From: a virus
Lineage: Duplodnaviria > Heunggongvirae > Uroviricota > Caudoviricetes
Virus record (IMG/VR): IMGVR_UViG_2565956713_000002
Reading direction: 5' to 3' (one strand)
Length of the DNA stretch: 15,825 nt
How positions within the stretch are numbered: the stretch's first letter is position 1; each line of letters begins with the position of its first letter. Position numbers and translations under genes: made by a program. Positions 1 to 15,825 of this stretch are shown in pieces. Below the pieces are notes generated by a model. That model had not been told where the DNA came from and made no database searches. It saw only the letters and a list, made by a program, of their open reading frames with translations.

Positions 1-1224
1 ATGGCTGGCACAAACAAACTGAGCGACAAAAAGCTAAAAGCATTGCTGGGTTCTGAGCGTGAAGCGCCGATCATGATTGCCGATGGTGAGGGGCTAAGCG
101 TTAAGGTCTCGAAGCAAGGTAACGTTAGCTGGGTATTTTCATACCGGTTGGGAGGAAGGGGTAGCAAACTCGAACGTTTAACGCTTGGCCGTTACCCTGA
201 TATGCCGCTAAAACTTGCGCGAGAAAAGCGGGAACAGTGTCGCCAGTGGCTGGCTGGTGGGCTTGATCCGAAAACTGAGATTGAGCTGAGCACAGAAGAA
301 ACGCTTAAGCCTGTAACGGTTAAAGACGCCCTGGAATATTGGTTGGTGAATTACGCCAGGAGAAAGCGCAGTGATGAGGCGTTGGTGAGGGCGCAGCTAC
401 GCAAGCATATTTACCCGCGCCTTGGTCGTTATCCGATCACCAGATGTGAAACCCGCCATTGGGTGGCCTGTTTTGACGAAATAAACCAGACTAAACCCAT
501 GACCGCCGGCCGCATGTTCCAGATTTCTAAACAGGCGTTACGTTTCTGCAAGGTTCGCCGTTATGCTGCCAGTGATGCTCTGGCCTTTCTCACCATTCAG
601 GATGTAGGCCAGCCATCTGGTCAACGTGATCGCGTATTGTCAGATAGCGAGCTGGCTGATGTGTGGCGCTGTACAGATAGCGATGATCAGCAGCCGTATT
701 ATTCACGTCTGCTCAAAATGCTGGTGCTTTTTGGTGCGCGAACGATGGAAGTTCGCCTTTCTCGATGGTCAGAGTGGGATTTTACATCGTGGATTTGGAC
801 TGTACCGAAAGAGCATAGCAAAACCAGAGAGAAAATCGTGAGGTCGATACCTGAAGCTATACGCCCGTGGCTGGAAGAGTTAAAGCGCGAGACAGGGAAA
901 ACAGGTTTGTTACTGGGCGAAGATCGTACCCGTCAGGCTGTATCATTGAAAGGGCGCAGGCTTTTTAAAGATTTTCACCATAACGAGCCGTGGACACTTC
1001 ACGATCTGCGTCGGACGTTTTCTACGGGGCTAAACAATATGGGTATAGCACCGCATATAGTCGAGCTGCTGTTGGGCCATGCCTTGCCGGGAGTTATGGC
1101 GATTTATAACCGTAGTCTTTACTTACCGGAGAAGCTGGACGCGCTGAACAAGTGGTATGACCGCTTAGAACTTCTCGCGGGTAATCACTCTAATATCGTT
1201 ATTTTAAAGGCTGGTGAAAAATGA
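1..1224 (+). CDS. int: Tyrosine recombinase, P4-type integrase with N-terminal arm-binding domain
   Basis: C-terminal catalytic motif HDLRRTFSTGLNNMGIAPHIVELLLGHALPGVMAIYNRSLY (R..H..Y pattern); N-terminal LSDKKLKAL...ADGEGLSVKV...WVFSYR matches the arm-binding domain of P4-like integrases. The ATG sits at base 1, so the true start could be at or upstream of the window edge. Confidence 0.9.
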   Translation: MAGTNKLSDKKLKALLGSEREAPIMIADGEGLSVKVSKQGNVSWVFSYRLGGRGSKLERLTLGRYPDMPLKLAREKREQCRQWLAGGLDPKTEIELSTEETLKPVTVKDALEYWLVNYARRKRSDEALVRAQLRKHIYPRLGRYPITRCETRHWVACFDEINQTKPMTAGRMFQISKQALRFCKVRRYAASDALAFLTIQDVGQPSGQRDRVLSDSELADVWRCTDSDDQQPYYSRLLKMLVLFGARTMEVRLSRWSEWDFTSWIWTVPKEHSKTREKIVRSIPEAIRPWLEELKRETGKTGLLLGEDRTRQAVSLKGRRLFKDFHHNEPWTLHDLRRTFSTGLNNMGIAPHIVELLLGHALPGVMAIYNRSLYLPEKLDALNKWYDRLELLAGNHSNIVILKAGEK

Positions 1225-2024
1225 GAATTAGCCACAAAAAAGATTTGCCAACATGGTTTGATTTAGATAACTACACTCAATTTATTGGCATGTCAGATAA
1301 AGACTTATTTTATCAGTTGGTTGTTAGATATGACATGCTTGAAAACTTCTATCGATATGGCGGGTCTTTTTATAATGAACCTCTTACAAATAACGATGAA
1401 GTAGGAAGGATACTTGGAAATGGCGCGGTCGCTAATGCGATTGATAGAGCTACGTACTTCTATGATGCGTTTAAACTTCCTATTAAAAGAGAAGGTGTTT
1501 TGTCTGGTGGGGTTGCGTTACGACCAATGTCCATTGAAGACTTTATTTATATGAAAGATGCTGTAGATAATTATATGGAAAATAATTTTACGGGAACGGC
1601 TGAAAATTTAGTTTACCATTCATTTACAAGTGTTAGCTCATTTTTGGAACCAAATGACCTTTTTATTAAAGTTGATTTGTCACGCCCGGATGATTTATTG
1701 ATTGATGTGTTTAAAAAAAACCTCAAGAATTGGCGTGAGGAATTAAAAATAAAAGAAAAGGAAAAAACATACCAGTCATGGGAAACAATTAAAAAAAAGG
1801 TATACGATTATTCACTTTTCCCCGTAGTTGATTTGATGATCTGGGCTAAATCTCGCGGGGCATGCGTCACCAATGGCGTGCTTGCTGTGGCTGTGTTTCC
1901 GAACGGAGAGTATGACTCAACGCAGATAGCGCAAACCGTAAAGCCAAATATAGAAAAAATCTTCTCAATTTCTTCTATAGAAAAAATCAGGTCAGAACTT
2001 CAGGATAGAAAAATTCTTCCTTAA
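1221..2024 (+). CDS. Hypothetical protein, AT-rich cargo gene (267 aa), no recognisable motif
   Basis: Uninterrupted 267-codon ORF whose start overlaps the int stop (ATGA). Visibly AT-rich and Lys/Asn/Ile/Tyr-rich compared with flanking genes; contains two A8 tracts. Function not recognised. Confidence 0.6.
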   Translation: MRISHKKDLPTWFDLDNYTQFIGMSDKDLFYQLVVRYDMLENFYRYGGSFYNEPLTNNDEVGRILGNGAVANAIDRATYFYDAFKLPIKREGVLSGGVALRPMSIEDFIYMKDAVDNYMENNFTGTAENLVYHSFTSVSSFLEPNDLFIKVDLSRPDDLLIDVFKKNLKNWREELKIKEKEKTYQSWETIKKKVYDYSLFPVVDLMIWAKSRGACVTNGVLAVAVFPNGEYDSTQIAQTVKPNIEKIFSISSIEKIRSELQDRKILP

Positions 2025-2119
2025 TCTTGGTGGTCAAAACAATTTAATTTTCGTCTAGTGTGACATCCAATCACAAGGATAACAATAGCCCCCACAAACT
2101 TAGAAACAGTGGAGGCAAC

Positions 2120-2404
2120 ATGCAAATTATCACCTTTACCCCGCCAAATCCTGAACAACGCCGCACCATTCTGGAGGAGTACGGCTTCAAGTTCGATCGC
2201 CGAATCCGCGAAGATGAATGCAGCGAGATCACCAGTCTTTCTCGTTCGAGCCGCTGGAAGATGGAACAGCAGGGGCGCTTCCCGCCGCGCTGTCACTTTG
2301 GCCGCAACAGCTGTGCCTGGCTTCTTTCGGATGTGCTCTGGTGGGTTCGTAATCCGCCTGCCGTGGAAAACGTCAATAACCCGTACAGCCGCAAATCTGC
2401 TTAA
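2120..2404 (+). CDS. alpA: AlpA-family phage transcriptional regulator (excisionase-like HTH)
   Basis: Motif ITSLSRSSRWKMEQQGRFPPRCHFGRNSCAWLLSDVLWWV matches the AlpA pattern (LSRSTiyr...G.FP.P...G.r...W...ev..W). GGAGG lies 5 nt upstream of the ATG at 2120. The ORF-track start at 2060 was trimmed to this RBS-supported ATG. Confidence 0.8.
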   Translation: MQIITFTPPNPEQRRTILEEYGFKFDRRIREDECSEITSLSRSSRWKMEQQGRFPPRCHFGRNSCAWLLSDVLWWVRNPPAVENVNNPYSRKSA

Positions 2405-2424
2405 TTAACCACAGGTAATCAGAG

Positions 2425-3108
2425 ATGAAAAATATTAATGCCCTTAACGGGCAGGGATTCGCTCACCCTGTTGCCAGTAAAAGCGATATTAGCGTGCAGC
2501 TTAAACAGCTTCCTGCCGTCGAATTTCACGGGCAACGCGTGGTGACGTTCGCAATGATTGATACCGCGCACCAGCGACCTAAAGACACGGCTAAAAAGAC
2601 TTTTCAGCGTAATCGCACTCGCTTCATTGATGGTGAGGACTTTTTTATTGTCGGCGCGTCAGAGGTCGAATGGGGAGGGGCTGGATATTTAGACAGGGGC
2701 ATTAAACGCCCTGGCAAAAAAATGAACAGTCCGATACGTGGCCGCGTAACACTGATTACGGAATCAGGCTATCTGCTGCTGACCAAACCGTTTAACGATG
2801 ATTTGGCCTGGCAGGTACAGCGCCAGCTCGTGAAAACTTATTTCCGTTGCCCGGAGTTTGTCACTTTCCATCATGTGGATCTGCCGTCGCTCGAAGAACT
2901 GATCGCCATGCCGGTTACTGATGCGCAAAACGCCGTGACTCGTGCGGACAAGCATTCTAAGCAGTTTCATGGCTCACAGGGCAGTAATGGAATGAATCTC
3001 CGCAAGAAGGAACTCAAAGTTCTGCGTCCGGCGGTACGGCTGGTAGATGCGATGGGGCAGATTGATTTCGATAAATATGAGTGGGAGGCGGCACATGATC
3101 GCGCATAA
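2425..3108 (+). CDS. ORF6N/KilA-N-like domain phage regulatory protein
   Basis: N-terminal segment VEFHGQRVVTFAMIDTAHQRPKDTAKKTFQRNRTRFIDGEDFFIV resembles the ORF6N DNA-binding domain consensus. C-terminal half unrecognised. Confidence 0.5.
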   Translation: MKNINALNGQGFAHPVASKSDISVQLKQLPAVEFHGQRVVTFAMIDTAHQRPKDTAKKTFQRNRTRFIDGEDFFIVGASEVEWGGAGYLDRGIKRPGKKMNSPIRGRVTLITESGYLLLTKPFNDDLAWQVQRQLVKTYFRCPEFVTFHHVDLPSLEELIAMPVTDAQNAVTRADKHSKQFHGSQGSNGMNLRKKELKVLRPAVRLVDAMGQIDFDKYEWEAAHDRA

Positions 3109-3112
3109 AACA

Positions 3113-3132
3113 AAGGCGACCGGGGGCGGTCG
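3113..3132. terminator. GC-rich hairpin GGCGACCG-GGGG-CGGTCGCC between convergent genes; T-rich tract on the minus-strand side
   Basis: Inverted repeat read directly. On the minus strand it is followed by TTTGTTTTAT, so it could terminate the RHH transcript; it is weak as a + strand terminator. Confidence 0.35.
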
Positions 3133-3225
3133 CCAATGGGAAAACACTAAACATAAGCCCGAACATCATAGTGATTTGCTGGCTGGTGGGCAATGTGATC
3201 AGTGTGCTGGCTTGCTGGTGGGCTA

Positions 3226-3417
3226 TCAACCTTTTGGTTCTATACCGCGCCGCTTTAGTTCTGCCCTGGCTAATTCTTTAAACCAGTTACCAAGGGTTAG
3301 ACCGTCAGAAGTTGCCGCCTCATTTACTTGTTGGCGTAGCTCTTTACTGATTCTGATTTGGAAGGTTGGAGACCATCCCTCACCGCGTGGCGATTTATCG
3401 CGCTTTAATGTTGACAT
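3226..3417 (-). CDS. Ribbon-helix-helix (Arc/CopG-like) DNA-binding protein, putative repressor
   Basis: FQIRISKELRQQVNEAATSDGLTLGNWFKELARAELKRRG fits the beta-strand then two helices RHH pattern. Its start codon overlaps the -35 of the divergent promoter. Confidence 0.6.
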   Translation of the reverse strand: MSTLKRDKSPRGEGWSPTFQIRISKELRQQVNEAATSDGLTLGNWFKELARAELKRRGIEPKG

Positions 3418-3458
3418 GTACGTACGTAACTCCTATTATCATTGCTGTTACGTACGTA
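3411..3458 (+). promoter_or_regulatory. Consensus sigma70 promoter TTGACA-17-TATTAT with two identical palindromic operators TACGTACGTA (3419..3428 and 3449..3458)
   Basis: TTGACA at 3411..3416, 17-nt spacer, TATTAT at 3434..3439. Two perfect 10-bp palindromes sit 30 bp centre to centre, one in the spacer and one just downstream of the -10. Confidence 0.6.
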
Positions 3459-3556
3459 CAATATCAGTAGGTACAGTAAAAAGCAAAGCCCCGCAAGTGT
3501 CGTTACCACTCGCAGGGCTTCTAACCACCAACGATAACGAGAGTATCGAGGTAGCT

Positions 3557-3760
3557 ATGTTAAATCATACCACACACCCGCAAGGGCGGGACTCGCACAA
3601 CCTGAATAAATATATCTGGCGTTTTATCGCCCTGAGCACGGCACAACCGCGCGTGATTCACATCGTGGCCACCAGCGAACAGGAAGCACGCCAGCAATCC
3701 CCGGCTGGCTGCGTGATGGTATTCGCCGCCCGTATTCGTCAGGGGGTGTTCCATGCCTGA
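3557..3760 (+). CDS. Icd-like small protein (host cell division inhibitor family of P4-like elements)
   Basis: 67-aa ORF downstream of the operator-controlled promoter. Sequence YIWRFIALSTAQPR...VMVFAARI resembles Icd-like proteins as recalled from memory, not searched. Confidence 0.45.
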   Translation: MLNHTTHPQGRDSHNLNKYIWRFIALSTAQPRVIHIVATSEQEARQQSPAGCVMVFAARIRQGVFHA

Positions 3761-4073
3761 CATGACCAATTACCAGTACCTGATTAATCCGCATTTTAAC
3801 TGTGAGCATGATATTGCTAAAAAGGTTTATTCCGCTGCGGATGGGGCTACTGACAATATATCAATGGGTATTGCGTCAATTGGTAGCCTGATGTGGCATG
3901 CGTCAGAAAATGAGGACTATGACGAAAAGGCTATGCGCATTGATATGGGTAATATCGGTTTGTTACTGGCAATGCTTGGGCAGTTTGATATTTCGTTACG
4001 GTGCACCATTGAAAATGCCACAGATGCATTAAATGCCATAAAGAAAGCGAATACTGATTCAAATCGGGGATAA
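3753..4073 (+). CDS. Hypothetical protein (106 aa)
   Basis: ORF with AGGGGG 6 nt upstream of the ATG; start overlaps the Icd-like stop. No recognisable motif. Confidence 0.5.
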   Translation: MPDMTNYQYLINPHFNCEHDIAKKVYSAADGATDNISMGIASIGSLMWHASENEDYDEKAMRIDMGNIGLLLAMLGQFDISLRCTIENATDALNAIKKANTDSNRG

Positions 4074-4079
4074 ATAATC

Positions 4080-4379
4080 ATGAGAACATATTTATCTGGC
4101 TTGACTGCCAGCGGTTATGCACACCCCAAAATTATCCCCGGCGCTATTTATCTGGATAAGAACGGTAACAGAGTAACGGTAAAAGAACTGATGTTTGACC
4201 GTGTTTATTTTATTCGTGATGGCTATTCATTTCATAGTTCGCTGAACGTGGAGATCTTTATTTGCAGATTCCGGCGGGAAATCCCGCTTTCCAGAAATAA
4301 CCATGTGTCATGTATGGATGTTGATAAAAAACTACAGGAACTGAAAAACATGATTGCCGCGTGGAGAGAGCAGAAATGA
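4080..4379 (+). CDS. Hypothetical protein (99 aa)
   Basis: ORF in operon context immediately upstream of the replication gene. No recognisable motif. Confidence 0.5.
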   Translation: MRTYLSGLTASGYAHPKIIPGAIYLDKNGNRVTVKELMFDRVYFIRDGYSFHSSLNVEIFICRFRREIPLSRNNHVSCMDVDKKLQELKNMIAAWREQK

Positions 4380-6499
4380 AAAAAGCGCCAAATTTAAAAC
4401 ACCAGCCGCGTGACAAAATGACGGAAGTCATCATTTTTGCGGGTAGTGATGCGTGGGCACATGCGAAGCAGTGGCAGGAACAGGACGGGCGACTGGCTGG
4501 CGATAACGTGCCTCCTGTGTGGCTTGGTGAGCAGCAGTTATCCGAACTGGATAAGCTGCAAATCGTACCGGACGGACGCTATCGCGTGCGTCTCTATCAG
4601 GCGGGGTTATTGCGTCCGGGGCTTGTTAATACCATCGGGCAGAAACTGGCAGCGGCAGGTGTCAGGGATGCTGATTATTATCCTGAAGGAATGCACAGCC
4701 AGAAACGGGAGAACTGGCGCGAATATCTGGAACGTGAACGGGCAGAGCAGGCGGAAAAGAAAAAGGTAGTTGAACTGCCTGTAAAGAAAAAAGAGCCATG
4801 CTATCAGGATGATGAATTAAAGCCCAGCGTTGAAAGTCGCGTCGATGGTGTTTTCTGGGTAACGCCCAAAGTGGATAAGCAGTCAGGCGAAATTATCCGG
4901 CCTGAGACGTGGTTATGTTCTCCGCTTGAACTACTGGGAACGGGGACGATCGGTAAAGAGCATTACCGCGTGATGCGCTGGAAAAAATTAGCAAACCATG
5001 AAGTCATCACAATGGCGATCCCGTGTGGTGGCATTGGCGACCGTGACGGCTGGCGGTTGCTTAAAGATCACGGGCTGAATGTGACAACAAACGGCAAATA
5101 CAGGGCTATCCTGGCTGACTGGATGCAGTTAAGCGGAAGCCATGAGGAATGGCAGTTAAGCACAACAACGGGCTGGCATTTTGGCGCGTACATCATGCCG
5201 GACGGTTCAATCATTGGTGATTCTGAAAAACCGATCCTGTTTACCGGAAAAAGTGCCGCTGTTAATGGCTATTCGGTTGCGGGTACGGCGGAGGGCTGGC
5301 GCGACAGCGTGGCGCGGCTGGCTGGTGGCAATCCGTCCATGATGCTGGGTGTTGCCACGTCACTGGCAGCACCTTTGATTGGCCTTGTTGGTGCTGACGG
5401 CTTCGGGGTACATCTTTTCGAACAGTCATCAGCAGGGAAAACCACCACGCAGAACATCGCATCAAGTTTATGGGGAGAGCCGGACGCACAACGGCTTACC
5501 TGGTACGGAACGGCGTTAGGTATCGCCAACGAGGCAGAGGCGCACAACGACGGGCTGTTACCCCTGGATGAAATAGGCCAGGCCGGAAACGCGCGGGAGG
5601 TGTCCACGTCAGCCTATACGTTGTTTAACGGCTCCGGGAAATTACAGGGGGCGAAGGACGGCGGCAACCGGGAGATAAAACACTGGCGCACGGTGGCAAT
5701 CAGCACCGGAGAAATGGACGTTGAGACATTCCTCAAAACGGAGGGGATAAAAGTCAAAGCGGGGCAGCTTGTCCGCCTGCTTAACGTTCCGATGGAGAAA
5801 GCCACGCAATTTCACGAATACAGCACCGGAAAGGCGCACGCAGACGCGTTAAAGGATGCCTGGACTGCAAATCACGGGGCGGCGGGTCGTGAGTGGGTTA
5901 AATGGCTGGCAGACCACCAGCAGGAGGCAAAGGACACGGTAAGGGAATGCCGCGAACGGTGGCACAACCTGATACCGGAGAGCTACGGCGAGCAGGTCCA
6001 CCGCGTGGGGGAGCGTTTCGCCATACTGGAGGCCGCACTAGTGCTTTCCGGTCATATTACTGGCTGGGATGTTCAGGCGTGCCGTGATGCCATTCAGCAT
6101 AACTTTAATGCCTGGGTGAAGGAGTTCGGCACGGGTAACAGGGAATTTAAACAGATGGTTGAACAGGCTGAGGCGTTTTTGTCGTCGTTCGGGTTCAGTC
6201 GATACCTTCCTTACCCAAACAGTGATGAGCGTGATTTACCAATTAAAGATCTTGCCGGATACAGAAAGGGGAGTATCAGAAATGAAGATGATGAGTTCCG
6301 CTTTTACACGTTTCCTCATGTGTTTGAGGGTGAGATAGCACAGGGATTTAATCCGTCTCACTTTGCCCGCGCGTTGAGTGCTGCCGGAATGCTGGAAGCG
6401 GGTAACGATCGCCGTTACAAGAAAAAGGCGCTCGGCAAAATTGGGGGGAAGCAGCATGTTTTTTACGTGCTGATGTTCCAGCCTGAAGCAGAAGATTAA
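4376..6499 (+). CDS. Replication initiator, primase/helicase-like protein (TOPRIM-like N-terminus, DUF927-type ATPase with Walker A)
   Basis: Walker A-like SSAGKTT. N-terminal EVIIFAGSDAWAH resembles a TOPRIM start. Size (~707 aa) and position upstream of the iteron origin fit a satellite pri-rep gene. Start chosen at the ATG at 4376, preceded by GAGAGAG; 4361 and 4418 are alternatives. Confidence 0.75.
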   Translation: MKKAPNLKHQPRDKMTEVIIFAGSDAWAHAKQWQEQDGRLAGDNVPPVWLGEQQLSELDKLQIVPDGRYRVRLYQAGLLRPGLVNTIGQKLAAAGVRDADYYPEGMHSQKRENWREYLERERAEQAEKKKVVELPVKKKEPCYQDDELKPSVESRVDGVFWVTPKVDKQSGEIIRPETWLCSPLELLGTGTIGKEHYRVMRWKKLANHEVITMAIPCGGIGDRDGWRLLKDHGLNVTTNGKYRAILADWMQLSGSHEEWQLSTTTGWHFGAYIMPDGSIIGDSEKPILFTGKSAAVNGYSVAGTAEGWRDSVARLAGGNPSMMLGVATSLAAPLIGLVGADGFGVHLFEQSSAGKTTTQNIASSLWGEPDAQRLTWYGTALGIANEAEAHNDGLLPLDEIGQAGNAREVSTSAYTLFNGSGKLQGAKDGGNREIKHWRTVAISTGEMDVETFLKTEGIKVKAGQLVRLLNVPMEKATQFHEYSTGKAHADALKDAWTANHGAAGREWVKWLADHQQEAKDTVRECRERWHNLIPESYGEQVHRVGERFAILEAALVLSGHITGWDVQACRDAIQHNFNAWVKEFGTGNREFKQMVEQAEAFLSSFGFSRYLPYPNSDERDLPIKDLAGYRKGSIRNEDDEFRFYTFPHVFEGEIAQGFNPSHFARALSAAGMLEAGNDRRYKKKALGKIGGKQHVFYVLMFQPEAED

Positions 6500-6522
6500 C
6501 TCCCCTGTGTGAGGTGAAAAGT

Positions 6523-6647
6523 TGCGGGTTATGCGGGTTATCCTGTGTGTAAGTGCATTAACTGTATGAATAAAAAGGAAATCAATAACCCGCACGTAAC
6601 CCGCAAAACGGCAGTTATAACCCGCAAAAGTGCGATTATAACCCGCA
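6523..6647. repeat. Iteron-type replication origin: 2 direct TGCGGGTTA copies, an AT-rich spacer, then 4 inverted TAACCCGCA copies
   Basis: Direct copies at 6523 and 6532; inverted copies at 6586, 6597, 6618 and 6639 (spacings 11, 21, 21 bp). AT-rich 45-bp spacer between the two groups. Lies immediately downstream of the rep gene. Confidence 0.65.
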
Positions 6648-6710
6648 GAATTTCACCGTAAGGGTGTAAACAAGCGTAACTATCAACGTTAAAACCGGAG
6701 AACAGACAGC

Positions 6711-7136
6711 ATGACAGCACAGATAGCTGCTTACGGGCGGTTGGTGGCTGACCCGCAGTTAAAGACCACCAGCAAAGGGACACAAATGGCGATGGCGAGT
6801 ATGGCGATTCCTCTTCCGTGCAGCCAGGCAGATGACGGAACAGCGACGATGTGGTTATCAATTCTGGCGTTTGGCAGACAGGCCGATGCACTGGCAAAAC
6901 ACCACAAAGGCGAGCTGGTGAGCGTGGCGGGTAACATGCAGGTAAGCCAGTGGACAGGCCAGAACGGGGAAACGCGGCAGGGCTGGCAGGTTATCGCAGA
7001 CAGCGTAATCAGTGCGCGAACGGCGCGACCTGGTGGCAAAAAAGGCCAGCAGGGGCAGGCCACTGACGCACTGAACAGGGCAAAACAACAGACAGGCCAG
7101 CACGATGACCCGTACGGGGATGAAATACCGTTTTAG
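6711..7136 (+). CDS. ssb: Single-stranded DNA-binding protein
   Basis: OB-fold-like N-terminal region, Gly/Gln-rich linker and the acidic C-terminal tail DDPYGDEIPF, matching the SSB D-D-D-I-P-F tail. Confidence 0.75.
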   Translation: MTAQIAAYGRLVADPQLKTTSKGTQMAMASMAIPLPCSQADDGTATMWLSILAFGRQADALAKHHKGELVSVAGNMQVSQWTGQNGETRQGWQVIADSVISARTARPGGKKGQQGQATDALNRAKQQTGQHDDPYGDEIPF

Positions 7137-7154
7137 CGATAACAGGGGGGATAC

Positions 7155-7403
7155 ATGCCAGTGACATTTGAAGAAGTCCAGCAACATAAAAAGTTTCATG
7201 GTTTTGATGATCTGGAAACCACGACAGCAAAAAAATATCGCCGTCTGCTTTCTTCCGATGCGTTGTTTTTTGTAGATCATCATGATTTTCTGCGTAGCTC
7301 ACTGACAGGGGAAATTTTCGCAACCAACCGTGAGCAGGTGGAAGCGATGATCGAATATCTGTGGAAAATAAGACGCAGAATGCGGGATTCCATGAAACAG
7401 TAA
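7155..7403 (+). CDS. Hypothetical protein (82 aa)
   Basis: ORF with a G-rich RBS, followed by a clear intrinsic terminator. Confidence 0.45.
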   Translation: MPVTFEEVQQHKKFHGFDDLETTTAKKYRRLLSSDALFFVDHHDFLRSSLTGEIFATNREQVEAMIEYLWKIRRRMRDSMKQ

Positions 7404-7412
7404 AGCGATAAA

Positions 7413-7440
7413 GGCCCGGATTTTTCCGGGTTTTCTTTTC
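7413..7440 (+). terminator. Rho-independent terminator (CCCGGA-TTTT-TCCGGG followed by a T-tract)
   Basis: Perfect 6-bp GC stem at 7415..7430 followed by TTTTCTTTTC; ends the replication/SSB operon. Confidence 0.6.
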
Positions 7441-7676
7441 AGGTTTTGTAAATTATTTGTTCGTGGTTGTTTCTGGCTGTTCAGTGATTCTGGCTGATAT
7501 TTACATACTGATTTTTATGTATATGTTGGCGTGTGGCACTCAGACGTGAGCCGCCACAATGCCGCCTGACCCCCTGCGCGATGCCGGGTTGATCTGCGAG
7601 ATGCCGAGAGTGTCGGGCGGCGCTCCCTCCGTGTTGGTTTCACGTCCTGAATCTTAACCAATACGAGAAAACCTTC

Positions 7677-8846
7677 ATGAAGAAATTAATCGAACTCCGC
7701 CAGCAAAAAACCGCCCTGAAAAACCAGATGCGATCCCTGCTGGAAAAAGCCGACAGTGAAAACCGCAGTCTGAACGCTGAAGAAGGCAAACAGTTTGATG
7801 AACTGCGTGCAAAAGCTGATGCCCTCGACACAGAAATTTCCCGCCTCGAGTCTGTGGCTGATGAAGAACGCAGCAAGCCAGGAACGGGCATCCAGAAATT
7901 ATCATCTGATGAATTGCGTAACTACATCGTAACCGGAGATGTGCGATCACTGTCCACCAGCACTGACAGCGGCAGGGATGGCGGATATACCGTAATTCCT
8001 GAGCTCGATCGCGAAGTCATGCGCCAGCTACAGGATGACAGTGTTATGCGCGTGATCGCGACCGTGAAGACCGCAAAATCAAATGAGTTTCAGAAACTGG
8101 TTTCCACTGGCGGCGCAACTGTAGGACGAGGCACAGAAGGCAGCGCACGCAGTGAAACCAACACACCGAAAATTGAACGCGTAACCATCAAGCTGAATCC
8201 GATCTACGCCTACCCTAAAACCACGCAGGAAATCCTTGATTTTTCAGAGGTGGATATTCTGGGTTGGTTATCCTCCGAAATTGCCGACACGTTCGCCAGC
8301 ACCGAAGAGGATGATTTTGTTAATGGCGACGGTAACGGCAAGCCGAAAGGCTTCATGGCTTACACCCGTGCGGCGACCAGTGACAAAACCCGCGCTTTTG
8401 GCACCATTGAAAAAATGGTAGCGGCAAGTGGAACCGCCATTACAGCGGACGAACTGATCGACATTCTCTACAAGCTGAAAGCGAAATACCGCAAAAATGC
8501 CGTCTGGGTGATGAACTCGGGCACGGCAGGGGCACTACAGAAGCTGAAAAATGAGAACGGCGATTATATCTGGCGCGACAGCCTTAAAGAAGGTGCGCCG
8601 GATATGTTGCTTGGTCGTCCTGTTTACTGCCTGGAGTCCATGCCGGACATCGGCGCAGGAAAAGCACCGCTAGCGGTTGGCGATTTCAGTCGTGGTTATT
8701 TCATCGTTGATCATGTAACAGGGATTCGCACCCGACCGGACAACATTACTGAACCCGGATTCTACAAGGTCCACACGGATAAATATCTGGGCGGTGGTGT
8801 GGTGGATTCAAACGCCATCAAAATTCTGGAAATGAAAGCTGGCTAG
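7677..8846 (+). CDS. Major capsid protein, HK97 family, with N-terminal delta (scaffolding) domain
   Basis: Coiled-coil-like N-terminus (LIELRQQKTALKNQMRSLLEKADSENRSLNAEEGKQFDELRAKADALDTEISRLE) followed by an HK97-fold-like body; context with protease and portal. Confidence 0.85.
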   Translation: MKKLIELRQQKTALKNQMRSLLEKADSENRSLNAEEGKQFDELRAKADALDTEISRLESVADEERSKPGTGIQKLSSDELRNYIVTGDVRSLSTSTDSGRDGGYTVIPELDREVMRQLQDDSVMRVIATVKTAKSNEFQKLVSTGGATVGRGTEGSARSETNTPKIERVTIKLNPIYAYPKTTQEILDFSEVDILGWLSSEIADTFASTEEDDFVNGDGNGKPKGFMAYTRAATSDKTRAFGTIEKMVAASGTAITADELIDILYKLKAKYRKNAVWVMNSGTAGALQKLKNENGDYIWRDSLKEGAPDMLLGRPVYCLESMPDIGAGKAPLAVGDFSRGYFIVDHVTGIRTRPDNITEPGFYKVHTDKYLGGGVVDSNAIKILEMKAG

Positions 8847-8856
8847 TCATGAGTAA

Positions 8857-8881
8857 GGAGGAGGCTGCGGCCTCCTTTTTC
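8857..8881 (+). terminator. Hairpin plus T5 run after the capsid gene (AGGAGGC-TGCG-GCCTCCT-TTTTT), likely a partial terminator
   Basis: 7-bp stem with tetraloop and five T residues, located between the capsid and protease genes. Confidence 0.45.
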
Positions 8882-8900
8882 AGCTTTATGGAGTACACCG

Positions 8901-9461
8901 ATGAAAAACACCGATTTTGAAATCCGCACATCTGAACTGACCGCCAGCAATAAAAAGCTGGTGGGGTATGCCGTTCGCTGGAACAGCCTTTCAGAAATTA
9001 TCTGGGACGAATTCCGCGAACAGTTCACGCCGGGGGCTTTTGCTGACTATCTGGCGACGGGTAATGATGTGCGCTGCCTGTATGAGCATGACTATACCCA
9101 ACTGCTGGGGCGCACCAAATCCGGCACTCTGGTACTGACTGAGGATAACACCGGGTTACGTTTTGAACTGACACCGCCGGATACCCAGCTTGGAAAAGAT
9201 GTGCTTACGCTGGTGGAGCGTGGCGACATTACAGGAATGAGCTTTGGTTTTCGCGCATTATGCGAGGAGTGGAGTATCGCGCAAAAACCGTATTTGCGTA
9301 CCGTAACCGCCGCTGAACTCCGTGAAATCACAATAACGTCGATGCCTGCTTATCCAGAATCTGGCGTGGAGATTGCCCACCGTTCGTTGTTTGCACAGCA
9401 CCCTGAATTATGCCCGACAGGAAATAATCGTCATCGCTGGTCTGAGCTGGCGGGGTTGTGA
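8901..9461 (+). CDS. Prohead maturation protease, HK97 family
   Basis: 186-aa protein with GYAVRWNSLS...FTPGAF...GDITGMSFGF, resembling the HK97 prohead protease family; GGAG RBS upstream. Confidence 0.8.
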   Translation: MKNTDFEIRTSELTASNKKLVGYAVRWNSLSEIIWDEFREQFTPGAFADYLATGNDVRCLYEHDYTQLLGRTKSGTLVLTEDNTGLRFELTPPDTQLGKDVLTLVERGDITGMSFGFRALCEEWSIAQKPYLRTVTAAELREITITSMPAYPESGVEIAHRSLFAQHPELCPTGNNRHRWSELAGL

Positions 9462-9462
9462 T

Positions 9463-10677
9463 ATGTGGTGGCCTTTTAGTCGTAAAAAAAGCGAGCAGCG
9501 TAACCTGTCCATTGATGATTTTCTGGCGCTGTCCGGCGTACCGAATACCGGATCCGGAGAATATGTTTCTGCCGGGACGGCTGAATCATTGCCTGCAGTG
9601 ATGAACGCGGTTTCTGTCATCGCTGAGGCGGTGGCCACGATGCCGTGTTATCTGTATCTGGTACGTAATGACAAGGGCAGGGAGGCGCGGGAATGGCTGG
9701 ACAGTCACCCGGTAGATATTCTGCTGAATGAGCAGCCTAATTCGTGCCAGACACCTTACCAGTTTAAACGCACAATGATGCGTCACTGCCTGCTGAACGG
9801 TAACGCCTATGCGGTTATTGAGTGGGGGCAAGACGGGCAGCCAAAATCACTTCATCCTTATGCGCCGGGGTGTGTTGTACCGGAACGCACAGGCGCACAC
9901 AAATACCGCTATACCATCACCGAACCCTATACAGGAACGGTGCGCACGTATTTACAGGAAGAAGTTCTGCATCTCCGCTATGCCTCGGATGATGGCTTTC
10001 TGGGGCGTTCCCCTGTCACGATTTGCCGTGAGGCGCTTGGGCTTGGCCTTGCTCAACAGCGCCACGGAGCCAGCATTATGAAAGATGGCATGATGGCGGC
10101 AGGGATTATCACGTCAGGCGAATGGCTGGACGGCGTGAAAGGTAAACAGGCATTAGATGCTCTGGAACGCTACAAGGGGGCGAAAAATGCCGGAAAAACG
10201 CCAATCCTTGAAGGGGGCATGGATTACAAGCAACTGGGAATGAGTAACCAGGATGCGGAATGGCTGGCCTCCCGTCGCTTCTCCATTGAAGACATCGCCC
10301 GCATGTTCAACGTATCGCCTATTTTTCTGCAGGAATACAGCAACAGCACCTACAGCAATTTCAGCGAGGCAAGCCGCGCGTTTCTGACCATGACAATGCG
10401 CCCATGGCTGGCGAACTTCGAACAGCAAATCAAGGCCGCTTTGCTGGTGGCTTCTCCCGTACCTGGTACCCGTTATCTGGTTGAGTTTGATTCAGCCGAT
10501 TTATTACGCGCCACACCCACCGAACGTTATGCCACGTATGAGAAAGGGATTAAGAACGGGATCATGAATCCGAACGAAGCCCGTGAGCGTGAGGGTATGC
10601 CGCCGCGTGAAGGTGGTGATGAGTTCAGCCAGGCATGGAAACAGACTGTGGAAATTAAAGGGAGAAAAGATGAGTGA
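9463..10677 (+). CDS. Portal protein, HK97 family
   Basis: FSIEDIARMFNVSPIFLQEYSNSTYSNFSEASRAFLTMTMRPWLANFEQQ matches the conserved portal core. The ATG at 9463 directly abuts the protease stop; the ORF-track start at 9373 was trimmed. Confidence 0.85.
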   Translation: MWWPFSRKKSEQRNLSIDDFLALSGVPNTGSGEYVSAGTAESLPAVMNAVSVIAEAVATMPCYLYLVRNDKGREAREWLDSHPVDILLNEQPNSCQTPYQFKRTMMRHCLLNGNAYAVIEWGQDGQPKSLHPYAPGCVVPERTGAHKYRYTITEPYTGTVRTYLQEEVLHLRYASDDGFLGRSPVTICREALGLGLAQQRHGASIMKDGMMAAGIITSGEWLDGVKGKQALDALERYKGAKNAGKTPILEGGMDYKQLGMSNQDAEWLASRRFSIEDIARMFNVSPIFLQEYSNSTYSNFSEASRAFLTMTMRPWLANFEQQIKAALLVASPVPGTRYLVEFDSADLLRATPTERYATYEKGIKNGIMNPNEAREREGMPPREGGDEFSQAWKQTVEIKGRKDE

Positions 10678-10972
10678 AGCCAGAATTACACCTGATGAAG
10701 TCAGGGCACATCTTCGACTTGATGATGATTTATCCGGTGAAGGCGAACTTCTGAAAATGTATACCGATGCGGCGCTGGAAGCCTGCCAGAAGCATATCGG
10801 GAAACGTTTTGAAGACGGGCTGGAATTTACCCCGGCAATGCGTGTTGGTTGCCTGATGTACATCGCTTTCCTGTACGAGAACCGGGAAGCGGTTTCACCA
10901 GTGGAGCACTCGGAACTGCCTATGGCTATTTCTGCGCTCTGGTCAGTTTATCGTGACGTAGGGGTGTACTGA
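10670..10972 (+). CDS. Head-tail connector protein (gp6-like)
   Basis: ARITPDEVRAHLRLDDDLSGEGELLKMYTDAALEACQKHIGKRF resembles the gp6-like connector family; start overlaps the portal stop. Confidence 0.6.
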   Translation: MSEARITPDEVRAHLRLDDDLSGEGELLKMYTDAALEACQKHIGKRFEDGLEFTPAMRVGCLMYIAFLYENREAVSPVEHSELPMAISALWSVYRDVGVY

Positions 10973-11412
10973 TGCCGTGGCAACCATTAAGGCGATGCAC
11001 TGAGCCTGGCTGTAATAAGCGCGTGAAGTCCGGCAAGTGTGAAGAGCACAGGCGGGCTGCATGGCGTGCAGAGGATGCCAGACGGGGACACCGCCGCGCG
11101 CGCGGGTATTCCCGACAGTGGGACAAATACCGCGCCCTGTACCTGAGCAAAAACCCGTTATGCGTGCGTTGTCTGGCTAAGGGGATTTATACGCCAGCTC
11201 TTGTGGTGGATCACATCATTCCCATCAATGGCGGCGGTGATGTTCTCTTCTGGCCTGAGTGGAATCACCAGGCATTGTGCCAGACGTGCCACAACCGTAA
11301 GACGACACGGGAAGATCCAGCCACGAAAGCAAACCGTAAAGCGGGCATGTATCGCGAGCAGGAAGAACGGGCGGCACACCGTAACGACTGGATGTATGGC
11401 GATGATGACTGA
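10972..11412 (+). CDS. HNH endonuclease (packaging-associated)
   Basis: Cys-rich motifs CTEPGCNKRVKSGKCEEH and VDHIIPINGGGDVLFWPEWNHQALCQTCHNRK (HNH with zinc-binding cysteines); position beside the terminase genes. Confidence 0.8.
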   Translation: MPWQPLRRCTEPGCNKRVKSGKCEEHRRAAWRAEDARRGHRRARGYSRQWDKYRALYLSKNPLCVRCLAKGIYTPALVVDHIIPINGGGDVLFWPEWNHQALCQTCHNRKTTREDPATKANRKAGMYREQEERAAHRNDWMYGDDD

Positions 11413-11581
11413 ACAGGAGCAAACCAGGCTGATACGTGGACTGATAAGGCAGCGTGACACATGGAAGACACAGGAGACAGAGCACAAAGCCAACAGGACA
11501 GGGCGCACAAAACGCACCACAGCGAAGCGATTAACCGACCGTGACCGCGAGGTCATGGAATGTTTTCGCAATCGCTGGTGA

Positions 11582-11700
11582 GGCCGTCAGAGGGGGTGGG
11601 GGTGGTTTTCAGGACGAAACCGTCCCTGCCGGACACCGACCGCCCCCTCAAATTTTTGTGCACGGTAATTTTTTTGAAAATAATTGGGCGAAAAAAGAAC
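11582..11700. other. Candidate cos/packaging-site region: G-run inverted repeat (GAGGGGGTGG ... CCGCCCCCTC) and an internal hairpin, between HNH and terS
   Basis: Inverted G/C-rich arms read directly, with an internal AGGACG-AAAC-CGTCC hairpin. In HK97-like cos phages that pair an HNH gene with terminase, cos lies just upstream of terS. Confidence 0.3.
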
Positions 11701-12057
11701 ATGGCAAGACCACCAAAAGCCCCCGCTTACCTGGATGAAATCGCGGTCAGGCAGTGGAAGGAAAAATCGCGCCAGCTTTCCGGGCGGGAAGACCTTACCC
11801 CCGCCGACTGGAGCAATCTGGAACTGTATTGTGTTAACTACTCCATATACCGCAAAGCCGTCGAAGACCTTGCGACGCGCGGGTTCAGCATTGTTAACAG
11901 TCAGGGTAGCGAGAGCAGAAACCCCGCACTGAGCGCAAAGGCTGACGCAGAAAGAATAATGATCAAAATGGCTTCTTTGCTGGGTTTTGACCCGGTAAGC
12001 CGTCGCAGAAATCCACCGGAAACAGAGGAAGAGGACGAACTTGACCGCCTGGCATGA
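11701..12057 (+). CDS. Terminase small subunit (P27-like family)
   Basis: 118-aa protein MARPPKAPAYLDEIAVRQWKE...DLTPADWSNLELYCVNYSIYRKAVEDL; position immediately upstream of terL. The ORF-track start at 11560 was trimmed to the internal ATG. Confidence 0.7.
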   Translation: MARPPKAPAYLDEIAVRQWKEKSRQLSGREDLTPADWSNLELYCVNYSIYRKAVEDLATRGFSIVNSQGSESRNPALSAKADAERIMIKMASLLGFDPVSRRRNPPETEEEDELDRLA

Positions 12058-13702
12058 GTACGCAGAAGGCGTAAAAAACGGCAAAATTACGGCCTGTAAA
12101 CGACTGAAACAGGCCGTTAAACGGTATTTTTCTGACCTTGAAAACTCCCTTTACACGTTCGATCCGGAGGTCGTGGAGCGGTTTATTGCCTTTTCCCGGG
12201 TGTGTCCGCACGTAAAAGGCGCAATGCGCGGTAGTCCCATTGAACTGGAGCCGTGGCAGCAGTTCGCCTTTGCCTGCATCCTGGGCTTTAAGGTTAAGGC
12301 CACCGGACGGCGCAAATACACCAGCGCATTCATTGAAGTACCGCGAAAAAATGCCAAATCCACGGTCGCCGCTATCCTGGCTAACTGGTTTCTGGTTATG
12401 GAAAACGGGCAGCAGGATATTTACACCGCCGCCGTGAGTCGTGATCAGGCGCGGATCGTGTTTGATGATGCGCGTCAGATGTGCCTTTTATCCCGACCGT
12501 TACGAAAGCGGGTAAATATTCAGGCACACAAGGTGATACACCCGAAAACCAACAGCCTGTTAAAGCCACTGGCAGCAAAAGCGGCAACCATTGAAGGTAC
12601 AAATCCGAGTCTTGCCATTGTGGATGAATATCACCTGCACCCTGACAACGGGGTTTATTCCGCACTTGAGCTGGGGATGGGGGCGCGTCCGGAGGGGCTG
12701 TTATTTGCCATCACCACATCGGGGAGCAACGTTGTTTCAGCCTGTAAACAACACTATGACTATTGCTGTCAGATACTGGATGGTGAAGAGGTGAACGAAT
12801 CCATGTTCGTTCTGATTTATGAGCTGGATGATGAAAGCGAGGTTGACGATCCGGCGATGTGGATAAAGGCGAATCCCAATATCGATGTTTCCGTAGATCG
12901 TGAAAAACTGGCCTCAACCATCCAGAAAGCGCGGGGTATTCCGTCGCAGTGGGTGGAAATGCTCACCAAGCGATTCAATATCTGGTGTCAGGGGGCTACG
13001 CCGTGGATGGGTAACGGTGCATGGGCTGAGTGCGCCGGAACGTTCACGGAGGAAGATTTACACGGTCAGGAGTGTTACGCGGGGCTTGATTTATCATCCA
13101 CAAGCGACATCTCCAGCGTGTGCTATGCCTTTCCGGTTGGTAAAACCATTATGCTGGTTTCTCGTCACTATCTGCCGGAATTTCAGCTACAGAACCCCGC
13201 CAATAAAAACCGCGCCATCTATCGCCAGTGGGCAAAGGCGGGCTGGATACGCACAACACCGGGTGACTGCATTGATTATGACCGTATCCGTGATGACATC
13301 ATGGCGGATGCAGAGAATTTCAATATCAGGCTGGTGGGCTTTGATACGTGGAACGCCACGCACCTGAGAACGCAGTTACAGGGGGCAGGCTTTGAGGTGG
13401 AGCCGTTCCCGCAAACCTACCTTCGTTTCAGTCCGGCGGCGAAATCGTTCGAGGTTTTTGTTAACCGGAAGGTGATTGTGCATCGTGGTGATCCGGTGCT
13501 GGCCTGGTCAATGAGTAATGTTGTGATGCAGAGTGACGCGAACGCCAATATCAAGCCGAACAAGAAAAAATCATCCAACAAGATAGACCCGAGCGTTGCG
13601 GCGCTGATGGCGTTTGGCACATTCCAGGCTGAGCATGAGGAATTTGCATTTGATATGAGCGACAGCCAGAAAGAGCGACTAGCGGCATTTGATGGGGTAT
13701 GA
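12041..13702 (+). CDS. Terminase large subunit (ATPase plus nuclease)
   Basis: 553-codon ORF with Walker A-like VPRKNAKST, Walker B-like LAIVDEYHL and C-terminal nuclease-like acidic motifs (GLDLSSTSD, VGFDTWN). The ORF begins with TTG at 12041, overlapping terS by 17 nt; the start is uncertain. Confidence 0.85.
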   Translation: MTAWHEYAEGVKNGKITACKRLKQAVKRYFSDLENSLYTFDPEVVERFIAFSRVCPHVKGAMRGSPIELEPWQQFAFACILGFKVKATGRRKYTSAFIEVPRKNAKSTVAAILANWFLVMENGQQDIYTAAVSRDQARIVFDDARQMCLLSRPLRKRVNIQAHKVIHPKTNSLLKPLAAKAATIEGTNPSLAIVDEYHLHPDNGVYSALELGMGARPEGLLFAITTSGSNVVSACKQHYDYCCQILDGEEVNESMFVLIYELDDESEVDDPAMWIKANPNIDVSVDREKLASTIQKARGIPSQWVEMLTKRFNIWCQGATPWMGNGAWAECAGTFTEEDLHGQECYAGLDLSSTSDISSVCYAFPVGKTIMLVSRHYLPEFQLQNPANKNRAIYRQWAKAGWIRTTPGDCIDYDRIRDDIMADAENFNIRLVGFDTWNATHLRTQLQGAGFEVEPFPQTYLRFSPAAKSFEVFVNRKVIVHRGDPVLAWSMSNVVMQSDANANIKPNKKKSSNKIDPSVAALMAFGTFQAEHEEFAFDMSDSQKERLAAFDGV

Positions 13703-13992
13703 CGAGAATGACTGAAACCGATCTACTAAAAATAATTCGCTGCGTTACCGGAGTCTGCCAGGCAACAGGCAAACCGGAGGCCAAGCAGCCGGATACCGTC
13801 ACCGCTGAAAATTACGCGCGTGTGGTGGCTAAGGTGATGCGCCGTGACGGTATTGAGCTTAACGGCGTGGATATGCGCAACATACGAACCAGAGTCCTTG
13901 AGTTGCTGGCATACCGTCGCCGTTCTCAACAACGGAGGGAGAGCGCGAAAAATACTTACCAGTGGAAGAAGCCGGAACGGTTGCGGCGGTAG
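13699..13992 (+). CDS. Hypothetical protein (97 aa), last gene of the element
   Basis: ORF whose start overlaps the terL stop (ATGA). Basic C-terminus; no recognisable motif. Confidence 0.45.
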   Translation: MTRMTETDLLKIIRCVTGVCQATGKPEAKQPDTVTAENYARVVAKVMRRDGIELNGVDMRNIRTRVLELLAYRRRSQQRRESAKNTYQWKKPERLRR

Positions 13993-14331
13993 ATTCCTGA
14001 TATTCAGGAAAACCACGAATCTGTGGGTTTTACTGGCGCGGTTACGGCGGTGACACGCACCGAGGCAGAACAATTACCGTAGGTTAAAGCGACAGTATTC
14101 ACACCAAAGGCAGAAATTAGCGGTTAACGTAACTGACTGATATTTTCAGGAACAGCCAACGGCTGAGGCCGGAGCTATAAGAATAGCTTTGGGTACAGTC
14201 CTCAGTTTTGAGGGATGTTAACCAACTGAATAATAAGCAAACCTCAAAATTGAGTTTTGTATCTGCCTGAGTTATTTCTGTGCTAACTTGTTGATATTCC
14301 CGACGGCCCAAAAATGGGTTGGCTGGTTGGT

Positions 14332-14449
14332 GAGTTGCAGATTTGCAACTCGACCATGAAACTACGGAAACTACCCGTAGTTTGGGTAGTAAGAGCAACA
14401 CCCAGATTTTGGGGCTTACTCGCGATCCCCAAATAAAGGGGATCGGTGG
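14332..14449. repeat. 118-bp direct repeat, copy 1 (starts with near-palindrome GAGTTGCAGATTTGCAACTC)
   Basis: Direct comparison with 14766..14883 shows 6 mismatches in 118 bp. Contains AAACTAC x2 followed by GTAGTTT and GGTAGT, and a GATCCCC-AAATAAA-GGGGATC hairpin. Confidence 0.85.
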
Positions 14450-14478
14450 CATCACTGGCCCCACTTTCCTGATGTGTT

Positions 14479-14632
14479 TGCGGGTTATTTGGGAGAGGTT
14501 GCGGGTTATTTTGAATGACTTGCGGGTTACGATTTGGCTAACATTTGAACATGTCATTTTTCAACGCATTGATATTAAATAATAAAAAATACTTAGCACG
14601 CGAAGATAACCCGCTAACCCGCATAACCCGCA
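14479..14632. repeat. Second iteron cluster: 3 direct TGCGGGTTA copies at exact 21-bp spacing, a ~75-bp AT-rich spacer, then 3 inverted TAACCCGC copies
   Basis: Direct copies at 14479, 14500 and 14521; inverted copies at 14607, 14615 and 14624. Same 9-mer as the origin at 6523..6647. Confidence 0.65.
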
Positions 14633-14765
14633 CTGTTTTGTATATATATACGAAAAATTGCATTCAGGAGGGGTAGCAAAATCCCTACCGTCTCTTATCT
14701 CTTGGAGTGCCCGCCTCTTCGAATTTTAACCCCCGTGAAATTACAAAATTTCCCTGACTGATGGC

Positions 14766-14883
14766 GAGTTGCAGATCTGCAACTCGACTATGAAACTACG
14801 GAAACTACCCGTAGTTTGGGTAGTAAGAGTAACACCCAGATTTTGGGGCTTACTTGCGATACCCAAATACAGGGGATCGGTGG
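14766..14883. repeat. 118-bp direct repeat, copy 2 (starts with perfect 20-bp palindrome GAGTTGCAGATCTGCAACTC)
   Basis: About 95% identical to copy 1, 434 bp downstream. The 20-mer at 14766..14785 is its own reverse complement. Confidence 0.85.
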
Positions 14884-15288
14884 AAGAAATATCGTTTCTC
14901 ATATGTGAGTACCGAGGGCGGAATTCCGCCTTCGGTTACTTATTGTGCTCATGCACAGGGAGGGGCGGGTCAAATCTCTGTACCCTGACGTCTTCCGGAC
15001 TGCCCGCTCCATCGATTTTTTATACCCGCGAAAAATGCTTCACGCTGGTGGGCATGATGCGTGGGGATGCTGATAATGGGTTATTGTGGGATAGATGTCT
15101 CATACAATAAGAGATTCATAATTTGCTTTTTAATACTGTTATACTCGCCGCCTTTCTACCGTGCTCATGCTTTCGCATATTTTCGGCTTTGTGCAATAAT
15201 CCGTATATCACTCGGTGTATCACTTTTAGCTAAAATGCATGGCGTGTTTGTTAATTTAACTGATTAAAATCAGTGGGATATAAAGTTT

Positions 15289-15825
15289 ATGAAACATATT
15301 GTAGAAGTAATGATCCCCGAAGCGGAGATTAAAGCGCGTATCGCCGAACTGGGTCGTCAGATTACTGAGCGTTACAAAGACAGCGGCAGCGATATGGTGC
15401 TGGTGGGTCTGCTGCGTGGCTCATTTATGTTTATGGCGGACCTGTGCCGTGAAGTTCAGGTATCTCATGAAGTCGACTTTATGACCGCCTCCAGCTACGG
15501 TAGCGGCATGTCCACCACCCGTGATGTGAAAATCCTCAAAGATCTGGATGAAGATATCCGTGGCAAGGACGTGCTGATTGTTGAAGATATCATCGACTCG
15601 GGGAATACACTGTCGAAAGTGCGTGAGATCTTAAGCCTGCGCGAACCGAAGTCGTTGGCGATTTGTACGCTGCTGGATAAACCGTCCCGTCGTGAAGTGA
15701 ACGTCCCGGTAGAATTTATCGGTTTCTCGATCCCGGATGAGTTTGTGGTGGGTTACGGCATTGATTACGCACAGCGTTACCGTCATCTGCCGTATATCGG
15801 CAAAGTGATTCTGCTGGACGAGTAA
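15289..15825 (+). CDS. hpt: Hypoxanthine phosphoribosyltransferase (core chromosomal gene)
   Basis: Complete 178-aa ORF with the PRPP-binding motif [14 protein letters not shown]; essentially the enterobacterial Hpt sequence as recalled. Different sequence character from the island. Confidence 0.95.

What the first reader, a model, noticed from the sequence alone, without database searches (positions are those of the whole stretch)
1221..2024. AT-rich orphan gene fused to the 3' end of int, a candidate accessory or anti-phage cargo
The 267-aa ORF is strikingly AT-rich and Lys/Asn/Ile-rich against ~50% GC neighbours, so it looks recently acquired. Its start overlaps the int stop (ATGA), placing it between int and alpA. 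In P4-like satellites the int-proximal region is a documented hotspot for anti-phage systems, and PICI-type islands are also known to carry such cargo, though I am not certain this exact junction is their hotspot. I recognise no domain in the protein. It carries two A8 homopolymer tracts (about 1724..1731 and 1790..1797), which are possible slippage or phase-variation sites. The last ~90 codons are noticeably more GC-rich than the rest, hinting at a mosaic origin.
Basis: partly seen in the sequence, partly recalled or inferred. Interest (0 to 1): 0.85.

Follow-up and report, generated by a model that had tools for sequence, protein, structure and literature searches.

The report
DUF6387 gene at PICI int–alpA junction
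The AT-rich gene after the integrase is not an orphan: it belongs to a large uncharacterised family (DUF6387) that sits just upstream of the alpA master-switch gene in many phage satellites and genomic islands, so it looks more like part of the island's own control module than bolted-on anti-phage cargo, though its function is still unknown.

Summary
The ORF (1221..2024, 267 aa, ATGA overlap with int, 36% GC against about 50%) is real.

- **Not an orphan.** It is a full-length Pfam DUF6387 protein, identical to RefSeq WP_016236857.1. The family has about 1,300 clusters at 50% identity.
- **Host element.** The window is an E. coli capsid-forming PICI inserted between gcd and hpt.
- **Conserved position.** In every context examined, DUF6387 lies directly upstream of a small AlpA-type gene. 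This holds from Enterobacterales to Acinetobacter-type relatives, and in EARL islands and a Serratia island.
- **AT-richness is a family trait.** It is seen in all loci, so it is not evidence of recent acquisition.
- **GC-rich "mosaic" patch.** It encodes the family's most conserved motif.
- **A8 tracts.** They are Lys codons at chance frequency and show no length variation.
- **Selection.** The gene is under purifying selection but exists as deep allele types swapped between near-identical backbones.
- **Slot contents.** Related E. coli islands always carry exactly one AT-rich gene here, either DUF6387 or one of two unrelated kinds, and never a recognised defence system.
- **Structure.** A confident AlphaFold model is all-alpha and matches no solved or viral structure.

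My best guess, at low confidence, is a type-specific protein that gates the AlpA switch. An anti-phage role remains possible.

The parts
1..1224 (+). Tyrosine integrase (int), with Arm-DNA-binding, central and catalytic domains
   Evidence: Pfam PF13356, PF22022 and PF00589. RefSeq annotates it as a tyrosine-type recombinase. Recombination breakpoints with related islands fall near 985 and between about 1187 and 1275.
1221..2024 (+). DUF6387 family gene (267 aa), the finding. It is AT-rich and its start overlaps the int stop (ATGA at 1221-1224).
1713..1720 (+). First A8 run (codons ...AAA AAA AAC, Lys-Lys-Asn)
   Evidence: Exact position. It is interrupted by an A-to-G substitution (K165E) in L006 and L019, with no length change. 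It is expected by chance.
1791..1798 (+). Second A8 run (Lys-Lys-Lys codons)
   Evidence: It is unchanged in all copies examined.
1851..1940 (+). Local GC-rich patch (GC 0.57) encoding the most conserved motif of the family
   Evidence: Composition.
2025..2080 (+). Part of the DUF6387-alpA spacer that is specific to the cassette; it is swapped together with the slot gene
   Evidence: Homology to islands with another slot gene stops at about 1187-1275 and resumes at 2081-2115. No consensus sigma-70 promoter or terminator was found.
2088..2116 (+). Conserved hairpin immediately before the alpA start codon. Its 3' arm contains the GGAGG Shine-Dalgarno (2111-2115).
   Evidence: MFE -10.2 kcal/mol, z = -3.2, 0 of 200 shuffles as stable. 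It is present in all loci, ends 0-6 nt from the start codon, and shows compensatory changes such as CCTCCAC/GTGGAGG against CCCTCAC/GTGAGGG against GCTCTCG/CGAGAGC. No Rfam family matches.
2120..2404 (+). alpA, the AlpA-family regulator that acts as master activator of Gram-negative PICIs
   Evidence: Pfam PF05930, E = 5.3e-10. RefSeq annotation. Its role in PICIs is described in PMC6092414.

Best explanation
The gene encodes a soluble, all-alpha DUF6387 protein. I read it as a standing component of the int/alpA control module of AlpA-regulated satellites and genomic islands, not as incidental cargo.

Shown:
- It is made from the int transcript, with its start overlapping the int stop.
- It always sits directly upstream of the small AlpA-type regulator that heads the replication and packaging operon.
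- It is under purifying selection.
- It exists as deeply diverged types that are exchanged between otherwise near-identical islands, together with about 60-90 nt of the spacer in front of alpA.

Inferred:
- It is expressed in the resident state and acts through protein-protein or nucleic-acid contacts. The conserved N-terminal 45 residues and the conserved basic C-terminal 110 residues would form the constant face. The variable acidic middle would be the type-specific face.
- Through these contacts it gates the AlpA switch, either holding excision and induction off or tuning which signal, such as which helper phage, turns it on.
- By position, size and allelic diversity it would then be the Gram-negative counterpart of the Stl/Rpr master regulator of Gram-positive PICIs.

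The biochemical activity is unknown.
For: 1. **Conserved neighbourhood in three architectures.**
   - int-DUF6387-alpA is found in PICI and cf-PICI elements of Escherichia, Shigella, Klebsiella, Enterobacter, Serratia, Yersinia, Xenorhabdus, Edaphovirga and Tenebrionibacter.
   - It is also found in a 22%-identical relative.
   - Acinetobacter-type relatives show DUF6387, then a 70-98 aa AlpA-like gene, then a primase, with int upstream (directly in two of three loci).
   - The DUF6387-alpA pair sits at the end opposite int in ICEKp258.2/EARL islands.
   - The order is DUF6387-alpA-int in a Serratia island.
2. **Near absence from other mobile elements.** There was 1 hit in 50,697 phage records and 1 hit in 72,556 plasmid records.
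3. **A slot that is always filled, and never by a recognised defence gene.** An alpA-based sample of E. coli islands, not biased towards DUF6387, always shows exactly one AT-rich gene of 216-350 aa here. It is DUF6387 or one of two unrelated kinds, never a recognised defence system, and the slot is never empty.
4. **Selection and allele exchange.**
   - dN/dS is 0.02-0.2, like int and alpA.
   - L023 has int 94% and alpA 97% identical to the window but DUF6387 only 33%.
   - L007 against L055 gives int 87%, alpA 98% and DUF6387 39%.
5. **The swapped segment includes the spacer in front of alpA**.
6. **An open place in PICI biology.** No repressor is known for Gram-negative PICIs, and how helper phages switch on alpA is unresolved (PMC6092414).
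7. **No PADLOC hit** for three DUF6387 alleles.
Against: - The protein and its family are acidic, with median pI 5.4.
- DUF6387 type does not co-vary with AlpA type. AlpA proteins 95-98% identical are paired with 33%-identical DUF6387 alleles or with unrelated slot genes. DUF6387 therefore cannot be an obligatory specific partner of AlpA.
- Other PICI clades carry something else in this slot. EcCIMP1 has a small unrelated gene there and is still helper-inducible.
- No expression, binding or phenotype data exist.
- Conserved position could simply reflect shared descent of one island lineage.
Confidence: 0.4

Rival explanations
1. Single-gene anti-phage or superinfection-exclusion factor carried as accessory cargo. 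It would be expressed with int in the resident state and would block an infecting phage by binding a phage protein. The diverged alleles would reflect an arms race.
For: - Slot content differs between closely related islands.
- Deep allele types are exchanged by recombination.
- The gene is AT-rich like many shuffled accessory genes.
- Satellites are known carriers of defence genes (PMC11364771; PMC13586616).
- Some PICIs give immunity that no known system explains (EcCIMP1).
- A variable middle region between conserved ends would suit target recognition.
Against: - No PADLOC hit.
- No effector-like domain and no membrane segment.
- Essentially absent from phages and plasmids, where defence genes usually also travel.
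- Fixed position next to alpA in unrelated island types, including conjugatively mobilised EARL islands.
- The slot holds only two or three single-gene families and never a recognised system, unlike real hotspots.
- The documented PICI and P4 hotspots are at other positions.
Confidence: 0.25
2. Accessory factor of site-specific recombination. It would be made in step with Int through translational coupling and would act with Int and/or the AlpA-type directionality factor to bias integration against excision.
For: - The 4-base ATGA overlap with int is present in 31 of 33 loci that include int.
- In EARL islands the neighbouring AlpA homologue, SEN1998, behaves as a recombination directionality factor that binds the att regions (PMC8844411).
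- The C-terminal third is basic, with pI 8.95.
Against: - The coupling is not universal. The gap is 40 nt in the P0154 locus and 148-243 nt in two of the three Acinetobacter-type loci (in the third, other genes lie between int and DUF6387).
- In EARL islands int is at the other end of the element.
- DUF6387 alleles are exchanged independently of the int type. L006 has int 60% identical but DUF6387 99.6% identical to the window.
- Related islands with other slot genes have the same integrase clade.
Confidence: 0.15
3. A conserved passenger with a host-directed or otherwise unrelated role, such as a modulator of a host protein. Its position would be kept only by shared ancestry of this island lineage.
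For: - The fold and function are unknown.
- The neighbourhood could be inherited rather than selected.
- Many PICI accessory genes act on the host.
Against: The adjacency to the AlpA-type gene survives rearrangements that moved int and divergence down to about 22% identity. That is hard to explain without a functional link.
Confidence: 0.2

Closest known systems
Pfam PF19924 (DUF6387), RefSeq 'DUF6387 family protein'
   Same: Full-length match at E = 2.3e-29. The protein is identical to WP_016236857.1. It has the same length class and the same conserved N- and C-terminal motifs.
   Different: Nothing differs; this is what it is. The family has no assigned function, and only two papers in the searched library mention it, both in gene tables only.
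Stl/Rpr master repressors of Gram-positive PICIs (SaPIs)
   Same: It lies next to int at the boundary with the regulator-led replication and packaging operon. It is about 250-300 aa and highly diverged between otherwise similar islands. It would occupy the place of a resident-state regulator that Gram-negative PICIs are not known to have (PMC6092414).
   Different: No helix-turn-helix or any DNA-binding fold was detected. It is co-directional with alpA rather than divergent. There is no sequence or detectable structural relation. The resemblance is positional and evolutionary only, and the repressor/sensor activity is inference.
Defence cargo in satellite hotspots (P4 int-psu hotspot; PICI 5'/3'-end and pri-adjacent regions, such as the Tai systems)
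   Same: It is a variable gene close to int in a phage satellite, and its function is unknown to the current defence catalogues.
   Different: The position is different (int-alpA, not att-int, int-psu or next to pri). The slot holds a narrow repertoire of single genes rather than many unrelated systems. The gene is tied to alpA in non-satellite islands as well, and has no homology to defence models.
Second int-alpA slot family in E. coli PICIs (L003, L064-L071 'hypothetical proteins')
   Same: It has the same slot, the same single-gene layout, a similar size (262-350 aa), the same low GC (0.34-0.40) and the same acidic pI.
   Different: No detectable sequence or profile similarity to DUF6387 (hhalign probability 1%). 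Its start is not overlapped with int. It is also uncharacterised, with no Pfam or PADLOC hit.

Membership tests
Pfam DUF6387 (PF19924) | Score above the family's gathering threshold over most of the profile | tested here: met
   103.2 bits against a cut-off of 28.9; profile positions 3-249 of 258.
Pfam DUF6387 (PF19924) | Conserved family motifs: N-terminal DLP..F.L..Y...(S)D.(D)L..Q...R, and C-terminal WR...W...Y..P..DL..W...GVLAV..FP.G..D...IAQT.KP | tested here: met
   Invariant columns in the 23-sequence alignment. D204 is invariant, and F13, Y18, R36, L168, R172, L205, W208 and P227 are at least 90% conserved in 129 sequences.
Capsid-forming PICI (host element of the gene) | [quoted passage not shown] | tested here: met
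   RefSeq annotation of the identical island between gcd and hpt. Pfam hits for int, AlpA and DUF927. The layout matches that described for EcCIEDL933. Helper-dependent induction was not tested.
Known anti-phage defence systems (PADLOC-DB v2) | Significant match to a model of a known or candidate defence protein | tested here: not met
   No family at E up to 10 for this protein. None at E up to 1 for two other DUF6387 alleles or for the alternative slot genes. The library dates from 2023, and newer DefenseFinder models could not be run.
Known anti-phage defence systems | Measured protection against phage infection | not testable with these tools
   Needs plating assays.
Satellite defence hotspot cargo | Located in a documented hotspot (P4: int to psu-delta-sid; PICI: 5' or 3' end including att-int, or next to pri) that holds many unrelated systems | tested here: not met
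   Hotspot positions are taken from PMC13586616 and PMC11364771. This slot lies between int and alpA and held only three kinds of single genes in about 12 island lineages.
Stl/Rpr-type PICI master repressor | DNA-binding (HTH) domain | tested here: not met
Stl/Rpr-type PICI master repressor | Represses the island's lytic operon and is relieved by a helper-phage protein | not testable with these tools
   Needs reporter, binding and induction experiments.
Phase-variable (contingency) gene | Homopolymer tract length varies between copies and switches the reading frame | tested here: not met
   Twelve chromosomal copies match over the full 2,500 nt at 99.8-100% identity, 11 without any indel. The A8 runs are unchanged apart from one substitution. 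The single frameshift is in a T4 run near 1497-1500.

The most novel reading that the evidence does not exclude
DUF6387, and in other islands the second slot family, is the missing resident-state regulator or sensor of Gram-negative PICIs and related AlpA-controlled islands. It would be a new-fold protein that keeps alpA off and is relieved by a helper-phage signal. It might act together with the conserved leader hairpin that masks the alpA ribosome-binding site or terminates read-through. Its diverged allele types would set which helper phages can induce a given island.
Probability: 0.2. Interest if true: 0.8.

Novelty: already known. Interest (0 to 1): 0.45.

Why it matters
How Gram-negative PICIs stay silent, and how helper phages switch on alpA, has been open since these elements were described. 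No repressor is known (PMC6092414).

A large, uncharacterised, apparently new-fold family sits exactly at that junction in satellites and in EARL-type islands, including ICEKp258.2 of the epidemic K. pneumoniae ST258. That makes it a concrete, testable candidate for part of the switch.

If it instead proves to be an anti-phage factor, it would be a new single-gene defence family with a fold not seen in solved structures. In either case the practical correction stands: the gene is a catalogued, conserved family member. It is not a recently acquired orphan, and its homopolymer runs and GC patch have ordinary explanations.

Tried and rejected
- **Known domains.** PADLOC, PHROGs and NCBIfam gave nothing informative. 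PHROGs returned only a weak hit to an unknown-function family, phrog_23422.
- **PDB sequence profile search.** Only noise.
- **Phase variation at the A8 runs.** Rejected.
- **Mosaic origin of the 3' part.** Rejected.
- **Recent acquisition inferred from low GC.** Rejected.
- **Fast evolution as the cause of low identity.** Rejected. dN/dS is low, and DUF6387 is sometimes more conserved than int. The pattern is deep allele types plus recombination.
- **Alternative slot genes as divergent DUF6387.** Rejected by hmmsearch and hhalign.
- **HTH impression.** I thought the N-terminus of the second family, and DUF6387 residues about 190-225, resembled an excisionase-type HTH. hhalign against AlpA does not support this, so I do not claim it.
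- **Promoter and terminator scan between DUF6387 and alpA.** Nothing by consensus.
- **Rfam search of 1100-2600.** Nothing.
- **Context look-ups.** I worked around this with a third homology search.
- **Fillol-Salom 2022 Cell paper.** The paper on PICI immune systems is not in the searchable library, so its content is cited only through later papers.
Full report
**1. The observation**

The ORF is real. It runs 1221..2024 on the + strand and encodes 267 aa. Its ATG overlaps the int stop as ATGA.
- Its GC content is 0.356, against 0.502 for int and 0.509 for the rest of the window. GC3 is 0.32 against 0.51.
- The two A8 runs lie at 1713-1720 and 1791-1798, not 1724-1731 and 1790-1797.
- The 'GC-richer last 90 codons' comes down to one 90-nt patch, 1851-1940, at GC 0.57.

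**2. What the window is**

The window is identical to a chromosomal island found in 12 of 5,426 complete E. coli genomes.
- The island lies between gcd and hpt.
- Its gene order is int, DUF6387, alpA, ORF6N, icd-like, DUF4222, DUF927 primase, ssb, major capsid, prohead protease, portal, connector, HNH, TerS, TerL.
- This is the layout of a capsid-forming PICI as described for EcCIEDL933.
- IMG/VR holds the same element as a 15.8-kb 'viral' contig (L019).

**3. The gene is not an orphan**

- It matches Pfam PF19924 (DUF6387) over its full length at E = 2.3e-29. RefSeq names it 'DUF6387 family protein', WP_016236857.1.
- A profile search of 1.84 billion cluster representatives found 1,300 family members at E ≤ 1e-3 and 452 at E ≤ 1e-10.
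- Named members come from Escherichia/Shigella, Klebsiella, Enterobacter, Serratia, Yersinia, Proteus and Acinetobacter.
- The family is almost absent from phage records (1 of 50,697, a 1.8-kb fragment) and from plasmid records (1 of 72,556, itself carrying int, capsid and tail genes).
- There is no hit to PADLOC, and only a weak hit to an unknown-function PHROG.

**4.

*Low GC.*
- In every locus examined, the DUF6387 gene is 9-20 GC points below its own int and alpA. This covers more than 40 loci from E. coli, Klebsiella, Enterobacter, Serratia, Yersinia, Xenorhabdus, Edaphovirga, Tenebrionibacter and metagenomes.
- Low GC is therefore a stable trait of the family and not a mark of recent arrival.

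*GC-rich patch.*
- It encodes GVLAVAVFPNGEYDSTQIAQTVKP, the most conserved stretch of the family and one rich in Gly, Ala, Val and Pro codons.

*A8 runs.*
- They are Lys-Lys-Asn and Lys-Lys-Lys codons. Two or more runs of A8 or longer appear in 43% of synonymous-codon permutations.
- Thirteen E. coli copies show no length change. One tract carries an A-to-G substitution in some copies.
- The single frameshifted copy (strain CFS3292) lost a T from a T4 run near 1497-1500.

**5. Conserved position**

- In six genomes of other genera found by protein pattern search, the order is int, DUF6387, alpA with the 4-base overlap. There int is about 56% identical to the window's, but DUF6387 only 29-36%.
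- The same order holds in all contexts retrieved for seven diverged homologues, including one only 22% identical.
- It also holds in 39 IMG/VR loci. Of the 33 loci that include int, 31 have the -4 overlap.
- In Acinetobacter-type relatives (365-392 aa) the order is DUF6387, then a 70-98 aa gene (weak AlpA/HTH_17 hit or none), then a primase. int lies directly upstream of DUF6387 in two of the three loci; in the third, three other genes intervene.
- Published gene tables show the DUF6387-alpA pair in two other architectures:
  - at the end opposite int in ICEKp258.2, an EARL-family island of K. pneumoniae ST258;
  - as DUF6387-alpA-int in a Serratia island.
- The constant feature is therefore DUF6387 directly upstream of, and co-directional with, the AlpA-type regulator.

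**6. Variation in the slot**

*Allele exchange.*
- L023 has int 94% and alpA 97% identical to the window, but its DUF6387 is only 33% identical.
- L006 has an int only 60% identical, at a different attachment site (yhdJ), but DUF6387 99.6% and alpA 100% identical.
- Nucleotide homology to islands with another slot gene ends at about 1187-1275 and resumes at 2081-2115. The exchanged unit is thus the gene plus about 60-90 nt of the spacer before alpA. A second breakpoint lies inside int near 985.

*Selection.*
- Within allele lineages dN/dS is 0.02-0.2, similar to int and alpA.
- DUF6387 is sometimes more conserved than int, for example 95% against 88% in L010/L025.
- Across lineages identity drops abruptly. 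L007 against L055 gives int 87%, alpA 98% and DUF6387 39%.
- The picture is of discrete, selectively maintained types shuffled by recombination, not of fast drift.

*A census not biased towards DUF6387.*
- I searched E. coli genomes with the alpA segment. It is present in 49 of 5,426.
- I then read the annotation of eight further island lineages, in addition to L003-L006.
- Every one has exactly one gene of 216-350 aa between int and alpA.
- These genes are DUF6387, or members of a second family (L003, L064-L071), or the 216-aa L004 type.
  - The second-family members are related to each other by BLASTP and share the N-terminus P-L-R-x-Y-Y..RAA.LLGC...DL.HWA.
- All are AT-rich (GC 0.34-0.40) and acidic.
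- None matches Pfam or PADLOC.
- The second family is not detectably related to DUF6387 or to AlpA.
- The slot is never empty and never holds a recognised defence system.

**7. Structure**

- With 129 family sequences, AlphaFold2 gives a confident model: mean pLDDT 91.4, pTM 0.85, 13 helices and almost no strand.
- Foldseek against BFVD gives nothing at E ≤ 0.001.
- No solved or viral structure therefore resembles it. The AlphaFold database could not be searched.
- The protein has no membrane segment and a pI of 5.4, the same as the family median.
- Residues 1-45 and 151-255 are conserved. The C-terminal third is basic (pI 8.95) and the middle is variable and acidic.

**8. Interpretation**

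*Evidence for a link to the AlpA switch.*
- The stereotyped place next to alpA, across rearrangements and very deep divergence.
- The near absence from phages and plasmids.
- The narrow repertoire of the slot.
- The co-transfer of the spacer in front of alpA.

Together these argue that the gene is functionally tied to the AlpA switch rather than being free cargo.

[quoted passage not shown] No repressor is known and the inducer was unidentified (PMC6092414).

*Working model (confidence 0.4).* The slot gene is a resident-state, type-specific gate of that switch, analogous in position, size and diversity to Stl.

*Evidence against the model.*
- No DNA-binding fold was found.
- DUF6387 type does not co-vary with AlpA type.
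- Other PICI clades have a different, small gene here and are still inducible.

*Rivals.*
- The anti-phage reading stays open (0.25). Satellites do carry novel defence genes, and allele diversity fits an arms race. However, the documented hotspots are elsewhere and nothing here positively supports defence.
- A recombination-accessory role (0.15) is suggested by the coupling to int, but the independent exchange of int and DUF6387 weakens it.

**9. Verdict**

- The 'orphan, recently acquired, phase-variable, mosaic' reading is not supported.
- The 'variable slot' reading is supported.
- The gene is an already catalogued DUF6387 member of unknown function.
- Its interest lies in the family: it is large, has an apparently new fold, and sits at the unresolved control point of Gram-negative PICIs and EARL islands.

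Noticed in passing
window 2088-2116 (alpA start codon at 2120); same place in L003-L063: A conserved hairpin ends 0-6 nt before the alpA start codon in every locus. In the window type its 3' arm contains the GGAGG ribosome-binding site. In the other alpA type it is a GC-rich stem followed by a run of 5-7 U, which looks like a terminator. Stems differ by compensatory changes (CCTCCAC/GTGGAGG, CCCTCAC/GTGAGGG, GCTCTCG/CGAGAGC, CCCTTGT/ACAAGGG). z-scores are -3.2 to -5.8, and no Rfam family matches. It could insulate alpA from int read-through or act as an attenuator. Helper-phage-driven read-through is a speculative possibility.
   Followed up: partly
L003:4320-5108, L064:2467-3396, L065:2628-3446, L068:2390-3331, L069:2516-3340, L070:2313-3353, L071:2332-3384: A second uncharacterised protein family (262-350 aa, AT-rich, acidic) occupies the same int-alpA slot in related E. 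coli PICIs. It has a conserved N-terminus, P-L-R-x-Y-Y..RAA.LLGC...DL.HWA, and matches nothing in Pfam or PADLOC. To my eye the N-terminus looks like an excisionase-type helix-turn-helix, but hhalign against AlpA did not support this.
   Followed up: partly
window 985-1275 and 2081-2115: These are recurrent recombination breakpoints. Many related islands share only int's last 240 nt or so (from 985) and the alpA segment (from about 2081) with the window. One island, L006 at the yhdJ site, carries the window's 985-2490 block at 97% identity behind a different int N-terminal part. Int C-terminus, slot gene and alpA can therefore move as a block between attachment-site specificities.
   Followed up: partly
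window 2059-2075: A short inverted repeat, TGTGA-N7-TCACA, lies in the cassette-specific part of the spacer upstream of the alpA hairpin. The arms are only 5 bp, so it may be chance. It was not tested.
   Followed up: no
window 3047-3760 vs 3497-3760: The long ORF 3047..3760 (237 aa) carries the Icd-like domain only at its C-terminus (residues 189-232). RefSeq annotates a short 87-aa icd-like gene there instead, plus a small gene on the opposite strand at about 3226-3417. The true start of this gene is uncertain.
   Followed up: no
L002 (E. coli CFS3292), equivalent to window ~1497-1500: One natural copy of the gene is split by a single-T deletion in a T4 run and is annotated as two DUF6387 fragments. 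The gene can therefore be lost without loss of the island.
   Followed up: yes

What the first reader, a model, noticed from the sequence alone, without database searches (positions are those of the whole stretch)
1..15060. Capsid-forming phage satellite architecture: head and terminase genes but no tail or lysis genes
The element carries int, alpA, a pri-rep gene with an adjacent iteron origin, SSB, and a full HK97-type head module (capsid with delta domain, protease, portal, connector, HNH, TerS, TerL). It then stops, with no tail, tail-fibre, holin or endolysin genes, at ~15 kb. This matches satellites that make their own small capsids and package with their own terminase while taking tails from a helper phage. 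The gene order (capsid, then protease, then portal) also differs from canonical HK97-like phages, where portal and protease precede capsid.
Basis: partly seen in the sequence, partly recalled or inferred. Interest (0 to 1): 0.7.

Follow-up and report, generated by a model that had tools for sequence, protein, structure and literature searches.

The report
Capsid-forming phage satellite in E. coli hpt

Summary

In a 99.4% identical genome (strain DAX4) the gene upstream of int is the core gene gcd.

The element is 15,479 bp long. It is bounded by a 20-bp att core (TATGAAACATAYTGTAGAAG) that covers the hpt start codon. It therefore ends at window position 15307, not 15060.

It is a relative of EcCIEDL933, the tested prototype of the capsid-forming PICIs. 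Gene order is the same, protein identities are 56-94% in the packaging module, and dN/dS is 0.09-0.32.

Real differences from the prototype:
- It lacks the head-closure gene, as do cf-PICIs in 143 complete E. coli genomes.
- Its iteron origin is split into two clusters 8 kb apart.
- It uses a rare insertion site (19 of 5426 genomes).

Side observations are a strong excess of Chi sites and an unannotated, structured 121-nt element.

Verdict: new member of a known kind; modest interest.

The parts
1..1224 (+). Tyrosine integrase with an arm-binding domain
   Evidence: PF13356, PF22022 and PF00589. It is 47% identical to the EcCIEDL933 integrase. The attL core lies outside the window, at about -191 to -172 (L001 7809-7828).
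1221..2024 (+). DUF6387 accessory gene, function unknown
   Evidence: PF19924, E=2e-29. It has no counterpart in EcCIEDL933.
2120..2404 (+). AlpA-type regulator/excisionase
   Evidence: PF05930, E=5e-10. phrog_2790 'excisionase and transcriptional regulator', E=2e-39.
2425..3108 (+). ORF6N anti-repressor-like gene in the variable slot downstream of alpA
   Evidence: PF10543. PHROG anti-repressor families. The 2025 preprint notes that the gene downstream of alpA varies between islands.
3226..3417 (-). The only minus-strand gene: a small Arc-like ORF, possibly a regulator
   Evidence: PGAP calls a CDS here in DAX4. There is only a weak match to phrog_228 (Arc-like), E=2e-4.
3497..3760 (+). Icd-like protein
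   Evidence: NF033153, E=1e-19. It is 56% identical to its EcCIEDL933 counterpart.
3753..4379 (+). A hypothetical gene (3753-4073) and a DUF4222 gene (4080-4379)
   Evidence: phrog_15327 and PF13973.
4376..6499 (+). pri-rep (DUF927 primase-helicase)
   Evidence: PF06048, E=8e-48. It is 89% identical to EcCIEDL933 pri-rep, with dN/dS 0.13.
6524..6646 (.). Iteron cluster 1 (ori): 2 inverted plus 4 direct TAACCCGC copies around an AT-rich spacer
   Evidence: It is colinear with the first half of the EcCIEDL933 origin.
6711..7136 (+). SSB
   Evidence: PF00436. It is 68% identical to its EcCIEDL933 counterpart.
7155..7403 (+). Conserved 82-aa hypothetical gene
   Evidence: phrog_1957. An orthologue exists in EcCIEDL933 at 43% identity.
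7677..8846 (+). HK97-fold major capsid protein with an N-terminal delta-like extension
   Evidence: PF05065, E=8e-72. It is 63% identical over its full length to the EcCIEDL933 capsid, which is PDB 9GYI (T=4; its mature form starts at residue 93).
8901..9461 (+). S78 prohead protease
   Evidence: PF04586, E=6e-46.
9463..10677 (+). Portal
   Evidence: PF04860, E=6e-93. It is 81% identical to its EcCIEDL933 counterpart.
10670..10972 (+). gp6-like head-tail adaptor (Ad1), the only head-tail joining gene present
   Evidence: TIGR01560, E=5e-20. phrog_40 'head-tail adaptor Ad1'. PF05135. The head-closure gene that precedes it in EcCIEDL933 is absent.
10972..11412 (+). HNH endonuclease
   Evidence: PF01844. 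It is 84% identical to its EcCIEDL933 counterpart.
11396..11581 (+). 61-aa protein, likely orthologue of EcCIEDL933 gene 1792
   Evidence: It is 77% identical to the EDL933 gene between HNH and terS. The gene number 1792 is my inference, made by counting from capsid = 1786. A mutant of the hypothetical gene 1792 transfers poorly.
11590..11660 (.). Putative HK97-type cos site (inferred)
   Evidence: This is the only 120-bp gap in the packaging operon. A G-run plus GACCGCCCCCTCAAATTTTTG resembles the HK97 genome ends ...GACCGCCGCCAAA|GTTTGAATTT. The region is conserved in EcCIEDL933. The linear record of the related element vB_KppS-Ant begins 22 bp before terS.
11701..12057 (+). Small terminase, P27 family
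   Evidence: PF05119. It is 88% identical to its EcCIEDL933 counterpart.
12041..13702 (+). Large terminase
   Evidence: PF03354 and PF20441. It is 94% identical to its EcCIEDL933 counterpart, with dN/dS 0.09.
13708..13992 (+). Conserved 94-aa protein at the 3' end of the island, function unknown
   Evidence: phrog_1561, E=3e-47. It is 66% identical to its EcCIEDL933 counterpart.
14326..14446 (+). 121-nt structured element, copy 1
14480..14631 (.). Iteron cluster 2: 3 inverted plus 3 direct TAACCCGC copies around a 77-bp AT-rich spacer
   Evidence: It is 78% identical to the second half of the EcCIEDL933 origin, which in that island sits directly after pri-rep. It occupies the same 3' position in L003.
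14760..14880 (+). 121-nt structured element, copy 2, followed by a terminator-like hairpin at 14911-14936
15203..15224 (+). Candidate integrase arm-type site, GTATATCACTCGGTGTATCACT
   Evidence: An exact second copy lies 22 bp upstream of the int ATG (L001 7957-7978). Both copies are inside the island, one on each side of the att core (family D4). The binding role is inferred.
15288..15307 (+). attR core TATGAAACATATTGTAGAAG, overlapping the hpt start codon
   Evidence: Three-way alignment with the K-12 empty site and the DAX4 left junction. More than 5,300 genomes with an empty site match the left-junction query only up to this core.
15289..15825 (+). Host hpt gene. Its upstream region and first four codons are supplied by the island, changing Thr4 to Ile.
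   Evidence: PF00156. Annotation; alignment.

Best explanation
The window holds an intact capsid-forming phage-inducible chromosomal island (cf-PICI). It is 15,479 bp long and is integrated by its own tyrosine integrase into the first 20 bp of the E. coli hpt gene.

Inferred life cycle, by homology with EcCIEDL933:
1. A helper phage switches on alpA.
2. The island excises.
3. It replicates from its iteron origin using its DUF927 pri-rep protein and SSB.
4. It builds its own small HK97-fold procapsid from capsid (with a cleavable N-terminal delta region), S78 protease and portal.
5. Its own HNH-TerS-TerL machinery cuts and packages unit-length DNA at an HK97-type cos site between the 61-aa gene and terS.
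6. The filled head joins a helper phage tail through the island's gp6-like adaptor. Lysis is also left to the helper.

Shown here: the gene content, the boundaries, orthology to the tested prototype, and purifying selection.

Inferred only: induction, capsid size, the cos position, and where the tail comes from.

This island has no head-closure gene. That function, if it is needed, must come from the helper or be dispensable.
For: - **Gene content and order:**
- **Boundaries:** the 20-bp att core is duplicated at both junctions. The empty site in K-12 has gcd next to hpt. More than 5,300 genomes match the left junction only up to the core.
- **No tail or lysis genes upstream:** in the 99.4% identical strain DAX4 the neighbour is gcd.
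- **Orthology to the prototype:** EcCIEDL933 has the same order. Identities are TerL 94%, pri-rep 89%, TerS 88%, HNH 84%, portal 81%, capsid 63%, protease 62%, adaptor 56%.
- **Selection:** dN/dS is 0.09-0.32 for the ten genes with a usable estimate; adaptor and int were saturated.
- **Capsid structure:** the best PDB match is 9GYI, the T=4, 47.5 nm EcCIEDL933 capsid that holds 15.5 kb.
- **Published behaviour of the prototype:** alpA-dependent induction by the helper, island-made small capsids, exclusive packaging of the island, and a need for helper tails.
- **Published family definitions** are met.
- **Spread:** close capsid relatives with the same module occur in dozens of species of Enterobacterales, Pasteurellaceae and Orbaceae.
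Against: - No experiment on this island exists, and no helper is identified.
- One of the eleven SatelliteFinder core components, the head-closure/connector gene, is absent. The 2025 preprint shows that the adaptor-connector pair sets tail specificity.
- The published capsid maturation motif SxGxxAD is not exactly kept. The window has STSTDSGRD where EcCIEDL933 has STGVPAD.
- The left end of the element is outside the window. It is known only from near-identical genomes.
Confidence: 0.88

Rival explanations
1. It is a cf-PICI by descent but can no longer make infective particles on its own terms. Having lost the head-closure gene, its filled heads would leak DNA or fail to dock to tails. On this view it is a stranded or declining lineage.
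For: EcCIEDL933 and 54 of 60 measurable relatives carry a second gene between portal and HNH. The adaptor-connector pair determines tail compatibility. Nearly every packaging-module mutant of EcCIEDL933 loses transfer.
Against: - The single-gene arrangement is found intact in 143 complete E. coli genomes at 94-100% identity.
- It recurs in six other genera, from Leclercia to Gilliamella.
- The portal stop overlaps the adaptor start cleanly, with no gene remnant.
- All other packaging genes are intact, and those with a usable estimate are under purifying selection.
- SatelliteFinder already records many 10-of-11-component 'type B' cfPICIs.
Confidence: 0.08
2. It is a decayed HK97-like prophage that lost its tail and lysis genes by deletion. 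On this view it is not a satellite.
For: The head and packaging proteins are HK97-type. The next-best capsid structures in the PDB are of a gene transfer agent (RcGTA).
Against: - The att boundaries are precise, and the size matches a T=4 head.
- The left half is a PICI-type int-alpA-pri-rep module.
- The capsid-protease-portal order is the reverse of HK97.
- Hundreds of genomes and many species hold the same architecture.
- There are no pseudogenes, and dN/dS is far below 1.
- Only 6 phage records match the window's DNA, and the longest match is itself a 16.5 kb cf-PICI-like element.
Confidence: 0.03
3. It is a classical PICI that does not form its own capsid but remodels helper capsids.
For: It shares the int-alpA-pri-rep module and the 3' 94-aa gene plus 121-nt element with a PICI-like island that lacks terminase genes (L007).
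Against: It encodes a portal, a head-tail adaptor and TerL. These are forbidden components in the SatelliteFinder PICI model and core components of the cfPICI model.
Confidence: 0.01

Closest known systems
EcCIEDL933 (E. coli O157:H7 EDL933; NZ_CP008957.1 about 1,680,329-1,695,600), the experimentally characterised prototype cf-PICI
   Same: - Size is about 15.5 kb.
- Both have int, alpA, Icd-like, DUF4222, DUF927 pri-rep, TAACCCGC iterons and SSB.
- Both then have capsid, protease, portal, adaptor, HNH, a 61-aa gene, TerS, TerL and a 94-aa gene, in the same order.
- Protein identities are 56-94% in the packaging module.
   Different: - The integrase (47% identical) and the insertion site differ: hpt here, roxA-phoQ there.
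- The window lacks the head-closure gene and PerC.
- The window carries DUF6387 and an ORF6N gene instead.
- The two halves of the origin are adjacent in EcCIEDL933 but 8 kb apart here.
- EcCIEDL933 lacks the 121-nt element.
KpCIDSM30104 / EcCIGN02175 (cf-PICIs that release tail-less capsids which join tails from other species; preprint 10.1101/2025.02.11.637232)
   Same: They meet the same family definition: 10-18 kb, an own packaging module, and no lysis genes or complete tail module.
   Different: Those islands carry both adaptor and connector genes, which set tail specificity.
'Escherichia phage vB_KppS-Ant' (LR881103.1, 16.5 kb, from an induced lysate)
   Same: It has the same architecture and 78% DNA identity over 31% of the window. 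Its origin in an induced lysate suggests such elements are packaged into particles.
   Different: It has a head-closure-like 'gp9' between portal and connector. It has a different replication gene and a large extra gene after TerL. It was deposited as a phage, not as a satellite.
Phage HK97
   Same: Both have an HK97-fold capsid with a cleaved N-terminal domain, an S78 protease, HNH-TerS-TerL cos packaging, and similar sequence at the inferred cos site.
   Different: - HK97 is 39.7 kb and has tail and lysis genes.
- Its order is portal-protease-capsid.
- Its capsid is T=7.
Classical E. coli PICIs (EcCICFT073 type)
   Same: They share the int-alpA-pri-rep left half and alpA-dependent induction.
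   Different: They use helper capsid proteins and the helper TerL. They have no portal, adaptor or TerL of their own.

Membership tests
cf-PICI (capsid-forming PICI) | A discrete element of about 10-18 kb bounded by att repeats | tested here: met
   It is 15,479 bp between 20-bp cores. The empty site is seen in K-12 and in more than 5,300 other genomes.
cf-PICI (capsid-forming PICI) | An integrase at one end, plus a regulation module (AlpA in Proteobacteria) | tested here: met
   int 1-1224. AlpA, PF05930, 39.5 bits against a cut-off of 21.
cf-PICI (capsid-forming PICI) | Its own replication module (pri-rep with an origin) | tested here: met
   A DUF927 protein 89% identical to EcCIEDL933 pri-rep. 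There are 12 iterons against 0.42 expected.
cf-PICI (capsid-forming PICI) | Its own capsid, prohead protease and portal | tested here: met
   PF05065, PF04586 and PF04860. The capsid matches PDB 9GYI at E=3e-154.
cf-PICI (capsid-forming PICI) | Both head-tail joining genes (adaptor and connector/head closure) | tested here: not met
   Only the gp6-like adaptor is present. tblastn with the EcCIEDL933 head-closure protein finds nothing in the window (best E=0.39). The portal-to-HNH gap is 295 bp, against 628 bp in EcCIEDL933. SatelliteFinder still accepts elements with 10 of 11 components as type B cfPICI.
cf-PICI (capsid-forming PICI) | Its own HNH, TerS and TerL | tested here: met
   PF01844, PF05119, PF03354 and PF20441. 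Identities to EcCIEDL933 are 84-94%.
cf-PICI (capsid-forming PICI) | No tail module, holin or endolysin | tested here: met
   No such hit in any annotated gene or scanned spare ORF. The flanks are gcd and hpt.
cf-PICI (capsid-forming PICI) | The proteobacterial gene order: capsid-protease-portal-connector, then hnh-terS-terL | tested here: met
   Coordinates, compared with the published order.
cf-PICI (capsid-forming PICI) | Induction by a helper phage, small island-made capsids, exclusive self-packaging, and dependence on helper tails | not testable with these tools
   This is known only for EcCIEDL933 and a few others.
Classical PICI | No portal, head-tail adaptor/connector or TerL (forbidden components in the SatelliteFinder PICI model) | tested here: not met
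   Portal, adaptor and TerL are all present.
Complete HK97-like temperate phage | Tail, tail-fibre and lysis modules inside the same att-bounded element | tested here: not met
   None found in the window or in the DAX4 flanks.

The most novel reading that the evidence does not exclude
The sub-lineage to which this island belongs has no head-closure gene. It may complete its particles differently from EcCIEDL933, either by taking the head-closure (stopper) protein as well as the tail from the helper, or by docking tails directly on the gp6-like adaptor. That would change which phages can serve as tail donors.

Three further features may reflect biology not yet described for this family:
- strong selection for Chi sites;
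- an origin split into two iteron clusters on opposite sides of the circular form;
- a conserved 121-nt structured element at the 3' end of the island.

Possible roles are protection of concatemers from RecBCD, origin control, or a regulatory RNA.
Probability: 0.3. Interest if true: 0.5.

Novelty: new member of a known kind. Interest (0 to 1): 0.3.

Why it matters
As a classification, this adds little. cf-PICIs were named in 2022-2023, have a solved capsid structure, and are reported in about 13% of Enterobacteriaceae genomes.

Its value lies in the details:
- It is a clean, intact example of the cf-PICI branch that lacks the head-closure gene. That branch is a natural test of which head-tail joining parts a satellite must carry and which it can borrow.
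- It integrates into, and rebuilds, the 5' end of a housekeeping gene (hpt).
- It shows features that may be general to the family and that the papers I searched did not report: Chi enrichment, a split origin, and a 121-nt element.

Tried and rejected
- **Rfam** on the whole window at E<=1 found nothing. The 121-nt element is therefore not a described RNA family.
- **ARAGORN** found no tRNA. The insertion site is not a tRNA gene.
- **alpA:** my first Pfam scan used the wrong frame (2109-2408) and gave no hit. This was corrected.
- **PADLOC** found no defence gene among the accessory ORFs.
- **The 146-aa minus-strand ORF at 14117-14557** and other spare ORFs have no PHROG hit, and PGAP does not call them. 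I rejected them as genes.
- **The 121-nt element as the cos site:** rejected. EcCIEDL933 and L003 lack the element, and the HNH-terS gap resembles the HK97 genome ends.
- **A scan of species-representative genomes** for the element's invariant 20-mer found nothing.
- **Covariation in the 121-nt element** is nearly absent because the sequence is so conserved: one compensatory pair and a -0.59 covariation term.
- **Locating EcCIEDL933:** two 50-kb fetches of the EDL933 chromosome missed it before it was found.
- **Supplementary tables** of the cf-PICI and SatelliteFinder papers are not held. I could not check whether this island or the hpt site is already listed.
- **The promoter-like site upstream of hpt** (15172-15200) is no better than chance: 2 found against 2.6 expected.

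Full report

Yes. The window carries a continuous run of + strand ORFs.

- Tyrosine integrase with an arm-binding domain, 1-1224.
- AlpA, 2120-2404 (PF05930, E=5e-10). My first scan used the wrong frame and missed it.
- DUF927 primase-helicase, 4376-6499.
- SSB, 6711-7136.
- HK97-family capsid, 7677-8846.
- S78 prohead protease, 8901-9461.
- Portal, 9463-10677.
- gp6-like head-tail adaptor, 10670-10972.
- HNH, 10972-11412.
- P27-family TerS, 11701-12057.
- TerL, 12041-13702.

The iterons next to pri-rep are real: TAACCCGC occurs 12 times against 0.42 expected.

No annotated gene, and no spare ORF that I scanned, matches a tail, holin, endolysin or defence family.

**2. Where does the element begin and end, and what lies upstream?**

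The window is 99.4% identical over its full length to the chromosome of E. coli strain DAX4. There the gene just upstream of int is gcd, a core gene. Downstream is hpt. In K-12, gcd and hpt are neighbours with no insert.

A three-way alignment shows a 20-bp core, TATGAAACATA(C/T)TGTAGAAG. It is present once in K-12 and at both junctions of the island.
- The right copy is at window 15288-15307 and contains the hpt start codon.
- The left copy lies about 190 bp before the window start.
- The element is 15,479 bp and ends at 15307, not at 15060.

An independent check agrees. A query across the left junction matches more than 5,300 E. coli genomes only up to the core. It matches across the junction in just 19 of 5426 genomes. 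So hpt is a rare insertion site.

The single mismatch in the core is of the host type in attL and of the island type in attR. This places strand exchange in the last 8 bp (inference). It also means the island supplies the upstream region of hpt and its first four codons, changing Thr4 to Ile.

A 22-bp sequence, GTATATCACTCGGTGTATCACT, occurs on each side of the core inside the island (family D4). It is a candidate arm-type site for the integrase (inference).

In this near-identical relative there are none.

**3. What is it?**

I located the experimentally characterised prototype EcCIEDL933 in the EDL933 chromosome, between roxA and phoQ. Sixteen of the window's 19 genes have an orthologue there, in the same order.

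| Gene | Identity to EcCIEDL933 |
|---|---|
| TerL | 94% |
| pri-rep | 89% |
| TerS | 88% |
| HNH | 84% |
| portal | 81% |
| 61-aa gene | 77% |
| SSB | 68% |
| 94-aa gene | 66% |
| capsid | 63% |
| protease | 62% |
| adaptor | 56% |
| int | 47% |
| AlpA | 47% |

dN/dS between the two islands is 0.09-0.32 for the ten genes with a usable estimate. For the adaptor and int, synonymous sites are saturated and no ratio could be computed. No gene is flagged as a pseudogene in DAX4. So this is a maintained element, not a decaying prophage.

The best solved-structure match of the capsid is PDB 9GYI (E=3e-154). Its sequence matches the EcCIEDL933 capsid end to end (E=7e-257), and the preprint names 9GYI as that capsid's deposited model.

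**4. How it most likely works**

For EcCIEDL933 the literature shows the following:
- Induction depends on alpA and is triggered by helper phages HK106 and HK446.
- The island makes its own small capsids.
- Island DNA is packaged exclusively into those capsids.
- Transfer is lost when almost any packaging gene is mutated.
- Helper tail genes are needed, but helper capsid and terminase genes are not (preprint 10.1101/2022.09.08.507074).

The EcCIEDL933 capsid is T=4, 47.5 nm across, and holds 15.5 kb. Its protein is cleaved so that the mature form starts at residue 93 (preprint 10.1101/2025.02.11.637232).

By homology I infer the same cycle here. The published motif SxGxxAD at the start of the mature protein is not exactly kept, however.

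I place the cos site at about 11590-11660. This is the only sizeable gap in the packaging operon. Four points support it:
- Its G-run and GACCGCCCCCTCAAATTTTTG resemble the two ends of the HK97 genome.
- It is conserved in EcCIEDL933.
- The linear record of a related 16.5 kb element from an induced lysate starts 22 bp before terS.
- HNH-dependent cos phages carry cos between hnh and terS (my own knowledge of the HK97 and phi12 systems).

**5. Comparison with what is known**

The element meets the working definition of the 2025 preprint: 10-18 kb; integrase, replication and regulation modules; its own packaging module; no lysis genes or complete tail module.

SatelliteFinder uses 11 core components and found 969 cfPICIs. 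They occur in 13% of Enterobacteriaceae genomes (PMC10085698). This island has 10 of the 11 components, which corresponds to that tool's 'type B'.

I could not check whether this very island, or the hpt site, is in the published tables. Those supplements are not held.

**6. Real differences from the prototype**

*(a) The head-closure gene is missing.* In EcCIEDL933 it lies between portal and adaptor. Here the portal stop overlaps the adaptor start, and tblastn finds no remnant.

This is not a private deletion:
- 143 complete E. coli genomes have the same contiguous portal-adaptor-HNH junction at 94-100% identity.
- 355 genomes carry the EDL933-type head-closure gene.
- Among 60 measurable relatives in other species, 6 have the short arrangement and 54 the long one.

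The three small conserved genes of unknown function all have orthologues in EcCIEDL933, so none of them replaces the missing gene. The 2025 preprint shows that the adaptor-connector pair sets tail specificity. This branch may therefore borrow one more part from its helper, or dock tails differently. That is inference.

*(b) The origin is split.* EcCIEDL933 has two adjacent iteron clusters directly after pri-rep. Here the first cluster stays at 6524-6646. The homologue of the second, 78% identical, sits at 14480-14631 after the packaging module. A related island, L003, has the same arrangement.

*(c) The accessory genes differ.* This island has a DUF6387 gene after int and an ORF6N anti-repressor-like gene after alpA. 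The slot after alpA is already noted as variable.

**7. Things seen in passing**

*The 121-nt element.* The 1.3 kb after the last gene is non-coding and holds two 94% identical copies of a 121-nt element, at 14326-14446 and 14760-14880.
- It folds far better than shuffled sequence on either strand (z from -5 to -7).
- It has no Rfam match.
- It occurs unannotated in 664 of 5426 E. coli genomes and in 70 IMG/VR contigs.
- In both other islands I examined it lies just after the conserved 94-aa gene, and those two islands use different insertion sites.
- Its core is almost invariant. The few variable paired positions change to G-U wobbles on the + strand. That is a weak hint of a + strand RNA.
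- Its function is unknown.

*Chi sites.* GCTGGTGG occurs 13 times in the island.
- Shuffling synonymous codons among the island's genes gives 4.0 on average and never more than 9 in 2000 trials.
- Dinucleotide shuffles of the whole window give 0.5 against 14 observed there.
- EcCIEDL933 also has 13, and L003 has 16.
- The density is about 0.85 per kb, against roughly 0.2 per kb for the E. coli chromosome (my own knowledge).
- I found no Gam-like gene. Protection of linear replication or packaging intermediates from RecBCD is a plausible reason (inference).
- The one paper in the held library that mentions Chi sites, RecBCD and PICIs together is a general review of microbial defences.

*A relative inside a prophage gene.* A related cf-PICI (L003) is inserted inside the large terminase gene of an HK97-like prophage. 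The same junction is found in 36 genomes.

**8. Verdict**

Both the observation and the interpretation are right. The class is already known and well studied, so as a discovery this is ordinary.

I rate it a new member of a known kind, with interest of about 0.3. The modest remaining interest lies in the branch that lacks a head-closure gene, the split origin, the Chi excess and the 121-nt element.

Noticed in passing
window 14326-14446 and 14760-14880: Two 94% identical copies of an unannotated 121-nt element. It folds strongly (z from -5 to -7) and has no Rfam match. It occurs in 664 of 5426 E. coli genomes and in 70 IMG/VR contigs. In both other islands examined it lies just after the conserved 94-aa gene, at different insertion sites. 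It is absent from EcCIEDL933. Its function is unknown. G-U-preserving changes hint weakly at a + strand RNA.
   Followed up: partly
window 253-15051 (13 sites inside the island); also L006 30100-45600 and L003 2500-17430: Strong excess of Chi sites (GCTGGTGG). The island has 13, against 4.0 expected when synonymous codons are shuffled (P<0.0005). The whole window has 14, against 0.5 from dinucleotide shuffles. EcCIEDL933 has 13 and L003 has 16. This may protect linear intermediates from RecBCD. None of the papers I searched reports it for PICIs.
   Followed up: partly
window 14480-14631 compared with 6524-6646; L006 36194-36507: The iteron origin is split. The two clusters are adjacent after pri-rep in EcCIEDL933. 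Here they lie 8 kb apart, roughly opposite each other on the circular form. L003 has the same layout.
   Followed up: partly
window 10670-10972; L006 41103-41441: The head-closure gene of EcCIEDL933 is cleanly absent here. The same single-gene arrangement is found in 143 E. coli genomes, against 355 with the gene. It is also found in 6 of 60 relatives in other genera.
   Followed up: yes
window 15288-15307 and 15289-15825; L001 7809-7828: The island integrates into the first codons of hpt and rebuilds the 5' end of the gene. The upstream region of hpt and its first four codons come from the island, and residue 4 changes from Thr to Ile. Only 19 of 5426 genomes have an island at this site.
   Followed up: yes
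L003 1435-2463 and 17430-18173 (E. coli OkiPb01701): A related cf-PICI is inserted inside the large terminase gene of an HK97-like prophage, splitting it. The prophage's portal, capsid and tail genes remain downstream. The same terL-int junction occurs in 36 genomes, and about 900 genomes have the uninterrupted terL.
   Followed up: partly
window 15203-15224; L001 7957-7978: An exact 22-bp repeat, GTATATCACTCGGTGTATCACT, lies inside the island on each side of the att core. One copy is 22 bp upstream of the int start codon. It is a candidate arm-type binding site for the integrase.
   Followed up: no
window 3182-3221: Two copies of TGGCT(G/T)GCTGGTGGGC, each holding a Chi site, lie 32 bp apart in the non-coding stretch next to the only minus-strand gene (3226-3417, weakly Arc-like). 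This may be a regulatory region.
   Followed up: no
L007 2533-5121 (E. coli O145:H28 RM13514): A PICI-like island next to clpS has a fused prohead protease/capsid gene. No terminase gene lies between that gene and the island's end. It shares the 94-aa gene and the 121-nt element with the window.
   Followed up: no
L099-L144 (Xenorhabdus species): Several Xenorhabdus genomes hold multiple loci that encode this capsid family. X. innexi, for example, has at least six such contigs.
   Followed up: no

What the first reader, a model, noticed from the sequence alone, without database searches (positions are those of the whole stretch)
3411..3458. Consensus sigma70 promoter gated by twin TACGTACGTA palindromes, divergent from an RHH repressor gene
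TTGACA-17-TATTAT is a near-ideal promoter firing toward the Icd-like gene and pri-rep operon. One perfect 10-bp palindrome lies in the spacer and an identical one just downstream of the -10, 30 bp apart (three helical turns), which is a classic cooperative operator layout. The RHH gene starts inside the -35 on the opposite strand, so it is the obvious candidate repressor. This looks like the satellite's immunity/derepression switch.
Basis: partly seen in the sequence, partly recalled or inferred. Interest (0 to 1): 0.5.

Follow-up and report, generated by a model that had tools for sequence, protein, structure and literature searches.

The report
Repressor-gated early promoter of phage satellite
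A very strong promoter that drives the replication genes of a capsid-forming phage satellite in E. coli is flanked by two binding sites for a tiny repressor-like protein encoded right next to it, and comparison with about 80 related elements suggests this overlooked protein may be the repressor that Gram-negative satellites were thought to lack.

Summary
TTGACA-17-TATTAT (3411-3439) is the only 11/12 sigma-70 match in the window. TACGTACGTA occurs exactly twice (3419-3428, 3449-3458). The start codon of a 63-aa minus-strand gene overlaps the -35.

The window is a capsid-forming PICI (cf-PICI) between gcd and hpt of E. coli DAX4.

The 63-aa protein has a ribbon-helix-helix (RHH) fold; its best structural matches are P22 Arc.

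About 80 related loci across Enterobacterales and Pasteurella keep the same layout. The operator core changes together with the two predicted DNA-reading beta-strand residues. TFQIRI goes with GTACGTAC in 51 of 54 loci, and six other strand types go with other cores. This is strong in-silico evidence that the RHH protein binds these sites.

The conserved unit is the 8-bp core GTACGTAC, 33-35 bp apart, not the 10-mer at 30 bp.

A conserved minus-strand extended -10 overlapping site 2 is probably the RHH gene's own promoter, which implies autoregulation.

The published prototype EcCIEDL933 carries an unannotated homologue.

A conserved minus-strand hairpin in the Icd leader points to an ~80-nt antisense RNA as a second control layer.

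Whether this module is the helper-responsive switch is untested; published work credits AlpA.

The parts
3411..3416 (+). -35 hexamer TTGACA of the rightward early promoter (P_right). It overlaps the RHH start codon on the other strand.
   Evidence: TTGAC was found at this position in 57 of 59 distinct related loci. Ser2 of the RHH protein is always encoded TCA, so the hexamer is kept.
3418..3425 (.). Operator site 1 (O1). The core is the palindrome GTACGTAC; the extended arm is 3417-3430. It lies in the P_right spacer and abuts the -35.
   Evidence: The core is conserved in same-class loci and replaced in loci with other beta-strands.
3434..3439 (+). -10 hexamer TATTAT of P_right. The inferred transcription start is near 3446.
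   Evidence: Relatives have a TAnnnT 17-18 nt after the -35. The start site is inferred, not measured.
3452..3459 (.). Operator site 2 (O2). The core is GTACGTAC; the extended arm is 3447-3460. It sits about +6 to +14 of P_right and overlaps the -10/start region of the RHH promoter.
3458..3466 (-). Probable promoter of the RHH gene (P_RHH). It is an extended -10, TGaTATTGT on the minus strand. The inferred start is near 3451.
   Evidence: TGnTAnnnT sits at a fixed offset (+45 to +48 from the -35) in 37 of 57 distinct loci, against 2.6% of random 30-nt windows. It is present in all operator classes sampled. 'TA' is at least 90% conserved two bases after the O2 core.
3226..3417 (-). Gene for a 63-aa ribbon-helix-helix protein. 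The predicted beta-strand is P17-T-F-Q-I-R-I23, with helices at 25-37 and 42-56. The Shine-Dalgarno AGGAG is at 3434->3430.
   Evidence: The RHH frame has the highest synonymous fraction: 0.67, against 0.50 for the opposite-strand shadow frame and 0.14 or less for the other frames.
3115..3134 (-). Intrinsic terminator-like hairpin with a T-run, downstream of the RHH gene.
3467..3474 (.). Possible weak third site, GTAGGTAC (one mismatch to the core).
   Evidence: A comparable extra copy is clear in L036 and partial in L007/L011, and absent in many others. Weak evidence.
3474..3558 (-). Candidate ~80-nt antisense RNA to the Icd-like leader, Shine-Dalgarno and start codon. It has a 5' stem-loop, then a 15-bp hairpin (3521->3485) and a U-run (3484->3475).
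   Evidence: see the full report. The RNA itself has not been observed.
3564..3572 (-). Candidate extended -10 (TGgTATGAT) for the antisense RNA.
   Evidence: Read directly from the sequence. A TAnnnT, often preceded by TG, is at the same offset from CT(A/G)ACC in most loci. This cannot be separated from coding constraint.
3557..3760 (+). First gene of the P_right operon (Icd-like, 67 aa). The Shine-Dalgarno GAGG is at 3548-3551. It is followed by a hypothetical gene, a DUF4222 gene, the DUF927 primase-helicase gene and an SSB gene.

Best explanation
The region 3411-3466 is a compact divergent control region of a capsid-forming PICI.

What is there:
- A near-consensus sigma-70 promoter (P_right) fires rightwards into the Icd-like / DUF4222 / DUF927 primase-helicase / SSB operon.
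- The 63-aa ribbon-helix-helix protein encoded leftwards binds, as a dimer per site, two 8-bp palindromic cores (GTACGTAC at 3418-3425 and 3452-3459).

How it works:
- O1 fills the P_right spacer next to the -35. O2 lies just after the P_right start. Occupancy should therefore exclude or block RNA polymerase at P_right.
- O2 also overlaps the extended -10 and start of the RHH gene's own promoter, so the protein limits its own synthesis.
- The result is a self-adjusting repressor that keeps the replication operon silent in the integrated state.

Shown here in silico: the sequence elements, their conservation, the RHH fold, and the co-variation of operator core with beta-strand residues 18 and 20.

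Inferred: binding itself, repression, the transcription start sites, autoregulation, and the stoichiometry.
For: 1. Promoter quality and uniqueness: 11/12, the only such site in the window.

2. The layout is conserved in about 80 loci from Escherichia, Salmonella-type proteins, Morganella, Yersinia, Pectobacterium, Brenneria, Pantoea, Erwinia, Xenorhabdus, Serratia, one Advenella MAG and a Pasteurella element.

3. Specificity co-variation between beta-strand and operator core:
- TFQIRI with GTACGTAC: 51 of 54 loci, 37 of them with two copies. None of 9 loci with other strands has it. Background is 5 copies in 451 kb.
- QF(R/K)MRI with GGTGGCCACC or GTGGTCACC (L002, L003, L047, L048).
- IFSVRL with TATGGACC / GGTCCATA (L008).
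- PFHMRI with GTGCACAC / GTGTACAC (L036, L037).
- AFQIRI with GTGCGTAC / GTGTGTAC-type cores (L073, L074, L084).
- QYQMRL with GGTATATACC / GGTAATTACC (L085).
TFQIRI proteins keep the core down to about 50% overall identity to the window protein. Proteins of 59-67% identity with another strand do not.

4. Fold. The profile search of PDB sequences has Arc as best hit and aligns PtFqiR to Arc PQFNLRW. The AlphaFold model has an extended N-terminus plus two helices. Every top Foldseek hit is an RHH protein: Arc, PutA, CopA, AmrZ, CopG, ParG.

5. A minus-strand TGnTAnnnT sits at a fixed offset overlapping O2 in 37 of 57 loci, against 2.6% background.

6. The RHH reading frame is the one under purifying selection.

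7. No other GTACGTAC lies in the window, so the regulon is local.
Against: - Nothing here is experimental.
- The window protein is below the curated cut-offs of every family it hits: Pfam HicB 18.2 against 21, NCBIfam YlcI/YnfO 20.7 against 30.
- The structure model is a monomer of moderate confidence (pLDDT 73).
- Operators and gene are adjacent and inherited together, and only about seven classes exist. The co-variation therefore rests on few independent events.
- 14 of 54 same-class loci have one exact core and 3 have none.
- Core spacing of 33-35 bp is not a whole number of helical turns.
- The RHH Shine-Dalgarno in this window is 12 nt from the ATG, which is long.
- Published studies of E. 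coli PICIs and of EcCIEDL933 found induction to depend on AlpA and report no repressor.
Confidence: 0.72

Rival explanations
1. Same binding mechanism, but the biological role is that of a helper-responsive master switch. The RHH protein would be the global repressor of the satellite, and a helper-phage product (or AlpA, or the ORF6N protein) would inactivate or displace it to start replication.
For: - A consensus promoter needs no activator, so control must be negative.
- The layout parallels the divergent repressor/replication arrangement of Gram-positive PICIs. [quoted passage not shown]
- The allelic operator classes look like immunity groups.
- The prototype EcCIEDL933 carries the module.
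Against: - alpA mutation alone abolishes induction of EcCICFT073 and EcCIEDL933, and AlpA over-expression induces EcCICFT073.
- No phage partner is known.
- A 63-aa RHH protein has little surface beyond its DNA-binding fold for an anti-repressor to grip.
- Nothing here links it to a helper.
Confidence: 0.3
2. Same binding mechanism, but the role is homeostatic copy-number or dosage control of the replication operon, as in small plasmids. An autoregulated RHH repressor plus a counter-transcript would damp expression of the initiator genes, while induction is decided elsewhere (AlpA).
For: - The operon controlled is the replication module.
- The repressor is probably autoregulated.
- A conserved minus-strand structured RNA overlaps the first gene's ribosome-binding site.
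- The pairing of an RHH repressor (CopG) with antisense RNAII controlling repB is established for pMV158 (PMC4485353 and PMC2724298).
Against: - The element is integrated and does not need copy control until induced.
- Unlike copG-repB, the RHH gene is divergent, not co-transcribed with the replication genes.
- The antisense RNA has not been observed.
Confidence: 0.3
3. The inverted repeat works as a nucleic-acid hairpin: a DNA cruciform, or an RNA stem in the RHH 5' leader that hides its ribosome-binding site. It would not be a pair of protein sites.
For: The arms are 14 nt and perfectly complementary with a 16-nt loop. Arm complementarity is kept in relatives.
Against: - Within a protein class the core sequence itself is invariant rather than merely complementary.
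- Most cores are self-palindromic, which a hairpin does not require.
- Complementarity outside the core decays.
- 14 of 54 loci keep one site only.
- With the inferred start sites, neither transcript contains both arms.
Confidence: 0.04
4. The sites are bound by a different protein (AlpA, the ORF6N-domain protein, the Icd-like protein or a host factor), and the RHH protein has another job, for example as an orphan antitoxin.
For: - Automatic names for homologues are 'HicB family antitoxin'.
- PHROG families of the Icd-like protein are labelled 'transcriptional repressor'.
Against: - Core changes track the RHH beta-strand, not the neighbours. L004, L002 and L082 have different left-arm genes but obey the rule.
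- There is no HicA or other toxin gene. The RHH gene is monocistronic with its own terminator.
- The protein lacks the HicB N-terminal domain (63 aa).
Confidence: 0.06

Closest known systems
Phage P22 immunity I region (mnt / Pmnt-Pant / arc / sar / ant)
   Same: - Small RHH repressors act on a compact region.
- One repressor gene (mnt) is divergent from the promoter it represses.
- The operator lies inside the promoter.
- An antisense RNA is directed at the first regulated gene's ribosome-binding site. The description of immI as two protein repressors plus antisense sar controlling ant is in PMC2629481.
- Arc is the best sequence and structure match of the window protein.
   Different: - Sequence similarity is marginal (E 0.11).
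- The regulated operon here is a replication module headed by an Icd-like gene, not an antirepressor.
- There is a single repressor gene, not two.
- There are two separated 8-bp palindromes rather than one 17-21-bp operator (the operator sizes are from my own knowledge).
- The host element is a satellite, not a phage.
pMV158 CopG + antisense RNAII control of repB
   Same: An RHH transcriptional repressor occludes the promoter of a replication-initiator operon. It is combined with a short counter-transcript that blocks translation (PMC4485353 and PMC2724298).
   Different: - copG is the first gene of the operon it represses; here the RHH gene is divergent.
- It is a Gram-positive rolling-circle plasmid, whereas this is an integrated enterobacterial satellite.
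- The antisense RNA here is only predicted.
Stl / Rpr master repressors of Gram-positive PICIs (SaPIs)
   Same: The repressor gene is transcribed divergently from the excision/replication operon of a phage-inducible island. This is the functional slot that published work leaves open for Gram-negative PICIs (PMC6092414).
   Different: - Stl-type repressors are much larger helix-turn-helix proteins that helper proteins bind (own knowledge).
- int lies on the repressor side and strand in Gram-positive PICIs; here int is co-oriented with the replication operon.
- De-repression by a helper has not been shown here.
Phage P1 immI (c4 RNA - icd - ant)
   Same: A structured small RNA lies immediately upstream of, and acts on, an icd-type first gene (own knowledge). 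The first gene here matches NCBIfam phage_ICD_like.
   Different: - C4 is made from the sense transcript; the conserved structure here is on the antisense strand.
- The Rfam C4 model does not match.
MetJ and its metbox (AGACGTCT)
   Same: One RHH dimer per 8-bp palindrome with a central ACGT (own knowledge). This is the basis for proposing one dimer per GTACGTAC core.
   Different: Metboxes are tandem and adjacent, and binding needs a co-repressor. Here the cores are 34 bp apart and no ligand is implied.

Membership tests
Ribbon-helix-helix (MetJ/Arc) superfamily of DNA-binding proteins | A beta-strand followed by two helices in about 45 residues | tested here: met
   The AlphaFold model has an extended segment at 17-23 and helices at 25-37 and 42-56, with pLDDT 81-88 over the helices. 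All leading Foldseek PDB hits are RHH proteins, with Arc at prob 1.0 and TM-target 0.85.
Ribbon-helix-helix (MetJ/Arc) superfamily of DNA-binding proteins | Significant match to a curated RHH family model | tested here: inconclusive
   Pfam HicB (C-terminal RHH region) scores 18.2 bits against a cut-off of 21. PHROG Arc-like repressor gives E 1.9e-4. NCBIfam YlcI_YnfO_N scores 20.7 against 30. Close homologues carry a precomputed PF05534 hit. The PDB profile search has Arc as best hit at E 0.11.
Ribbon-helix-helix (MetJ/Arc) superfamily of DNA-binding proteins | Dimer whose paired beta-strands read the major groove of a (pseudo)palindromic site | not testable with these tools
   Only monomers can be modelled here. 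Indirect support: the cores are palindromic and change with beta-strand residues 18 and 20, which align to the first and third strand positions of Arc's PQFNLRW (Q and N; numbered Q9 and N11 from my own knowledge).
P22 immI-type control region | RHH repressor gene divergent from the repressed promoter, with the operator inside the promoter | tested here: met
P22 immI-type control region | The regulated gene is an antirepressor (ant) | tested here: not met
   The operon is Icd-like, hypothetical, DUF4222, DUF927 primase-helicase, SSB. The only antirepressor-like gene (ORF6N, 2425-3108) lies on the other side and is not downstream of this promoter.
P22 immI-type control region | Antisense RNA against the ribosome-binding site of the first regulated gene | tested here: inconclusive
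   A conserved minus-strand hairpin shows co-variation and G-U asymmetry, and the predicted 85-nt RNA folds with z -6.8. The transcript has not been observed, and its promoter is inferred.
pMV158-type CopG/RNAII replication control | The repressor gene is co-transcribed with the replication initiator gene | tested here: not met
   The RHH gene is on the opposite strand.
HicAB toxin-antitoxin system | Adjacent HicA toxin gene, and a HicB N-terminal domain | tested here: not met
   The neighbours are ORF6N and Icd-like, with no HicA hit. The protein is 63 aa with the RHH part only, and the gene has its own terminator.
YlcI/YnfO family (NF041551) | Score above the curated cut-off | tested here: not met
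   20.7 bits against a cut-off of 30. True YlcI/YnfO genes occupy the same slot in other E. coli islands (L082, L083). The L004 homologue, which is 73% identical to the window protein, is itself annotated YlcI/YnfO.
PICI master repressor (Stl/Rpr-like role) | De-repression by a helper-phage protein; loss of the repressor causes helper-independent induction | not testable with these tools
   Needs genetics. The literature gives AlpA as the inducer and no repressor for Gram-negative islands.
Capsid-forming PICI (host element) | int, alpA, pri-rep plus own capsid, protease, portal, connector, HNH, terS and terL, about 15 kb, no tail genes | tested here: met
   The annotation of the source locus and Pfam hits show these genes and no tail gene. 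The gene order is the same as in the EDL933 element, which the cf-PICI paper describes.

The most novel reading that the evidence does not exclude
This small RHH protein and its allelic relatives would be the missing master repressor of Gram-negative PICIs and cf-PICIs. That set includes the unannotated TTG-start gene in the prototype EcCIEDL933 and the YlcI/YnfO-type genes in the same slot of other islands. Helper phages would induce the islands by neutralising it. The seven or more beta-strand/operator classes would define mutually non-cross-reacting 'immunity' groups of satellites. A cis-antisense RNA over the first gene's ribosome-binding site would provide a second lock.
Probability: 0.3. 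Interest if true: 0.75.

Novelty: new member of a known kind. Interest (0 to 1): 0.55.

Why it matters
How helper phages switch on Gram-negative PICIs is an open question. [quoted passage not shown] Later work suggests AlpA may be mainly an excisionase and asks how the helper activates the early genes (PMC10803314).

A consensus promoter in front of the replication operon cannot need an activator. A cognate repressor sitting on it gives a concrete, testable control point. It is present, though unannotated, in the experimentally tractable prototype EcCIEDL933.

The family also offers a natural series of matched beta-strand/operator pairs. This is useful for studying RHH-DNA recognition and as a source of small orthogonal repressor/operator parts.

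If the protein is only a local autoregulated damper, the finding is an ordinary, well-formed example of an RHH operator.

Tried and rejected
1. Known RNA families. Rfam at gathering thresholds over the whole window, and at E up to 10 over 3100-3900, gave nothing credible and no C4/CI-type RNA.

2. The leader hairpin as a plus-strand terminator or attenuator. Rejected: there is no U-run on the plus strand, and the structure is much better on the minus strand.

3. The hairpin as nothing more than a minus-strand intrinsic terminator. The T-run is missing in the Pectobacterium/Brenneria loci although the hairpin is kept. Termination therefore cannot be its only conserved property.

4. Hairpin-loop pairing with the Icd ribosome-binding region (repeat I4). 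It is not conserved in L002, so I dropped it.

5. A canonical -35/-10 promoter for the RHH gene. None reaches 9/12 on the minus strand between 3418 and 3500. The conserved extended -10 was found only by comparison.

6. Toxin-antitoxin reading: no toxin gene.

7. Phage origin or cross-talk. tblastn against 50,697 phage records gave 5 weak hits. Two are short unannotated fragments, one (AGRM01000003.1) is a 582-kb Salmonella genome scaffold, and one is itself a 15-kb satellite-like record.

8. Literature. I found no paper on this protein, on a GTACGTAC operator in this context, or on the leader RNA sequence.

9. Codon-position test of the RHH frame against the opposite-strand ORF. Both frames share third positions, so I used synonymous/non-synonymous counts and stop-codon occurrence instead.

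Full report
**Where the window comes from**

The window is 100% identical to the chromosome of E. coli DAX4. It is a 15-kb island between gcd and hpt. Its gene order is:
- int, a DUF6387 gene, alpA and an ORF6N-domain gene on the plus strand;
- a 63-aa gene on the minus strand;
- then, on the plus strand, Icd-like, a hypothetical gene, DUF4222, DUF927 primase-helicase, SSB, major capsid, prohead protease, portal, connector, HNH, small and large terminase.

There are no tail genes. This is the architecture of a capsid-forming PICI (cf-PICI), as described for EcCIEDL933 (bioRxiv 10.1101/2022.09.08.507074).

**The observation**

- TTGACA (3411-3416), a 17-nt spacer and TATTAT (3434-3439) match 11 of 12 consensus positions. 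All other promoter-like sites on either strand of the window reach only 9/12.
- TACGTACGTA occurs at 3419-3428 and 3449-3458 and nowhere else, even with one mismatch. Shuffles expect 0.21 matches.
- The two copies are the inner parts of a perfect 14-nt inverted repeat (3417-3430 / 3447-3460) whose centre falls in the -10.
- The ATG of the minus-strand ORF (3417-3415) overlaps the -35 by two bases.

**The protein**

Family searches give only sub-threshold hits, but they agree with one another:
- Pfam HicB (its RHH region), 18.2 bits against a cut-off of 21;
- PHROG 'Arc-like repressor', E 1.9e-4;
- NCBIfam YlcI/YnfO, 20.7 bits against 30.

A profile of 18 homologues has P22 Arc as its best PDB sequence match. 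It aligns P-t-F-q-i-R with Arc P-Q-F-N-L-R-W. The AlphaFold model (pLDDT 73) has an extended N-terminal segment and two helices. Its leading Foldseek hits are all ribbon-helix-helix proteins, headed by Arc.

The RHH frame is the one under purifying selection. Among changed codons, 67% are synonymous. The figure is 50% for the opposite-strand shadow frame, which carries stop codons in 6 of 20 loci, and 14% or less for the other frames.

There is no toxin gene nearby. The gene has its own terminator-like hairpin at 3134-3115.

**Comparative evidence**

I collected three distant E. coli relatives (L002-L004). I added 77 loci from one genome per species and two records from the phage collection.

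Almost all share one layout:
1. The regulator's start codon (ATG, GTG or TTG) overlaps TTGACA on the other strand.
2. An inverted-repeat arm follows immediately.
3. A TAnnnT lies 17-18 nt after the -35.
4. A second arm lies about 30 bp further on.
5. The motif TA-n-CA follows.
6. Last comes a GC-rich hairpin, CT(A/G)ACCA, a Shine-Dalgarno sequence and the first gene of the rightward operon.

The key result is that the operator core changes with the beta-strand.

| Beta-strand | Operator core | Loci |
|---|---|---|
| SPTFQIRI | GTACGTAC | 51 of 54 loci, 37 with two copies 33-35 bp apart |
| SPQF(R/K)MRI | GGTGGCCACC / GTGGTCACC | L002, L003, L047, L048 |
| SPIFSVRL | TATGGACC / GGTCCATA | L008 |
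| SPPFHMRI | GTGCACAC / GTGTACAC | L036, L037 |
| (S/A)PAFQIRI | GTGCGTAC / GTGTGTAC-type | L073, L074, L084 |
| SPQYQMRL | GGTATATACC / GGTAATTACC | L085 (Pasteurella element) |

- The 9 loci with other beta-strands have no GTACGTAC. The flanking 451 kb holds only 5 copies.
- The varying residues are positions 18 and 20, and R22 is invariant. These three align to the three alternate strand positions of Arc, which are its base-contacting residues (my own knowledge of the Arc-operator structure).
- TFQIRI proteins keep the core down to about 50% overall identity to the window protein. Proteins of 59-67% identity with another strand do not. This argues for recognition rather than simple co-inheritance.
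- The number of independent switches is small, which is the main limit of this evidence.

- The conserved unit is the 8-bp palindrome, not the 10-mer. In the window the exact cores are 3418-3425 and 3452-3459, 34 bp apart. The 10-mers arise because this allele continues GTACGTAC with GT.
- A spacing of 33-35 bp is about 3.2 helical turns, and a quarter of same-class loci keep only one exact core. 'Three turns, cooperative' is therefore not a conserved property.

**The regulator's own promoter**

No canonical promoter is detectable on the minus strand. However, TGnTAnnnT, an extended -10, sits at a fixed offset in 37 of 57 distinct loci, against 2.6% of random windows. It occurs in every operator class sampled.

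In the window it is TGaTATTGT at 3466->3458, and its last two bases lie inside the O2 core. I infer a leftward start near 3451 and a rightward start near 3446.

On this reading O1 occupies the spacer of the rightward promoter. O2 lies at about +6 to +14 of that promoter and over the -10/start region of the leftward one. Bound protein should therefore shut both promoters. The result is repression of the replication operon together with negative autoregulation.

**A second layer, found in passing**

The hairpin at 3485-3521 marks the point where homology to about 1,400 E. coli genomes begins. It is conserved with many compensatory changes. The structure belongs to the minus strand:
- It is more stable on the minus strand in 45 of 46 distinct sequences.
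- It has 101 G-U pairs among 625 pairs on the minus strand, against 13 among 518 on the plus strand.
- RNAalifold gives 14 pairs and -25.7 kcal/mol for the minus strand, against 8 pairs and -5.7 for the plus strand.

In the window it is followed by a U-run. An extended -10 (TGgTATGAT, 3572->3564) would start an RNA at about 3557. The 85-nt stretch 3558->3474 folds into two stem-loops at -40.1 kcal/mol, z -6.8. It is complementary to the Shine-Dalgarno and start codon of the Icd-like gene.

This looks like a counter-transcript, but it has not been observed. Rfam has no matching family.

**Comparison with known systems**

- The closest analogue in layout is the P22 immI region: RHH repressors Mnt and Arc, the antisense sar RNA, and an operator inside the promoter (PMC2629481). 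There the regulated gene is an antirepressor and the sequence similarity is marginal.
- The closest analogue in logic is pMV158, where the RHH repressor CopG and antisense RNAII jointly limit the replication initiator (PMC4485353 and PMC2724298). There the repressor is co-transcribed with its target.
- In biological role, the open slot is the Stl/Rpr master repressor of Gram-positive PICIs.
- For Gram-negative islands the literature says a global repressor is 'unclear' and names AlpA as activator (PMC6092414). Later work suggests AlpA may act mainly in excision (PMC10803314).
- I found no paper describing this protein or operator.

**The prototype carries it**

An 801-bp segment containing the QFRMRI-type allele, its GTGGTCACCT sites and the hairpin is 100% identical in E. 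coli O157:H7 EDL933. It lies in a single island there, with int, alpA, DUF927, SSB, capsid, protease, portal, connectors, HNH, terS and terL between roxA and phoQ. This fits the published EcCIEDL933.

In EDL933 the RHH gene starts with TTG and is not annotated. PGAP instead calls a 248-aa plus-strand ORF across it.

Other E. coli islands carry a YlcI/YnfO-family gene in the same slot. These have their own repeats around a TTGAC(A/G) promoter. The region therefore behaves like a mosaic immunity-type module.

**Verdict**

The feature is real. By comparative evidence it is very probably a repressor-operator-promoter unit with autoregulation (confidence about 0.7).

Two readings of its biological role remain open and about equally likely (each about 0.3). 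It could be the satellite's helper-responsive switch, or it could be a homeostatic damper of the replication operon.

It is a new member of a known kind of control circuit. Its value lies in the context: it is a candidate for the missing repressor of Gram-negative PICIs, it is present in the prototype, and it can be tested directly.

Noticed in passing
window 3474-3558 (minus strand); hairpin 3485-3521; CTAACCA 3521-3527: A conserved minus-strand RNA hairpin lies in the leader of the Icd-like gene, with co-variation and a strong G-U strand asymmetry. It is probably the 3' part of an ~80-nt antisense RNA covering the Shine-Dalgarno and start codon. It has no Rfam family. The U-run after it is absent in the Pectobacterium/Brenneria loci.
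   Followed up: partly
window 3497 vs 3557: PGAP starts the Icd-like CDS at a GTG (3497) inside the hairpin. The ATG at 3557, with GAGG five bases upstream, is what relatives conserve (Shine-Dalgarno plus ATG at the same offset from CT(A/G)ACC). The annotated start is probably wrong.
   Followed up: partly
L086 (E. coli EDL933, NZ_CP008957.1) about 13699-13890; L003 2498-2689: The prototype cf-PICI of EDL933 carries a 63-aa RHH homologue with a TTG start that is not annotated. A 248-aa opposite-strand 'hypothetical protein' (WP_001304194.1) is called across it and is probably at least partly a shadow ORF.
   Followed up: partly
L082 2574-3075; L083 2691-3069: Other E. coli islands have a YlcI/YnfO-family gene in the same divergent slot. 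Each has its own repeats around a TTGAC(A/G) promoter: GTAAG..CTTAC in L082, and GTGTTTAACAC twice in L083. The same hairpin and Icd module follows. The slot behaves as an exchangeable immunity-type cassette.
   Followed up: partly
window 3178-3194 and 3210-3226: A direct repeat, GCTGGCTGGTGGGCAAT / GCTTGCTGGTGGGCTAT, lies just downstream of the RHH stop codon. The second copy recurs next to a different regulator in L082 (2561-2577). It may be the left recombination boundary of the cassette.
   Followed up: no
window 3047-3760 (+): A 237-aa open frame runs antisense through the whole RHH gene and in frame into the Icd-like gene. It shares third codon positions with the RHH frame and is a shadow ORF, not a gene.
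   Followed up: yes
L085 (OR544139.1, 'Pasteurella phage Pmp8', 15.3 kb); L084 (PQ569648.1, Klebsiella phage P12620-1): Pmp8 is deposited as a phage but has the satellite layout in the region examined: integrase remnant, primase, excisionase/AlpA-like regulator and large terminase. It carries the same RHH/operator/hairpin module. A 106-kb Klebsiella phage record also contains the module.
   Followed up: partly
window 2425-3108 (+): An ORF6N-domain protein matches several PHROG 'anti-repressor' families. It is encoded just upstream of the RHH gene in the alpA arm. It could be aimed at a helper-phage repressor or at the island's own RHH protein.
   Followed up: no
window 3532-3548: A small stem (CGATA..TATCG) ends at the first base of the Icd-like Shine-Dalgarno. 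In many relatives the Shine-Dalgarno sits in the loop of an equivalent CGTTAA..TTAACG stem. This is the kind of target that loop-loop antisense pairing uses.
   Followed up: no

What the first reader, a model, noticed from the sequence alone, without database searches (positions are those of the whole stretch)
11396..11700. Unusually long HNH-terS spacer with a G-run inverted repeat (putative cos) and a possible small basic ORF
Genes in the head module otherwise overlap or abut, but here there is a 288-nt gap. It contains GAGGGGGTGG ... CCGCCCCCTC inverted arms enclosing an AGGACG-AAAC-CGTCC hairpin, followed by a T-run, which is a reasonable cos/terminase recognition candidate. An ORF in another frame (ATG at 11396 or 11402, ending 11581) would encode a ~60-aa Arg/Lys/Thr-rich peptide (MTEQEQTRLIRGLIRQRDTWK...); its status is uncertain. 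The P2/P4 cos sequence was not seen, consistent with the element using its own HK97-type terminase.
Basis: partly seen in the sequence, partly recalled or inferred. Interest (0 to 1): 0.45.

Follow-up and report, generated by a model that had tools for sequence, protein, structure and literature searches.

The report
Satellite cos site plus small gene
The gap between the HNH and small-terminase genes of this E. coli capsid-forming phage satellite holds a real, conserved 58-residue basic protein gene followed by a 94-bp HK97-type DNA-packaging (cos) site, which is what one expects there, though the site has not been mapped in papers I could find.

Summary
The sequence features are real. The 288-nt HNH-terS interval is 11413-11700, the 9/10 G-run/C-run inverted repeat is 11590-11599 / 11640-11649, and the inner hairpin, the T-runs and the ORF 11396-11581 are all present.

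The window is a capsid-forming PICI (cf-PICI), a relative of EcCIEDL933 and KpCIDSM30104.

The small ORF is a genuine gene. It is intact in 132 of 143 unique relatives, has dN/dS of about 0.3, belongs to phrog_3173 and occurs across Enterobacterales. Its conserved start is ATG 11405, which overlaps the HNH stop. The true non-coding gap is therefore 119 nt.

That gap holds two near-invariant blocks at a fixed 53-nt spacing: GGGGTGGGGGnnGTTTTCAGGAC and CCTCAAATTTTTnnGCACGGnnATTTTTTTGAAAATAA. They flank a variable spacer.

The inner hairpin is not conserved and no stem shows covariation. An inverted repeat of this quality arises by chance in 15% of shuffles.

The region aligns with the HK97 cos junction. 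The C-rich arm matches the HK97 cohesive end.

Particle-derived DNA of KpCIDSM30104 (GenBank vB_KppS-Ant) assembles as a linear molecule that lacks exactly the 69 nt corresponding to window 11616-11684. This places the termini there.

Verdict: the cos reading is supported. It is an ordinary, expected element of a known family. The exact nick positions and the small protein's function remain unknown.

The parts
10972..11412 (+). HNH endonuclease gene, the packaging nuclease cofactor
   Evidence: It matches Pfam PF01844 at E 8.8e-10 and phrog_144 at E 3.6e-45. It is 36% identical to HK97 gp74 (E 6e-17).
11405..11581 (+). Small basic protein gene, 58 aa from the conserved ATG at 11405. PGAP annotates the start at 11396 (61 aa). 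The start overlaps the HNH stop (ATGACTGA).
   Evidence: - PGAP annotates it as a hypothetical protein in every row listed of the 491 matching E. coli genomes.
- The ORF is intact (at least 50 aa) in 132 of 143 unique relatives.
- Variation is concentrated at codon position 3. Mean entropy by codon position is 0.59 / 0.53 / 0.87, and the median dN/dS is 0.30 over 871 pairs.
- It matches phrog_3173 at E 5e-27.
- Homologues occur across Enterobacterales.
- The AlphaFold2 model has helices at residues 3-36 and 45-55, with mean pLDDT 78.
11590..11618 (.). Left conserved cos block: GA-GGGGTGGGGG-nn-GTTTTCAGGAC-nAA. It is a candidate cosQ-like or nuclease-positioning element.
   Evidence: It stays near-invariant when loci are selected only on the right block. 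It lies at a fixed 53-nt offset from the right block in 89 of 90 loci. It occurs only once in the window. A G-run in the same relative position is present at the HK97, AbIPP1, Pmp8 and Proteus sites.
11619..11634 (.). Spacer of variable sequence but fixed length.
   Evidence: Per-column conservation is low, yet spacing is constant. The inner hairpin is paired in only 48% of cells and broken in the O157, Klebsiella and most other relatives.
11635..11652 (.). This is the predicted cosN, the zone of the staggered nicks and the cohesive end.
   Evidence: - It is near-invariant.
- It aligns with the HK97 right cohesive end ...TGACCGCCGCCAAA| and with AbIPP1 ATGACCGCCCCCTAAA.
- It lies at the midpoint of the 69 nt missing from the particle-derived KpCIDSM30104 assembly.
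- The exact nick positions are inferred, not shown. The two alignment registers place the top-strand nick at 11646/47 or at 11652/53.
11653..11683 (.). A/T-tract block TTTTT-nn-GCACGG-nn-ATTTTTTT-GAAAATAA. This is the predicted TerS recognition site (cosB-like).
   Evidence: It stays near-invariant when loci are selected only on the left block. It is conserved in the Pasteurella Pmp8 island (TerS 61% identical) and the Proteus island. In HK97, TerS binds positions +15 to +29 downstream of the nick, and that site includes an essential T/A-tract (PMC11331095). Here the T-tract lies 17-24 or 23-30 nt downstream of the two candidate nick positions.
11701..12057 (+). Small terminase gene (terS), P27 family
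   Evidence: It matches Pfam PF05119 at E 1.6e-23 and phrog_83. It is not detectably related to HK97 gp1 (E 4).
12041..13702 (+). Large terminase gene (terL), HK97 type
   Evidence: It matches Pfam PF03354 and PF20441. It is 28% identical to HK97 gp2 over about 500 aa (E 1e-48).

Best explanation
The window is a capsid-forming PICI (cf-PICI). The HNH-terS interval contains two things.

(a) A real gene for a 58-aa, strongly basic, two-helix protein (11405-11581). It is translationally coupled to HNH.

(b) The island's own HK97-type cohesive-end site, about 11590-11683.

Proposed mechanism. Every step below is inferred by homology unless marked otherwise.
1. The island's P27-family TerS binds the A/T-tract block (11653-11683) just upstream of its own gene.
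2. TerS positions the HK97-type TerL, which works with the HNH protein.
3. TerL and HNH introduce staggered nicks in or next to the C-box (11635-11652). This probably leaves a 3' overhang of about 10 nt.
4. The upstream G-run block (11590-11618) lies at a fixed distance and acts as a second recognition or termination element (cosQ-like).
5. It is not a selected hairpin.

The small protein is most likely an accessory of this packaging module. It could be a DNA-binding helper at cos or a partner of HNH or TerS. This part is a guess, with confidence of about 0.3.

Shown here: conservation, fixed spacing, homology to HK97 cos, protein-level selection on the ORF, and a particle-derived assembly of a relative that ends on both sides of this segment.
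For: Element identity:
- The window carries int, a DUF927 primase, SSB, capsid, protease, portal, connector, HNH, terS and terL. No tail or lysis genes were found.
- The probed 401-nt stretch (11350-11750) is 100% identical to an island between gcd and hpt in E. coli KSC9, and about 85% identical to the O157:H7 island next to phoQ.

cis element:
- The two blocks are 53 nt apart in 89 of 90 loci.
- Each block remains near-invariant when loci are selected only on the other block. The 16-nt spacer and the 17 nt before terS vary freely.
- The same architecture appears in Klebsiella, Erwinia, Proteus and Pasteurella islands and in Acinetobacter phage AbIPP1.

HK97 link:
- TerL and HNH are homologous to the HK97 proteins.
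- The HK97 cos junction aligns with the gap at a score of 59, against 32 +/- 6 for shuffles; 1 of 1000 shuffles reaches it.
- The HK97 cohesive end CGCCGCCAAA falls on the C-box.
- The terS ATG is 49-55 nt from the predicted nick, against 49 nt in HK97.
- HK97 TerS binds a T-tract site 15-29 bp downstream of the nick (PMC11331095).

Physical evidence from a relative:
- GenBank LR881103 (vB_KppS-Ant) is particle DNA from K. pneumoniae DSM 30104, prepared with Nextera XT (PMC8006926).
- Its TerS is 85% identical to the window's.
- The record is 100.000% identical to the ATCC 13883 chromosome over 3755 + 4176 nt. It lacks exactly 69 nt between its two ends, and these correspond to window 11616-11684.
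- Packaged KpCIDSM30104 DNA is reported to have cohesive cos ends (bioRxiv 10.1101/2025.02.11.637232).

Small gene.
Against: - No ends were mapped in this island. The physical evidence is indirect and comes from a relative.
- The missing 69 nt could in principle be a coverage drop-out at a G/C-run and T-run rather than molecule ends.
- Two alignment registers place the HK97 nick 6 nt apart (11646/47 or 11652/53). The Ant record's right end coincides with the centre of the inverted repeat (11615), so a central cut is not excluded.
- TerS is not related to HK97 gp1, so the TerS-site analogy is architectural only.
- No pile-up of contig ends was found in IMG/VR or JGI metagenome contigs.
- The small protein has no detectable homologue of known function. 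It is absent from the Pasteurella island, AbIPP1 and HK97, which have the same cos architecture. It therefore cannot be a core requirement of this type of cos.
Confidence: 0.75

Rival explanations
1. The site is cos, but the staggered nicks lie at the centre of the inverted repeat (about 11615-11625) rather than in the C-box. The G-run and C-run arms would then be symmetric recognition sites for the nuclease.
For: The arms are symmetric about 11619/20. The particle-derived vB_KppS-Ant record ends exactly at ...TTTTCAGGAC, which equals window 11615. G-run/C-box pairing potential recurs in 6 of 8 homologous sites.
Against: - The centre lies in the variable spacer, and cohesive-end sequences are normally conserved.
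- This model needs zero loss at one end and about 60 nt loss at the other end of a Nextera library.
- The HK97 cohesive end aligns with the C-box, not the centre.
- Arm pair 3 is broken in 38 of 48 relatives, and the O157 island has lost most of the symmetry.
Confidence: 0.12
2. The structure is an intrinsic terminator or attenuator RNA (a GC-rich stem followed by a U-run). It would end, or tune, transcription between the head/HNH genes and terS-terL.
For: The predicted RNA fold is -45 kcal/mol with a 10-bp GC stem, and UUUUU follows 3 nt after the stem. The z-score is -3.4 for the 75-nt core.
Against: - There is no compensatory change in any stem. The inner hairpin is paired in 48% of cells and the third outer pair is broken in 38 of 48 sequences.
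- The O157 homologue does not fold this way (z -0.5).
- AAA separates the stem from the U-run, and the loop is 40 nt.
- The terminator scan did not call this structure.
- Conservation extends 35 nt beyond the stem into the A/T block.
- terS and terL, which are needed for packaging, lie downstream with no promoter-like site on the + strand.
- There is no Rfam match.
- The homologous HK97 sequence is the physical genome end.
Confidence: 0.08
3. The conserved blocks are a promoter or operator for terS-terL, bound by a regulator (possibly the small basic protein), rather than a packaging site.
For: The blocks are conserved, AT-rich sequence directly upstream of terS. A basic, possibly DNA-binding small protein is encoded next to them.
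Against: - No sigma-70-like site is found on the + strand.
- The same blocks occur in Pasteurella and Acinetobacter elements that lack the small protein.
- Homology to the HK97 cos junction and the break in the particle-derived assembly are not explained.
Confidence: 0.05

Closest known systems
Bacteriophage HK97 cos site, with its gp1 TerS / gp2 TerL / gp74 HNH packaging system
   Same: - The site lies between the HNH gene and terS.
- TerL (28% identity, E 1e-48) and HNH (36% identity, E 6e-17) are homologous.
- The order of DNA elements is the same: G-run, about 40 nt, C-rich box GACCGCC(G/C)CC..AAA, T-tract, then the terS ATG about 50 nt from the nick.
- The DNA alignment is significant against shuffles.
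   Different: - TerS belongs to a different family (P27/PF05119, against HK97 gp1; E 4).
- The spacing from the C-box to the T-tract differs by 4-7 nt.
- The ends of this island have not been mapped.
- The host element is a 15-kb satellite without tail genes, not a 40-kb phage.
cf-PICIs EcCIEDL933 and KpCIDSM30104 (Alqurainy et al., bioRxiv 2022.09.08.507074; He et al., bioRxiv 2025.02.11.637232)
   Same: - Gene order is the same: int, regulators, primase, capsid-protease-portal-connector, then hnh-terS-terL.
- DNA identity in this region to the O157:H7 island is about 85%.
- TerS is 85% identical to the KpCIDSM30104 / vB_KppS-Ant TerS.
- The cos blocks and the small ORF are shared.
   Different: - The integration site differs (between gcd and hpt in the identical KSC9 copy).
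- This island has one connector gene fewer than the O157 island.
- In the texts I could search, these papers mention cohesive ends but do not map the cos site or describe the small gene.
Phage lambda cos (cosQ-cosN-cosB)
   Same: The logic is tripartite: an upstream element, a nicking site, and a downstream TerS-binding region next to the terS gene.
   Different: There is no sequence relationship. Lambda leaves 12-nt 5' overhangs and needs no HNH protein. Its cosB has repeated R sites and an IHF site, which were not seen here. This comparison rests on textbook knowledge and was not tested here.
phrog_3173 (PHROGs family of unknown function)
   Same: The small protein matches over its full length at E 5e-27.
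   Different: The family has no assigned function and no Pfam model. Only 26 clusters at 50% identity were found among 1.8 billion proteins, and every member whose source names an organism is from Enterobacterales.

Membership tests
Capsid-forming PICI (cf-PICI) | Integrase at one end plus a regulation/replication module (primase/rep) | tested here: met
   The integrase is at 1-1224 (PF00589 and PF13356). The DUF927 primase-type protein is at 4361-6499 and SSB at 6711-7136.
Capsid-forming PICI (cf-PICI) | Own capsid module (major capsid, protease, portal, connector) followed by hnh-terS-terL | tested here: met
   PF05065, PF04586, PF04860, PF05135, PF01844, PF05119 and PF03354/PF20441 occur in that order across 7677-13702.
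Capsid-forming PICI (cf-PICI) | Size of about 10-18 kb and absence of tail and lysis genes | tested here: met
   The island occupies about 15 kb, from int to just before hpt. No ORF scanned matched a tail or lysis family. Several small ORFs remain unassigned.
Capsid-forming PICI (cf-PICI) | Induction by a helper phage and transfer in its own small capsids fitted with helper tails | not testable with these tools
   This requires experiments. It has been shown for relatives only (papers read).
HK97-type (HNH-dependent, 3'-overhang) cos site | Located between the HNH gene and terS, with HK97-type TerL and HNH proteins | tested here: met
   TerL homology is E 1e-48 and HNH homology is E 6e-17.
HK97-type (HNH-dependent, 3'-overhang) cos site | DNA similarity to the defined HK97 cos junction | tested here: met
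   The global alignment scores 59 against 32 +/- 6 for shuffles, and 1 of 1000 shuffles reaches it. The six-way alignment is A5.
HK97-type (HNH-dependent, 3'-overhang) cos site | TerS homologous to HK97 gp1 | tested here: not met
   BLASTP gives E = 4. The TerS here is P27 family. I therefore call the site HK97-type by architecture and by its TerL/HNH proteins, not an HK97 cos orthologue in every component.
HK97-type (HNH-dependent, 3'-overhang) cos site | Physical genome termini map to the site, with a 10-nt 3' overhang | tested here: inconclusive
   Only indirect evidence from a relative is available. The particle-derived vB_KppS-Ant assembly lacks the 69 nt that equal window 11616-11684. 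Overhang length and polarity cannot be tested here.
Rho-independent terminator | A GC-rich stem directly followed by a U-run, with the stem maintained in relatives | tested here: not met
   AAA intervenes between stem and U-run, and the loop is 40 nt. The scan did not call it. There is no covariation and the inner helix is 48% paired.
phrog_3173 small protein family | Full-length match to the family profile | tested here: met
   The match is E 5.3e-27 over residues 1-57 of a 57-position profile.

The most novel reading that the evidence does not exclude
The 50-61-aa basic protein (phrog_3173) encoded between HNH and cos would be a satellite-specific packaging factor. For example, it might bind the left cos block or the HNH/TerS complex so that the island's terminase acts only on island DNA. 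Alternatively, it might interfere with the helper's packaging. Either role would contribute to the mutually exclusive packaging reported for cf-PICIs. Every copy whose gene neighbourhood I inspected lies in a cf-PICI-like island of Enterobacterales. It is absent from Pasteurella, Acinetobacter and HK97 elements that share the cos architecture. An unrelated small ORF sits in the same slot in HK97 and AbIPP1.
Probability: 0.15. Interest if true: 0.55.

Novelty: new member of a known kind. Interest (0 to 1): 0.3.

Why it matters
cf-PICIs are a recently described and widespread class of phage satellites. They build their own capsids and package only their own DNA.

Knowing where their cos site is, and which blocks are conserved, gives a concrete 94-bp target. 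That target can be used for cos-plasmid packaging assays, for engineering cf-PICI-based DNA delivery vehicles, and for recognising these islands in genomes.

The analysis also shows that a GenBank 'phage' described as filamentous (vB_KppS-Ant) is packaged KpCIDSM30104 DNA, with its termini in this segment.

Finally, it identifies a conserved, unstudied small protein as part of the packaging module.

None of this overturns expectations. A cos site between hnh and terS is the textbook position for HK97-like systems.

Tried and rejected
- **Contig ends as a proxy for termini.** I made three IMG/VR pattern scans and one JGI metagenome scan and looked for contigs that end inside the gap.
  - A few do. 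L089, a 15.5-kb metagenome contig, ends at window-equivalent 11636, and L066 ends at 11637.
  - There is no pile-up of ends. Many IMG/VR ends are prophage-prediction boundaries, so I do not rely on them.
  - I could not retrieve the other end of the L089 contig.
- **Logan contigs.** Contigs of about 16 kb that carry the small gene end near int/att, not at cos, so they are uninformative.
- **Hairpin or RNA-element reading.** It was tested by covariation, by folding homologues and by Rfam. None supports it.
- **Function of the small protein.** I searched Pfam, PHROGs, a profile search of 1.8 billion representatives, and AlphaFold2 followed by Foldseek against PDB and BFVD. No informative match was found. 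A helix-linker-helix of 58 aa is too simple for fold matching.
- **A cis element inside the 3' half of the ORF.** I considered this because that half is almost identical between the window and the O157 island. Across the wider family the variation there follows codon position 3, so coding constraint explains it.
- **P2/P4 cos.** It is absent with up to 3 mismatches. The query sequence was recalled from memory.
- **MF417951.** This record is the closest relative of vB_KppS-Ant according to PMC8006926. It is not in the local phage collection.
Full report
**What is in the sequence**

- The HNH gene (10972-11412; PF01844) ends with TGA at 11410-11412. The terS gene (PF05119, P27 family) starts at ATG 11701.
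- The arms GAGGGGGTGG (11590-11599) and CCGCCCCCTC (11640-11649) are 9/10 complementary.
- They enclose GGACG-AAAC-CGTCC (11612-11625). AAATTTTTG and ATTTTTTTG follow.
- The ORF 11396-11581 is present, with in-frame ATGs at 11396, 11402 and 11405.

**Is the repeat more than chance?**

- Not by itself. Inverted repeats with 10-nt arms, at most one mismatch and a loop of at most 60 nt occur at about 30 places in the 15.8-kb window. They also occur in 148 of 1000 shuffles of the 288-nt interval.
- The predicted fold is moderately better than shuffles. The z-score is -2.05 for the 119-nt RNA, -2.97 for the 71-nt DNA and -3.4 for the 75-nt core.

**What the element is**

- The window carries, in order: a tyrosine integrase, DUF6387, an ORF6N protein, DUF4222, a DUF927 primase-type protein, SSB, an HK97-fold major capsid protein, an S78 prohead protease, portal, a gp6-like connector, HNH, TerS and TerL.
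- No tail or lysis genes were found.
- The probed 401-nt stretch around the gap (11350-11750) is 100% identical to an island between gcd and hpt in E. coli KSC9. It is about 85% identical to the O157:H7 island next to phoQ, which is the location and organisation described for EcCIEDL933.
- This is a capsid-forming PICI (cf-PICI), a known family. The region is present in 491 of 5426 complete E. coli genomes.

**The small ORF is a gene**

- PGAP annotates it as a hypothetical protein in every row listed.
- I extracted the region from about 165 IMG/VR loci found by two DNA-pattern scans, which gave 143 unique sequences. Of these, 132 have an intact ORF of at least 50 aa in this position. About five close relatives carry truncations.
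- Several protein subtypes share 40-60% identity and the pattern M(T/N)E..(5)L..(G/S)L..R(D/E).(W/F) ... (K/R)R..(3)R(D/E)RE..EC(F/M)RNR.
- The conserved start is the ATG at 11405. It overlaps the HNH stop (ATGACTGA), which suggests translational coupling. In the Klebsiella subtype a GAGG lies 8 nt upstream of the equivalent ATG.
- DNA variation is concentrated at codon position 3. Mean column entropy by position is 0.59 / 0.53 / 0.87. The Nei-Gojobori dN/dS has a median of 0.30 over 871 pairs, and 99.9% of pairs are below 1.
- The protein matches phrog_3173, a family of unknown function, at E 5e-27.
- A profile search finds 136 clusters at 90% identity in Escherichia, Klebsiella, Enterobacter, Citrobacter, Salmonella, Hafnia, Pectobacterium, Serratia, Erwinia, Pantoea, Xenorhabdus and Proteus. 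Only 26 clusters at 50% identity turn up among 1.8 billion representatives, with no link to a larger family.
- AlphaFold2 predicts a long helix (residues 3-36), a basic linker and a short helix (45-55), with mean pLDDT 78. Foldseek finds nothing significant.
- In a Proteus mirabilis island the gene sits in the same HNH-x-terS slot.
- The gene is absent from the Pasteurella Pmp8 island, where HNH is followed directly by the gap.
- Acinetobacter phage AbIPP1 and HK97 each have an unrelated ORF in this slot (the HK97 ORF is unannotated and I did not verify it).
- The real non-coding gap is therefore 11582-11700, 119 nt.

**Anatomy of the gap**

- Two blocks stand out: m1, GGGGTGGGGGnnGTTTTCAGGAC (11593-11615), and m2, CCTCAAATTTTTnnGCACGG (11646-11665).
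- Their start-to-start distance is 53 nt in 89 of 90 loci that carry both.
- To avoid circularity, I measured conservation of each block only in loci selected on the other block.
  - Selected on m1, positions 11635-11637, 11642-11657, 11660-11665 and 11668-11683 are 90-100% conserved.
  - Selected on m2, positions 11593-11618 are 91-100% conserved, apart from the two free positions (11603-04) and 11610, 11612 and 11616 at about 75%.
  - By contrast, 11619-11634 and 11684-11700 vary freely.
- The non-coding core (11590-11683) is thus more conserved than the wobble positions of the flanking genes. It has a variable spacer of constant length. This is the signature of a protein-recognised DNA site with fixed geometry.

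**Structure test**

- I used 48 distinct sequences and the minimum-free-energy structure of the window.
- The outer helix has no pair with changes on both sides. Its third pair is broken in 38 of 48 sequences.
- The inner hairpin is paired in only 48% of cells.
- The covariation score equals the shuffle mean.
- The O157 homologue does not adopt the fold (z -0.5). Most others keep G-run/C-box pairing potential but have unrelated interiors.
- The complementarity therefore follows from two conserved G-rich and C-rich blocks. Nothing indicates selection for base pairing.
- There is no Rfam match. The terminator scan does not call this structure, and there is no promoter-like site on the + strand.

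**Comparison with HK97**

- TerL is 28% identical to HK97 gp2 (E 1e-48). HNH is 36% identical to gp74 (E 6e-17). TerS is unrelated to gp1.
- The HK97 record ends ...GGGCAGGGGGGGGGATCAAATCTTCAAAACCTTTGCCCCAAATGACCGCCGCCAAA. It starts GTTTGAATTTAACGCTAACCCGATTTTTTTAG..., with the terS ATG at +50.
- Chechik et al. (PMC11331095) place the cleavage between -1 and +1. They place the TerS site at +15 to +29, including an essential T/A-tract, and report a 10-nt 3' overhang.
- The window has the same order of elements: G-run, about 45 nt, GACCGCCCCCTCAAA, T-tracts, then terS.
- A global alignment scores 59 against 32 +/- 6 for shuffles, and 1 of 1000 shuffles reaches it.
- In a six-way alignment with the O157, Klebsiella and Pasteurella islands, AbIPP1 and HK97, the core aligns almost without gaps. 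AbIPP1 has ...AATGACCGCCCCCTAAAG..., which is strikingly like HK97 ...AATGACCGCCGCCAAAG.
- The HK97 nick maps to window 11652/53 in the pairwise alignment and to 11646/47 in the multiple alignment. I therefore give a zone (11637-11653) rather than a position.

**Physical evidence from a relative**

- A blastn search of the phage collection hit LR881103, 'Escherichia phage vB_KppS-Ant'. This is a 16,548-bp linear record. It ends at ...GGGGTGGGGGAGGTTTTCAGGAC and starts 22 nt before terS.
- Townsend et al. (PMC8006926) obtained it from a lysate on K. pneumoniae DSM 30104 and sequenced it with Nextera XT. They noted >99% identity to the host chromosome.
- It is therefore packaged KpCIDSM30104, the cf-PICI studied by He et al. 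They report that its packaged DNA forms concatemers through cohesive cos ends.
- The chromosome of ATCC 13883 (= DSM 30104) is 100.000% identical to the record on both sides (3755 and 4176 nt). Between the two record ends it carries 69 nt: GAACACGAGGGCGCCAGGCACCACCCGCCCCCTCAAATTTTTTCGCACGGTGATTTTTTTGAAAATAAA. These are homologous to window 11616-11684.
- Tagmentation libraries lose the tips of linear molecules. A single-contig assembly that is missing a short segment exactly here is what a cos site in that segment would produce.
- The midpoint of the missing segment falls on ...CCCTCA|AATT, inside the C-box.
- Caveat: a composition-dependent coverage drop-out at the G/C and T runs could mimic this pattern.

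**Most likely mechanism**

Every step here is inferred.
- The island's TerS binds the block 11653-11683.
- TerL and HNH nick in or beside the C-box, leaving a short 3' overhang.
- The G-run block at a fixed distance upstream serves as a second recognition or termination element.
- The small basic protein, co-translated with HNH, probably assists this machinery. Because related cos sites work without it, it would be an accessory or specificity factor at most.

**Rivals**

- The nicks could lie at the centre of the inverted repeat. This is kept open by the Ant right end at 11615, but the variable sequence there and the HK97 alignment argue against it.
- An intrinsic terminator or attenuator was tested and is unsupported.
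- A promoter or operator explains neither the HK97 homology nor the assembly break.

**Novelty**

- The family and the position of cos are as expected for HK97-like, HNH-dependent packaging.
- In the papers available to me, the cf-PICI cos site is mentioned but not mapped, and the small gene is not discussed.
- The finding is therefore a new, reasonably well-delimited member of a known kind, plus one uncharacterised small protein family.

Noticed in passing
window 6513-6657: An iteron cluster lies just after the DUF927 primase stop and before ssb. TAACCCGCAAAA occurs three times at 21-nt spacing, and inverted copies (TTGCGGGTTAT) lie at 6521-6541. This is a candidate replication origin of the island.
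   Followed up: partly
window 14328-14883: A second cluster of the same iteron lies near the right end of the island: TTGCGGGTTAT twice at 21-nt spacing at 14478-14519, with inverted copies at 14603-14632. It is bracketed by a 122-nt direct repeat (14328-14449 and 14762-14883, 94% identical), and each repeat copy carries the hairpin AAACTACGG-n7-CCGTAGTTT. The meaning is unknown. It could be a second origin, a duplicated att-proximal region or a partition-like site.
   Followed up: partly
window 3416-3461: A long alternating palindrome, TGTACGTACGTAAC...GTTACGTACGTACA, lies inside ORF 3047-3760.
   Followed up: no
window 13792-13920: ATACCGTCAC / GTGACGGTAT is repeated three times, in inverted orientation, inside the conserved ORF after terL (13699-13992; phrog_1561, unknown function).
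   Followed up: no
L003 (GenBank LR881103.1, vB_KppS-Ant): This record is described in its source paper as a filamentous ssDNA prophage. It encodes an HK97-fold capsid, portal, HNH and terminase and is 100% identical to the K. pneumoniae ATCC 13883 chromosome. It is packaged DNA of the cf-PICI KpCIDSM30104. It also carries a 768-aa gene annotated as tape measure protein downstream of terL.
   Followed up: partly
L174 595-798 (HK97) and L202 442-660 (Acinetobacter phage AbIPP1): Both phages have a small ORF (67 and 72 aa) between the HNH gene and cos. The two are unrelated to each other and to phrog_3173. The HK97 ORF is unannotated in NC_002167. The last slot before cos seems to be a recurrent home for small genes.
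   Followed up: no
L274 5648-6187 (Proteus mirabilis island): One Proteus cf-PICI copy has an extra HNH_3 (PF13392) gene inserted between the capsid and protease genes. It is absent from the otherwise collinear copy L273, so it is probably a homing-endonuclease insertion.
   Followed up: no

What the first reader, a model, noticed from the sequence alone, without database searches (positions are those of the whole stretch)
14332..14883. Two 118-bp direct repeats, each beginning with a 20-bp palindrome, bracketing the distal iteron cluster
Copies at 14332..14449 and 14766..14883 are ~95% identical. Each begins with GAGTTGCAGAT(T/C)TGCAACTC, a perfect 20-bp palindrome in copy 2 and one central mismatch in copy 1, which suggests a dimeric protein-binding site. 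This is followed by AAACTAC-AAACTAC-GTAGTTT-GGTAGT, a direct-then-inverted heptamer array that could form alternative hairpins or act as arm-type recombinase/RDF sites. A third hairpin (GATCCCC...GGGGATC) is intact only in copy 1, so there is no covariation to support a conserved RNA fold. The repeats flank the second iteron cluster, loosely recalling the two 120-bp direct repeats of P4 crr.
Basis: seen in the sequence. Interest (0 to 1): 0.7.

Follow-up and report, generated by a model that had tools for sequence, protein, structure and literature searches.

The report
Conserved hairpin module flanking satellite ori-cos cassette
The two 118-bp repeats are real copies of a previously undescribed, strongly conserved, hairpin-rich non-coding module found at the right end of E. 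coli phage satellites (PICIs), and here they bracket an inserted 'replication origin plus packaging site' cassette; what the module itself does is still unknown.

Summary
Copies at 14332-14449 and 14766-14883 match at 112 of 118 positions, and the palindrome, heptamers and third hairpin are as described.

The window is a capsid-forming PICI inserted in the 5' end of hpt. All of 13993-15288 is satellite DNA.

The repeat ("R") tracks the satellite family, not the chromosomal site. It occurs in 704 of 5426 E. coli genomes, usually once. It lies at the right end of PICIs that have unrelated integrases and packaging modules, and no phage record has it. It follows the last packaging-operon gene (orf97, phrog_1561) and precedes an intrinsic terminator. 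It is more conserved than that gene. Two of its hairpins show compensatory changes.

The DNA between the copies is a complete PICI-type iteron origin plus a diverged phiP27/SfV-type cos. A second cos of that type (91-95% identical to phage cos) follows copy 2. Single-copy relatives look like the R x R deletion product.

The integrase arm-site reading is rejected. The P4 crr analogy holds only for the distal iterons, not for the repeats.

My best guess for R is a structured 3'-UTR RNA of the late operon, at low to moderate confidence. A DNA protein-binding array is nearly as likely.

The parts
13699..13992 (+). orf97, the last gene of the packaging operon (phrog_1561, function unknown). It has a basic C-terminal helix.
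   Evidence: PHROG hit at 3.7e-47 and no Pfam hit. A homologue lies upstream of R in nearly all of about 90 loci. The model has three helices, pLDDT 69, and no PDB fold match.
14000..14284 (+). About 290-bp non-coding insert between orf97 and R1. It begins with a weak terminator-like hairpin (14013-14026). Most relatives lack it.
   Evidence: Terminator-like site found. In most loci R starts about 47 nt after the orf97 stop; in this window, L003 and a few others it starts about 340 nt after.
14293..14331 (+). 'H0 unit': TGATATTC, a hairpin (GGCCCA 14305-14310 / TGGGTT 14315-14320), then a Chi-like octamer GCTGGTTG (14322-14329; a perfect GCTGGTGG in most relatives).
   Evidence: The stem sequence differs completely between islands while pairing is kept. 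A perfect Chi lies at this position in 39 of about 90 upstream contexts. Three such units stand in tandem in Citrobacter L093.
14332..14449 (+). R1, copy 1 of the 118-bp module. H1 palindrome 14332-14351. Heptamer array 14359-14390. Composite hairpin GAGCAA 14393-14398 / TTACTC 14416-14421 enclosing CCCA/TGGG. H3 CGATCCCC 14423-14430 / GGGGATCG 14438-14445.
14450..14659 (+). Complete PICI-type replication origin: 3 direct GCGGGTTA iterons, an AT-rich spacer, then 3 inverted iterons.
   Evidence: Iterons found. The segment aligns end to end with the sequence at the primary-ori position of other PICIs (L046, L016) and with the right-end ori of Citrobacter L093. The organisation matches published GN-PICI origins, which have two iteron sets flanking an AT-rich region (PMC6092414).
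14660..14765 (+). cos1 (S1), a diverged phiP27/SfV-type cos-like site with core GTGCCCGCCTC at about 14708-14718.
   Evidence: It aligns with the phiP27 cos region, the SfV left end and S2, sharing the invariant GGA..GCCCGC..TTTT..CCCG.GAAA (pattern hit). It has no direct BLAST hit in phages.
14766..14883 (+). R2, copy 2 of the 118-bp module, with a perfect H1 palindrome and a mismatched H3.
   Evidence: It is 97.5% identical to single-copy R of other islands but 94.9% identical to R1.
14884..14946 (+). Small hairpin (AGAAA 14885-14889 / TTTCT 14895-14899), then a strong intrinsic-terminator-like hairpin at 14911-14936 with a T-rich tail.
   Evidence: The terminator scan finds 11 pairs, 8 of them GC. 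The element is conserved after R in most loci. Read by eye from the alignment, its stem variants give G.U on the + strand and never A.C.
14950..15043 (+). cos2 (S2), a phiP27/SfV/SfII/ST64B-type cos site. The equivalent of the annotated 10-nt phiP27 cos is TGCCCGCTCC at 15001-15010.
   Evidence: It is 91-95% identical to phage genome ends, and matches the phiP27 region that carries a 'cos-site' feature at 82%.
15044..15051 (+). Perfect Chi site (GCTGGTGG) just after cos2.
   Evidence: It is conserved after the cos in L093 and L099.
15061..15288 (+). Integrase-specific attP arm, carrying GTATATCACTCGGTGTATCACT (15203-15224) and a replacement promoter region for hpt.
   Evidence: Similarity to islands at other att sites stops at about 15038-15061. 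The motif recurs next to int at attL in L001 2745-2752.
15289..15307 (+). attR core, ATGAAACATATTGTAGAAG, the first codons of hpt.
   Evidence: The empty K-12 site and the attL of strain B1172 share ATGAAACATACTGTAGAAG.
6524..6646 (+). Primary iteron cluster (ori) after the DUF927 primase gene, with the same 8-mer as the distal cluster.
11582..11700 (+). The island's own cos-like site in the canonical phage position, between the HNH-adjacent ORF and terS (core ACCGCCCCC at 11639-11647).
   Evidence: Read by eye, it resembles the phiP27 cos. The same element is present in the Salmonella cfPICI L095, which lacks S2.

Best explanation
The two repeats are copies of 'R', a satellite-specific non-coding module of four consecutive hairpins. 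R belongs to the right end of enterobacterial PICIs, both capsid-forming and Rpp-type. Its normal place is after the last packaging-operon gene (orf97) and before the operon's intrinsic terminator.

It is present twice here because an 'origin + cos' cassette has been joined in at R by recombination between related islands. The cassette is a complete iteron ori (14450-14659) plus a diverged P27-type cos (14660-14765). The resulting order is R1 - ori - cos1 - R2 - terminator - cos2 - Chi - att arm.

The 118-bp direct repeats then make the cassette gainable and losable by homologous recombination. Most relatives carry one R and look like the deletion product.

Shown: the anatomy, the distribution, the purifying selection, the identities of the cos and ori, and the non-sister relationship of the two copies.

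Inferred: R itself acts in cis or in trans as a structured RNA. It would be the 3' untranslated tail of the late (packaging) transcript, serving as an mRNA 3'-end stabiliser or processing element, or as a 3'-UTR-derived small RNA. On this reading R is neither a recombinase site nor a Rep site.
For: Distribution: 704 of 5426 E. coli genomes have R, with a median of one place per genome. 84 IMG/VR contigs have it. No phage record matches it. It is also present in a Salmonella cfPICI.

Context: R is always on the same strand as orf97 and downstream of it, and a terminator hairpin follows it.

Selection: mean pairwise identity is 0.909 for R, 0.865 for orf97 codon positions 1+2 and 0.738 for position 3. 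R exceeds position 3 in 1062 of 1128 pairs.

Structure: z = -6.7. 93.6% of cells are paired, against 30-41% when the partners are slid. There are 27 double-change cells against 8.8 +/- 2.5 in shuffles. The upstream hairpin H0 keeps its pairing with entirely different stems.

Terminator: its stem variants are G.U on the + strand only, so a + strand transcript crossing R is terminated there (my reading of the alignment).

No conserved promoter precedes R.

Cassette: the ori is homologous to primary PICI oris, and the cos identity rests. Single-copy relatives match window 14000-15061 in two pieces spanning 634 bp (H11-H26; sequence). R1 and R2 are each 97.5% identical to single-copy R elsewhere but 94.9% to each other. 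Close copies of the cassette occur in only about 22 genomes.
Against: There is no expression data.

Wobble versus A.C intermediates show no clear strand bias inside R: about 8 sites are G.U on + and 6 would be G.U on -.

The two most conserved hairpins (H1, H2) never vary, so they say nothing about pairing. Their perfect dyad symmetry and 9-bp-phased heptamers look like DNA binding sites.

RNAalifold's own consensus differs from my helices and has a small covariation term of -1.09.

The terminator tail is not a clean U-run.

In this window a 290-bp insert with a weak terminator-like hairpin separates orf97 from R1. R1 has no terminator of its own.

Some islands have orf97 but no R (L093, L098).
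Confidence: 0.4

Rival explanations
1. R is a double-stranded DNA array of protein-binding sites. A dimeric helix-turn-helix protein would bind the 20-bp palindrome, and a ribbon-helix-helix-like or other oligomer would bind the four 9-bp-phased ACTAC/GTAGT boxes. The array would nucleate a complex that assists packaging or replication next to cos and ori. Candidate binders are orf97 or another conserved satellite protein.
For: H1 and H2 are invariant in sequence across 48 variants, including their loops and spacers. The boxes are laid out symmetrically as two direct and two inverted. Mismatch intermediates show no strand bias. R lies next to cos in about a third of islands and next to an ori here. 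The gene orf97, with a basic C-terminal helix, is tightly linked to R. In Shigella L098, which lacks R, the same place holds four GTGAC direct repeats about 10-11 bp apart.
Against: H0 and H3 keep their pairing while their sequences change, which is not expected of sequence-specific duplex sites. No second copy of the palindrome or the heptamers exists anywhere else in the island. R occurs in many islands without the P27-type cos or a nearby ori. orf97 has no recognisable DNA-binding fold, and some islands have orf97 without R.
Confidence: 0.3
2. The repeats plus the enclosed iterons form a P4 crr-like cis replication region. It would be a distal second Rep-binding locus that cooperates with the primary ori, with the repeats as part of the replication element.
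For: The distal cluster carries the same 8-mer iterons as the primary ori, about 8 kb away. It is bracketed by two roughly 120-bp direct repeats. The island has a P4-alpha-like primase-helicase (DUF927) and its own SSB.
Against: The repeats contain no iterons. The enclosed DNA is a full origin in its own right, homologous to primary origins of other PICIs. Most islands have R with no distal iterons. The same ori-cos module occurs without R (L093, L099) and in an island whose own ori uses different iterons.
Confidence: 0.07
3. R has no function of its own. It is a recombination scar, or a selfish or hitch-hiking repeat that marks a hotspot where right-end modules are exchanged.
For: R has sharp boundaries. 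Three or more different downstream contexts and several upstream contexts occur. It is present in some related islands and absent from others. GGTGG-like motifs lie at both junctions.
Against: R is more conserved than the first two codon positions of the adjacent gene. Compensatory changes maintain its stems. Its orientation and order relative to orf97 and the terminator are fixed.
Confidence: 0.1
4. R provides arm-type binding sites for the integrase or the excisionase (AlpA), or contains the att core.
For: It contains direct and inverted short repeats and lies within about 400-950 bp of attR.
Against: The same R sits in islands with unrelated integrases and att sites. The att core lies at the hpt start codon. 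The integrase-specific arm starts only after about 15061 and has its own repeated motif, shared with attL.
Confidence: 0.02
5. R encodes a small protein. A 27-codon ORF runs from ATG 14356 to TAA 14437: MKLRKLPVVWVVRATPRFWGLLAIPK.
For: The ORF is present in copy 1 and in many variants. The 9-bp indel is in frame and some substitutions are synonymous (read).
Against: There is no Shine-Dalgarno sequence. The start is lost in L015, an early stop occurs in the L005 group, and the stop is lost in copy 2 and in the c-type variants, so the length is not conserved.
Confidence: 0.03

Closest known systems
P4 crr (cis replication region). Recalled from memory, not verified in a paper here: Flensburg & Calendar 1987; Ziegelin et al. 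1993.
   Same: Both are a distal second cluster of Rep iterons, several kb from the primary ori of a satellite with a primase-helicase. Both are associated with two direct repeats of about 120 bp.
   Different: As I recall it, in P4 the iterons lie inside the 120-bp repeats. Here the repeats have no iterons and the iterons form a separate, complete ori between them. R also occurs alone in most islands.
Gram-negative PICI replication origins (Fillol-Salom et al. 2018, PMC6092414)
   Same: The DNA between the repeats has the published layout of two iteron sets flanking an AT-rich region. It is homologous to the sequence at the primary-ori position (after the primase gene) of other E. coli PICIs.
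   Different: It lies at the right end of the island, next to cos, rather than after pri-rep, and it is a second copy. R itself is not part of any described ori.
cos sites of phiP27 / SfV / SfII / ST64B-type HNH-terminase phages, and satellites that carry a helper-type cos (P4, SaPIbov5; two cos sites in EcCICFT073)
   Same: S2 is 91-95% identical to these phage cos regions over 80 bp, and S1 is a diverged homologue. Carrying helper-type cos sites, and more than one of them, is known for satellites (PMC6739421, PMC6092414).
   Different: The phages have no R; an HNH gene abuts their cos. R precedes cos in only about a third of R-bearing islands. The cos sites described for EcCICFT073 are lambda-like.
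Structured 3'-UTR elements and 3'-UTR-derived small RNAs of enterobacteria, and REP/ERIC-type transcribed palindromic repeats
   Same: All are hairpin-rich sequences between a stop codon and an intrinsic terminator, and can be conserved more strongly than the coding sequence. The size, about 120 nt, is similar to ERIC.
   Different: No Rfam family matches. R is confined to satellites and is not dispersed in the chromosome. The U-tail is poor. Expression has not been shown.

Membership tests
P4 crr-type cis replication region | Direct repeats of about 120 bp that themselves contain the Rep (alpha) binding iterons | tested here: not met
   All GCGGGTTA matches (0-1 mismatch) lie outside 14332-14449 and 14766-14883.
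P4 crr-type cis replication region | A second iteron locus distant from ori, with the same iteron as ori | tested here: met
   Clusters at 6524-6646 and 14480-14631 share GCGGGTTA. This applies to the DNA between the repeats, not to the repeats.
P4 crr-type cis replication region | Required in cis for replication | not testable with these tools
   This needs deletion and plasmid-maintenance assays.
Integrase/RDF arm-type sites (attP arms) | The sites co-vary with the integrase type and lie in the att arms of that element only | tested here: not met
   The same R (77-100% identical) is present with different integrases and att sites. The integrase-specific sequence starts only after about 15061.
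phiP27/SfV-type cos site (applies to S1 and S2, not to R) | Sequence homology to the mapped cohesive-end region of these phages | tested here: met
   S2 is 91-95% identical to the genome ends of SfII, SfV, SfI and ST64B, and 82% identical to the phiP27 region carrying the 'cos-site' feature. S1 aligns with the same invariant core. R has no phage match.
phiP27/SfV-type cos site (applies to S1 and S2, not to R) | Cleaved by a cognate HNH-TerS-TerL terminase to give cohesive ends | not testable with these tools
   This needs end-mapping of packaged satellite DNA.
Gram-negative PICI ori | [quoted passage not shown] | tested here: met
   with the description in PMC6092414. This applies to 14450-14659, not to R.
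Known RNA families (Rfam 15) | A covariance-model match | tested here: not met
   There are no matches at E <= 1 anywhere in the window, and no tRNA or tmRNA.
Structured 3'-UTR RNA / 3'-UTR-derived sRNA | Lies between a stop codon and an intrinsic terminator on the coding strand | tested here: met
   In most loci R starts about 47 nt after the orf97 stop and is followed by the terminator hairpin. In this window an insert intervenes before R1.
Structured 3'-UTR RNA / 3'-UTR-derived sRNA | Base pairs maintained by compensatory change, with G.U preferred over A.C on the transcribed strand | tested here: inconclusive
   Compensatory changes occur in H0 and H3. There is no strand bias inside R. The terminator stem shows a + strand bias. 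H1 and H2 are invariant.
Structured 3'-UTR RNA / 3'-UTR-derived sRNA | A detectable stable transcript | not testable with these tools
   No expression data were available.
Dispersed chromosomal repeat (REP/ERIC/MITE-like) | Many copies per genome in unrelated intergenic regions | tested here: not met
   The median is one place per genome and the maximum is 6. Every context examined is the right end of a PICI.

The most novel reading that the evidence does not exclude
The R-bracketed 'ori + cos' unit may be a portable trans-mobilisation cassette. It would be a minimal set of cis sites that lets whatever DNA carries it be replicated by the Rep of one PICI lineage (GCGGGTTA iterons) and packaged by a P27/SfV-type terminase. 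R would be its recombination and portability module, and at the same time a new satellite-specific structured RNA or DNA element needed for transfer.

The hint is L099 and about 127 similar genomes. There an 81-88% identical ori-cos module sits at the right end of a PICI whose own primary ori uses different iterons (GTCTACC type). That ori would serve a foreign Rep, in a 'satellite of a satellite' or cross-mobilisation arrangement.

R x R recombination in this island would release a 434-bp circle carrying R + ori + cos.
Probability: 0.15. Interest if true: 0.75.

Novelty: new variant of a known kind. Interest (0 to 1): 0.55.

Why it matters
PICIs and capsid-forming PICIs are major vehicles of gene transfer and anti-phage defence in Enterobacteriaceae, yet their cis-acting DNA is poorly mapped. 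In the preprint I could read, the cos of cf-PICIs was not located.

This work makes three points.

- It places phiP27/SfV-type cos sites, a second full origin and oriented Chi sites in the right-end non-coding region.
- It indicates that satellites of different packaging types share this mosaic.
- It isolates one 118-bp module that is under stronger constraint than the neighbouring gene, is present in about 13% of complete E. coli genomes, and has no described function.

If R is needed for satellite transfer or late-gene expression, it would be a new handle on satellite biology and a useful marker for finding PICIs. If the ori-cos cassette works in trans, it would add a further layer of parasitism between satellites.

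Tried and rejected
- **Known RNA families.** Rfam at E <= 1 over the whole window and ARAGORN found nothing.
- **Is R the cos site?** No.
  - The lambda-type cos of Rpp-type PICIs lies upstream of rpp (L003 16951).
  - The P27-type cos is S1/S2, and the island's own cos-like site is near terS.
  - Many R-bearing islands have no cos nearby.
- **Sigma-54 promoter overlapping the Chi-like octamer and H1.** The GG-N10-GC spacing is not conserved between variants (by eye).
- **Sigma-70 promoter for R.** None was found, and no upstream sequence is conserved.
- **boxA/boxB (nut-like) reading.**
  - A TGCTCTTA on the minus strand is present only in the minority GAGCAAC variant.
  - The H0 loop is not conserved.
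  - The resemblance of the orf97 C-terminus to the lambda N arginine-rich motif rests on memory only.
- **orf97 fold.** The model is of moderate quality (pLDDT 69) and has no PDB match at E <= 0.001.
- **27-codon ORF in R.** It is not conserved.
- **Searching beyond Escherichia.**
  - An exact-pattern scan of GTDB representative genomes found nothing.
  - An orf97-based scan found only one Shigella locus, which lacks R.
  - No more divergent R homologues could therefore be obtained to test covariation in H1 and H2.
- **Literature.**
  - No paper in the library contains the palindrome or heptamer strings.
  - No open paper on P4 crr was found.
  - An attempt to locate EcCICFT073 in CFT073 by coordinates hit a lambdoid prophage instead.
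- **RNAalifold.** It produced a different, weakly supported consensus.
Full report

Yes. The repeat finder reports a two-member direct-repeat family at 14328-14449 and 14762-14883, 94% identical and spaced 434 bp. A pairwise alignment shows that similarity begins at 14332/14766 and ends at 14449/14883. There are six mismatches in 118 positions, and the flanks are unrelated.

- Copy 2 opens with the perfect palindrome GAGTTGCAGATCTGCAACTC; copy 1 has GATT at the centre.
- The heptamer AAACTAC occurs seven times in the 15.8-kb window. Six of these lie inside the two copies. The expected count is 1.37, and no shuffle out of 200 reaches seven.
- The third hairpin (CGATCCCC...GGGGATCG) is intact only in copy 1.
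- The 8-mer iteron GCGGGTTA forms one cluster at 6524-6646, after the primase gene, and a second at 14480-14631, between the repeats. Neither repeat contains an iteron.
- Each copy folds much better than shuffled sequence on either strand (z = -6.7 and -8.1).

**2. Where are we?**

The window is nearly identical to a region of E. coli B1172. Its gene order is: integrase, DUF6387, AlpA-like, ORF6N, YlcI/YnfO, Icd-like, DUF4222, DUF927 primase, SSB, major capsid, prohead protease, portal, connector, HNH, TerS (P27 family), TerL and a small ORF. This is a capsid-forming PICI lying between gcd and hpt.

Comparing the empty K-12 site with the attL of B1172 places the att core on the first codons of hpt: ATGAAACATA(C/T)TGTAGAAG, with attR at 15289-15307. 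The whole non-coding stretch 13993-15288 therefore belongs to the satellite.

**3. Does the repeat belong to the satellite or to the chromosome?**

It belongs to the satellite.

- The 118-bp unit (R) is found in 704 of 5426 complete E. coli genomes, with a median of one place per genome.
- It is found in 84 IMG/VR contigs and in no phage record.
- Every context I opened is the right end of a PICI, whatever the integrase and att site:
  - hpt (this island);
  - cspD/clpS, an Rpp-type PICI (L003);
  - a tRNA-Ile gene (L004);
  - thiM (L006);
  - a tRNA site in Salmonella (L095);
  - helper-embedded PICIs inside prophage capsid, terminase and portal genes (L005, L010/L019, L008).

- Similarity between islands at different sites stops at about 15038-15061. 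The integrase-specific arm begins there. That arm carries its own repeated motif, GTATATCACTCGGTGTATCACT at 15203-15224. TATATCACTCGGTGTATCACT is also found beside int at attL.

This rules out the arm-site or RDF-site reading for R.

**4. What surrounds R?**

In about 90 loci a homologue of the small ORF at 13699-13992 (orf97, phrog_1561, function unknown) lies upstream of R on the same strand. The usual gap is about 47 nt.

Between the orf97 stop codon and R there is a recurring unit: TGATATT, then a 5-7-bp hairpin whose stem differs completely between islands, then (G)GCTGGTGG. The octamer GCTGGTGG is the E. coli Chi site.

- It is a perfect Chi in 39 of about 90 contexts.
- It is one base off in this window (GCTGGTTG, 14322-14329).

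Citrobacter L093 has three such units in tandem.

After R come a small hairpin and then a strong terminator-type hairpin at 14911-14936 with a T-rich tail. In some other lineages a different hairpin with a T-run takes its place.

Read by eye from the alignment, the stem variants of the terminator give G.U on the + strand three times and A.C never. This is what one expects of a + strand RNA terminator.

R thus occupies the 3' untranslated region of the packaging operon.

**5. What lies between and after the repeats?**

*The packaging sites.*

- The segment after copy 2 (about 14958-15037, S2) is 91-95% identical to the genome ends of phages SfII, SfV, SfI, SfIV and ST64B.
- S2 is 82% identical to the phiP27 region that carries an annotated 10-nt 'cos-site' (CGCCCGCCCC). 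That site lies between the HNH-like gene and the P27-family terS.
- The window equivalent of that 10-mer is TGCCCGCTCC at 15001-15010.
- The segment before copy 2 (14660-14765, S1) aligns with the same core (GGA..GCCCGC..TTTT..CCCG.GAAA). It keeps the phage-like stretch up to the position of the terS start.
- A perfect Chi follows S2 at 15044-15051.

*The origin.* The segment after copy 1 (14450-14659) is a full origin. It aligns end to end with the DNA at the primary-ori position (a few kb upstream of R) of other PICIs (L046, L016) and with right-end origins of L093 and L099. It has the published PICI layout of two iteron sets flanking an AT-rich region (PMC6092414).

The local order is therefore: orf97, a 290-bp insert, hairpin/Chi-like, R1, ori, cos1, R2, terminator, cos2, Chi, att arm, attR.

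*The island's own cos-like site.* The island also has a cos-like site in the canonical phage position, between the HNH-adjacent ORF and terS (11582-11700). The Salmonella cfPICI shares this site but lacks S2.

**6. How did the duplication arise?**

- R1 and R2 are each 97.5% identical to single-copy R elements of other islands, but only 94.9% identical to each other.
- S1 and S2 are far more diverged than R1 and R2.
- Most relatives, such as L003, have exactly [window 14000-14331] - one R - [window 14884-15061] (H11-H26; sequence).
- Close copies of the ori-cos1 cassette occur in only about 22 genomes.

This fits recombination at R between different islands' right ends better than a recent in-place duplication. 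It also makes the cassette gainable and losable by R x R homologous recombination.

An 81-88% identical ori-cos module occurs at the right end of another PICI type in about 127 genomes, without R. In L099 the island's own primary ori has different iterons (GTCTACC type). The module therefore behaves as an independent unit.

**7. Is R functional?**

- Mean pairwise identity over 48 distinct orf97+R haplotypes is 0.909 for R. It is 0.865 for orf97 codon positions 1+2 and 0.738 for position 3. R exceeds position 3 in 1062 of 1128 pairs.
- On the alignment of 48 variants my five helices are paired in 93.6% of cells, against 30-41% when the partners are slid.
- There are 27 double-change cells, against 8.8 +/- 2.5 in shuffles.
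- The compensatory changes are in H0 and H3, for example GATACCC/GGGTATC, GATCCCC/GGGGATC and TGATACCC/GGGTATCA.
- H1, H2 and much of the central hairpin never vary. They are constrained in sequence and say nothing about pairing.
- Inside R, intermediates are G.U on the + strand at about eight sites and would be G.U on the - strand at about six. There is no strand signal.
- RNAalifold proposes a partly different consensus with little covariation support.

**8. Mechanism.**

*Shown.* R is a satellite-specific module under purifying selection. It sits between the last late gene and the terminator. The two copies bracket an ori-cos cassette.

*Inferred.* I favour R acting as RNA, as the structured 3' tail of the late transcript (stabiliser, processing element or 3'-UTR-derived small RNA). 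The reasons are:

- its fixed position and orientation;
- the absence of its own promoter;
- the structure-only conservation of H0 and H3;
- the + strand terminator that follows it.

*The main rival.* The rival is nearly as good. R could be a duplex DNA array, with a palindrome for a dimer and four 9-bp-phased boxes for an oligomer, serving packaging or replication. In favour are the invariant dyad-symmetric sequences, the lack of strand bias, and the GTGAC x4 array found at the same place in an island that lacks R.

*Candidate binder.* orf97 is the obvious candidate because of its tight linkage and basic C-terminal helix. However, it has no recognisable fold, and it sometimes occurs without R.

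*Unique to R.* The palindrome and the heptamers occur nowhere else in the island.

**9. Comparison with known systems.**

- *P4 crr.* The crr parallel applies to the distal iterons, not to the repeats. My knowledge of crr is from memory.
- *The ori and cos parts.* These are members of known kinds: PICI origins and phiP27/SfV-type cos sites. Satellites with helper-type or multiple cos sites are known, for example P4, SaPIbov5 and EcCICFT073 (PMC6739421 and PMC6092414).
- *R itself.* It matches no Rfam family and no phage. I found no paper containing its sequence. The cf-PICI preprint does not map a cos or mention such an element.

**10. Verdict.**

This is a real and non-trivial feature.

The region is best described as the mosaic cis-acting right end of a PICI, made up of hairpin/Chi units, R, a terminator, an ori and cos sites. 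R is an undescribed conserved module of unknown function, and the two copies frame a recombined ori-cos cassette.

Interest is moderate (0.55). The anatomy is new and testable, but the function of R remains an inference.

Noticed in passing
window 14950-15043 and 14660-15765 region: S2 14950-15043, S1 14660-14765: Two phiP27/SfV-type cos sites lie at the right end of the island. S2 is 91-95% identical to the cos of phages SfII, SfV and ST64B. S2 is also present at the right end of Rpp-type PICIs that use lambda-type cos (L003), which suggests several alternative helpers.
   Followed up: yes
window 11582-11700: A third cos-like site of a related but distinct type (core ACCGCCCCC at 11639-11647, followed by TCAAATTTTT) lies between the HNH-adjacent ORF and terS, the canonical position in HNH-terminase phages. 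It is probably the cf-PICI's own cos. The Salmonella cfPICI L095 also has it.
   Followed up: partly
window, whole; Chi at 253, 3182, 3214, 5321, 8957, 9209, 10443, 13330, 15044, 15399 (+) and 3669, 5914, 6766, 7954 (-): The island is very rich in Chi (GCTGGTGG): 14 copies in 15.8 kb (one, at 15399, lies in hpt beyond attR), 10 of them on the + strand. By the lambda cos-Chi orientation rule (textbook knowledge), that is the orientation RecBCD would recognise when entering at a cos-cut right end and moving left. This may protect a satellite that has no Gam.
   Followed up: partly
window 14293-14331; L093 2786-2940; L098 1790-2010: A recurring unit lies after the orf97 stop codon: TGATATT, a hairpin whose stem differs between islands, then Chi. 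It is sometimes repeated in tandem, three times in a Citrobacter island. Each unit ends like the 3' end of orf97 (GGCGGTAA-like).
   Followed up: partly
window 15289-15307 and 15100-15288; L001 2585-2607: The satellite integrates into the first codons of hpt and rebuilds them. The hpt gene is therefore expressed from satellite-supplied upstream DNA. A TTGCTT-N17-TATACT promoter-like site can be seen by eye near 15125-15155.
   Followed up: partly
window 15203-15224 and L001 2731-2752: GTATATCACTCGGTGTATCACT lies in the attR-side arm, and TATATCACTCGGTGTATCACT occurs next to int on the attL side. These are likely the true arm-type integrase sites.
   Followed up: partly
window 7615-7626: GGGCGGCGCTCC lies just upstream of the capsid gene. 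Its first eight bases match lambda cosN (GGGCGGCGACCT). It is conserved in L004 and L006. Its meaning is unknown.
   Followed up: no
L099 1990-2210 versus 7030-7190: This PICI's primary ori uses GTCTACC-type iterons, yet it carries at its right end an ori with GCGGGTTA iterons plus a P27-type cos. The right-end ori would need a foreign Rep.
   Followed up: partly
window 13699-13992 (orf97): The C-terminus RRRSQQRRESAKNTYQWKKPERLRR is strongly conserved (YxWKKPExLRR). It resembles an arginine-rich nucleic-acid-binding helix; the comparison with lambda N is from memory. The protein has no Pfam family and no structural match.
   Followed up: partly
L098 2020-2080: In a Shigella island that has orf97 (62% identical) but no R, the corresponding place holds four GTGAC direct repeats about 10-11 bp apart.
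   Followed up: no
plasmid records NZ_CP148328.1 (10,790 bp) and CP088587.1: R occurs on a 10.8-kb E. coli 'plasmid' record, possibly an excised circular PICI captured by assembly.
   Followed up: no
window 14000-14284: This 290-bp non-coding insert between orf97 and R1 is shared with L003 and partly with Citrobacter L093. It is hairpin-rich and its function is unknown.
   Followed up: no

What the first reader, a model, noticed from the sequence alone, without database searches (positions are those of the whole stretch)
14479..14632. Second complete iteron cluster about 8 kb from the rep-adjacent origin (crr-like element or alternative origin)
The 9-mer TGCGGGTTA / TAACCCGCA that forms the origin next to the rep gene (6523..6647) recurs here as three direct copies at exact 21-bp (two helical turns) spacing, an AT-rich ~75-bp spacer, and three tightly packed inverted copies. 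Phage P4 is known to need both ori and a distant cis replication region (crr) that carry the same alpha-binding repeats. This second cluster may be an analogous cis element, a second origin, or a binding sink that regulates copy number or packaging.
Basis: partly seen in the sequence, partly recalled or inferred. Interest (0 to 1): 0.7.

Follow-up and report, generated by a model that had tools for sequence, protein, structure and literature searches.

The report
Displaced half of a satellite's replication origin
The second repeat cluster is real and is almost certainly the second, mirror-image half of this phage satellite's replication origin; in relatives it sits right beside the first half, but here it lies 8 kb away across the capsid genes, a natural "split origin" not described in the papers I could search.

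Summary
TGCGGGTTA occurs three times at exact 21-bp spacing (14479, 14500, 14521). A 77-bp spacer of 70% A+T follows, then three packed inverted copies (14607-14632, one with a mismatch). The same word occurs six times right after the rep gene (6523-6647) and nowhere else exactly.

The window is an E. coli capsid-forming phage satellite (cf-PICI) inserted into the 5' end of hpt. The distal cluster lies about 650 bp inside its right end.

In Rep relatives from about 15 genera, including the prototype EcCIEDL933, the origin after rep is usually two adjacent mirror-image modules, A and B. The window's distal cluster is module B.

- The iteron word differs between lineages, and B always matches A.
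- It also tracks the C-terminal ~110 residues of Rep.
- In eight split copies, 2 of 53 iteron columns vary against 43 of 101 others (p = 7e-8).
- Split arrangements (2-11 kb) recur around different cargo in three E. coli island types, E. albertii and Serratia.

The best reading is a functional Rep-loading origin module acting at a distance. That resembles P4 ori/crr in organisation only, because the initiator is unrelated to P4 alpha. I rate it a new variant of a known kind. Function is untested.

The parts
4361..6499 (+). Rep initiator-helicase gene (ORF from GTG 4361; probable ATG start at 4376, giving 707 aa). It is a DUF927 protein of the SaPIbov1-Rep/Cch type.
   Evidence: Pfam DUF927, E = 8e-48. 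PDB relatives are 8tch 'Pathogenicity island protein' (E = 7e-15) and the 5dgk helicase. RefSeq annotates the homologue as a DUF927 domain protein.
6161..6499 (+). C-terminal ~110 residues of Rep, inferred to be the domain that sets iteron specificity
   Evidence: E. albertii Rep is 93-100% identical to the window's Rep over residues ~151-570 but only 30-50% over 601-712, and its iterons differ in both modules. There is a weak hit to the Cch HTH domain PF18662 (E = 6e-4, below the curated cut-off).
6523..6647 (.). Origin module A: two packed forward iterons (6523-6540), a 45-bp spacer of 69% A+T (6541-6585), and four reverse iterons (6586, 6597, 6618, 6639)
   Evidence: It starts 24 bp after the rep stop codon.
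6711..7136 (+). SSB gene, the first gene of the segment that separates modules A and B
   Evidence: Pfam SSB. In split-type islands module A is followed directly by SSB.
7677..13992 (+). Capsid, protease, portal, connector, HNH, TerS, TerL and orf97: the cargo lying between the two origin modules
   Evidence: Pfam hits.
14479..14529 (+). Module B, phased arm: three forward iterons at exact 21-bp spacing
   Evidence: The 21-22-bp phasing is kept in all iteron classes.
14530..14606 (.). Module B spacer, 77 bp and 70% A+T: the putative site of DNA melting
   Evidence: Its right half is conserved among split copies.
14607..14632 (-). Module B, packed arm: three reverse iterons at 8-9-bp spacing (the first is TAACCCGCT)
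14633..14673 (.). Conserved outer flank CTGTTTTGTATATATATACGAAAAATTGCATTCAGGAGGGG
   Evidence: It is nearly invariant among split copies. E. albertii shares it even though its iterons differ. Its first ~28 nt are also shared with contiguous origins.
14328..14449 (+). Copy 1 of the 122-nt structured direct repeat, on the left side of module B
   Evidence: family D1; fold z-score -5.9.
14762..14883 (+). Copy 2 of the 122-nt direct repeat (94% identical), to the right of module B
15287..15307 (+). att core (TATGAAACATATTGTAGAAG) at the 5' end of hpt: the right boundary of the satellite
   Evidence: Alignment of attR, the K-12 empty site and B1172 attL.

Best explanation
The cluster at 14479-14632 is 'module B', the second, mirror-image half of the two-part replication origin used by this satellite's DUF927 initiator-helicase (Rep).

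**Shown.** In most relatives, modules A and B lie side by side directly after rep. In this island lineage B sits about 8 kb away, beyond SSB and the capsid/packaging genes, roughly 650 bp from the right attachment site. B keeps the published hallmarks of a PICI/SaPI origin: iterons in opposite orientation on both sides of an A+T-rich spacer. Its iterons match Rep's specificity and are under purifying selection.

**Inferred.** Rep hexamers bind the iterons through their C-terminal helix-turn-helix domain. One arm offers three sites on the same face of the helix (21 bp is two helical turns); the other offers three packed sites. Binding melts the 77-bp A+T-rich spacer, and Rep loads itself as the replicative helicase. 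B then either fires as a second initiation site or cooperates with A through Rep-Rep bridging that loops out the intervening 8 kb. The latter would resemble what is reported for P4 ori and crr.
For: 1. **Anatomy.** B in reverse complement has the same layout as A.
2. **Relatives.** In 20 Rep-relative loci from Enterobacterales, a module with B's layout directly follows A in about 11 loci. Four of these (L008, L012, L013, L022) are cf-PICIs with the same capsid/terminase module. The prototype EcCIEDL933 and E. coli EC21Z-151 have contiguous A+B with the same TGCGGGTTA word.
3. **Covariation.** In 17 loci with both modules, spanning five iteron classes, the commonest 8-mer of A recurs 2-6 times in the B of the same class and at most once (one cell) in the B of any other class.
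4. **E. albertii L007.** It has a split B with the same outer flank as the window, but its iterons are CTTGTCCCA, matching its own module A. Its Rep differs from the window's essentially only in the last ~110 residues.
5. **Purifying selection.** In eight split loci ascertained through module A only, 2 of 53 iteron columns vary against 43 of 101 non-iteron columns (Fisher p = 7e-8). One- and two-base indels show the region is non-coding.
6. **Recurrence.** Split arrangements occur with different cargo: cf-PICIs (about 8 kb); a tRNA-Gly island with large cargo genes (10.8 kb); an rcnR/thiM island (6.2 kb); E. albertii (2.2 kb); Serratia with baseplate-like genes or a MazF-like toxin (2.1-6.2 kb).
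7. **Specificity control.** A PICI whose primase is P4-like and uses TGTTCACC iterons lacks the TGCGGGTTA cluster at the homologous right-end site.
[quoted passage not shown] The conserved minimum is at least two iterons per side, pointing in opposite directions (PMC9371898).
Against: - There is no experimental evidence for binding, melting or initiation at B in any island.
- The experimentally studied prototype has A and B contiguous, so action at a distance is unproven for this family.
- Each module alone meets the published origin criteria, so B could be redundant.
- B sits inside a ~434-bp tandem duplication in a mosaic region, which shows recent rearrangement.
- A degenerate island with a truncated rep (STEC308) still carries an intact B, so presence alone does not prove current use.
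- The selection test treats alignment columns and related sequences as independent.
- I did not search exhaustively for intact islands that lack B.
Confidence: 0.75

Rival explanations
1. B is a negative-control iteron array. It would titrate Rep or pair with ('handcuff') module A to limit or time replication, like incA of plasmid P1 or incC of F.
For: It is a cluster of initiator sites outside the rep-adjacent origin. Its iterons are conserved and match Rep, which a sink would also need. Iteron plasmids set a precedent (established knowledge).
Against: B has the full origin anatomy: opposed iteron sets around a 70% A+T spacer. A plain array of direct repeats would suffice for a sink. In most relatives B is fused to A as a symmetrical partner. 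A satellite needs burst replication after induction, so a brake is less obviously useful.
Confidence: 0.12
2. B is a non-functional relic, a leftover of recombination or duplication between islands that has not yet decayed.
For: B lies between two copies of a 122-nt repeat in a duplicated, mosaic right-end region. STEC308 keeps B although its rep is a pseudogene.
Against: The iterons are nearly invariant while the linkers between them have diverged to 82-93% overall identity. The split state recurs in at least two clades, around different cargo and with different iteron words. The E. albertii B carries iterons that match its own Rep.
Confidence: 0.06
3. B is mainly a Rep-controlled promoter or operator for downstream transcription. 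Downstream would be orf83-SSB in contiguous islands, and a non-coding RNA or hpt here.
For: A conserved TGTTTTGTATATATATA tract follows the packed iterons in all contexts. In contiguous islands a gene starts about 30 nt after B.
Against: The consensus scan finds no sigma-70-like promoter in B. In EcCIEDL933 a -10 element at the TATATA tract would put the transcription start inside the ribosome-binding site. Gram-negative PICIs are described as transcribed rightward as one unit (PMC6092414). The mirror symmetry with A is not explained by this reading.
Confidence: 0.05

Closest known systems
PICI/SaPI replication origins (iteron origin placed 3' of pri-rep; Ubeda 2007/2012, Fillol-Salom 2018, Qiao 2022)
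   Same: Short iterons in two opposed sets flank an A+T-rich region. They are recognised by the C-terminal domain of a self-loading Rep helicase. Rep here is of the DUF927 (SaPIbov1-Rep/Cch) type.
   Different: The published description is of one unit immediately after rep. Here the origin consists of two mirror-image units, and in this lineage the second unit lies 8 kb away at the other end of the cargo.
Bacteriophage P4 ori and crr (cis replication region)
   Same: Two clusters of the same initiator-binding repeat lie several kb apart on a small satellite genome, 4.8 kb apart on the 11.6-kb P4 genome. P4-type iterons also occur as a single contiguous block in a PICI (L005). So both contiguous and split states exist for both initiator types.
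   Different: Rep is not detectably related to P4 alpha (BLASTP E = 0.11; different Pfam domains). The iteron word differs. crr is two 120-bp direct repeats of five iterons each, whereas B is a single unit. In P4 the cluster next to the initiator gene is crr and the distant one is ori.
Two-part chromosomal origins split by a gene (Helicobacter pylori oriC1/oriC2, Bacillus subtilis oriC around dnaA)
   Same: Two clusters of initiator sites are separated by coding DNA and are thought to cooperate by initiator bridging (PMC3479198 abstract; otherwise established knowledge).
   Different: Those systems use DnaA boxes. The separation is about 1-1.5 kb and consists of the initiator gene itself. Only one sub-region carries the unwinding element, whereas here both modules have an A+T-rich spacer.
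Iteron-plasmid control loci (P1 incA, F incC)
   Same: An extra cluster of initiator-binding iterons lies outside the minimal origin on the same replicon (established knowledge).
   Different: Those are arrays of direct repeats without an unwinding spacer, and they act negatively. B has the anatomy of an origin.

Membership tests
PICI/SaPI-type iteron origin | At least two iterons on each side of an A+T-rich region, pointing in opposite directions | tested here: met
   Three forward copies, a 77-bp spacer of 70% A+T, and three reverse copies. The criterion is taken from PMC9371898.
PICI/SaPI-type iteron origin | Located immediately 3' of the rep gene | tested here: not met
   B starts 7980 bp after the rep stop codon. 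Module A does meet this feature. In relatives B lies within about 300 bp of rep.
PICI/SaPI-type iteron origin | Iterons are specific to the cognate Rep | tested here: met
   This is indirect evidence: A/B word matching across five classes and co-variation with the Rep C-terminal domain.
PICI/SaPI-type iteron origin | Rep binds and melts the site, and the site supports Rep-dependent replication | not testable with these tools
   Needs EMSA or footprinting and a plasmid maintenance assay.
PICI/SaPI-type iteron origin | The initiator is a self-loading helicase with a C-terminal DNA-binding domain | tested here: met
   DUF927. PDB relatives 8tch and 5dgk. The C-terminal HTH_56 hit is weak and below the curated cut-off, so that part is suggestive only.
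P4 ori/crr system | Two separated clusters of the same initiator-binding repeat on one replicon | tested here: met
P4 ori/crr system | The initiator is a P4 alpha-type primase-helicase (zinc ribbon, Toprim, D5_N, Pox_D5) | tested here: not met
   BLASTP E = 0.11. The Pfam domains differ.
P4 ori/crr system | crr consists of two 120-bp direct repeats that each carry type I iterons (TGTTCACC) | tested here: not met
   B is a single unit with a different word. The flanking 122-nt direct repeats carry no iterons.
P4 ori/crr system | The distal element is required in cis for replication | not testable with these tools
   Needs deletion and complementation experiments.
Iteron-plasmid copy-control locus (incA/incC type) | An array of iterons lacking an unwinding element, dispensable for initiation, with a negative effect on copy number | tested here: inconclusive
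   The anatomy argues against it, since B has an A+T-rich spacer and opposed sets. The effect on copy number cannot be tested here.

The most novel reading that the evidence does not exclude
The two half-origins deliberately bracket the cargo or late-gene segment. Rep would bridge or fire at both, so the bracketed segment is looped or preferentially amplified after induction. The A|B junction would also serve as a recombination-prone docking site through which satellites swap whole cargo modules (capsid genes, large cargo genes of unknown function, baseplate genes, toxins). On this reading, origin architecture would be a driver of satellite modular evolution.
Probability: 0.12. Interest if true: 0.8.

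Novelty: new variant of a known kind. Interest (0 to 1): 0.55.

Why it matters
PICI and SaPI origins are described as a single iteron unit next to rep. This analysis suggests that the DUF927-Rep satellites of Enterobacterales use a mirror-symmetric origin of two modules, and that nature has repeatedly pulled the modules 2-11 kb apart.

If both halves are needed, these islands are a second, evolutionarily independent example of the P4 ori/crr principle. They would give a tractable system for asking how self-loading helicases communicate between distant sites.

If each half fires alone, these are small satellites with two origins.

Either way there are practical consequences:
- Origin boundaries used to build synthetic PICIs and cf-PICI delivery vehicles may need revising.
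- The Rep C-terminal domain can be matched to its iteron word, which gives a simple predictor of replicon compatibility.
- The second iteron cluster marks the end of the cargo region in these islands.

Tried and rejected
- **tRNA scan**: none found, so the flanking repeats are not tRNA-derived att sites.
- **Rfam**, at gathering and at E <= 1 thresholds: no family matches the 1.3-kb non-coding region. The 122-nt repeat is strongly structured but unclassified.
- **Tandem remnant island.** I first suspected that the 122-nt direct repeat marked an att duplication, with the cluster belonging to a decayed second island. I rejected this because the true att core lies at 15287-15307, and because the repeat is a common internal right-end element of E. 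coli PICIs.
- **cos site.** No lambda-type cosN occurs in the right-end region.
- **Promoter in module B.** The consensus scan found none.
- **Homology of Rep to P4 alpha.** None detected.
- **Coding potential across B.** The ORFs 14117-14557(-) and 14343-14582(+) have no Pfam hits, the close relative B1172 has no annotated gene there, and one- and two-base indels occur among relatives.
- **Intact islands lacking B.** Apparent 'A-only' viral contigs were cut off before the island's right end. The L029 type, which keeps only a remnant of B next to A, does carry a full distal B in complete genomes. L048 has 10.4 kb downstream of A without a B and was not resolved.
- **Bias in the conservation test.** My first test used a regex that required exact iterons. 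I repeated it on loci ascertained through module A only, locating B by its non-iteron flank, and got the same result.

Full report
**1. The observation**

The 9-mer TGCGGGTTA occurs exactly 11 times in the 15.8-kb window, and all 11 copies fall in two clusters.
- The proximal cluster starts 24 bp after the stop codon of a 712-codon ORF. It has copies at 6523 and 6532 (+) and at 6586, 6597, 6618 and 6639 (-).
- The distal cluster has copies at 14479, 14500 and 14521 (+), exactly 21 bp apart, and at 14615 and 14624 (-). A one-mismatch copy at 14607 overlaps the next copy by one base.

With one mismatch allowed there are 16 hits, against 3.96 +/- 1.89 in shuffles; no shuffle of 200 reached 16. 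The distal spacer (14530-14606) is 77 bp and 70% A+T, and the proximal spacer is 45 bp and 69% A+T; the window as a whole is 50%.

The two are mirror images.

**2. What the window is**

The genes are:
- a tyrosine integrase;
- DUF6387, ORF6N and DUF4222 proteins;
- a DUF927 protein (4361-6499);
- SSB;
- an HK97-type major capsid protein, prohead protease, portal and connector;
- HNH, TerS and TerL;
- hpt at the right edge.

This is the gene set of a capsid-forming phage-inducible chromosomal island (cf-PICI; bioRxiv 10.1101/2022.09.08.507074).

A near-identical element sits between gcd and hpt in E. coli B1172. Aligning attR, the empty K-12 site and attL gives a 20-bp att core, TATGAAACATAYTGTAGAAG, at the 5' end of hpt, at window 15287-15307. 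The distal cluster is therefore inside the satellite, about 650 bp from its right end. It lies in a 1.3-kb stretch with no annotated gene, no Pfam-supported ORF, no tRNA and no Rfam match.

**3. The distal cluster is 'module B' of a two-part origin**

I fetched 20 loci encoding relatives of the DUF927 protein from one-genome-per-species contigs. In each, I looked for the repeated word just after the gene.

In about 11 loci the origin has two adjacent modules:
- Module A is two or three packed forward iterons, an A+T-rich spacer, and three or four reverse iterons spaced 11, 21 and 21 bp.
- Module B follows directly. It has (often) one reverse copy, then two or three forward iterons 21-22 bp apart, a 55-77-bp A+T-rich spacer, and two or three packed reverse iterons.

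The window's distal cluster has exactly the module B layout.

Four loci with contiguous A+B (Winslowiella L008, Rahnella L012, Pantoea L013 and L022) are cf-PICIs with the same capsid/terminase module. The experimentally studied prototype EcCIEDL933 and E. coli EC21Z-151 also have contiguous A+B, built from the same TGCGGGTTA word.

So the window carries a split version of an origin that is normally contiguous.

**4. Evidence that B is tied to Rep and is functional**

(a) *Covariation.* The iteron word differs between lineages:
- TGCGGGTTA in E. coli;
- CTTGTCCCA in E. albertii;
- GTGGGTTA in Winslowiella and Tenebrionibacter;
- CGTGGTTCA in Cedecea;
- GTTGGTTCA in many genera;
- GGGATAAGT in Serratia oryzae and Pantoea rodasii.

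In 17 loci with both modules, the commonest 8-mer of A recurs 2-6 times in the B of the same class. In the B of any other class it is absent, apart from a single copy in one cell (the E. albertii word in the S. oryzae module).

(b) *A natural swap.* E. albertii L007 has a split B 2.2 kb from A. Its outer flank is the same as the window's (TTTTGTATATATATACGAAAAATTGCATTCAGGAGGGG), but its iterons are those of its own module A. Its Rep is 93-100% identical to the window's over residues ~151-570 and only 30-50% identical over residues 601-712. The C-terminal domain, the A word and the B word therefore change together.

This fits what is known of the family. SaPI Rep helicases recognise iterons with a C-terminal winged helix (PMC9371898). 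DUF927 marks the Cch/SaPIbov1-Rep lineage (PMC7581432). The window protein's solved relatives are 8tch and 5dgk. Its last 119 residues give a weak, sub-threshold hit to the Cch HTH domain.

(c) *Purifying selection.* A pattern scan of viral contigs returned 43 loci of the TGCGGGTTA class:
- 12 are contiguous;
- 8 are visibly split (7.7-10.7 kb);
- 4 carry a B module but no rep gene within the fetched stretch;
- the remaining 19 show only module A; the five whose gene content I checked end before the island's right end.

I took eight split loci that were ascertained through module A only, and located B by its non-iteron flank. In these, 2 of 53 iteron columns vary against 43 of 101 non-iteron columns within the cluster (Fisher p = 7e-8). 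One- and two-base indels confirm the region is non-coding. Caveat: columns and sequences are not independent. The right half of the spacer and the outer flank are also conserved, which suggests further functional sequence there.

(d) *Recurrence.* Split arrangements occur around different cargo:

| Island | Cargo between A and B | Separation |
|---|---|---|
| E. coli cf-PICIs, including the window | SSB plus capsid/packaging genes | 7.7-9.2 kb |
| E. coli island at tRNA-Gly (L006) | SSB, ProQ, PerC and three very large ORFs | 10.8 kb |
| E. coli island at rcnR/thiM (L072) | orf, SSB, ProQ, PerC | 6.2 kb |
| Serratia L017 | Dit-like, baseplate-hub and gpV-apex genes | 4.7 kb |
| Serratia L024 | MazF-like toxin | 2.1 kb |

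B keeps the same orientation relative to A in every case.

(e) *Specificity control.* A PICI whose primase is P4-like uses TGTTCACC iterons, all within 220 bp after the gene. At the homologous right-end position it has no TGCGGGTTA cluster.

**5. Mechanism**

*Shown:* the anatomy, the matching to Rep, the conservation, and the position.

*Inferred from family knowledge:* Rep hexamers bind the two opposed iteron sets, melt the A+T-rich spacer without ATP, and load themselves (PMC9371898). The 21-bp phasing, which is kept in every iteron class, places sites on one face of the helix.

By the published criterion (at least two opposed iterons on each side of an A+T-rich region), A and B each qualify as a complete origin unit. 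The contiguous form is a large imperfect palindrome: packed, phased | phased, packed.

The window's B is therefore either a second initiation site or a partner that A contacts through Rep-Rep bridging. On the ~15.5-kb excised circle the two modules are nearly opposite each other, 7956 bp one way and about 7500 bp the other.

I cannot tell these apart from sequence. Three other readings are less likely:
- A titration or handcuffing role does not explain the origin-like anatomy.
- A relic does not explain the selection signal.
- A promoter role is not supported by the scan or by the geometry in EcCIEDL933.

**6. Comparison with what is known**

[quoted passage not shown] I found no description of a mirrored second module or of a split arrangement in the PICI, cf-PICI, SaPI-Rep or SCCmec papers I could search. 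That search covers only open-access papers and preprints.

P4 is the closest organisational analogue. Its GenBank annotation places crr (4291-4590; two 120-bp repeats of five iterons each) directly downstream of alpha, and places the ori iterons (9310-9413) 4.8 kb away. So the rep-adjacent cluster is crr and the distant one is ori.

However, Rep is not detectably related to alpha. The word and the internal layout also differ. This is an analogy, not family membership. Two-part chromosomal origins (H. pylori, B. subtilis) and plasmid control iterons (P1 incA, F incC) are more distant analogues.

**7. Verdict**

- The feature is real and very unlikely to be chance.
- It is best read as the displaced second half of a two-part PICI origin, bound by the island's own Rep.
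- I rate it a new variant of a known kind, of moderate interest.
- The comparative case is strong, but function at a distance is untested.
- The arrangement gives a clean natural experiment for how self-loading initiator-helicases use multiple and distant sites.

Noticed in passing
window 14328-14449 and 14762-14883: A 122-nt direct repeat (94% identical) brackets module B. It folds into three or four hairpins (MFE -53 kcal/mol, z = -5.9) and has no Rfam match. Parts of the 1.3-kb right-end region match 878 of 5,426 E. coli genomes, many of them as a collapsed single-copy unit that includes this repeat, for example at the right end of the TUM18780 PICI (L005). It could be a structured RNA or a protein-binding DNA element.
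   Followed up: partly
window 14661-14761 and 14950-15060: Two diverged copies of a ~90-100-nt G+C-rich element (CAGG(G)AGGGG...CCCGC..., ending in a T-run). With the 122-nt repeat they form a ~434-bp tandem duplication of the form [122][X][90]. In the first unit X is module B; in the second X is a terminator-like hairpin (14911-14936). They are not lambda-type cosN. Only 4-6 complete genomes carry the duplicated form.
   Followed up: partly
window 15049-15307: The satellite integrates into the first ~20 nt of hpt and replaces the native hpt promoter region. Two promoter-like sites inside the satellite's right end (15049-15077 and 15172-15200) may now drive hpt.
   Followed up: no
window 15203-15224; L001 2733-2754: The motif GTATATCACTCGGTGTATCACT occurs near attR and also just upstream of int near attL in B1172. 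These are probably integrase arm-binding sites. The TUM18780 island has an analogous motif (GGTGTAGTTAATGGTGTAGTTAAT).
   Followed up: no
L015 7142-7411, 11724-11993, 12905-13204 (Yersinia pekkanenii): Three copies of the full A+B origin lie within 6 kb, two of them flanking or adjacent to Rep-like sequence. This may be a tandem or rearranged satellite array.
   Followed up: no
L005 2945-4762 (E. coli TUM18780) compared with window 4361-4730: The initiator is mosaic. The first 123 residues are 98% identical to the window's Rep. The protein then switches to a P4-like D5_N/Pox_D5 helicase that uses P4's own iteron word, TGTTCACC. This implies domain-level recombination between replication modules.
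   Followed up: partly
L017 12114-15237 (Serratia sp. Ag1): The cargo between origin modules A and B consists of Dit-like, Pam3-gp18 plug, baseplate-hub and gpV-apex genes. Tail-tip or baseplate genes in a satellite are unusual, given that cf-PICIs are described as stealing tails from their helper.
   Followed up: partly
window 6749-6757: A one-mismatch iteron (TGCGGGTCA) lies inside the SSB gene, about 110 bp after module A. It is conserved in most split-type islands. It may simply be constrained by the SSB coding sequence.
   Followed up: no
L029 6398-6450; L072 9531-9575: Some islands keep a remnant of module B's outer end (one degenerate iteron plus the TATA...AAAAATTGAG flank) directly after module A, as well as a full module B at the right end. 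This looks like a footprint of the rearrangement that split the origin.
   Followed up: partly

What the first reader, a model, noticed from the sequence alone, without database searches (positions are those of the whole stretch)
14665..15040. Second, more diverged repeat pair and a 14-bp perfect palindrome suggest tandem duplication at the right end
By eye, segment 14665..14745 and segment 14955..15040 align at roughly 65-70% identity; the clearest matching stretch is TGCCCGCCTCTTCGAATTTTAACCCCCGTGAAA versus TGCCCGCTCCATCGATTTTTTATACCCGCGAAAA. Each follows one copy of the 118-bp repeat, so the right arm looks like two tandem units (118-bp repeat plus tail), the first of which also carries the iterons. 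Between them lies GGCGGAATTCCGCC (14917..14930), a 14-bp perfect palindrome. This could be a relic of a tandem or decayed element, or duplicated att-arm DNA.
Basis: seen in the sequence. Interest (0 to 1): 0.45.

Follow-up and report, generated by a model that had tools for sequence, protein, structure and literature searches.

The report
Two tandem phage-type cos packaging sites
The two diverged "tails" are two copies of the DNA-packaging (cos) site of a common family of E. coli/Shigella/Salmonella phages, carried at the right end of a phage satellite island that also has its own cos site, so they most likely let helper phages cut and package the island.

Summary
Segments A and B align at 64% identity (0 of 2000 shuffles reach it), and the 14-bp palindrome is exact. 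The interpretation needs replacing.

The window is a capsid-forming PICI (a phage satellite) inserted in the 5' end of hpt, so all DNA up to 15288 belongs to the island.

Both tails are homologues of the cos region that lies between the HNH and terS genes of SfV/SfI/ST64B/phiP27-type phages:
- Tail B is 94% identical to the SfV cos region.
- Each tail carries the experimentally determined 10-nt cohesive end TGCCCGCCCC with one mismatch: A at 14708-14717, B at 15001-15010.
- A profile built from the two phage cos regions alone hits the window three times: B, A, and the island's own cos in its HNH-terS gap.

The arm is a mosaic, not a simple duplication. Unit 1 is the 122-bp element, the displaced second iteron module of the replication origin, then cos-A. 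Unit 2 is the 122-bp element, a strong hairpin (the palindrome), then cos-B followed by a Chi site.

Most likely function: helper-terminase packaging sites (cos piracy). This has not been shown experimentally.

The parts
14655..14752 (+). cos-A (tail A): a diverged SfV/phiP27-type cos region that directly follows iteron module m2
   Evidence: The phage-only cos profile gives E=6e-10. It aligns along the whole phiP27 HNH-terS spacer. It is 71-72% identical to the tails after m2 in L005, L008 and L009. No phage in INPHARED has this variant.
14708..14717 (+). Cohesive-end (cosN) equivalent of cos-A: TGCCCGCCTC
   Evidence: It matches 9 of 10 bases of the SfI cohesive end TGCCCGCCCC, which was determined experimentally (PMC3636060). 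It aligns to the annotated phiP27 cos-site CGCCCGCCCC.
14947..15058 (+). cos-B (tail B): an SfV/SfI/ST64B-type cos region
   Evidence: It is 81-95% identical to the cos regions of 20 of the 21 matching phage records and 94% identical to SfV. The termini of the SfV record join at window 14993|14994. The phage-only profile gives E=2.9e-23.
15001..15010 (+). Cohesive-end (cosN) equivalent of cos-B: TGCCCGCTCC
   Evidence: It matches 9 of 10 bases of the SfI end TGCCCGCCCC. The SfI record ends at the equivalent of 15010.
14900..14947 (+). Hairpin whose centre is the 14-bp palindrome (14917-14930; 26-bp palindrome 14911-14936). Terminator-like, placed between the 122-bp element and cos-B.
   Evidence: As + strand RNA it folds at -28.5 kcal/mol, z=-7.8; the - strand gives -19.4. 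It is listed as terminator-like. It sits at a fixed distance from the 122-bp element in about 40 loci. Variants keep the stem through G-U pairs on the + strand.
14328..14449 (+). 122-bp element, copy 1 (hairpin-rich, found only in PICIs, function unknown)
   Evidence: No Rfam hit and no phage homologue.
14762..14883 (+). 122-bp element, copy 2
   Evidence: 94% identical to copy 1.
14450..14657 (+). Iteron module m2 of the island's replication origin. It has 3 forward TTGCGGGTTA (14478, 14499, 14520), an AT-rich spacer, 3 reverse TAACCCGC (14607, 14615, 14624) and the conserved TTTTGTATATATATACGAAAA (14636).
   Evidence: The 8-mer GCGGGTTA occurs 12 times in the window, only here and in m1, against 0.5 expected. 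The iterons co-vary between m1 and m2 in Rep relatives from other genera.
6520..6650 (+). Iteron module m1, the canonical PICI ori directly 3' of the primase-helicase gene (4361-6499)
   Evidence: PMC6092414.
11585..11700 (+). The island's own cos-like region, in the canonical gap between HNH (10972-11412) and terS (ATG near 11701). Core ACCGCCCCCT at 11639-11648.
   Evidence: It is the third and only other hit of the phage cos profile (E=6e-4). It is conserved in the HNH-terS gap of every capsid-forming PICI relative examined, including other genera.
15044..15051 (+). Chi site GCTGGTGG immediately after cos-B
   Evidence: The same position is occupied after the tails in L004, L005, L008 and L009.
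15203..15224 (+). Integrase arm-type direct repeat GTATATCACTCGGTGTATCACT, also present in the left arm before int
15289..15307 (+). attR core ATGAAACATATTGTAGAAG, the first 19 nt of hpt and the right boundary of the island
   Evidence: Comparison with the K-12 empty site and the B1172 left junction.

Best explanation
**What the tails are.** The two 'tails' are two co-oriented copies of a cos (cohesive-end) packaging site. It is the type used by SfV/SfI/SfII/ST64B/phiP27-like phages, whose packaging needs an HNH endonuclease and a P27-family small terminase. They lie in the non-coding right arm of a capsid-forming PICI.

**How the two copies differ.**
- cos-B (14947-15058) is a near-copy of the phage site.
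- cos-A (14655-14752) is a diverged variant. It travels with the displaced second iteron module (m2) of the island's origin.

**How the arm arose (inferred).** Recombination between two kinds of PICI right arm that share the 122-bp element and Chi-containing flanks. It was not an in-place duplication followed by decay.

**Likely mechanism (inferred, not shown).**
1. After excision and replication into concatemers, a resident helper phage of this family binds these sites with its terminase and HNH protein.
2. It nicks at TGCCCGC(T/C)(C/T)C to give 10-nt cohesive ends.
3. It packages island DNA rightwards, across att and int, to the next cos. This is the cos piracy used by other satellites.
4. 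The island's own terminase more probably uses the separate cos in its HNH-terS gap (11585-11700).
5. The palindrome hairpin most likely stops or stabilises the rightward late transcript before it reaches cos-B, att and int.
For: **Shown:**
- BLAST of the right arm against 50,697 phage records hits tail B in 20 of 21 matching records (81-95% identity; the 21st matches the iteron module). In phiP27 the hit is annotated 'cos-site'.
- The whole 118-bp HNH-terS spacer of phiP27 aligns with both tails.
- The two ends of the SfV record join inside tail B.
- The SfI cohesive end 5'-TGCCCGCCCC-3' was determined by sequencing virion DNA (PMC3636060). Each tail has it with one mismatch.
- A profile from SfV and phiP27 alone gives exactly three hits in the window, all on the + strand.
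- Homology to phages covers only the intergenic cos region. No HNH or terS remnants flank it.
- The element sits at the right end of PICIs with different integrases, replication proteins and packaging genes.
- In three islands (L005, L008, L009) it is the only recognisable cos. One of them is an 8-kb E. albertii island with no capsid or terminase genes.
- Prophages with this cos, lying between HNH and a P27-family terS, are common. The 100-nt query matches 1650 of 5426 complete E. coli genomes; about four fifths of an evenly spaced sample of hits show the phage-type footprint, and the one such hit inspected lies between HNH and terS.
- Other capsid-forming PICIs keep the HNH-terS cos but lack the right-arm sites.

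**Precedents:** SaPIbov4/5 carry the helper's cos (PMC5052747), and EcCICFT073 carries two lambda-type cos sites (PMC6092414 and PMC6739421).
Against: - There is no experimental evidence that either site is cut in this island.
- Each site has a mismatch inside the 10-nt cohesive end, whereas all six phages inspected have CCCGCCCC.
- cos-A has no known phage counterpart and may be inactive.
- The island has its own terminase, HNH and cos. The published capsid-forming PICI packages itself exclusively (bioRxiv 10.1101/2022.09.08.507074), so helper-type sites are not needed here and could even expose the island's concatemers to cutting.
- The sites are not in the canonical HNH-terS position.
- The island is 15.7 kb, so only dimers would fit a helper head of 37-40 kb (my arithmetic).
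Confidence: 0.75

Rival explanations
1. The sites are non-functional passengers. They are true cos homologues, but in this capsid-forming island they are relics brought in by recombination with classical PICI right arms, and nothing uses them now.
For: - The island has its own cos, terS, terL and HNH.
- Other capsid-forming PICIs lack the right-arm sites.
- Both sites carry a mismatch in the cohesive-end core.
- cos-A has no phage partner.
- L058, a near-identical island, has lost cos-B.
Against: - cos-B is still 94% identical to functional phage cos over 80 nt.
- Both copies keep every position that is invariant across the 15 island (PICI) tail sequences aligned.
- The tandem layout is kept in all complete relatives found.
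Confidence: 0.17
2. The sites are decoys. They bind or misdirect the helper's terminase, which interferes with helper packaging or protects the island, rather than serving the island's own packaging.
For: Interference with helper packaging is a common satellite strategy (PMC6739421). Two adjacent helper-type sites could titrate TerS.
Against: - The characterised capsid-forming PICI imposes no cost on its helper.
- The same element is the only cos in minimal islands, which must be packaged through it.
Confidence: 0.04
3. The tails are integrase or excisionase arm sites, or part of the replication origin. That is, they are att-arm or ori DNA.
For: They lie in the right arm 280-580 bp from the att core. 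Tail A abuts the iteron module m2.
Against: - The element is shared by islands with unrelated att sites and by phages in the HNH-terS gap.
- The arm-type repeats are elsewhere, at 15203-15224.
- Where m2 lies next to m1, in Rep relatives from other genera, no tail follows it.
- The tails contain no iterons.
Confidence: 0.02
4. The tails are conserved structured RNAs or small protein-coding genes.
For: - An SD-like AGGAGG stands at the head of tail A.
- A weak hairpin is predicted in the head.
- Mechanical ORFs overlap the region.
Against: - The consensus RNA structure is only -4.8 kcal/mol.
- No Rfam hit.
- No Pfam or PHROG hit for the overlapping ORFs.
- Indels between copies break all reading frames.
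Confidence: 0.02

Closest known systems
cos sites of SfV/SfI/SfII/SfIV, ST64B and phiP27 (HK97-like packaging that needs an HNH endonuclease and a P27-family TerS)
   Same: - The sequence matches: tail B is 94% identical to SfV and 79% to phiP27; tail A is 63-67% identical.
- The 10-nt cohesive-end core is present.
- The architecture is the same: a G-rich box, the core, then TC(A/G)A(A/T)TTTTTA..CCCGCGAAA.
- The orientation is the same.
   Different: - The sites are not between HNH and terS. They lie 1.0-1.3 kb downstream of terL in a satellite's right arm.
- There are two copies in tandem.
- Each has one mismatch in the core.
- The island's own terminase proteins are only 30-37% identical to SfV's.
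cos-type satellites that carry the helper's cos: SaPIbov4/SaPIbov5 (phi12/phiSLT cos, HNH-dependent), EcCICFT073 (two lambda-type cos sites) and P4 (P2 cos)
   Same: A satellite keeps a copy of its helper's cos so that the helper terminase packages it. Two cos sites in one island are known for EcCICFT073 and proposed for SaPIbov4.
   Different: - The cos family here is a different one. EcCICFT073 itself has no such site.
- This island also encodes a complete packaging module and a separate cos of its own.
- Function is untested.
Capsid-forming PICIs (EcCIEDL933 type)
   Same: - Gene content and order match: int, alpA-like gene, primase-helicase, HK97-type capsid, protease, portal, HNH, terS, terL.
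- A cos-like site lies in the HNH-terS gap.
   Different: The right-arm helper-type cos pair and the displaced origin module occur only in this E. coli lineage among the relatives examined.
Phage P4 bipartite origin (ori plus crr; crr = two 120-bp direct repeats with iterons next to the alpha gene and attP)
   Same: For the iteron module in unit 1: two clusters of the same iteron are both tied to one primase-helicase, one directly 3' of the gene and one kilobases away near att.
   Different: - The iteron sequence and the Rep family are different.
- The 122-bp repeats here carry no iterons.
- The requirement for both modules is untested.

Membership tests
SfV/SfI/phiP27-type cos site | Sequence homology to a cos region whose ends were determined experimentally | tested here: met
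   Tail B is 94% identical to SfV over 80 nt (E=2.9e-23 to the phage-only profile). Tail A gives E=6e-10. SfI ends: PMC3636060.
SfV/SfI/phiP27-type cos site | The 10-nt cohesive-end sequence TGCCCGCCCC (CGCCCGCCCC in phiP27) | tested here: inconclusive
   A = TGCCCGCCTC and B = TGCCCGCTCC, each 9 of 10. All six phages inspected have CCCGCCCC, and related islands have the exact sequence (L002) or TGCCAGCCCC (L004). The effect of the mismatch on cleavage is unknown.
SfV/SfI/phiP27-type cos site | Position between the HNH endonuclease gene and terS | tested here: not met
   A and B lie in the right arm, after terL and the 97-aa gene. Only the third, more distant site (11585-11700) is in that position.
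SfV/SfI/phiP27-type cos site | Cleavage by terminase plus HNH, giving packaged linear DNA with these ends | not testable with these tools
   Needs terminus sequencing of virion DNA or transduction assays.
Helper-cos piracy by satellites (SaPIbov5, EcCICFT073, P4) | The satellite carries a copy of a cos used by phages resident in the same host species | tested here: met
   The 100-nt cos query matches 1650 of 5426 complete E. coli genomes, mostly with the phage-type footprint; the one hit inspected lies in a prophage between HNH and a P27-family terS. The island copy is 94-95% identical to phage copies.
Helper-cos piracy by satellites (SaPIbov5, EcCICFT073, P4) | The satellite depends on the helper terminase (no terminase of its own) | tested here: not met
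   The window encodes HNH, a P27-family TerS (Pfam Terminase_4, E=1.6e-23) and TerL. The feature is met in relatives L005, L008 and L009, which carry the same element.
Integrase arm-type (att arm) sites | Specific to one integrase/att type and repeated on both arms near the core | tested here: not met
   The tails are shared across hpt, yljB/clpS and thiM islands and are absent from the left arm. The real arm repeat is at 15203-15224 and before int.
PICI/P4-type iteron origin (applies to module m2 in unit 1, not to the tails) | The same iteron as the Rep-proximal origin, in two opposed sets around an AT-rich spacer, co-varying with Rep | tested here: met
   GCGGGTTA occurs 12 times, only in m1 and m2. 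Six different iteron sequences are each shared by m1 and m2 in Rep relatives. One non-cognate exception is L005.
Intrinsic (Rho-independent) terminator (applies to the palindrome) | A GC-rich stem-loop followed directly by a U-run | tested here: inconclusive
   The stem is strong (-28.5 kcal/mol, z=-7.8 on the + strand). The downstream stretch UUACUUAUUGUG is only U-rich and partly inside the extended stem.

The most novel reading that the evidence does not exclude
A capsid-forming satellite keeps three cos sites of two specificities: its own, plus two helper-type sites.

It could then be packaged in two ways. Its own terminase could load it into its own small capsids, or widespread SfV/ST64B-type prophages could load it (as dimers) into theirs.

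More generally, a compact exchangeable 'ori module + cos' cassette next to att may be swapped among enterobacterial PICIs. Roughly three hundred E. coli islands, previously thought to use lambda-type cos, would then gain a second, unrecognised class of helper phages.
Probability: 0.3. Interest if true: 0.6.

Novelty: new member of a known kind. Interest (0 to 1): 0.45.

Why it matters
- **A cis-site map for a non-coding stretch.** The 1.3-kb stretch at the island's right end resolves into a second origin module, two helper-type cos sites, a hairpin, Chi, integrase arm sites and the att core.
- **Candidate helpers.** It predicts which phages could mobilise these islands: SfV/SfI/ST64B/phiP27-like prophages. 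The 100-nt cos query matches about 30% of complete E. coli genomes, mostly with the phage-type footprint.
- **A gap in the E. coli PICI literature.** The E. coli PICI work in the searched library describes only lambda-type cos sites, and the model island EcCICFT073 lacks this element. A second helper class for E. coli, Shigella and E. albertii PICIs may have been missed.
- **Easy to test.** The prediction can be checked directly with cos-plasmid transduction.

Tried and rejected
- **Known RNAs.** An Rfam scan of 13500-15825 at E<=1 and a tRNA/tmRNA scan found nothing.
- **Lambda-type cos.** No GGGCGGCGACCT-like site beyond chance in the window. In related islands the lambda-type cosN lies upstream of terS/rpp, not in the right arm.
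- **RNA structure of the tails.** RNAalifold gave only -4.8 kcal/mol with weak covariation.
- **RNA structure of the 122-bp element plus hairpin.** It folds strongly (-56 kcal/mol), but the sequences are too alike for covariation to decide between RNA and DNA.
- **Coding potential.** The ORFs at 14769-15110, 14117-14557 and 14343-14582 have no Pfam or PHROG match.
- **Tail as part of the origin.** Rejected, because no tail follows m2 where m2 lies next to m1.
- **Promoter scan.** Nothing above chance, 2 sites against 2.6 expected.
- **Wasted look-ups.** Two guessed coordinate ranges for EcCICFT073 missed it; the island was found on the third try and lacks the element.
- **Literature.** A search for P4 crr details gave nothing usable, so the P4 record itself was used. 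No paper in the library describes this cos type in E. coli PICIs.

Full report
**1. Context**

The window is a phage satellite of the capsid-forming PICI type.
- A near-identical right arm (99.9%) is in E. coli B1172. There the annotated genes run integrase, DUF6387, HTH regulators, Icd-like, DUF4222, DUF927 primase-helicase, SSB, HK97-type major capsid, prohead protease, portal, head-tail connector, HNH, P27-family TerS, TerL and a 94-aa protein. The island lies between gcd and hpt.
- Comparison with the K-12 empty site shows the island is inserted in the first 19 nt of hpt. The core is ATGAAACATA[C/T]TGTAGAAG: the attL copy is in L001 at 2484-2502 and the attR copy in the window at 15289-15307.
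- All DNA up to 15288 is therefore island DNA, including the stretch that now precedes hpt.
- The K-12 site and the left arm contain none of the repeated elements.

**2. The observation**

- Segments A (14665-14745) and B (14955-15040) align at 64% identity. None of 2000 shuffles reaches the score, and a stricter local test gave 2 of 300.
- The palindrome GGCGGAATTCCGCC is exact at 14917-14930.
- The larger repeat is 122 bp: 14328-14449 and 14762-14883, 94% identical.
- The same layout is found in B1172 and in four IMG/VR contigs.

**3. What the tails are**

A BLAST of the right arm against 50,697 phage records gave 21 matching records. Twenty match the same 80 nt, window 14958-15037 (tail B), at 81-95% identity; the 21st matches the iteron module instead. 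The phages are SfII, SfI, SfV, SfIV, ST64B, 118970_sal3, phiP27 and several E. coli phages.
- In phiP27 the hit is annotated 'cos-site'. SfV and SfIV records begin inside the match, and the SfI record ends inside it.
- In phiP27 the 10-nt cos (CGCCCGCCCC) lies in the 118-bp spacer between HNH and terS. That whole spacer aligns with both tails.
- The two ends of the SfV record join at window 14993|14994.
- The SfI cohesive end was determined by sequencing virion DNA as 5'-TGCCCGCCCC-3' (PMC3636060).
- Tail B has TGCCCGCTCC (15001-15010) and tail A has TGCCCGCCTC (14708-14717), each 9 of 10.
- A profile built from SfV and phiP27 alone finds three sites in the window, all on the + strand: B (E=2.9e-23), A (E=6e-10) and 11618-11670 (E=6e-4).

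**4. The island's own cos**

- The third site lies in the gap between the island's HNH gene (10972-11412) and terS (ATG near 11701; Pfam Terminase_4 and HNH confirmed).
- A closely similar sequence (...ACCGCC[C/T]CCTCAAATTTTT..GCACGG..ATTTTTTTGAAAA) occupies the same gap in all nine capsid-forming PICI relatives mapped, including those from other genera (L010, L014, L015, L024, L030, L034, L043, L059, L078). None of those nine except L034, a near-identical relative of the window, has right-arm sites.
- The island's TerL, TerS and HNH are only 30%, 36% and 37% identical to SfV's.
- I infer that the island's own terminase uses the 11585-11700 site, and that A and B are helper-type sites.

**5. 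Distribution of the tail element**

- The B-type tail follows '122-bp element + hairpin' in many classical PICIs at other att sites. Examples are L002 and L004 at yljB/clpS, which also carry lambda-type cosN upstream of their terS/rpp genes.
- An A2-type tail follows the iteron module in L005, L008 and L009.
- In those three islands it is the only recognisable cos. L009 is an 8-kb E. albertii island with int, Ash, Rep, SSB, ProQ and PerC and no packaging genes.
- The model island EcCICFT073 has two exact lambda cosN sites and neither the tail nor the 122-bp element.
- A 100-nt tail-B query matches 1650 of 5426 complete E. coli genomes. In an evenly spaced sample of 30 hits, about one fifth carry the PICI-type left extension and the rest show the 80-nt phage footprint. 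The one such hit inspected lies in a prophage between HNH and a P27-family terS.

**6. How the tandem arose**

- Tail A is closest to the A2 tails (71-72%). Tail B is closest to phage SfV (94%). A against B is only 64%, while the 122-bp copies are 94% alike.
- The two units therefore come from different lineages.
- The end of the tail element and the DNA just upstream of the 122-bp element are similar: a short hairpin followed by GCTGGTGG or a decayed version of it.
- This offers a homology patch for unequal recombination. That step is inference.

**7. Unit 1 carries an origin module**

- The 8-mer GCGGGTTA occurs 12 times in the window against 0.5 expected. It is found only in the canonical origin after the primase-helicase (6524-6646) and in 14480-14631.
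- In most of the 20 relatives of this Rep from other Enterobacterales, two iteron modules follow the gene. They share the same iteron, which differs between loci (six variants).
- The second module is usually adjacent, but it is displaced by 2-6 kb in four loci and by 8 kb here.
- This resembles P4, where crr (two 120-bp iteron-bearing repeats next to alpha and attP) and ori lie 4.7 kb apart.
- One island (L005) carries a non-cognate copy, so the module can also be a passenger.

**8. The palindrome**

- It is the centre of a hairpin at 14900-14947: -28.5 kcal/mol and z=-7.8 as + strand RNA, -19.4 on the other strand.
- It sits at a fixed distance after the 122-bp element in about 40 loci.
- Variants keep the stem through G-U pairs that work only on the + strand.
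- It is terminator-like, but its U-run is weak.
- I take it as the end or a stabiliser of the rightward late transcript. This is inferred.

**9. Mechanism proposed, and its limits**

- By analogy with SaPIbov4/5 (PMC5052747) and EcCICFT073 (PMC6092414 and PMC6739421), the sites would let the terminase and HNH protein of a resident SfV-type phage cut and package island concatemers.
- Against this, for this particular island:
  - It packages itself.
  - Both sites have a core mismatch.
  - cos-A has no known phage partner.
  - A close relative has lost cos-B.
- The homology is secure. The function is probable for the element as a family and uncertain for these two copies.

**10. Novelty**

Satellites that carry helper cos sites are known. 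I found no description of this cos family in E. coli PICIs, nor of its coexistence with a satellite's own cos, in the searched literature. I rate it a new member of a known kind, of moderate interest.

Noticed in passing
window 15289-15307; L001 2484-2502: The island is integrated in the first 19 nt of hpt. It rebuilds the start of the gene (ATGAAACATATTGTAGAAG) and separates hpt from its native upstream region, which stays at the left junction. Candidate replacement promoters are at 15049-15077 and 15172-15200.
   Followed up: partly
window 6520-6650 and 14450-14657; loci L009-L028: The replication origin is in two parts. Two iteron modules share one iteron, which co-varies with the primase-helicase across genera (six iteron variants). 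The second module is usually adjacent but is displaced by 2-8 kb in some islands. L005 carries a non-cognate copy.
   Followed up: yes
window 14328-14449 and 14762-14883: The 122-bp element is highly conserved and rich in hairpins. It is specific to PICIs (no phage homologue, no Rfam hit) and is kept even in very short right arms such as L029. Its last hairpin shows compensatory changes (GATCCCC/GGGGATC against GATACCC/GGGTATC; CGAT/ATCG against TGAT/ATCA). Its function is unknown.
   Followed up: partly
window 1-15288; 14322 (decayed), 15044; L008 12240-12370: The island is rich in Chi sites. It has 13 GCTGGTGG (9 on +, 4 on -), about four times the E. coli average as I recall it (roughly one per 4.6 kb). 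Units of a short hairpin plus Chi precede the 122-bp element and follow the tails, with covarying hairpin stems. L008 has three such units in tandem. Chi on the + strand close to the left of cos would be correctly oriented to stop RecBCD entering at the right DNA end (inference).
   Followed up: partly
window 11585-11700: The island's own cos-like site lies in the HNH-terS gap. It is conserved in capsid-forming PICIs from Escherichia, Winslowiella, Rahnella and Pantoea.
   Followed up: yes
window 15203-15224; L001 2631-2652: The direct repeat GTATATCACTCGGTGTATCACT is present on both arms of the island. It is probably a set of integrase arm-type binding sites.
   Followed up: no
window 7455-7475: TTGTTCG-type repeats upstream of the capsid operon resemble the repeats in the right att arm of clpS-site PICIs (L004 about 15745-15775). 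They may be a shared regulator-binding motif.
   Followed up: no
window 13699-13992: A 97-aa protein (phrog_1561, unknown function, no Pfam hit) is the last gene before the non-coding right arm in nearly all related PICIs, whatever their packaging module.
   Followed up: partly
L029 5115-15369: This PICI is embedded in the large terminase gene of a prophage in E. coli O157:H7 (a helper-embedded PICI). Its right arm is reduced to Chi, the 122-bp element and the hairpin.
   Followed up: no
L009 6905-14720: An 8-kb E. albertii island carries int, Ash, Rep, SSB, ProQ/FinO and PerC and ends with the 'iteron module + cos' cassette. Its iterons (CTTGTCCC) differ from those of the window.
   Followed up: partly
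L017 7143-7403, 11725-11985, 12906-13196: A Yersinia pekkanenii contig has three separate clusters of the GAACCAAC iteron. This may be tandem islands or repeated origin modules.
   Followed up: no
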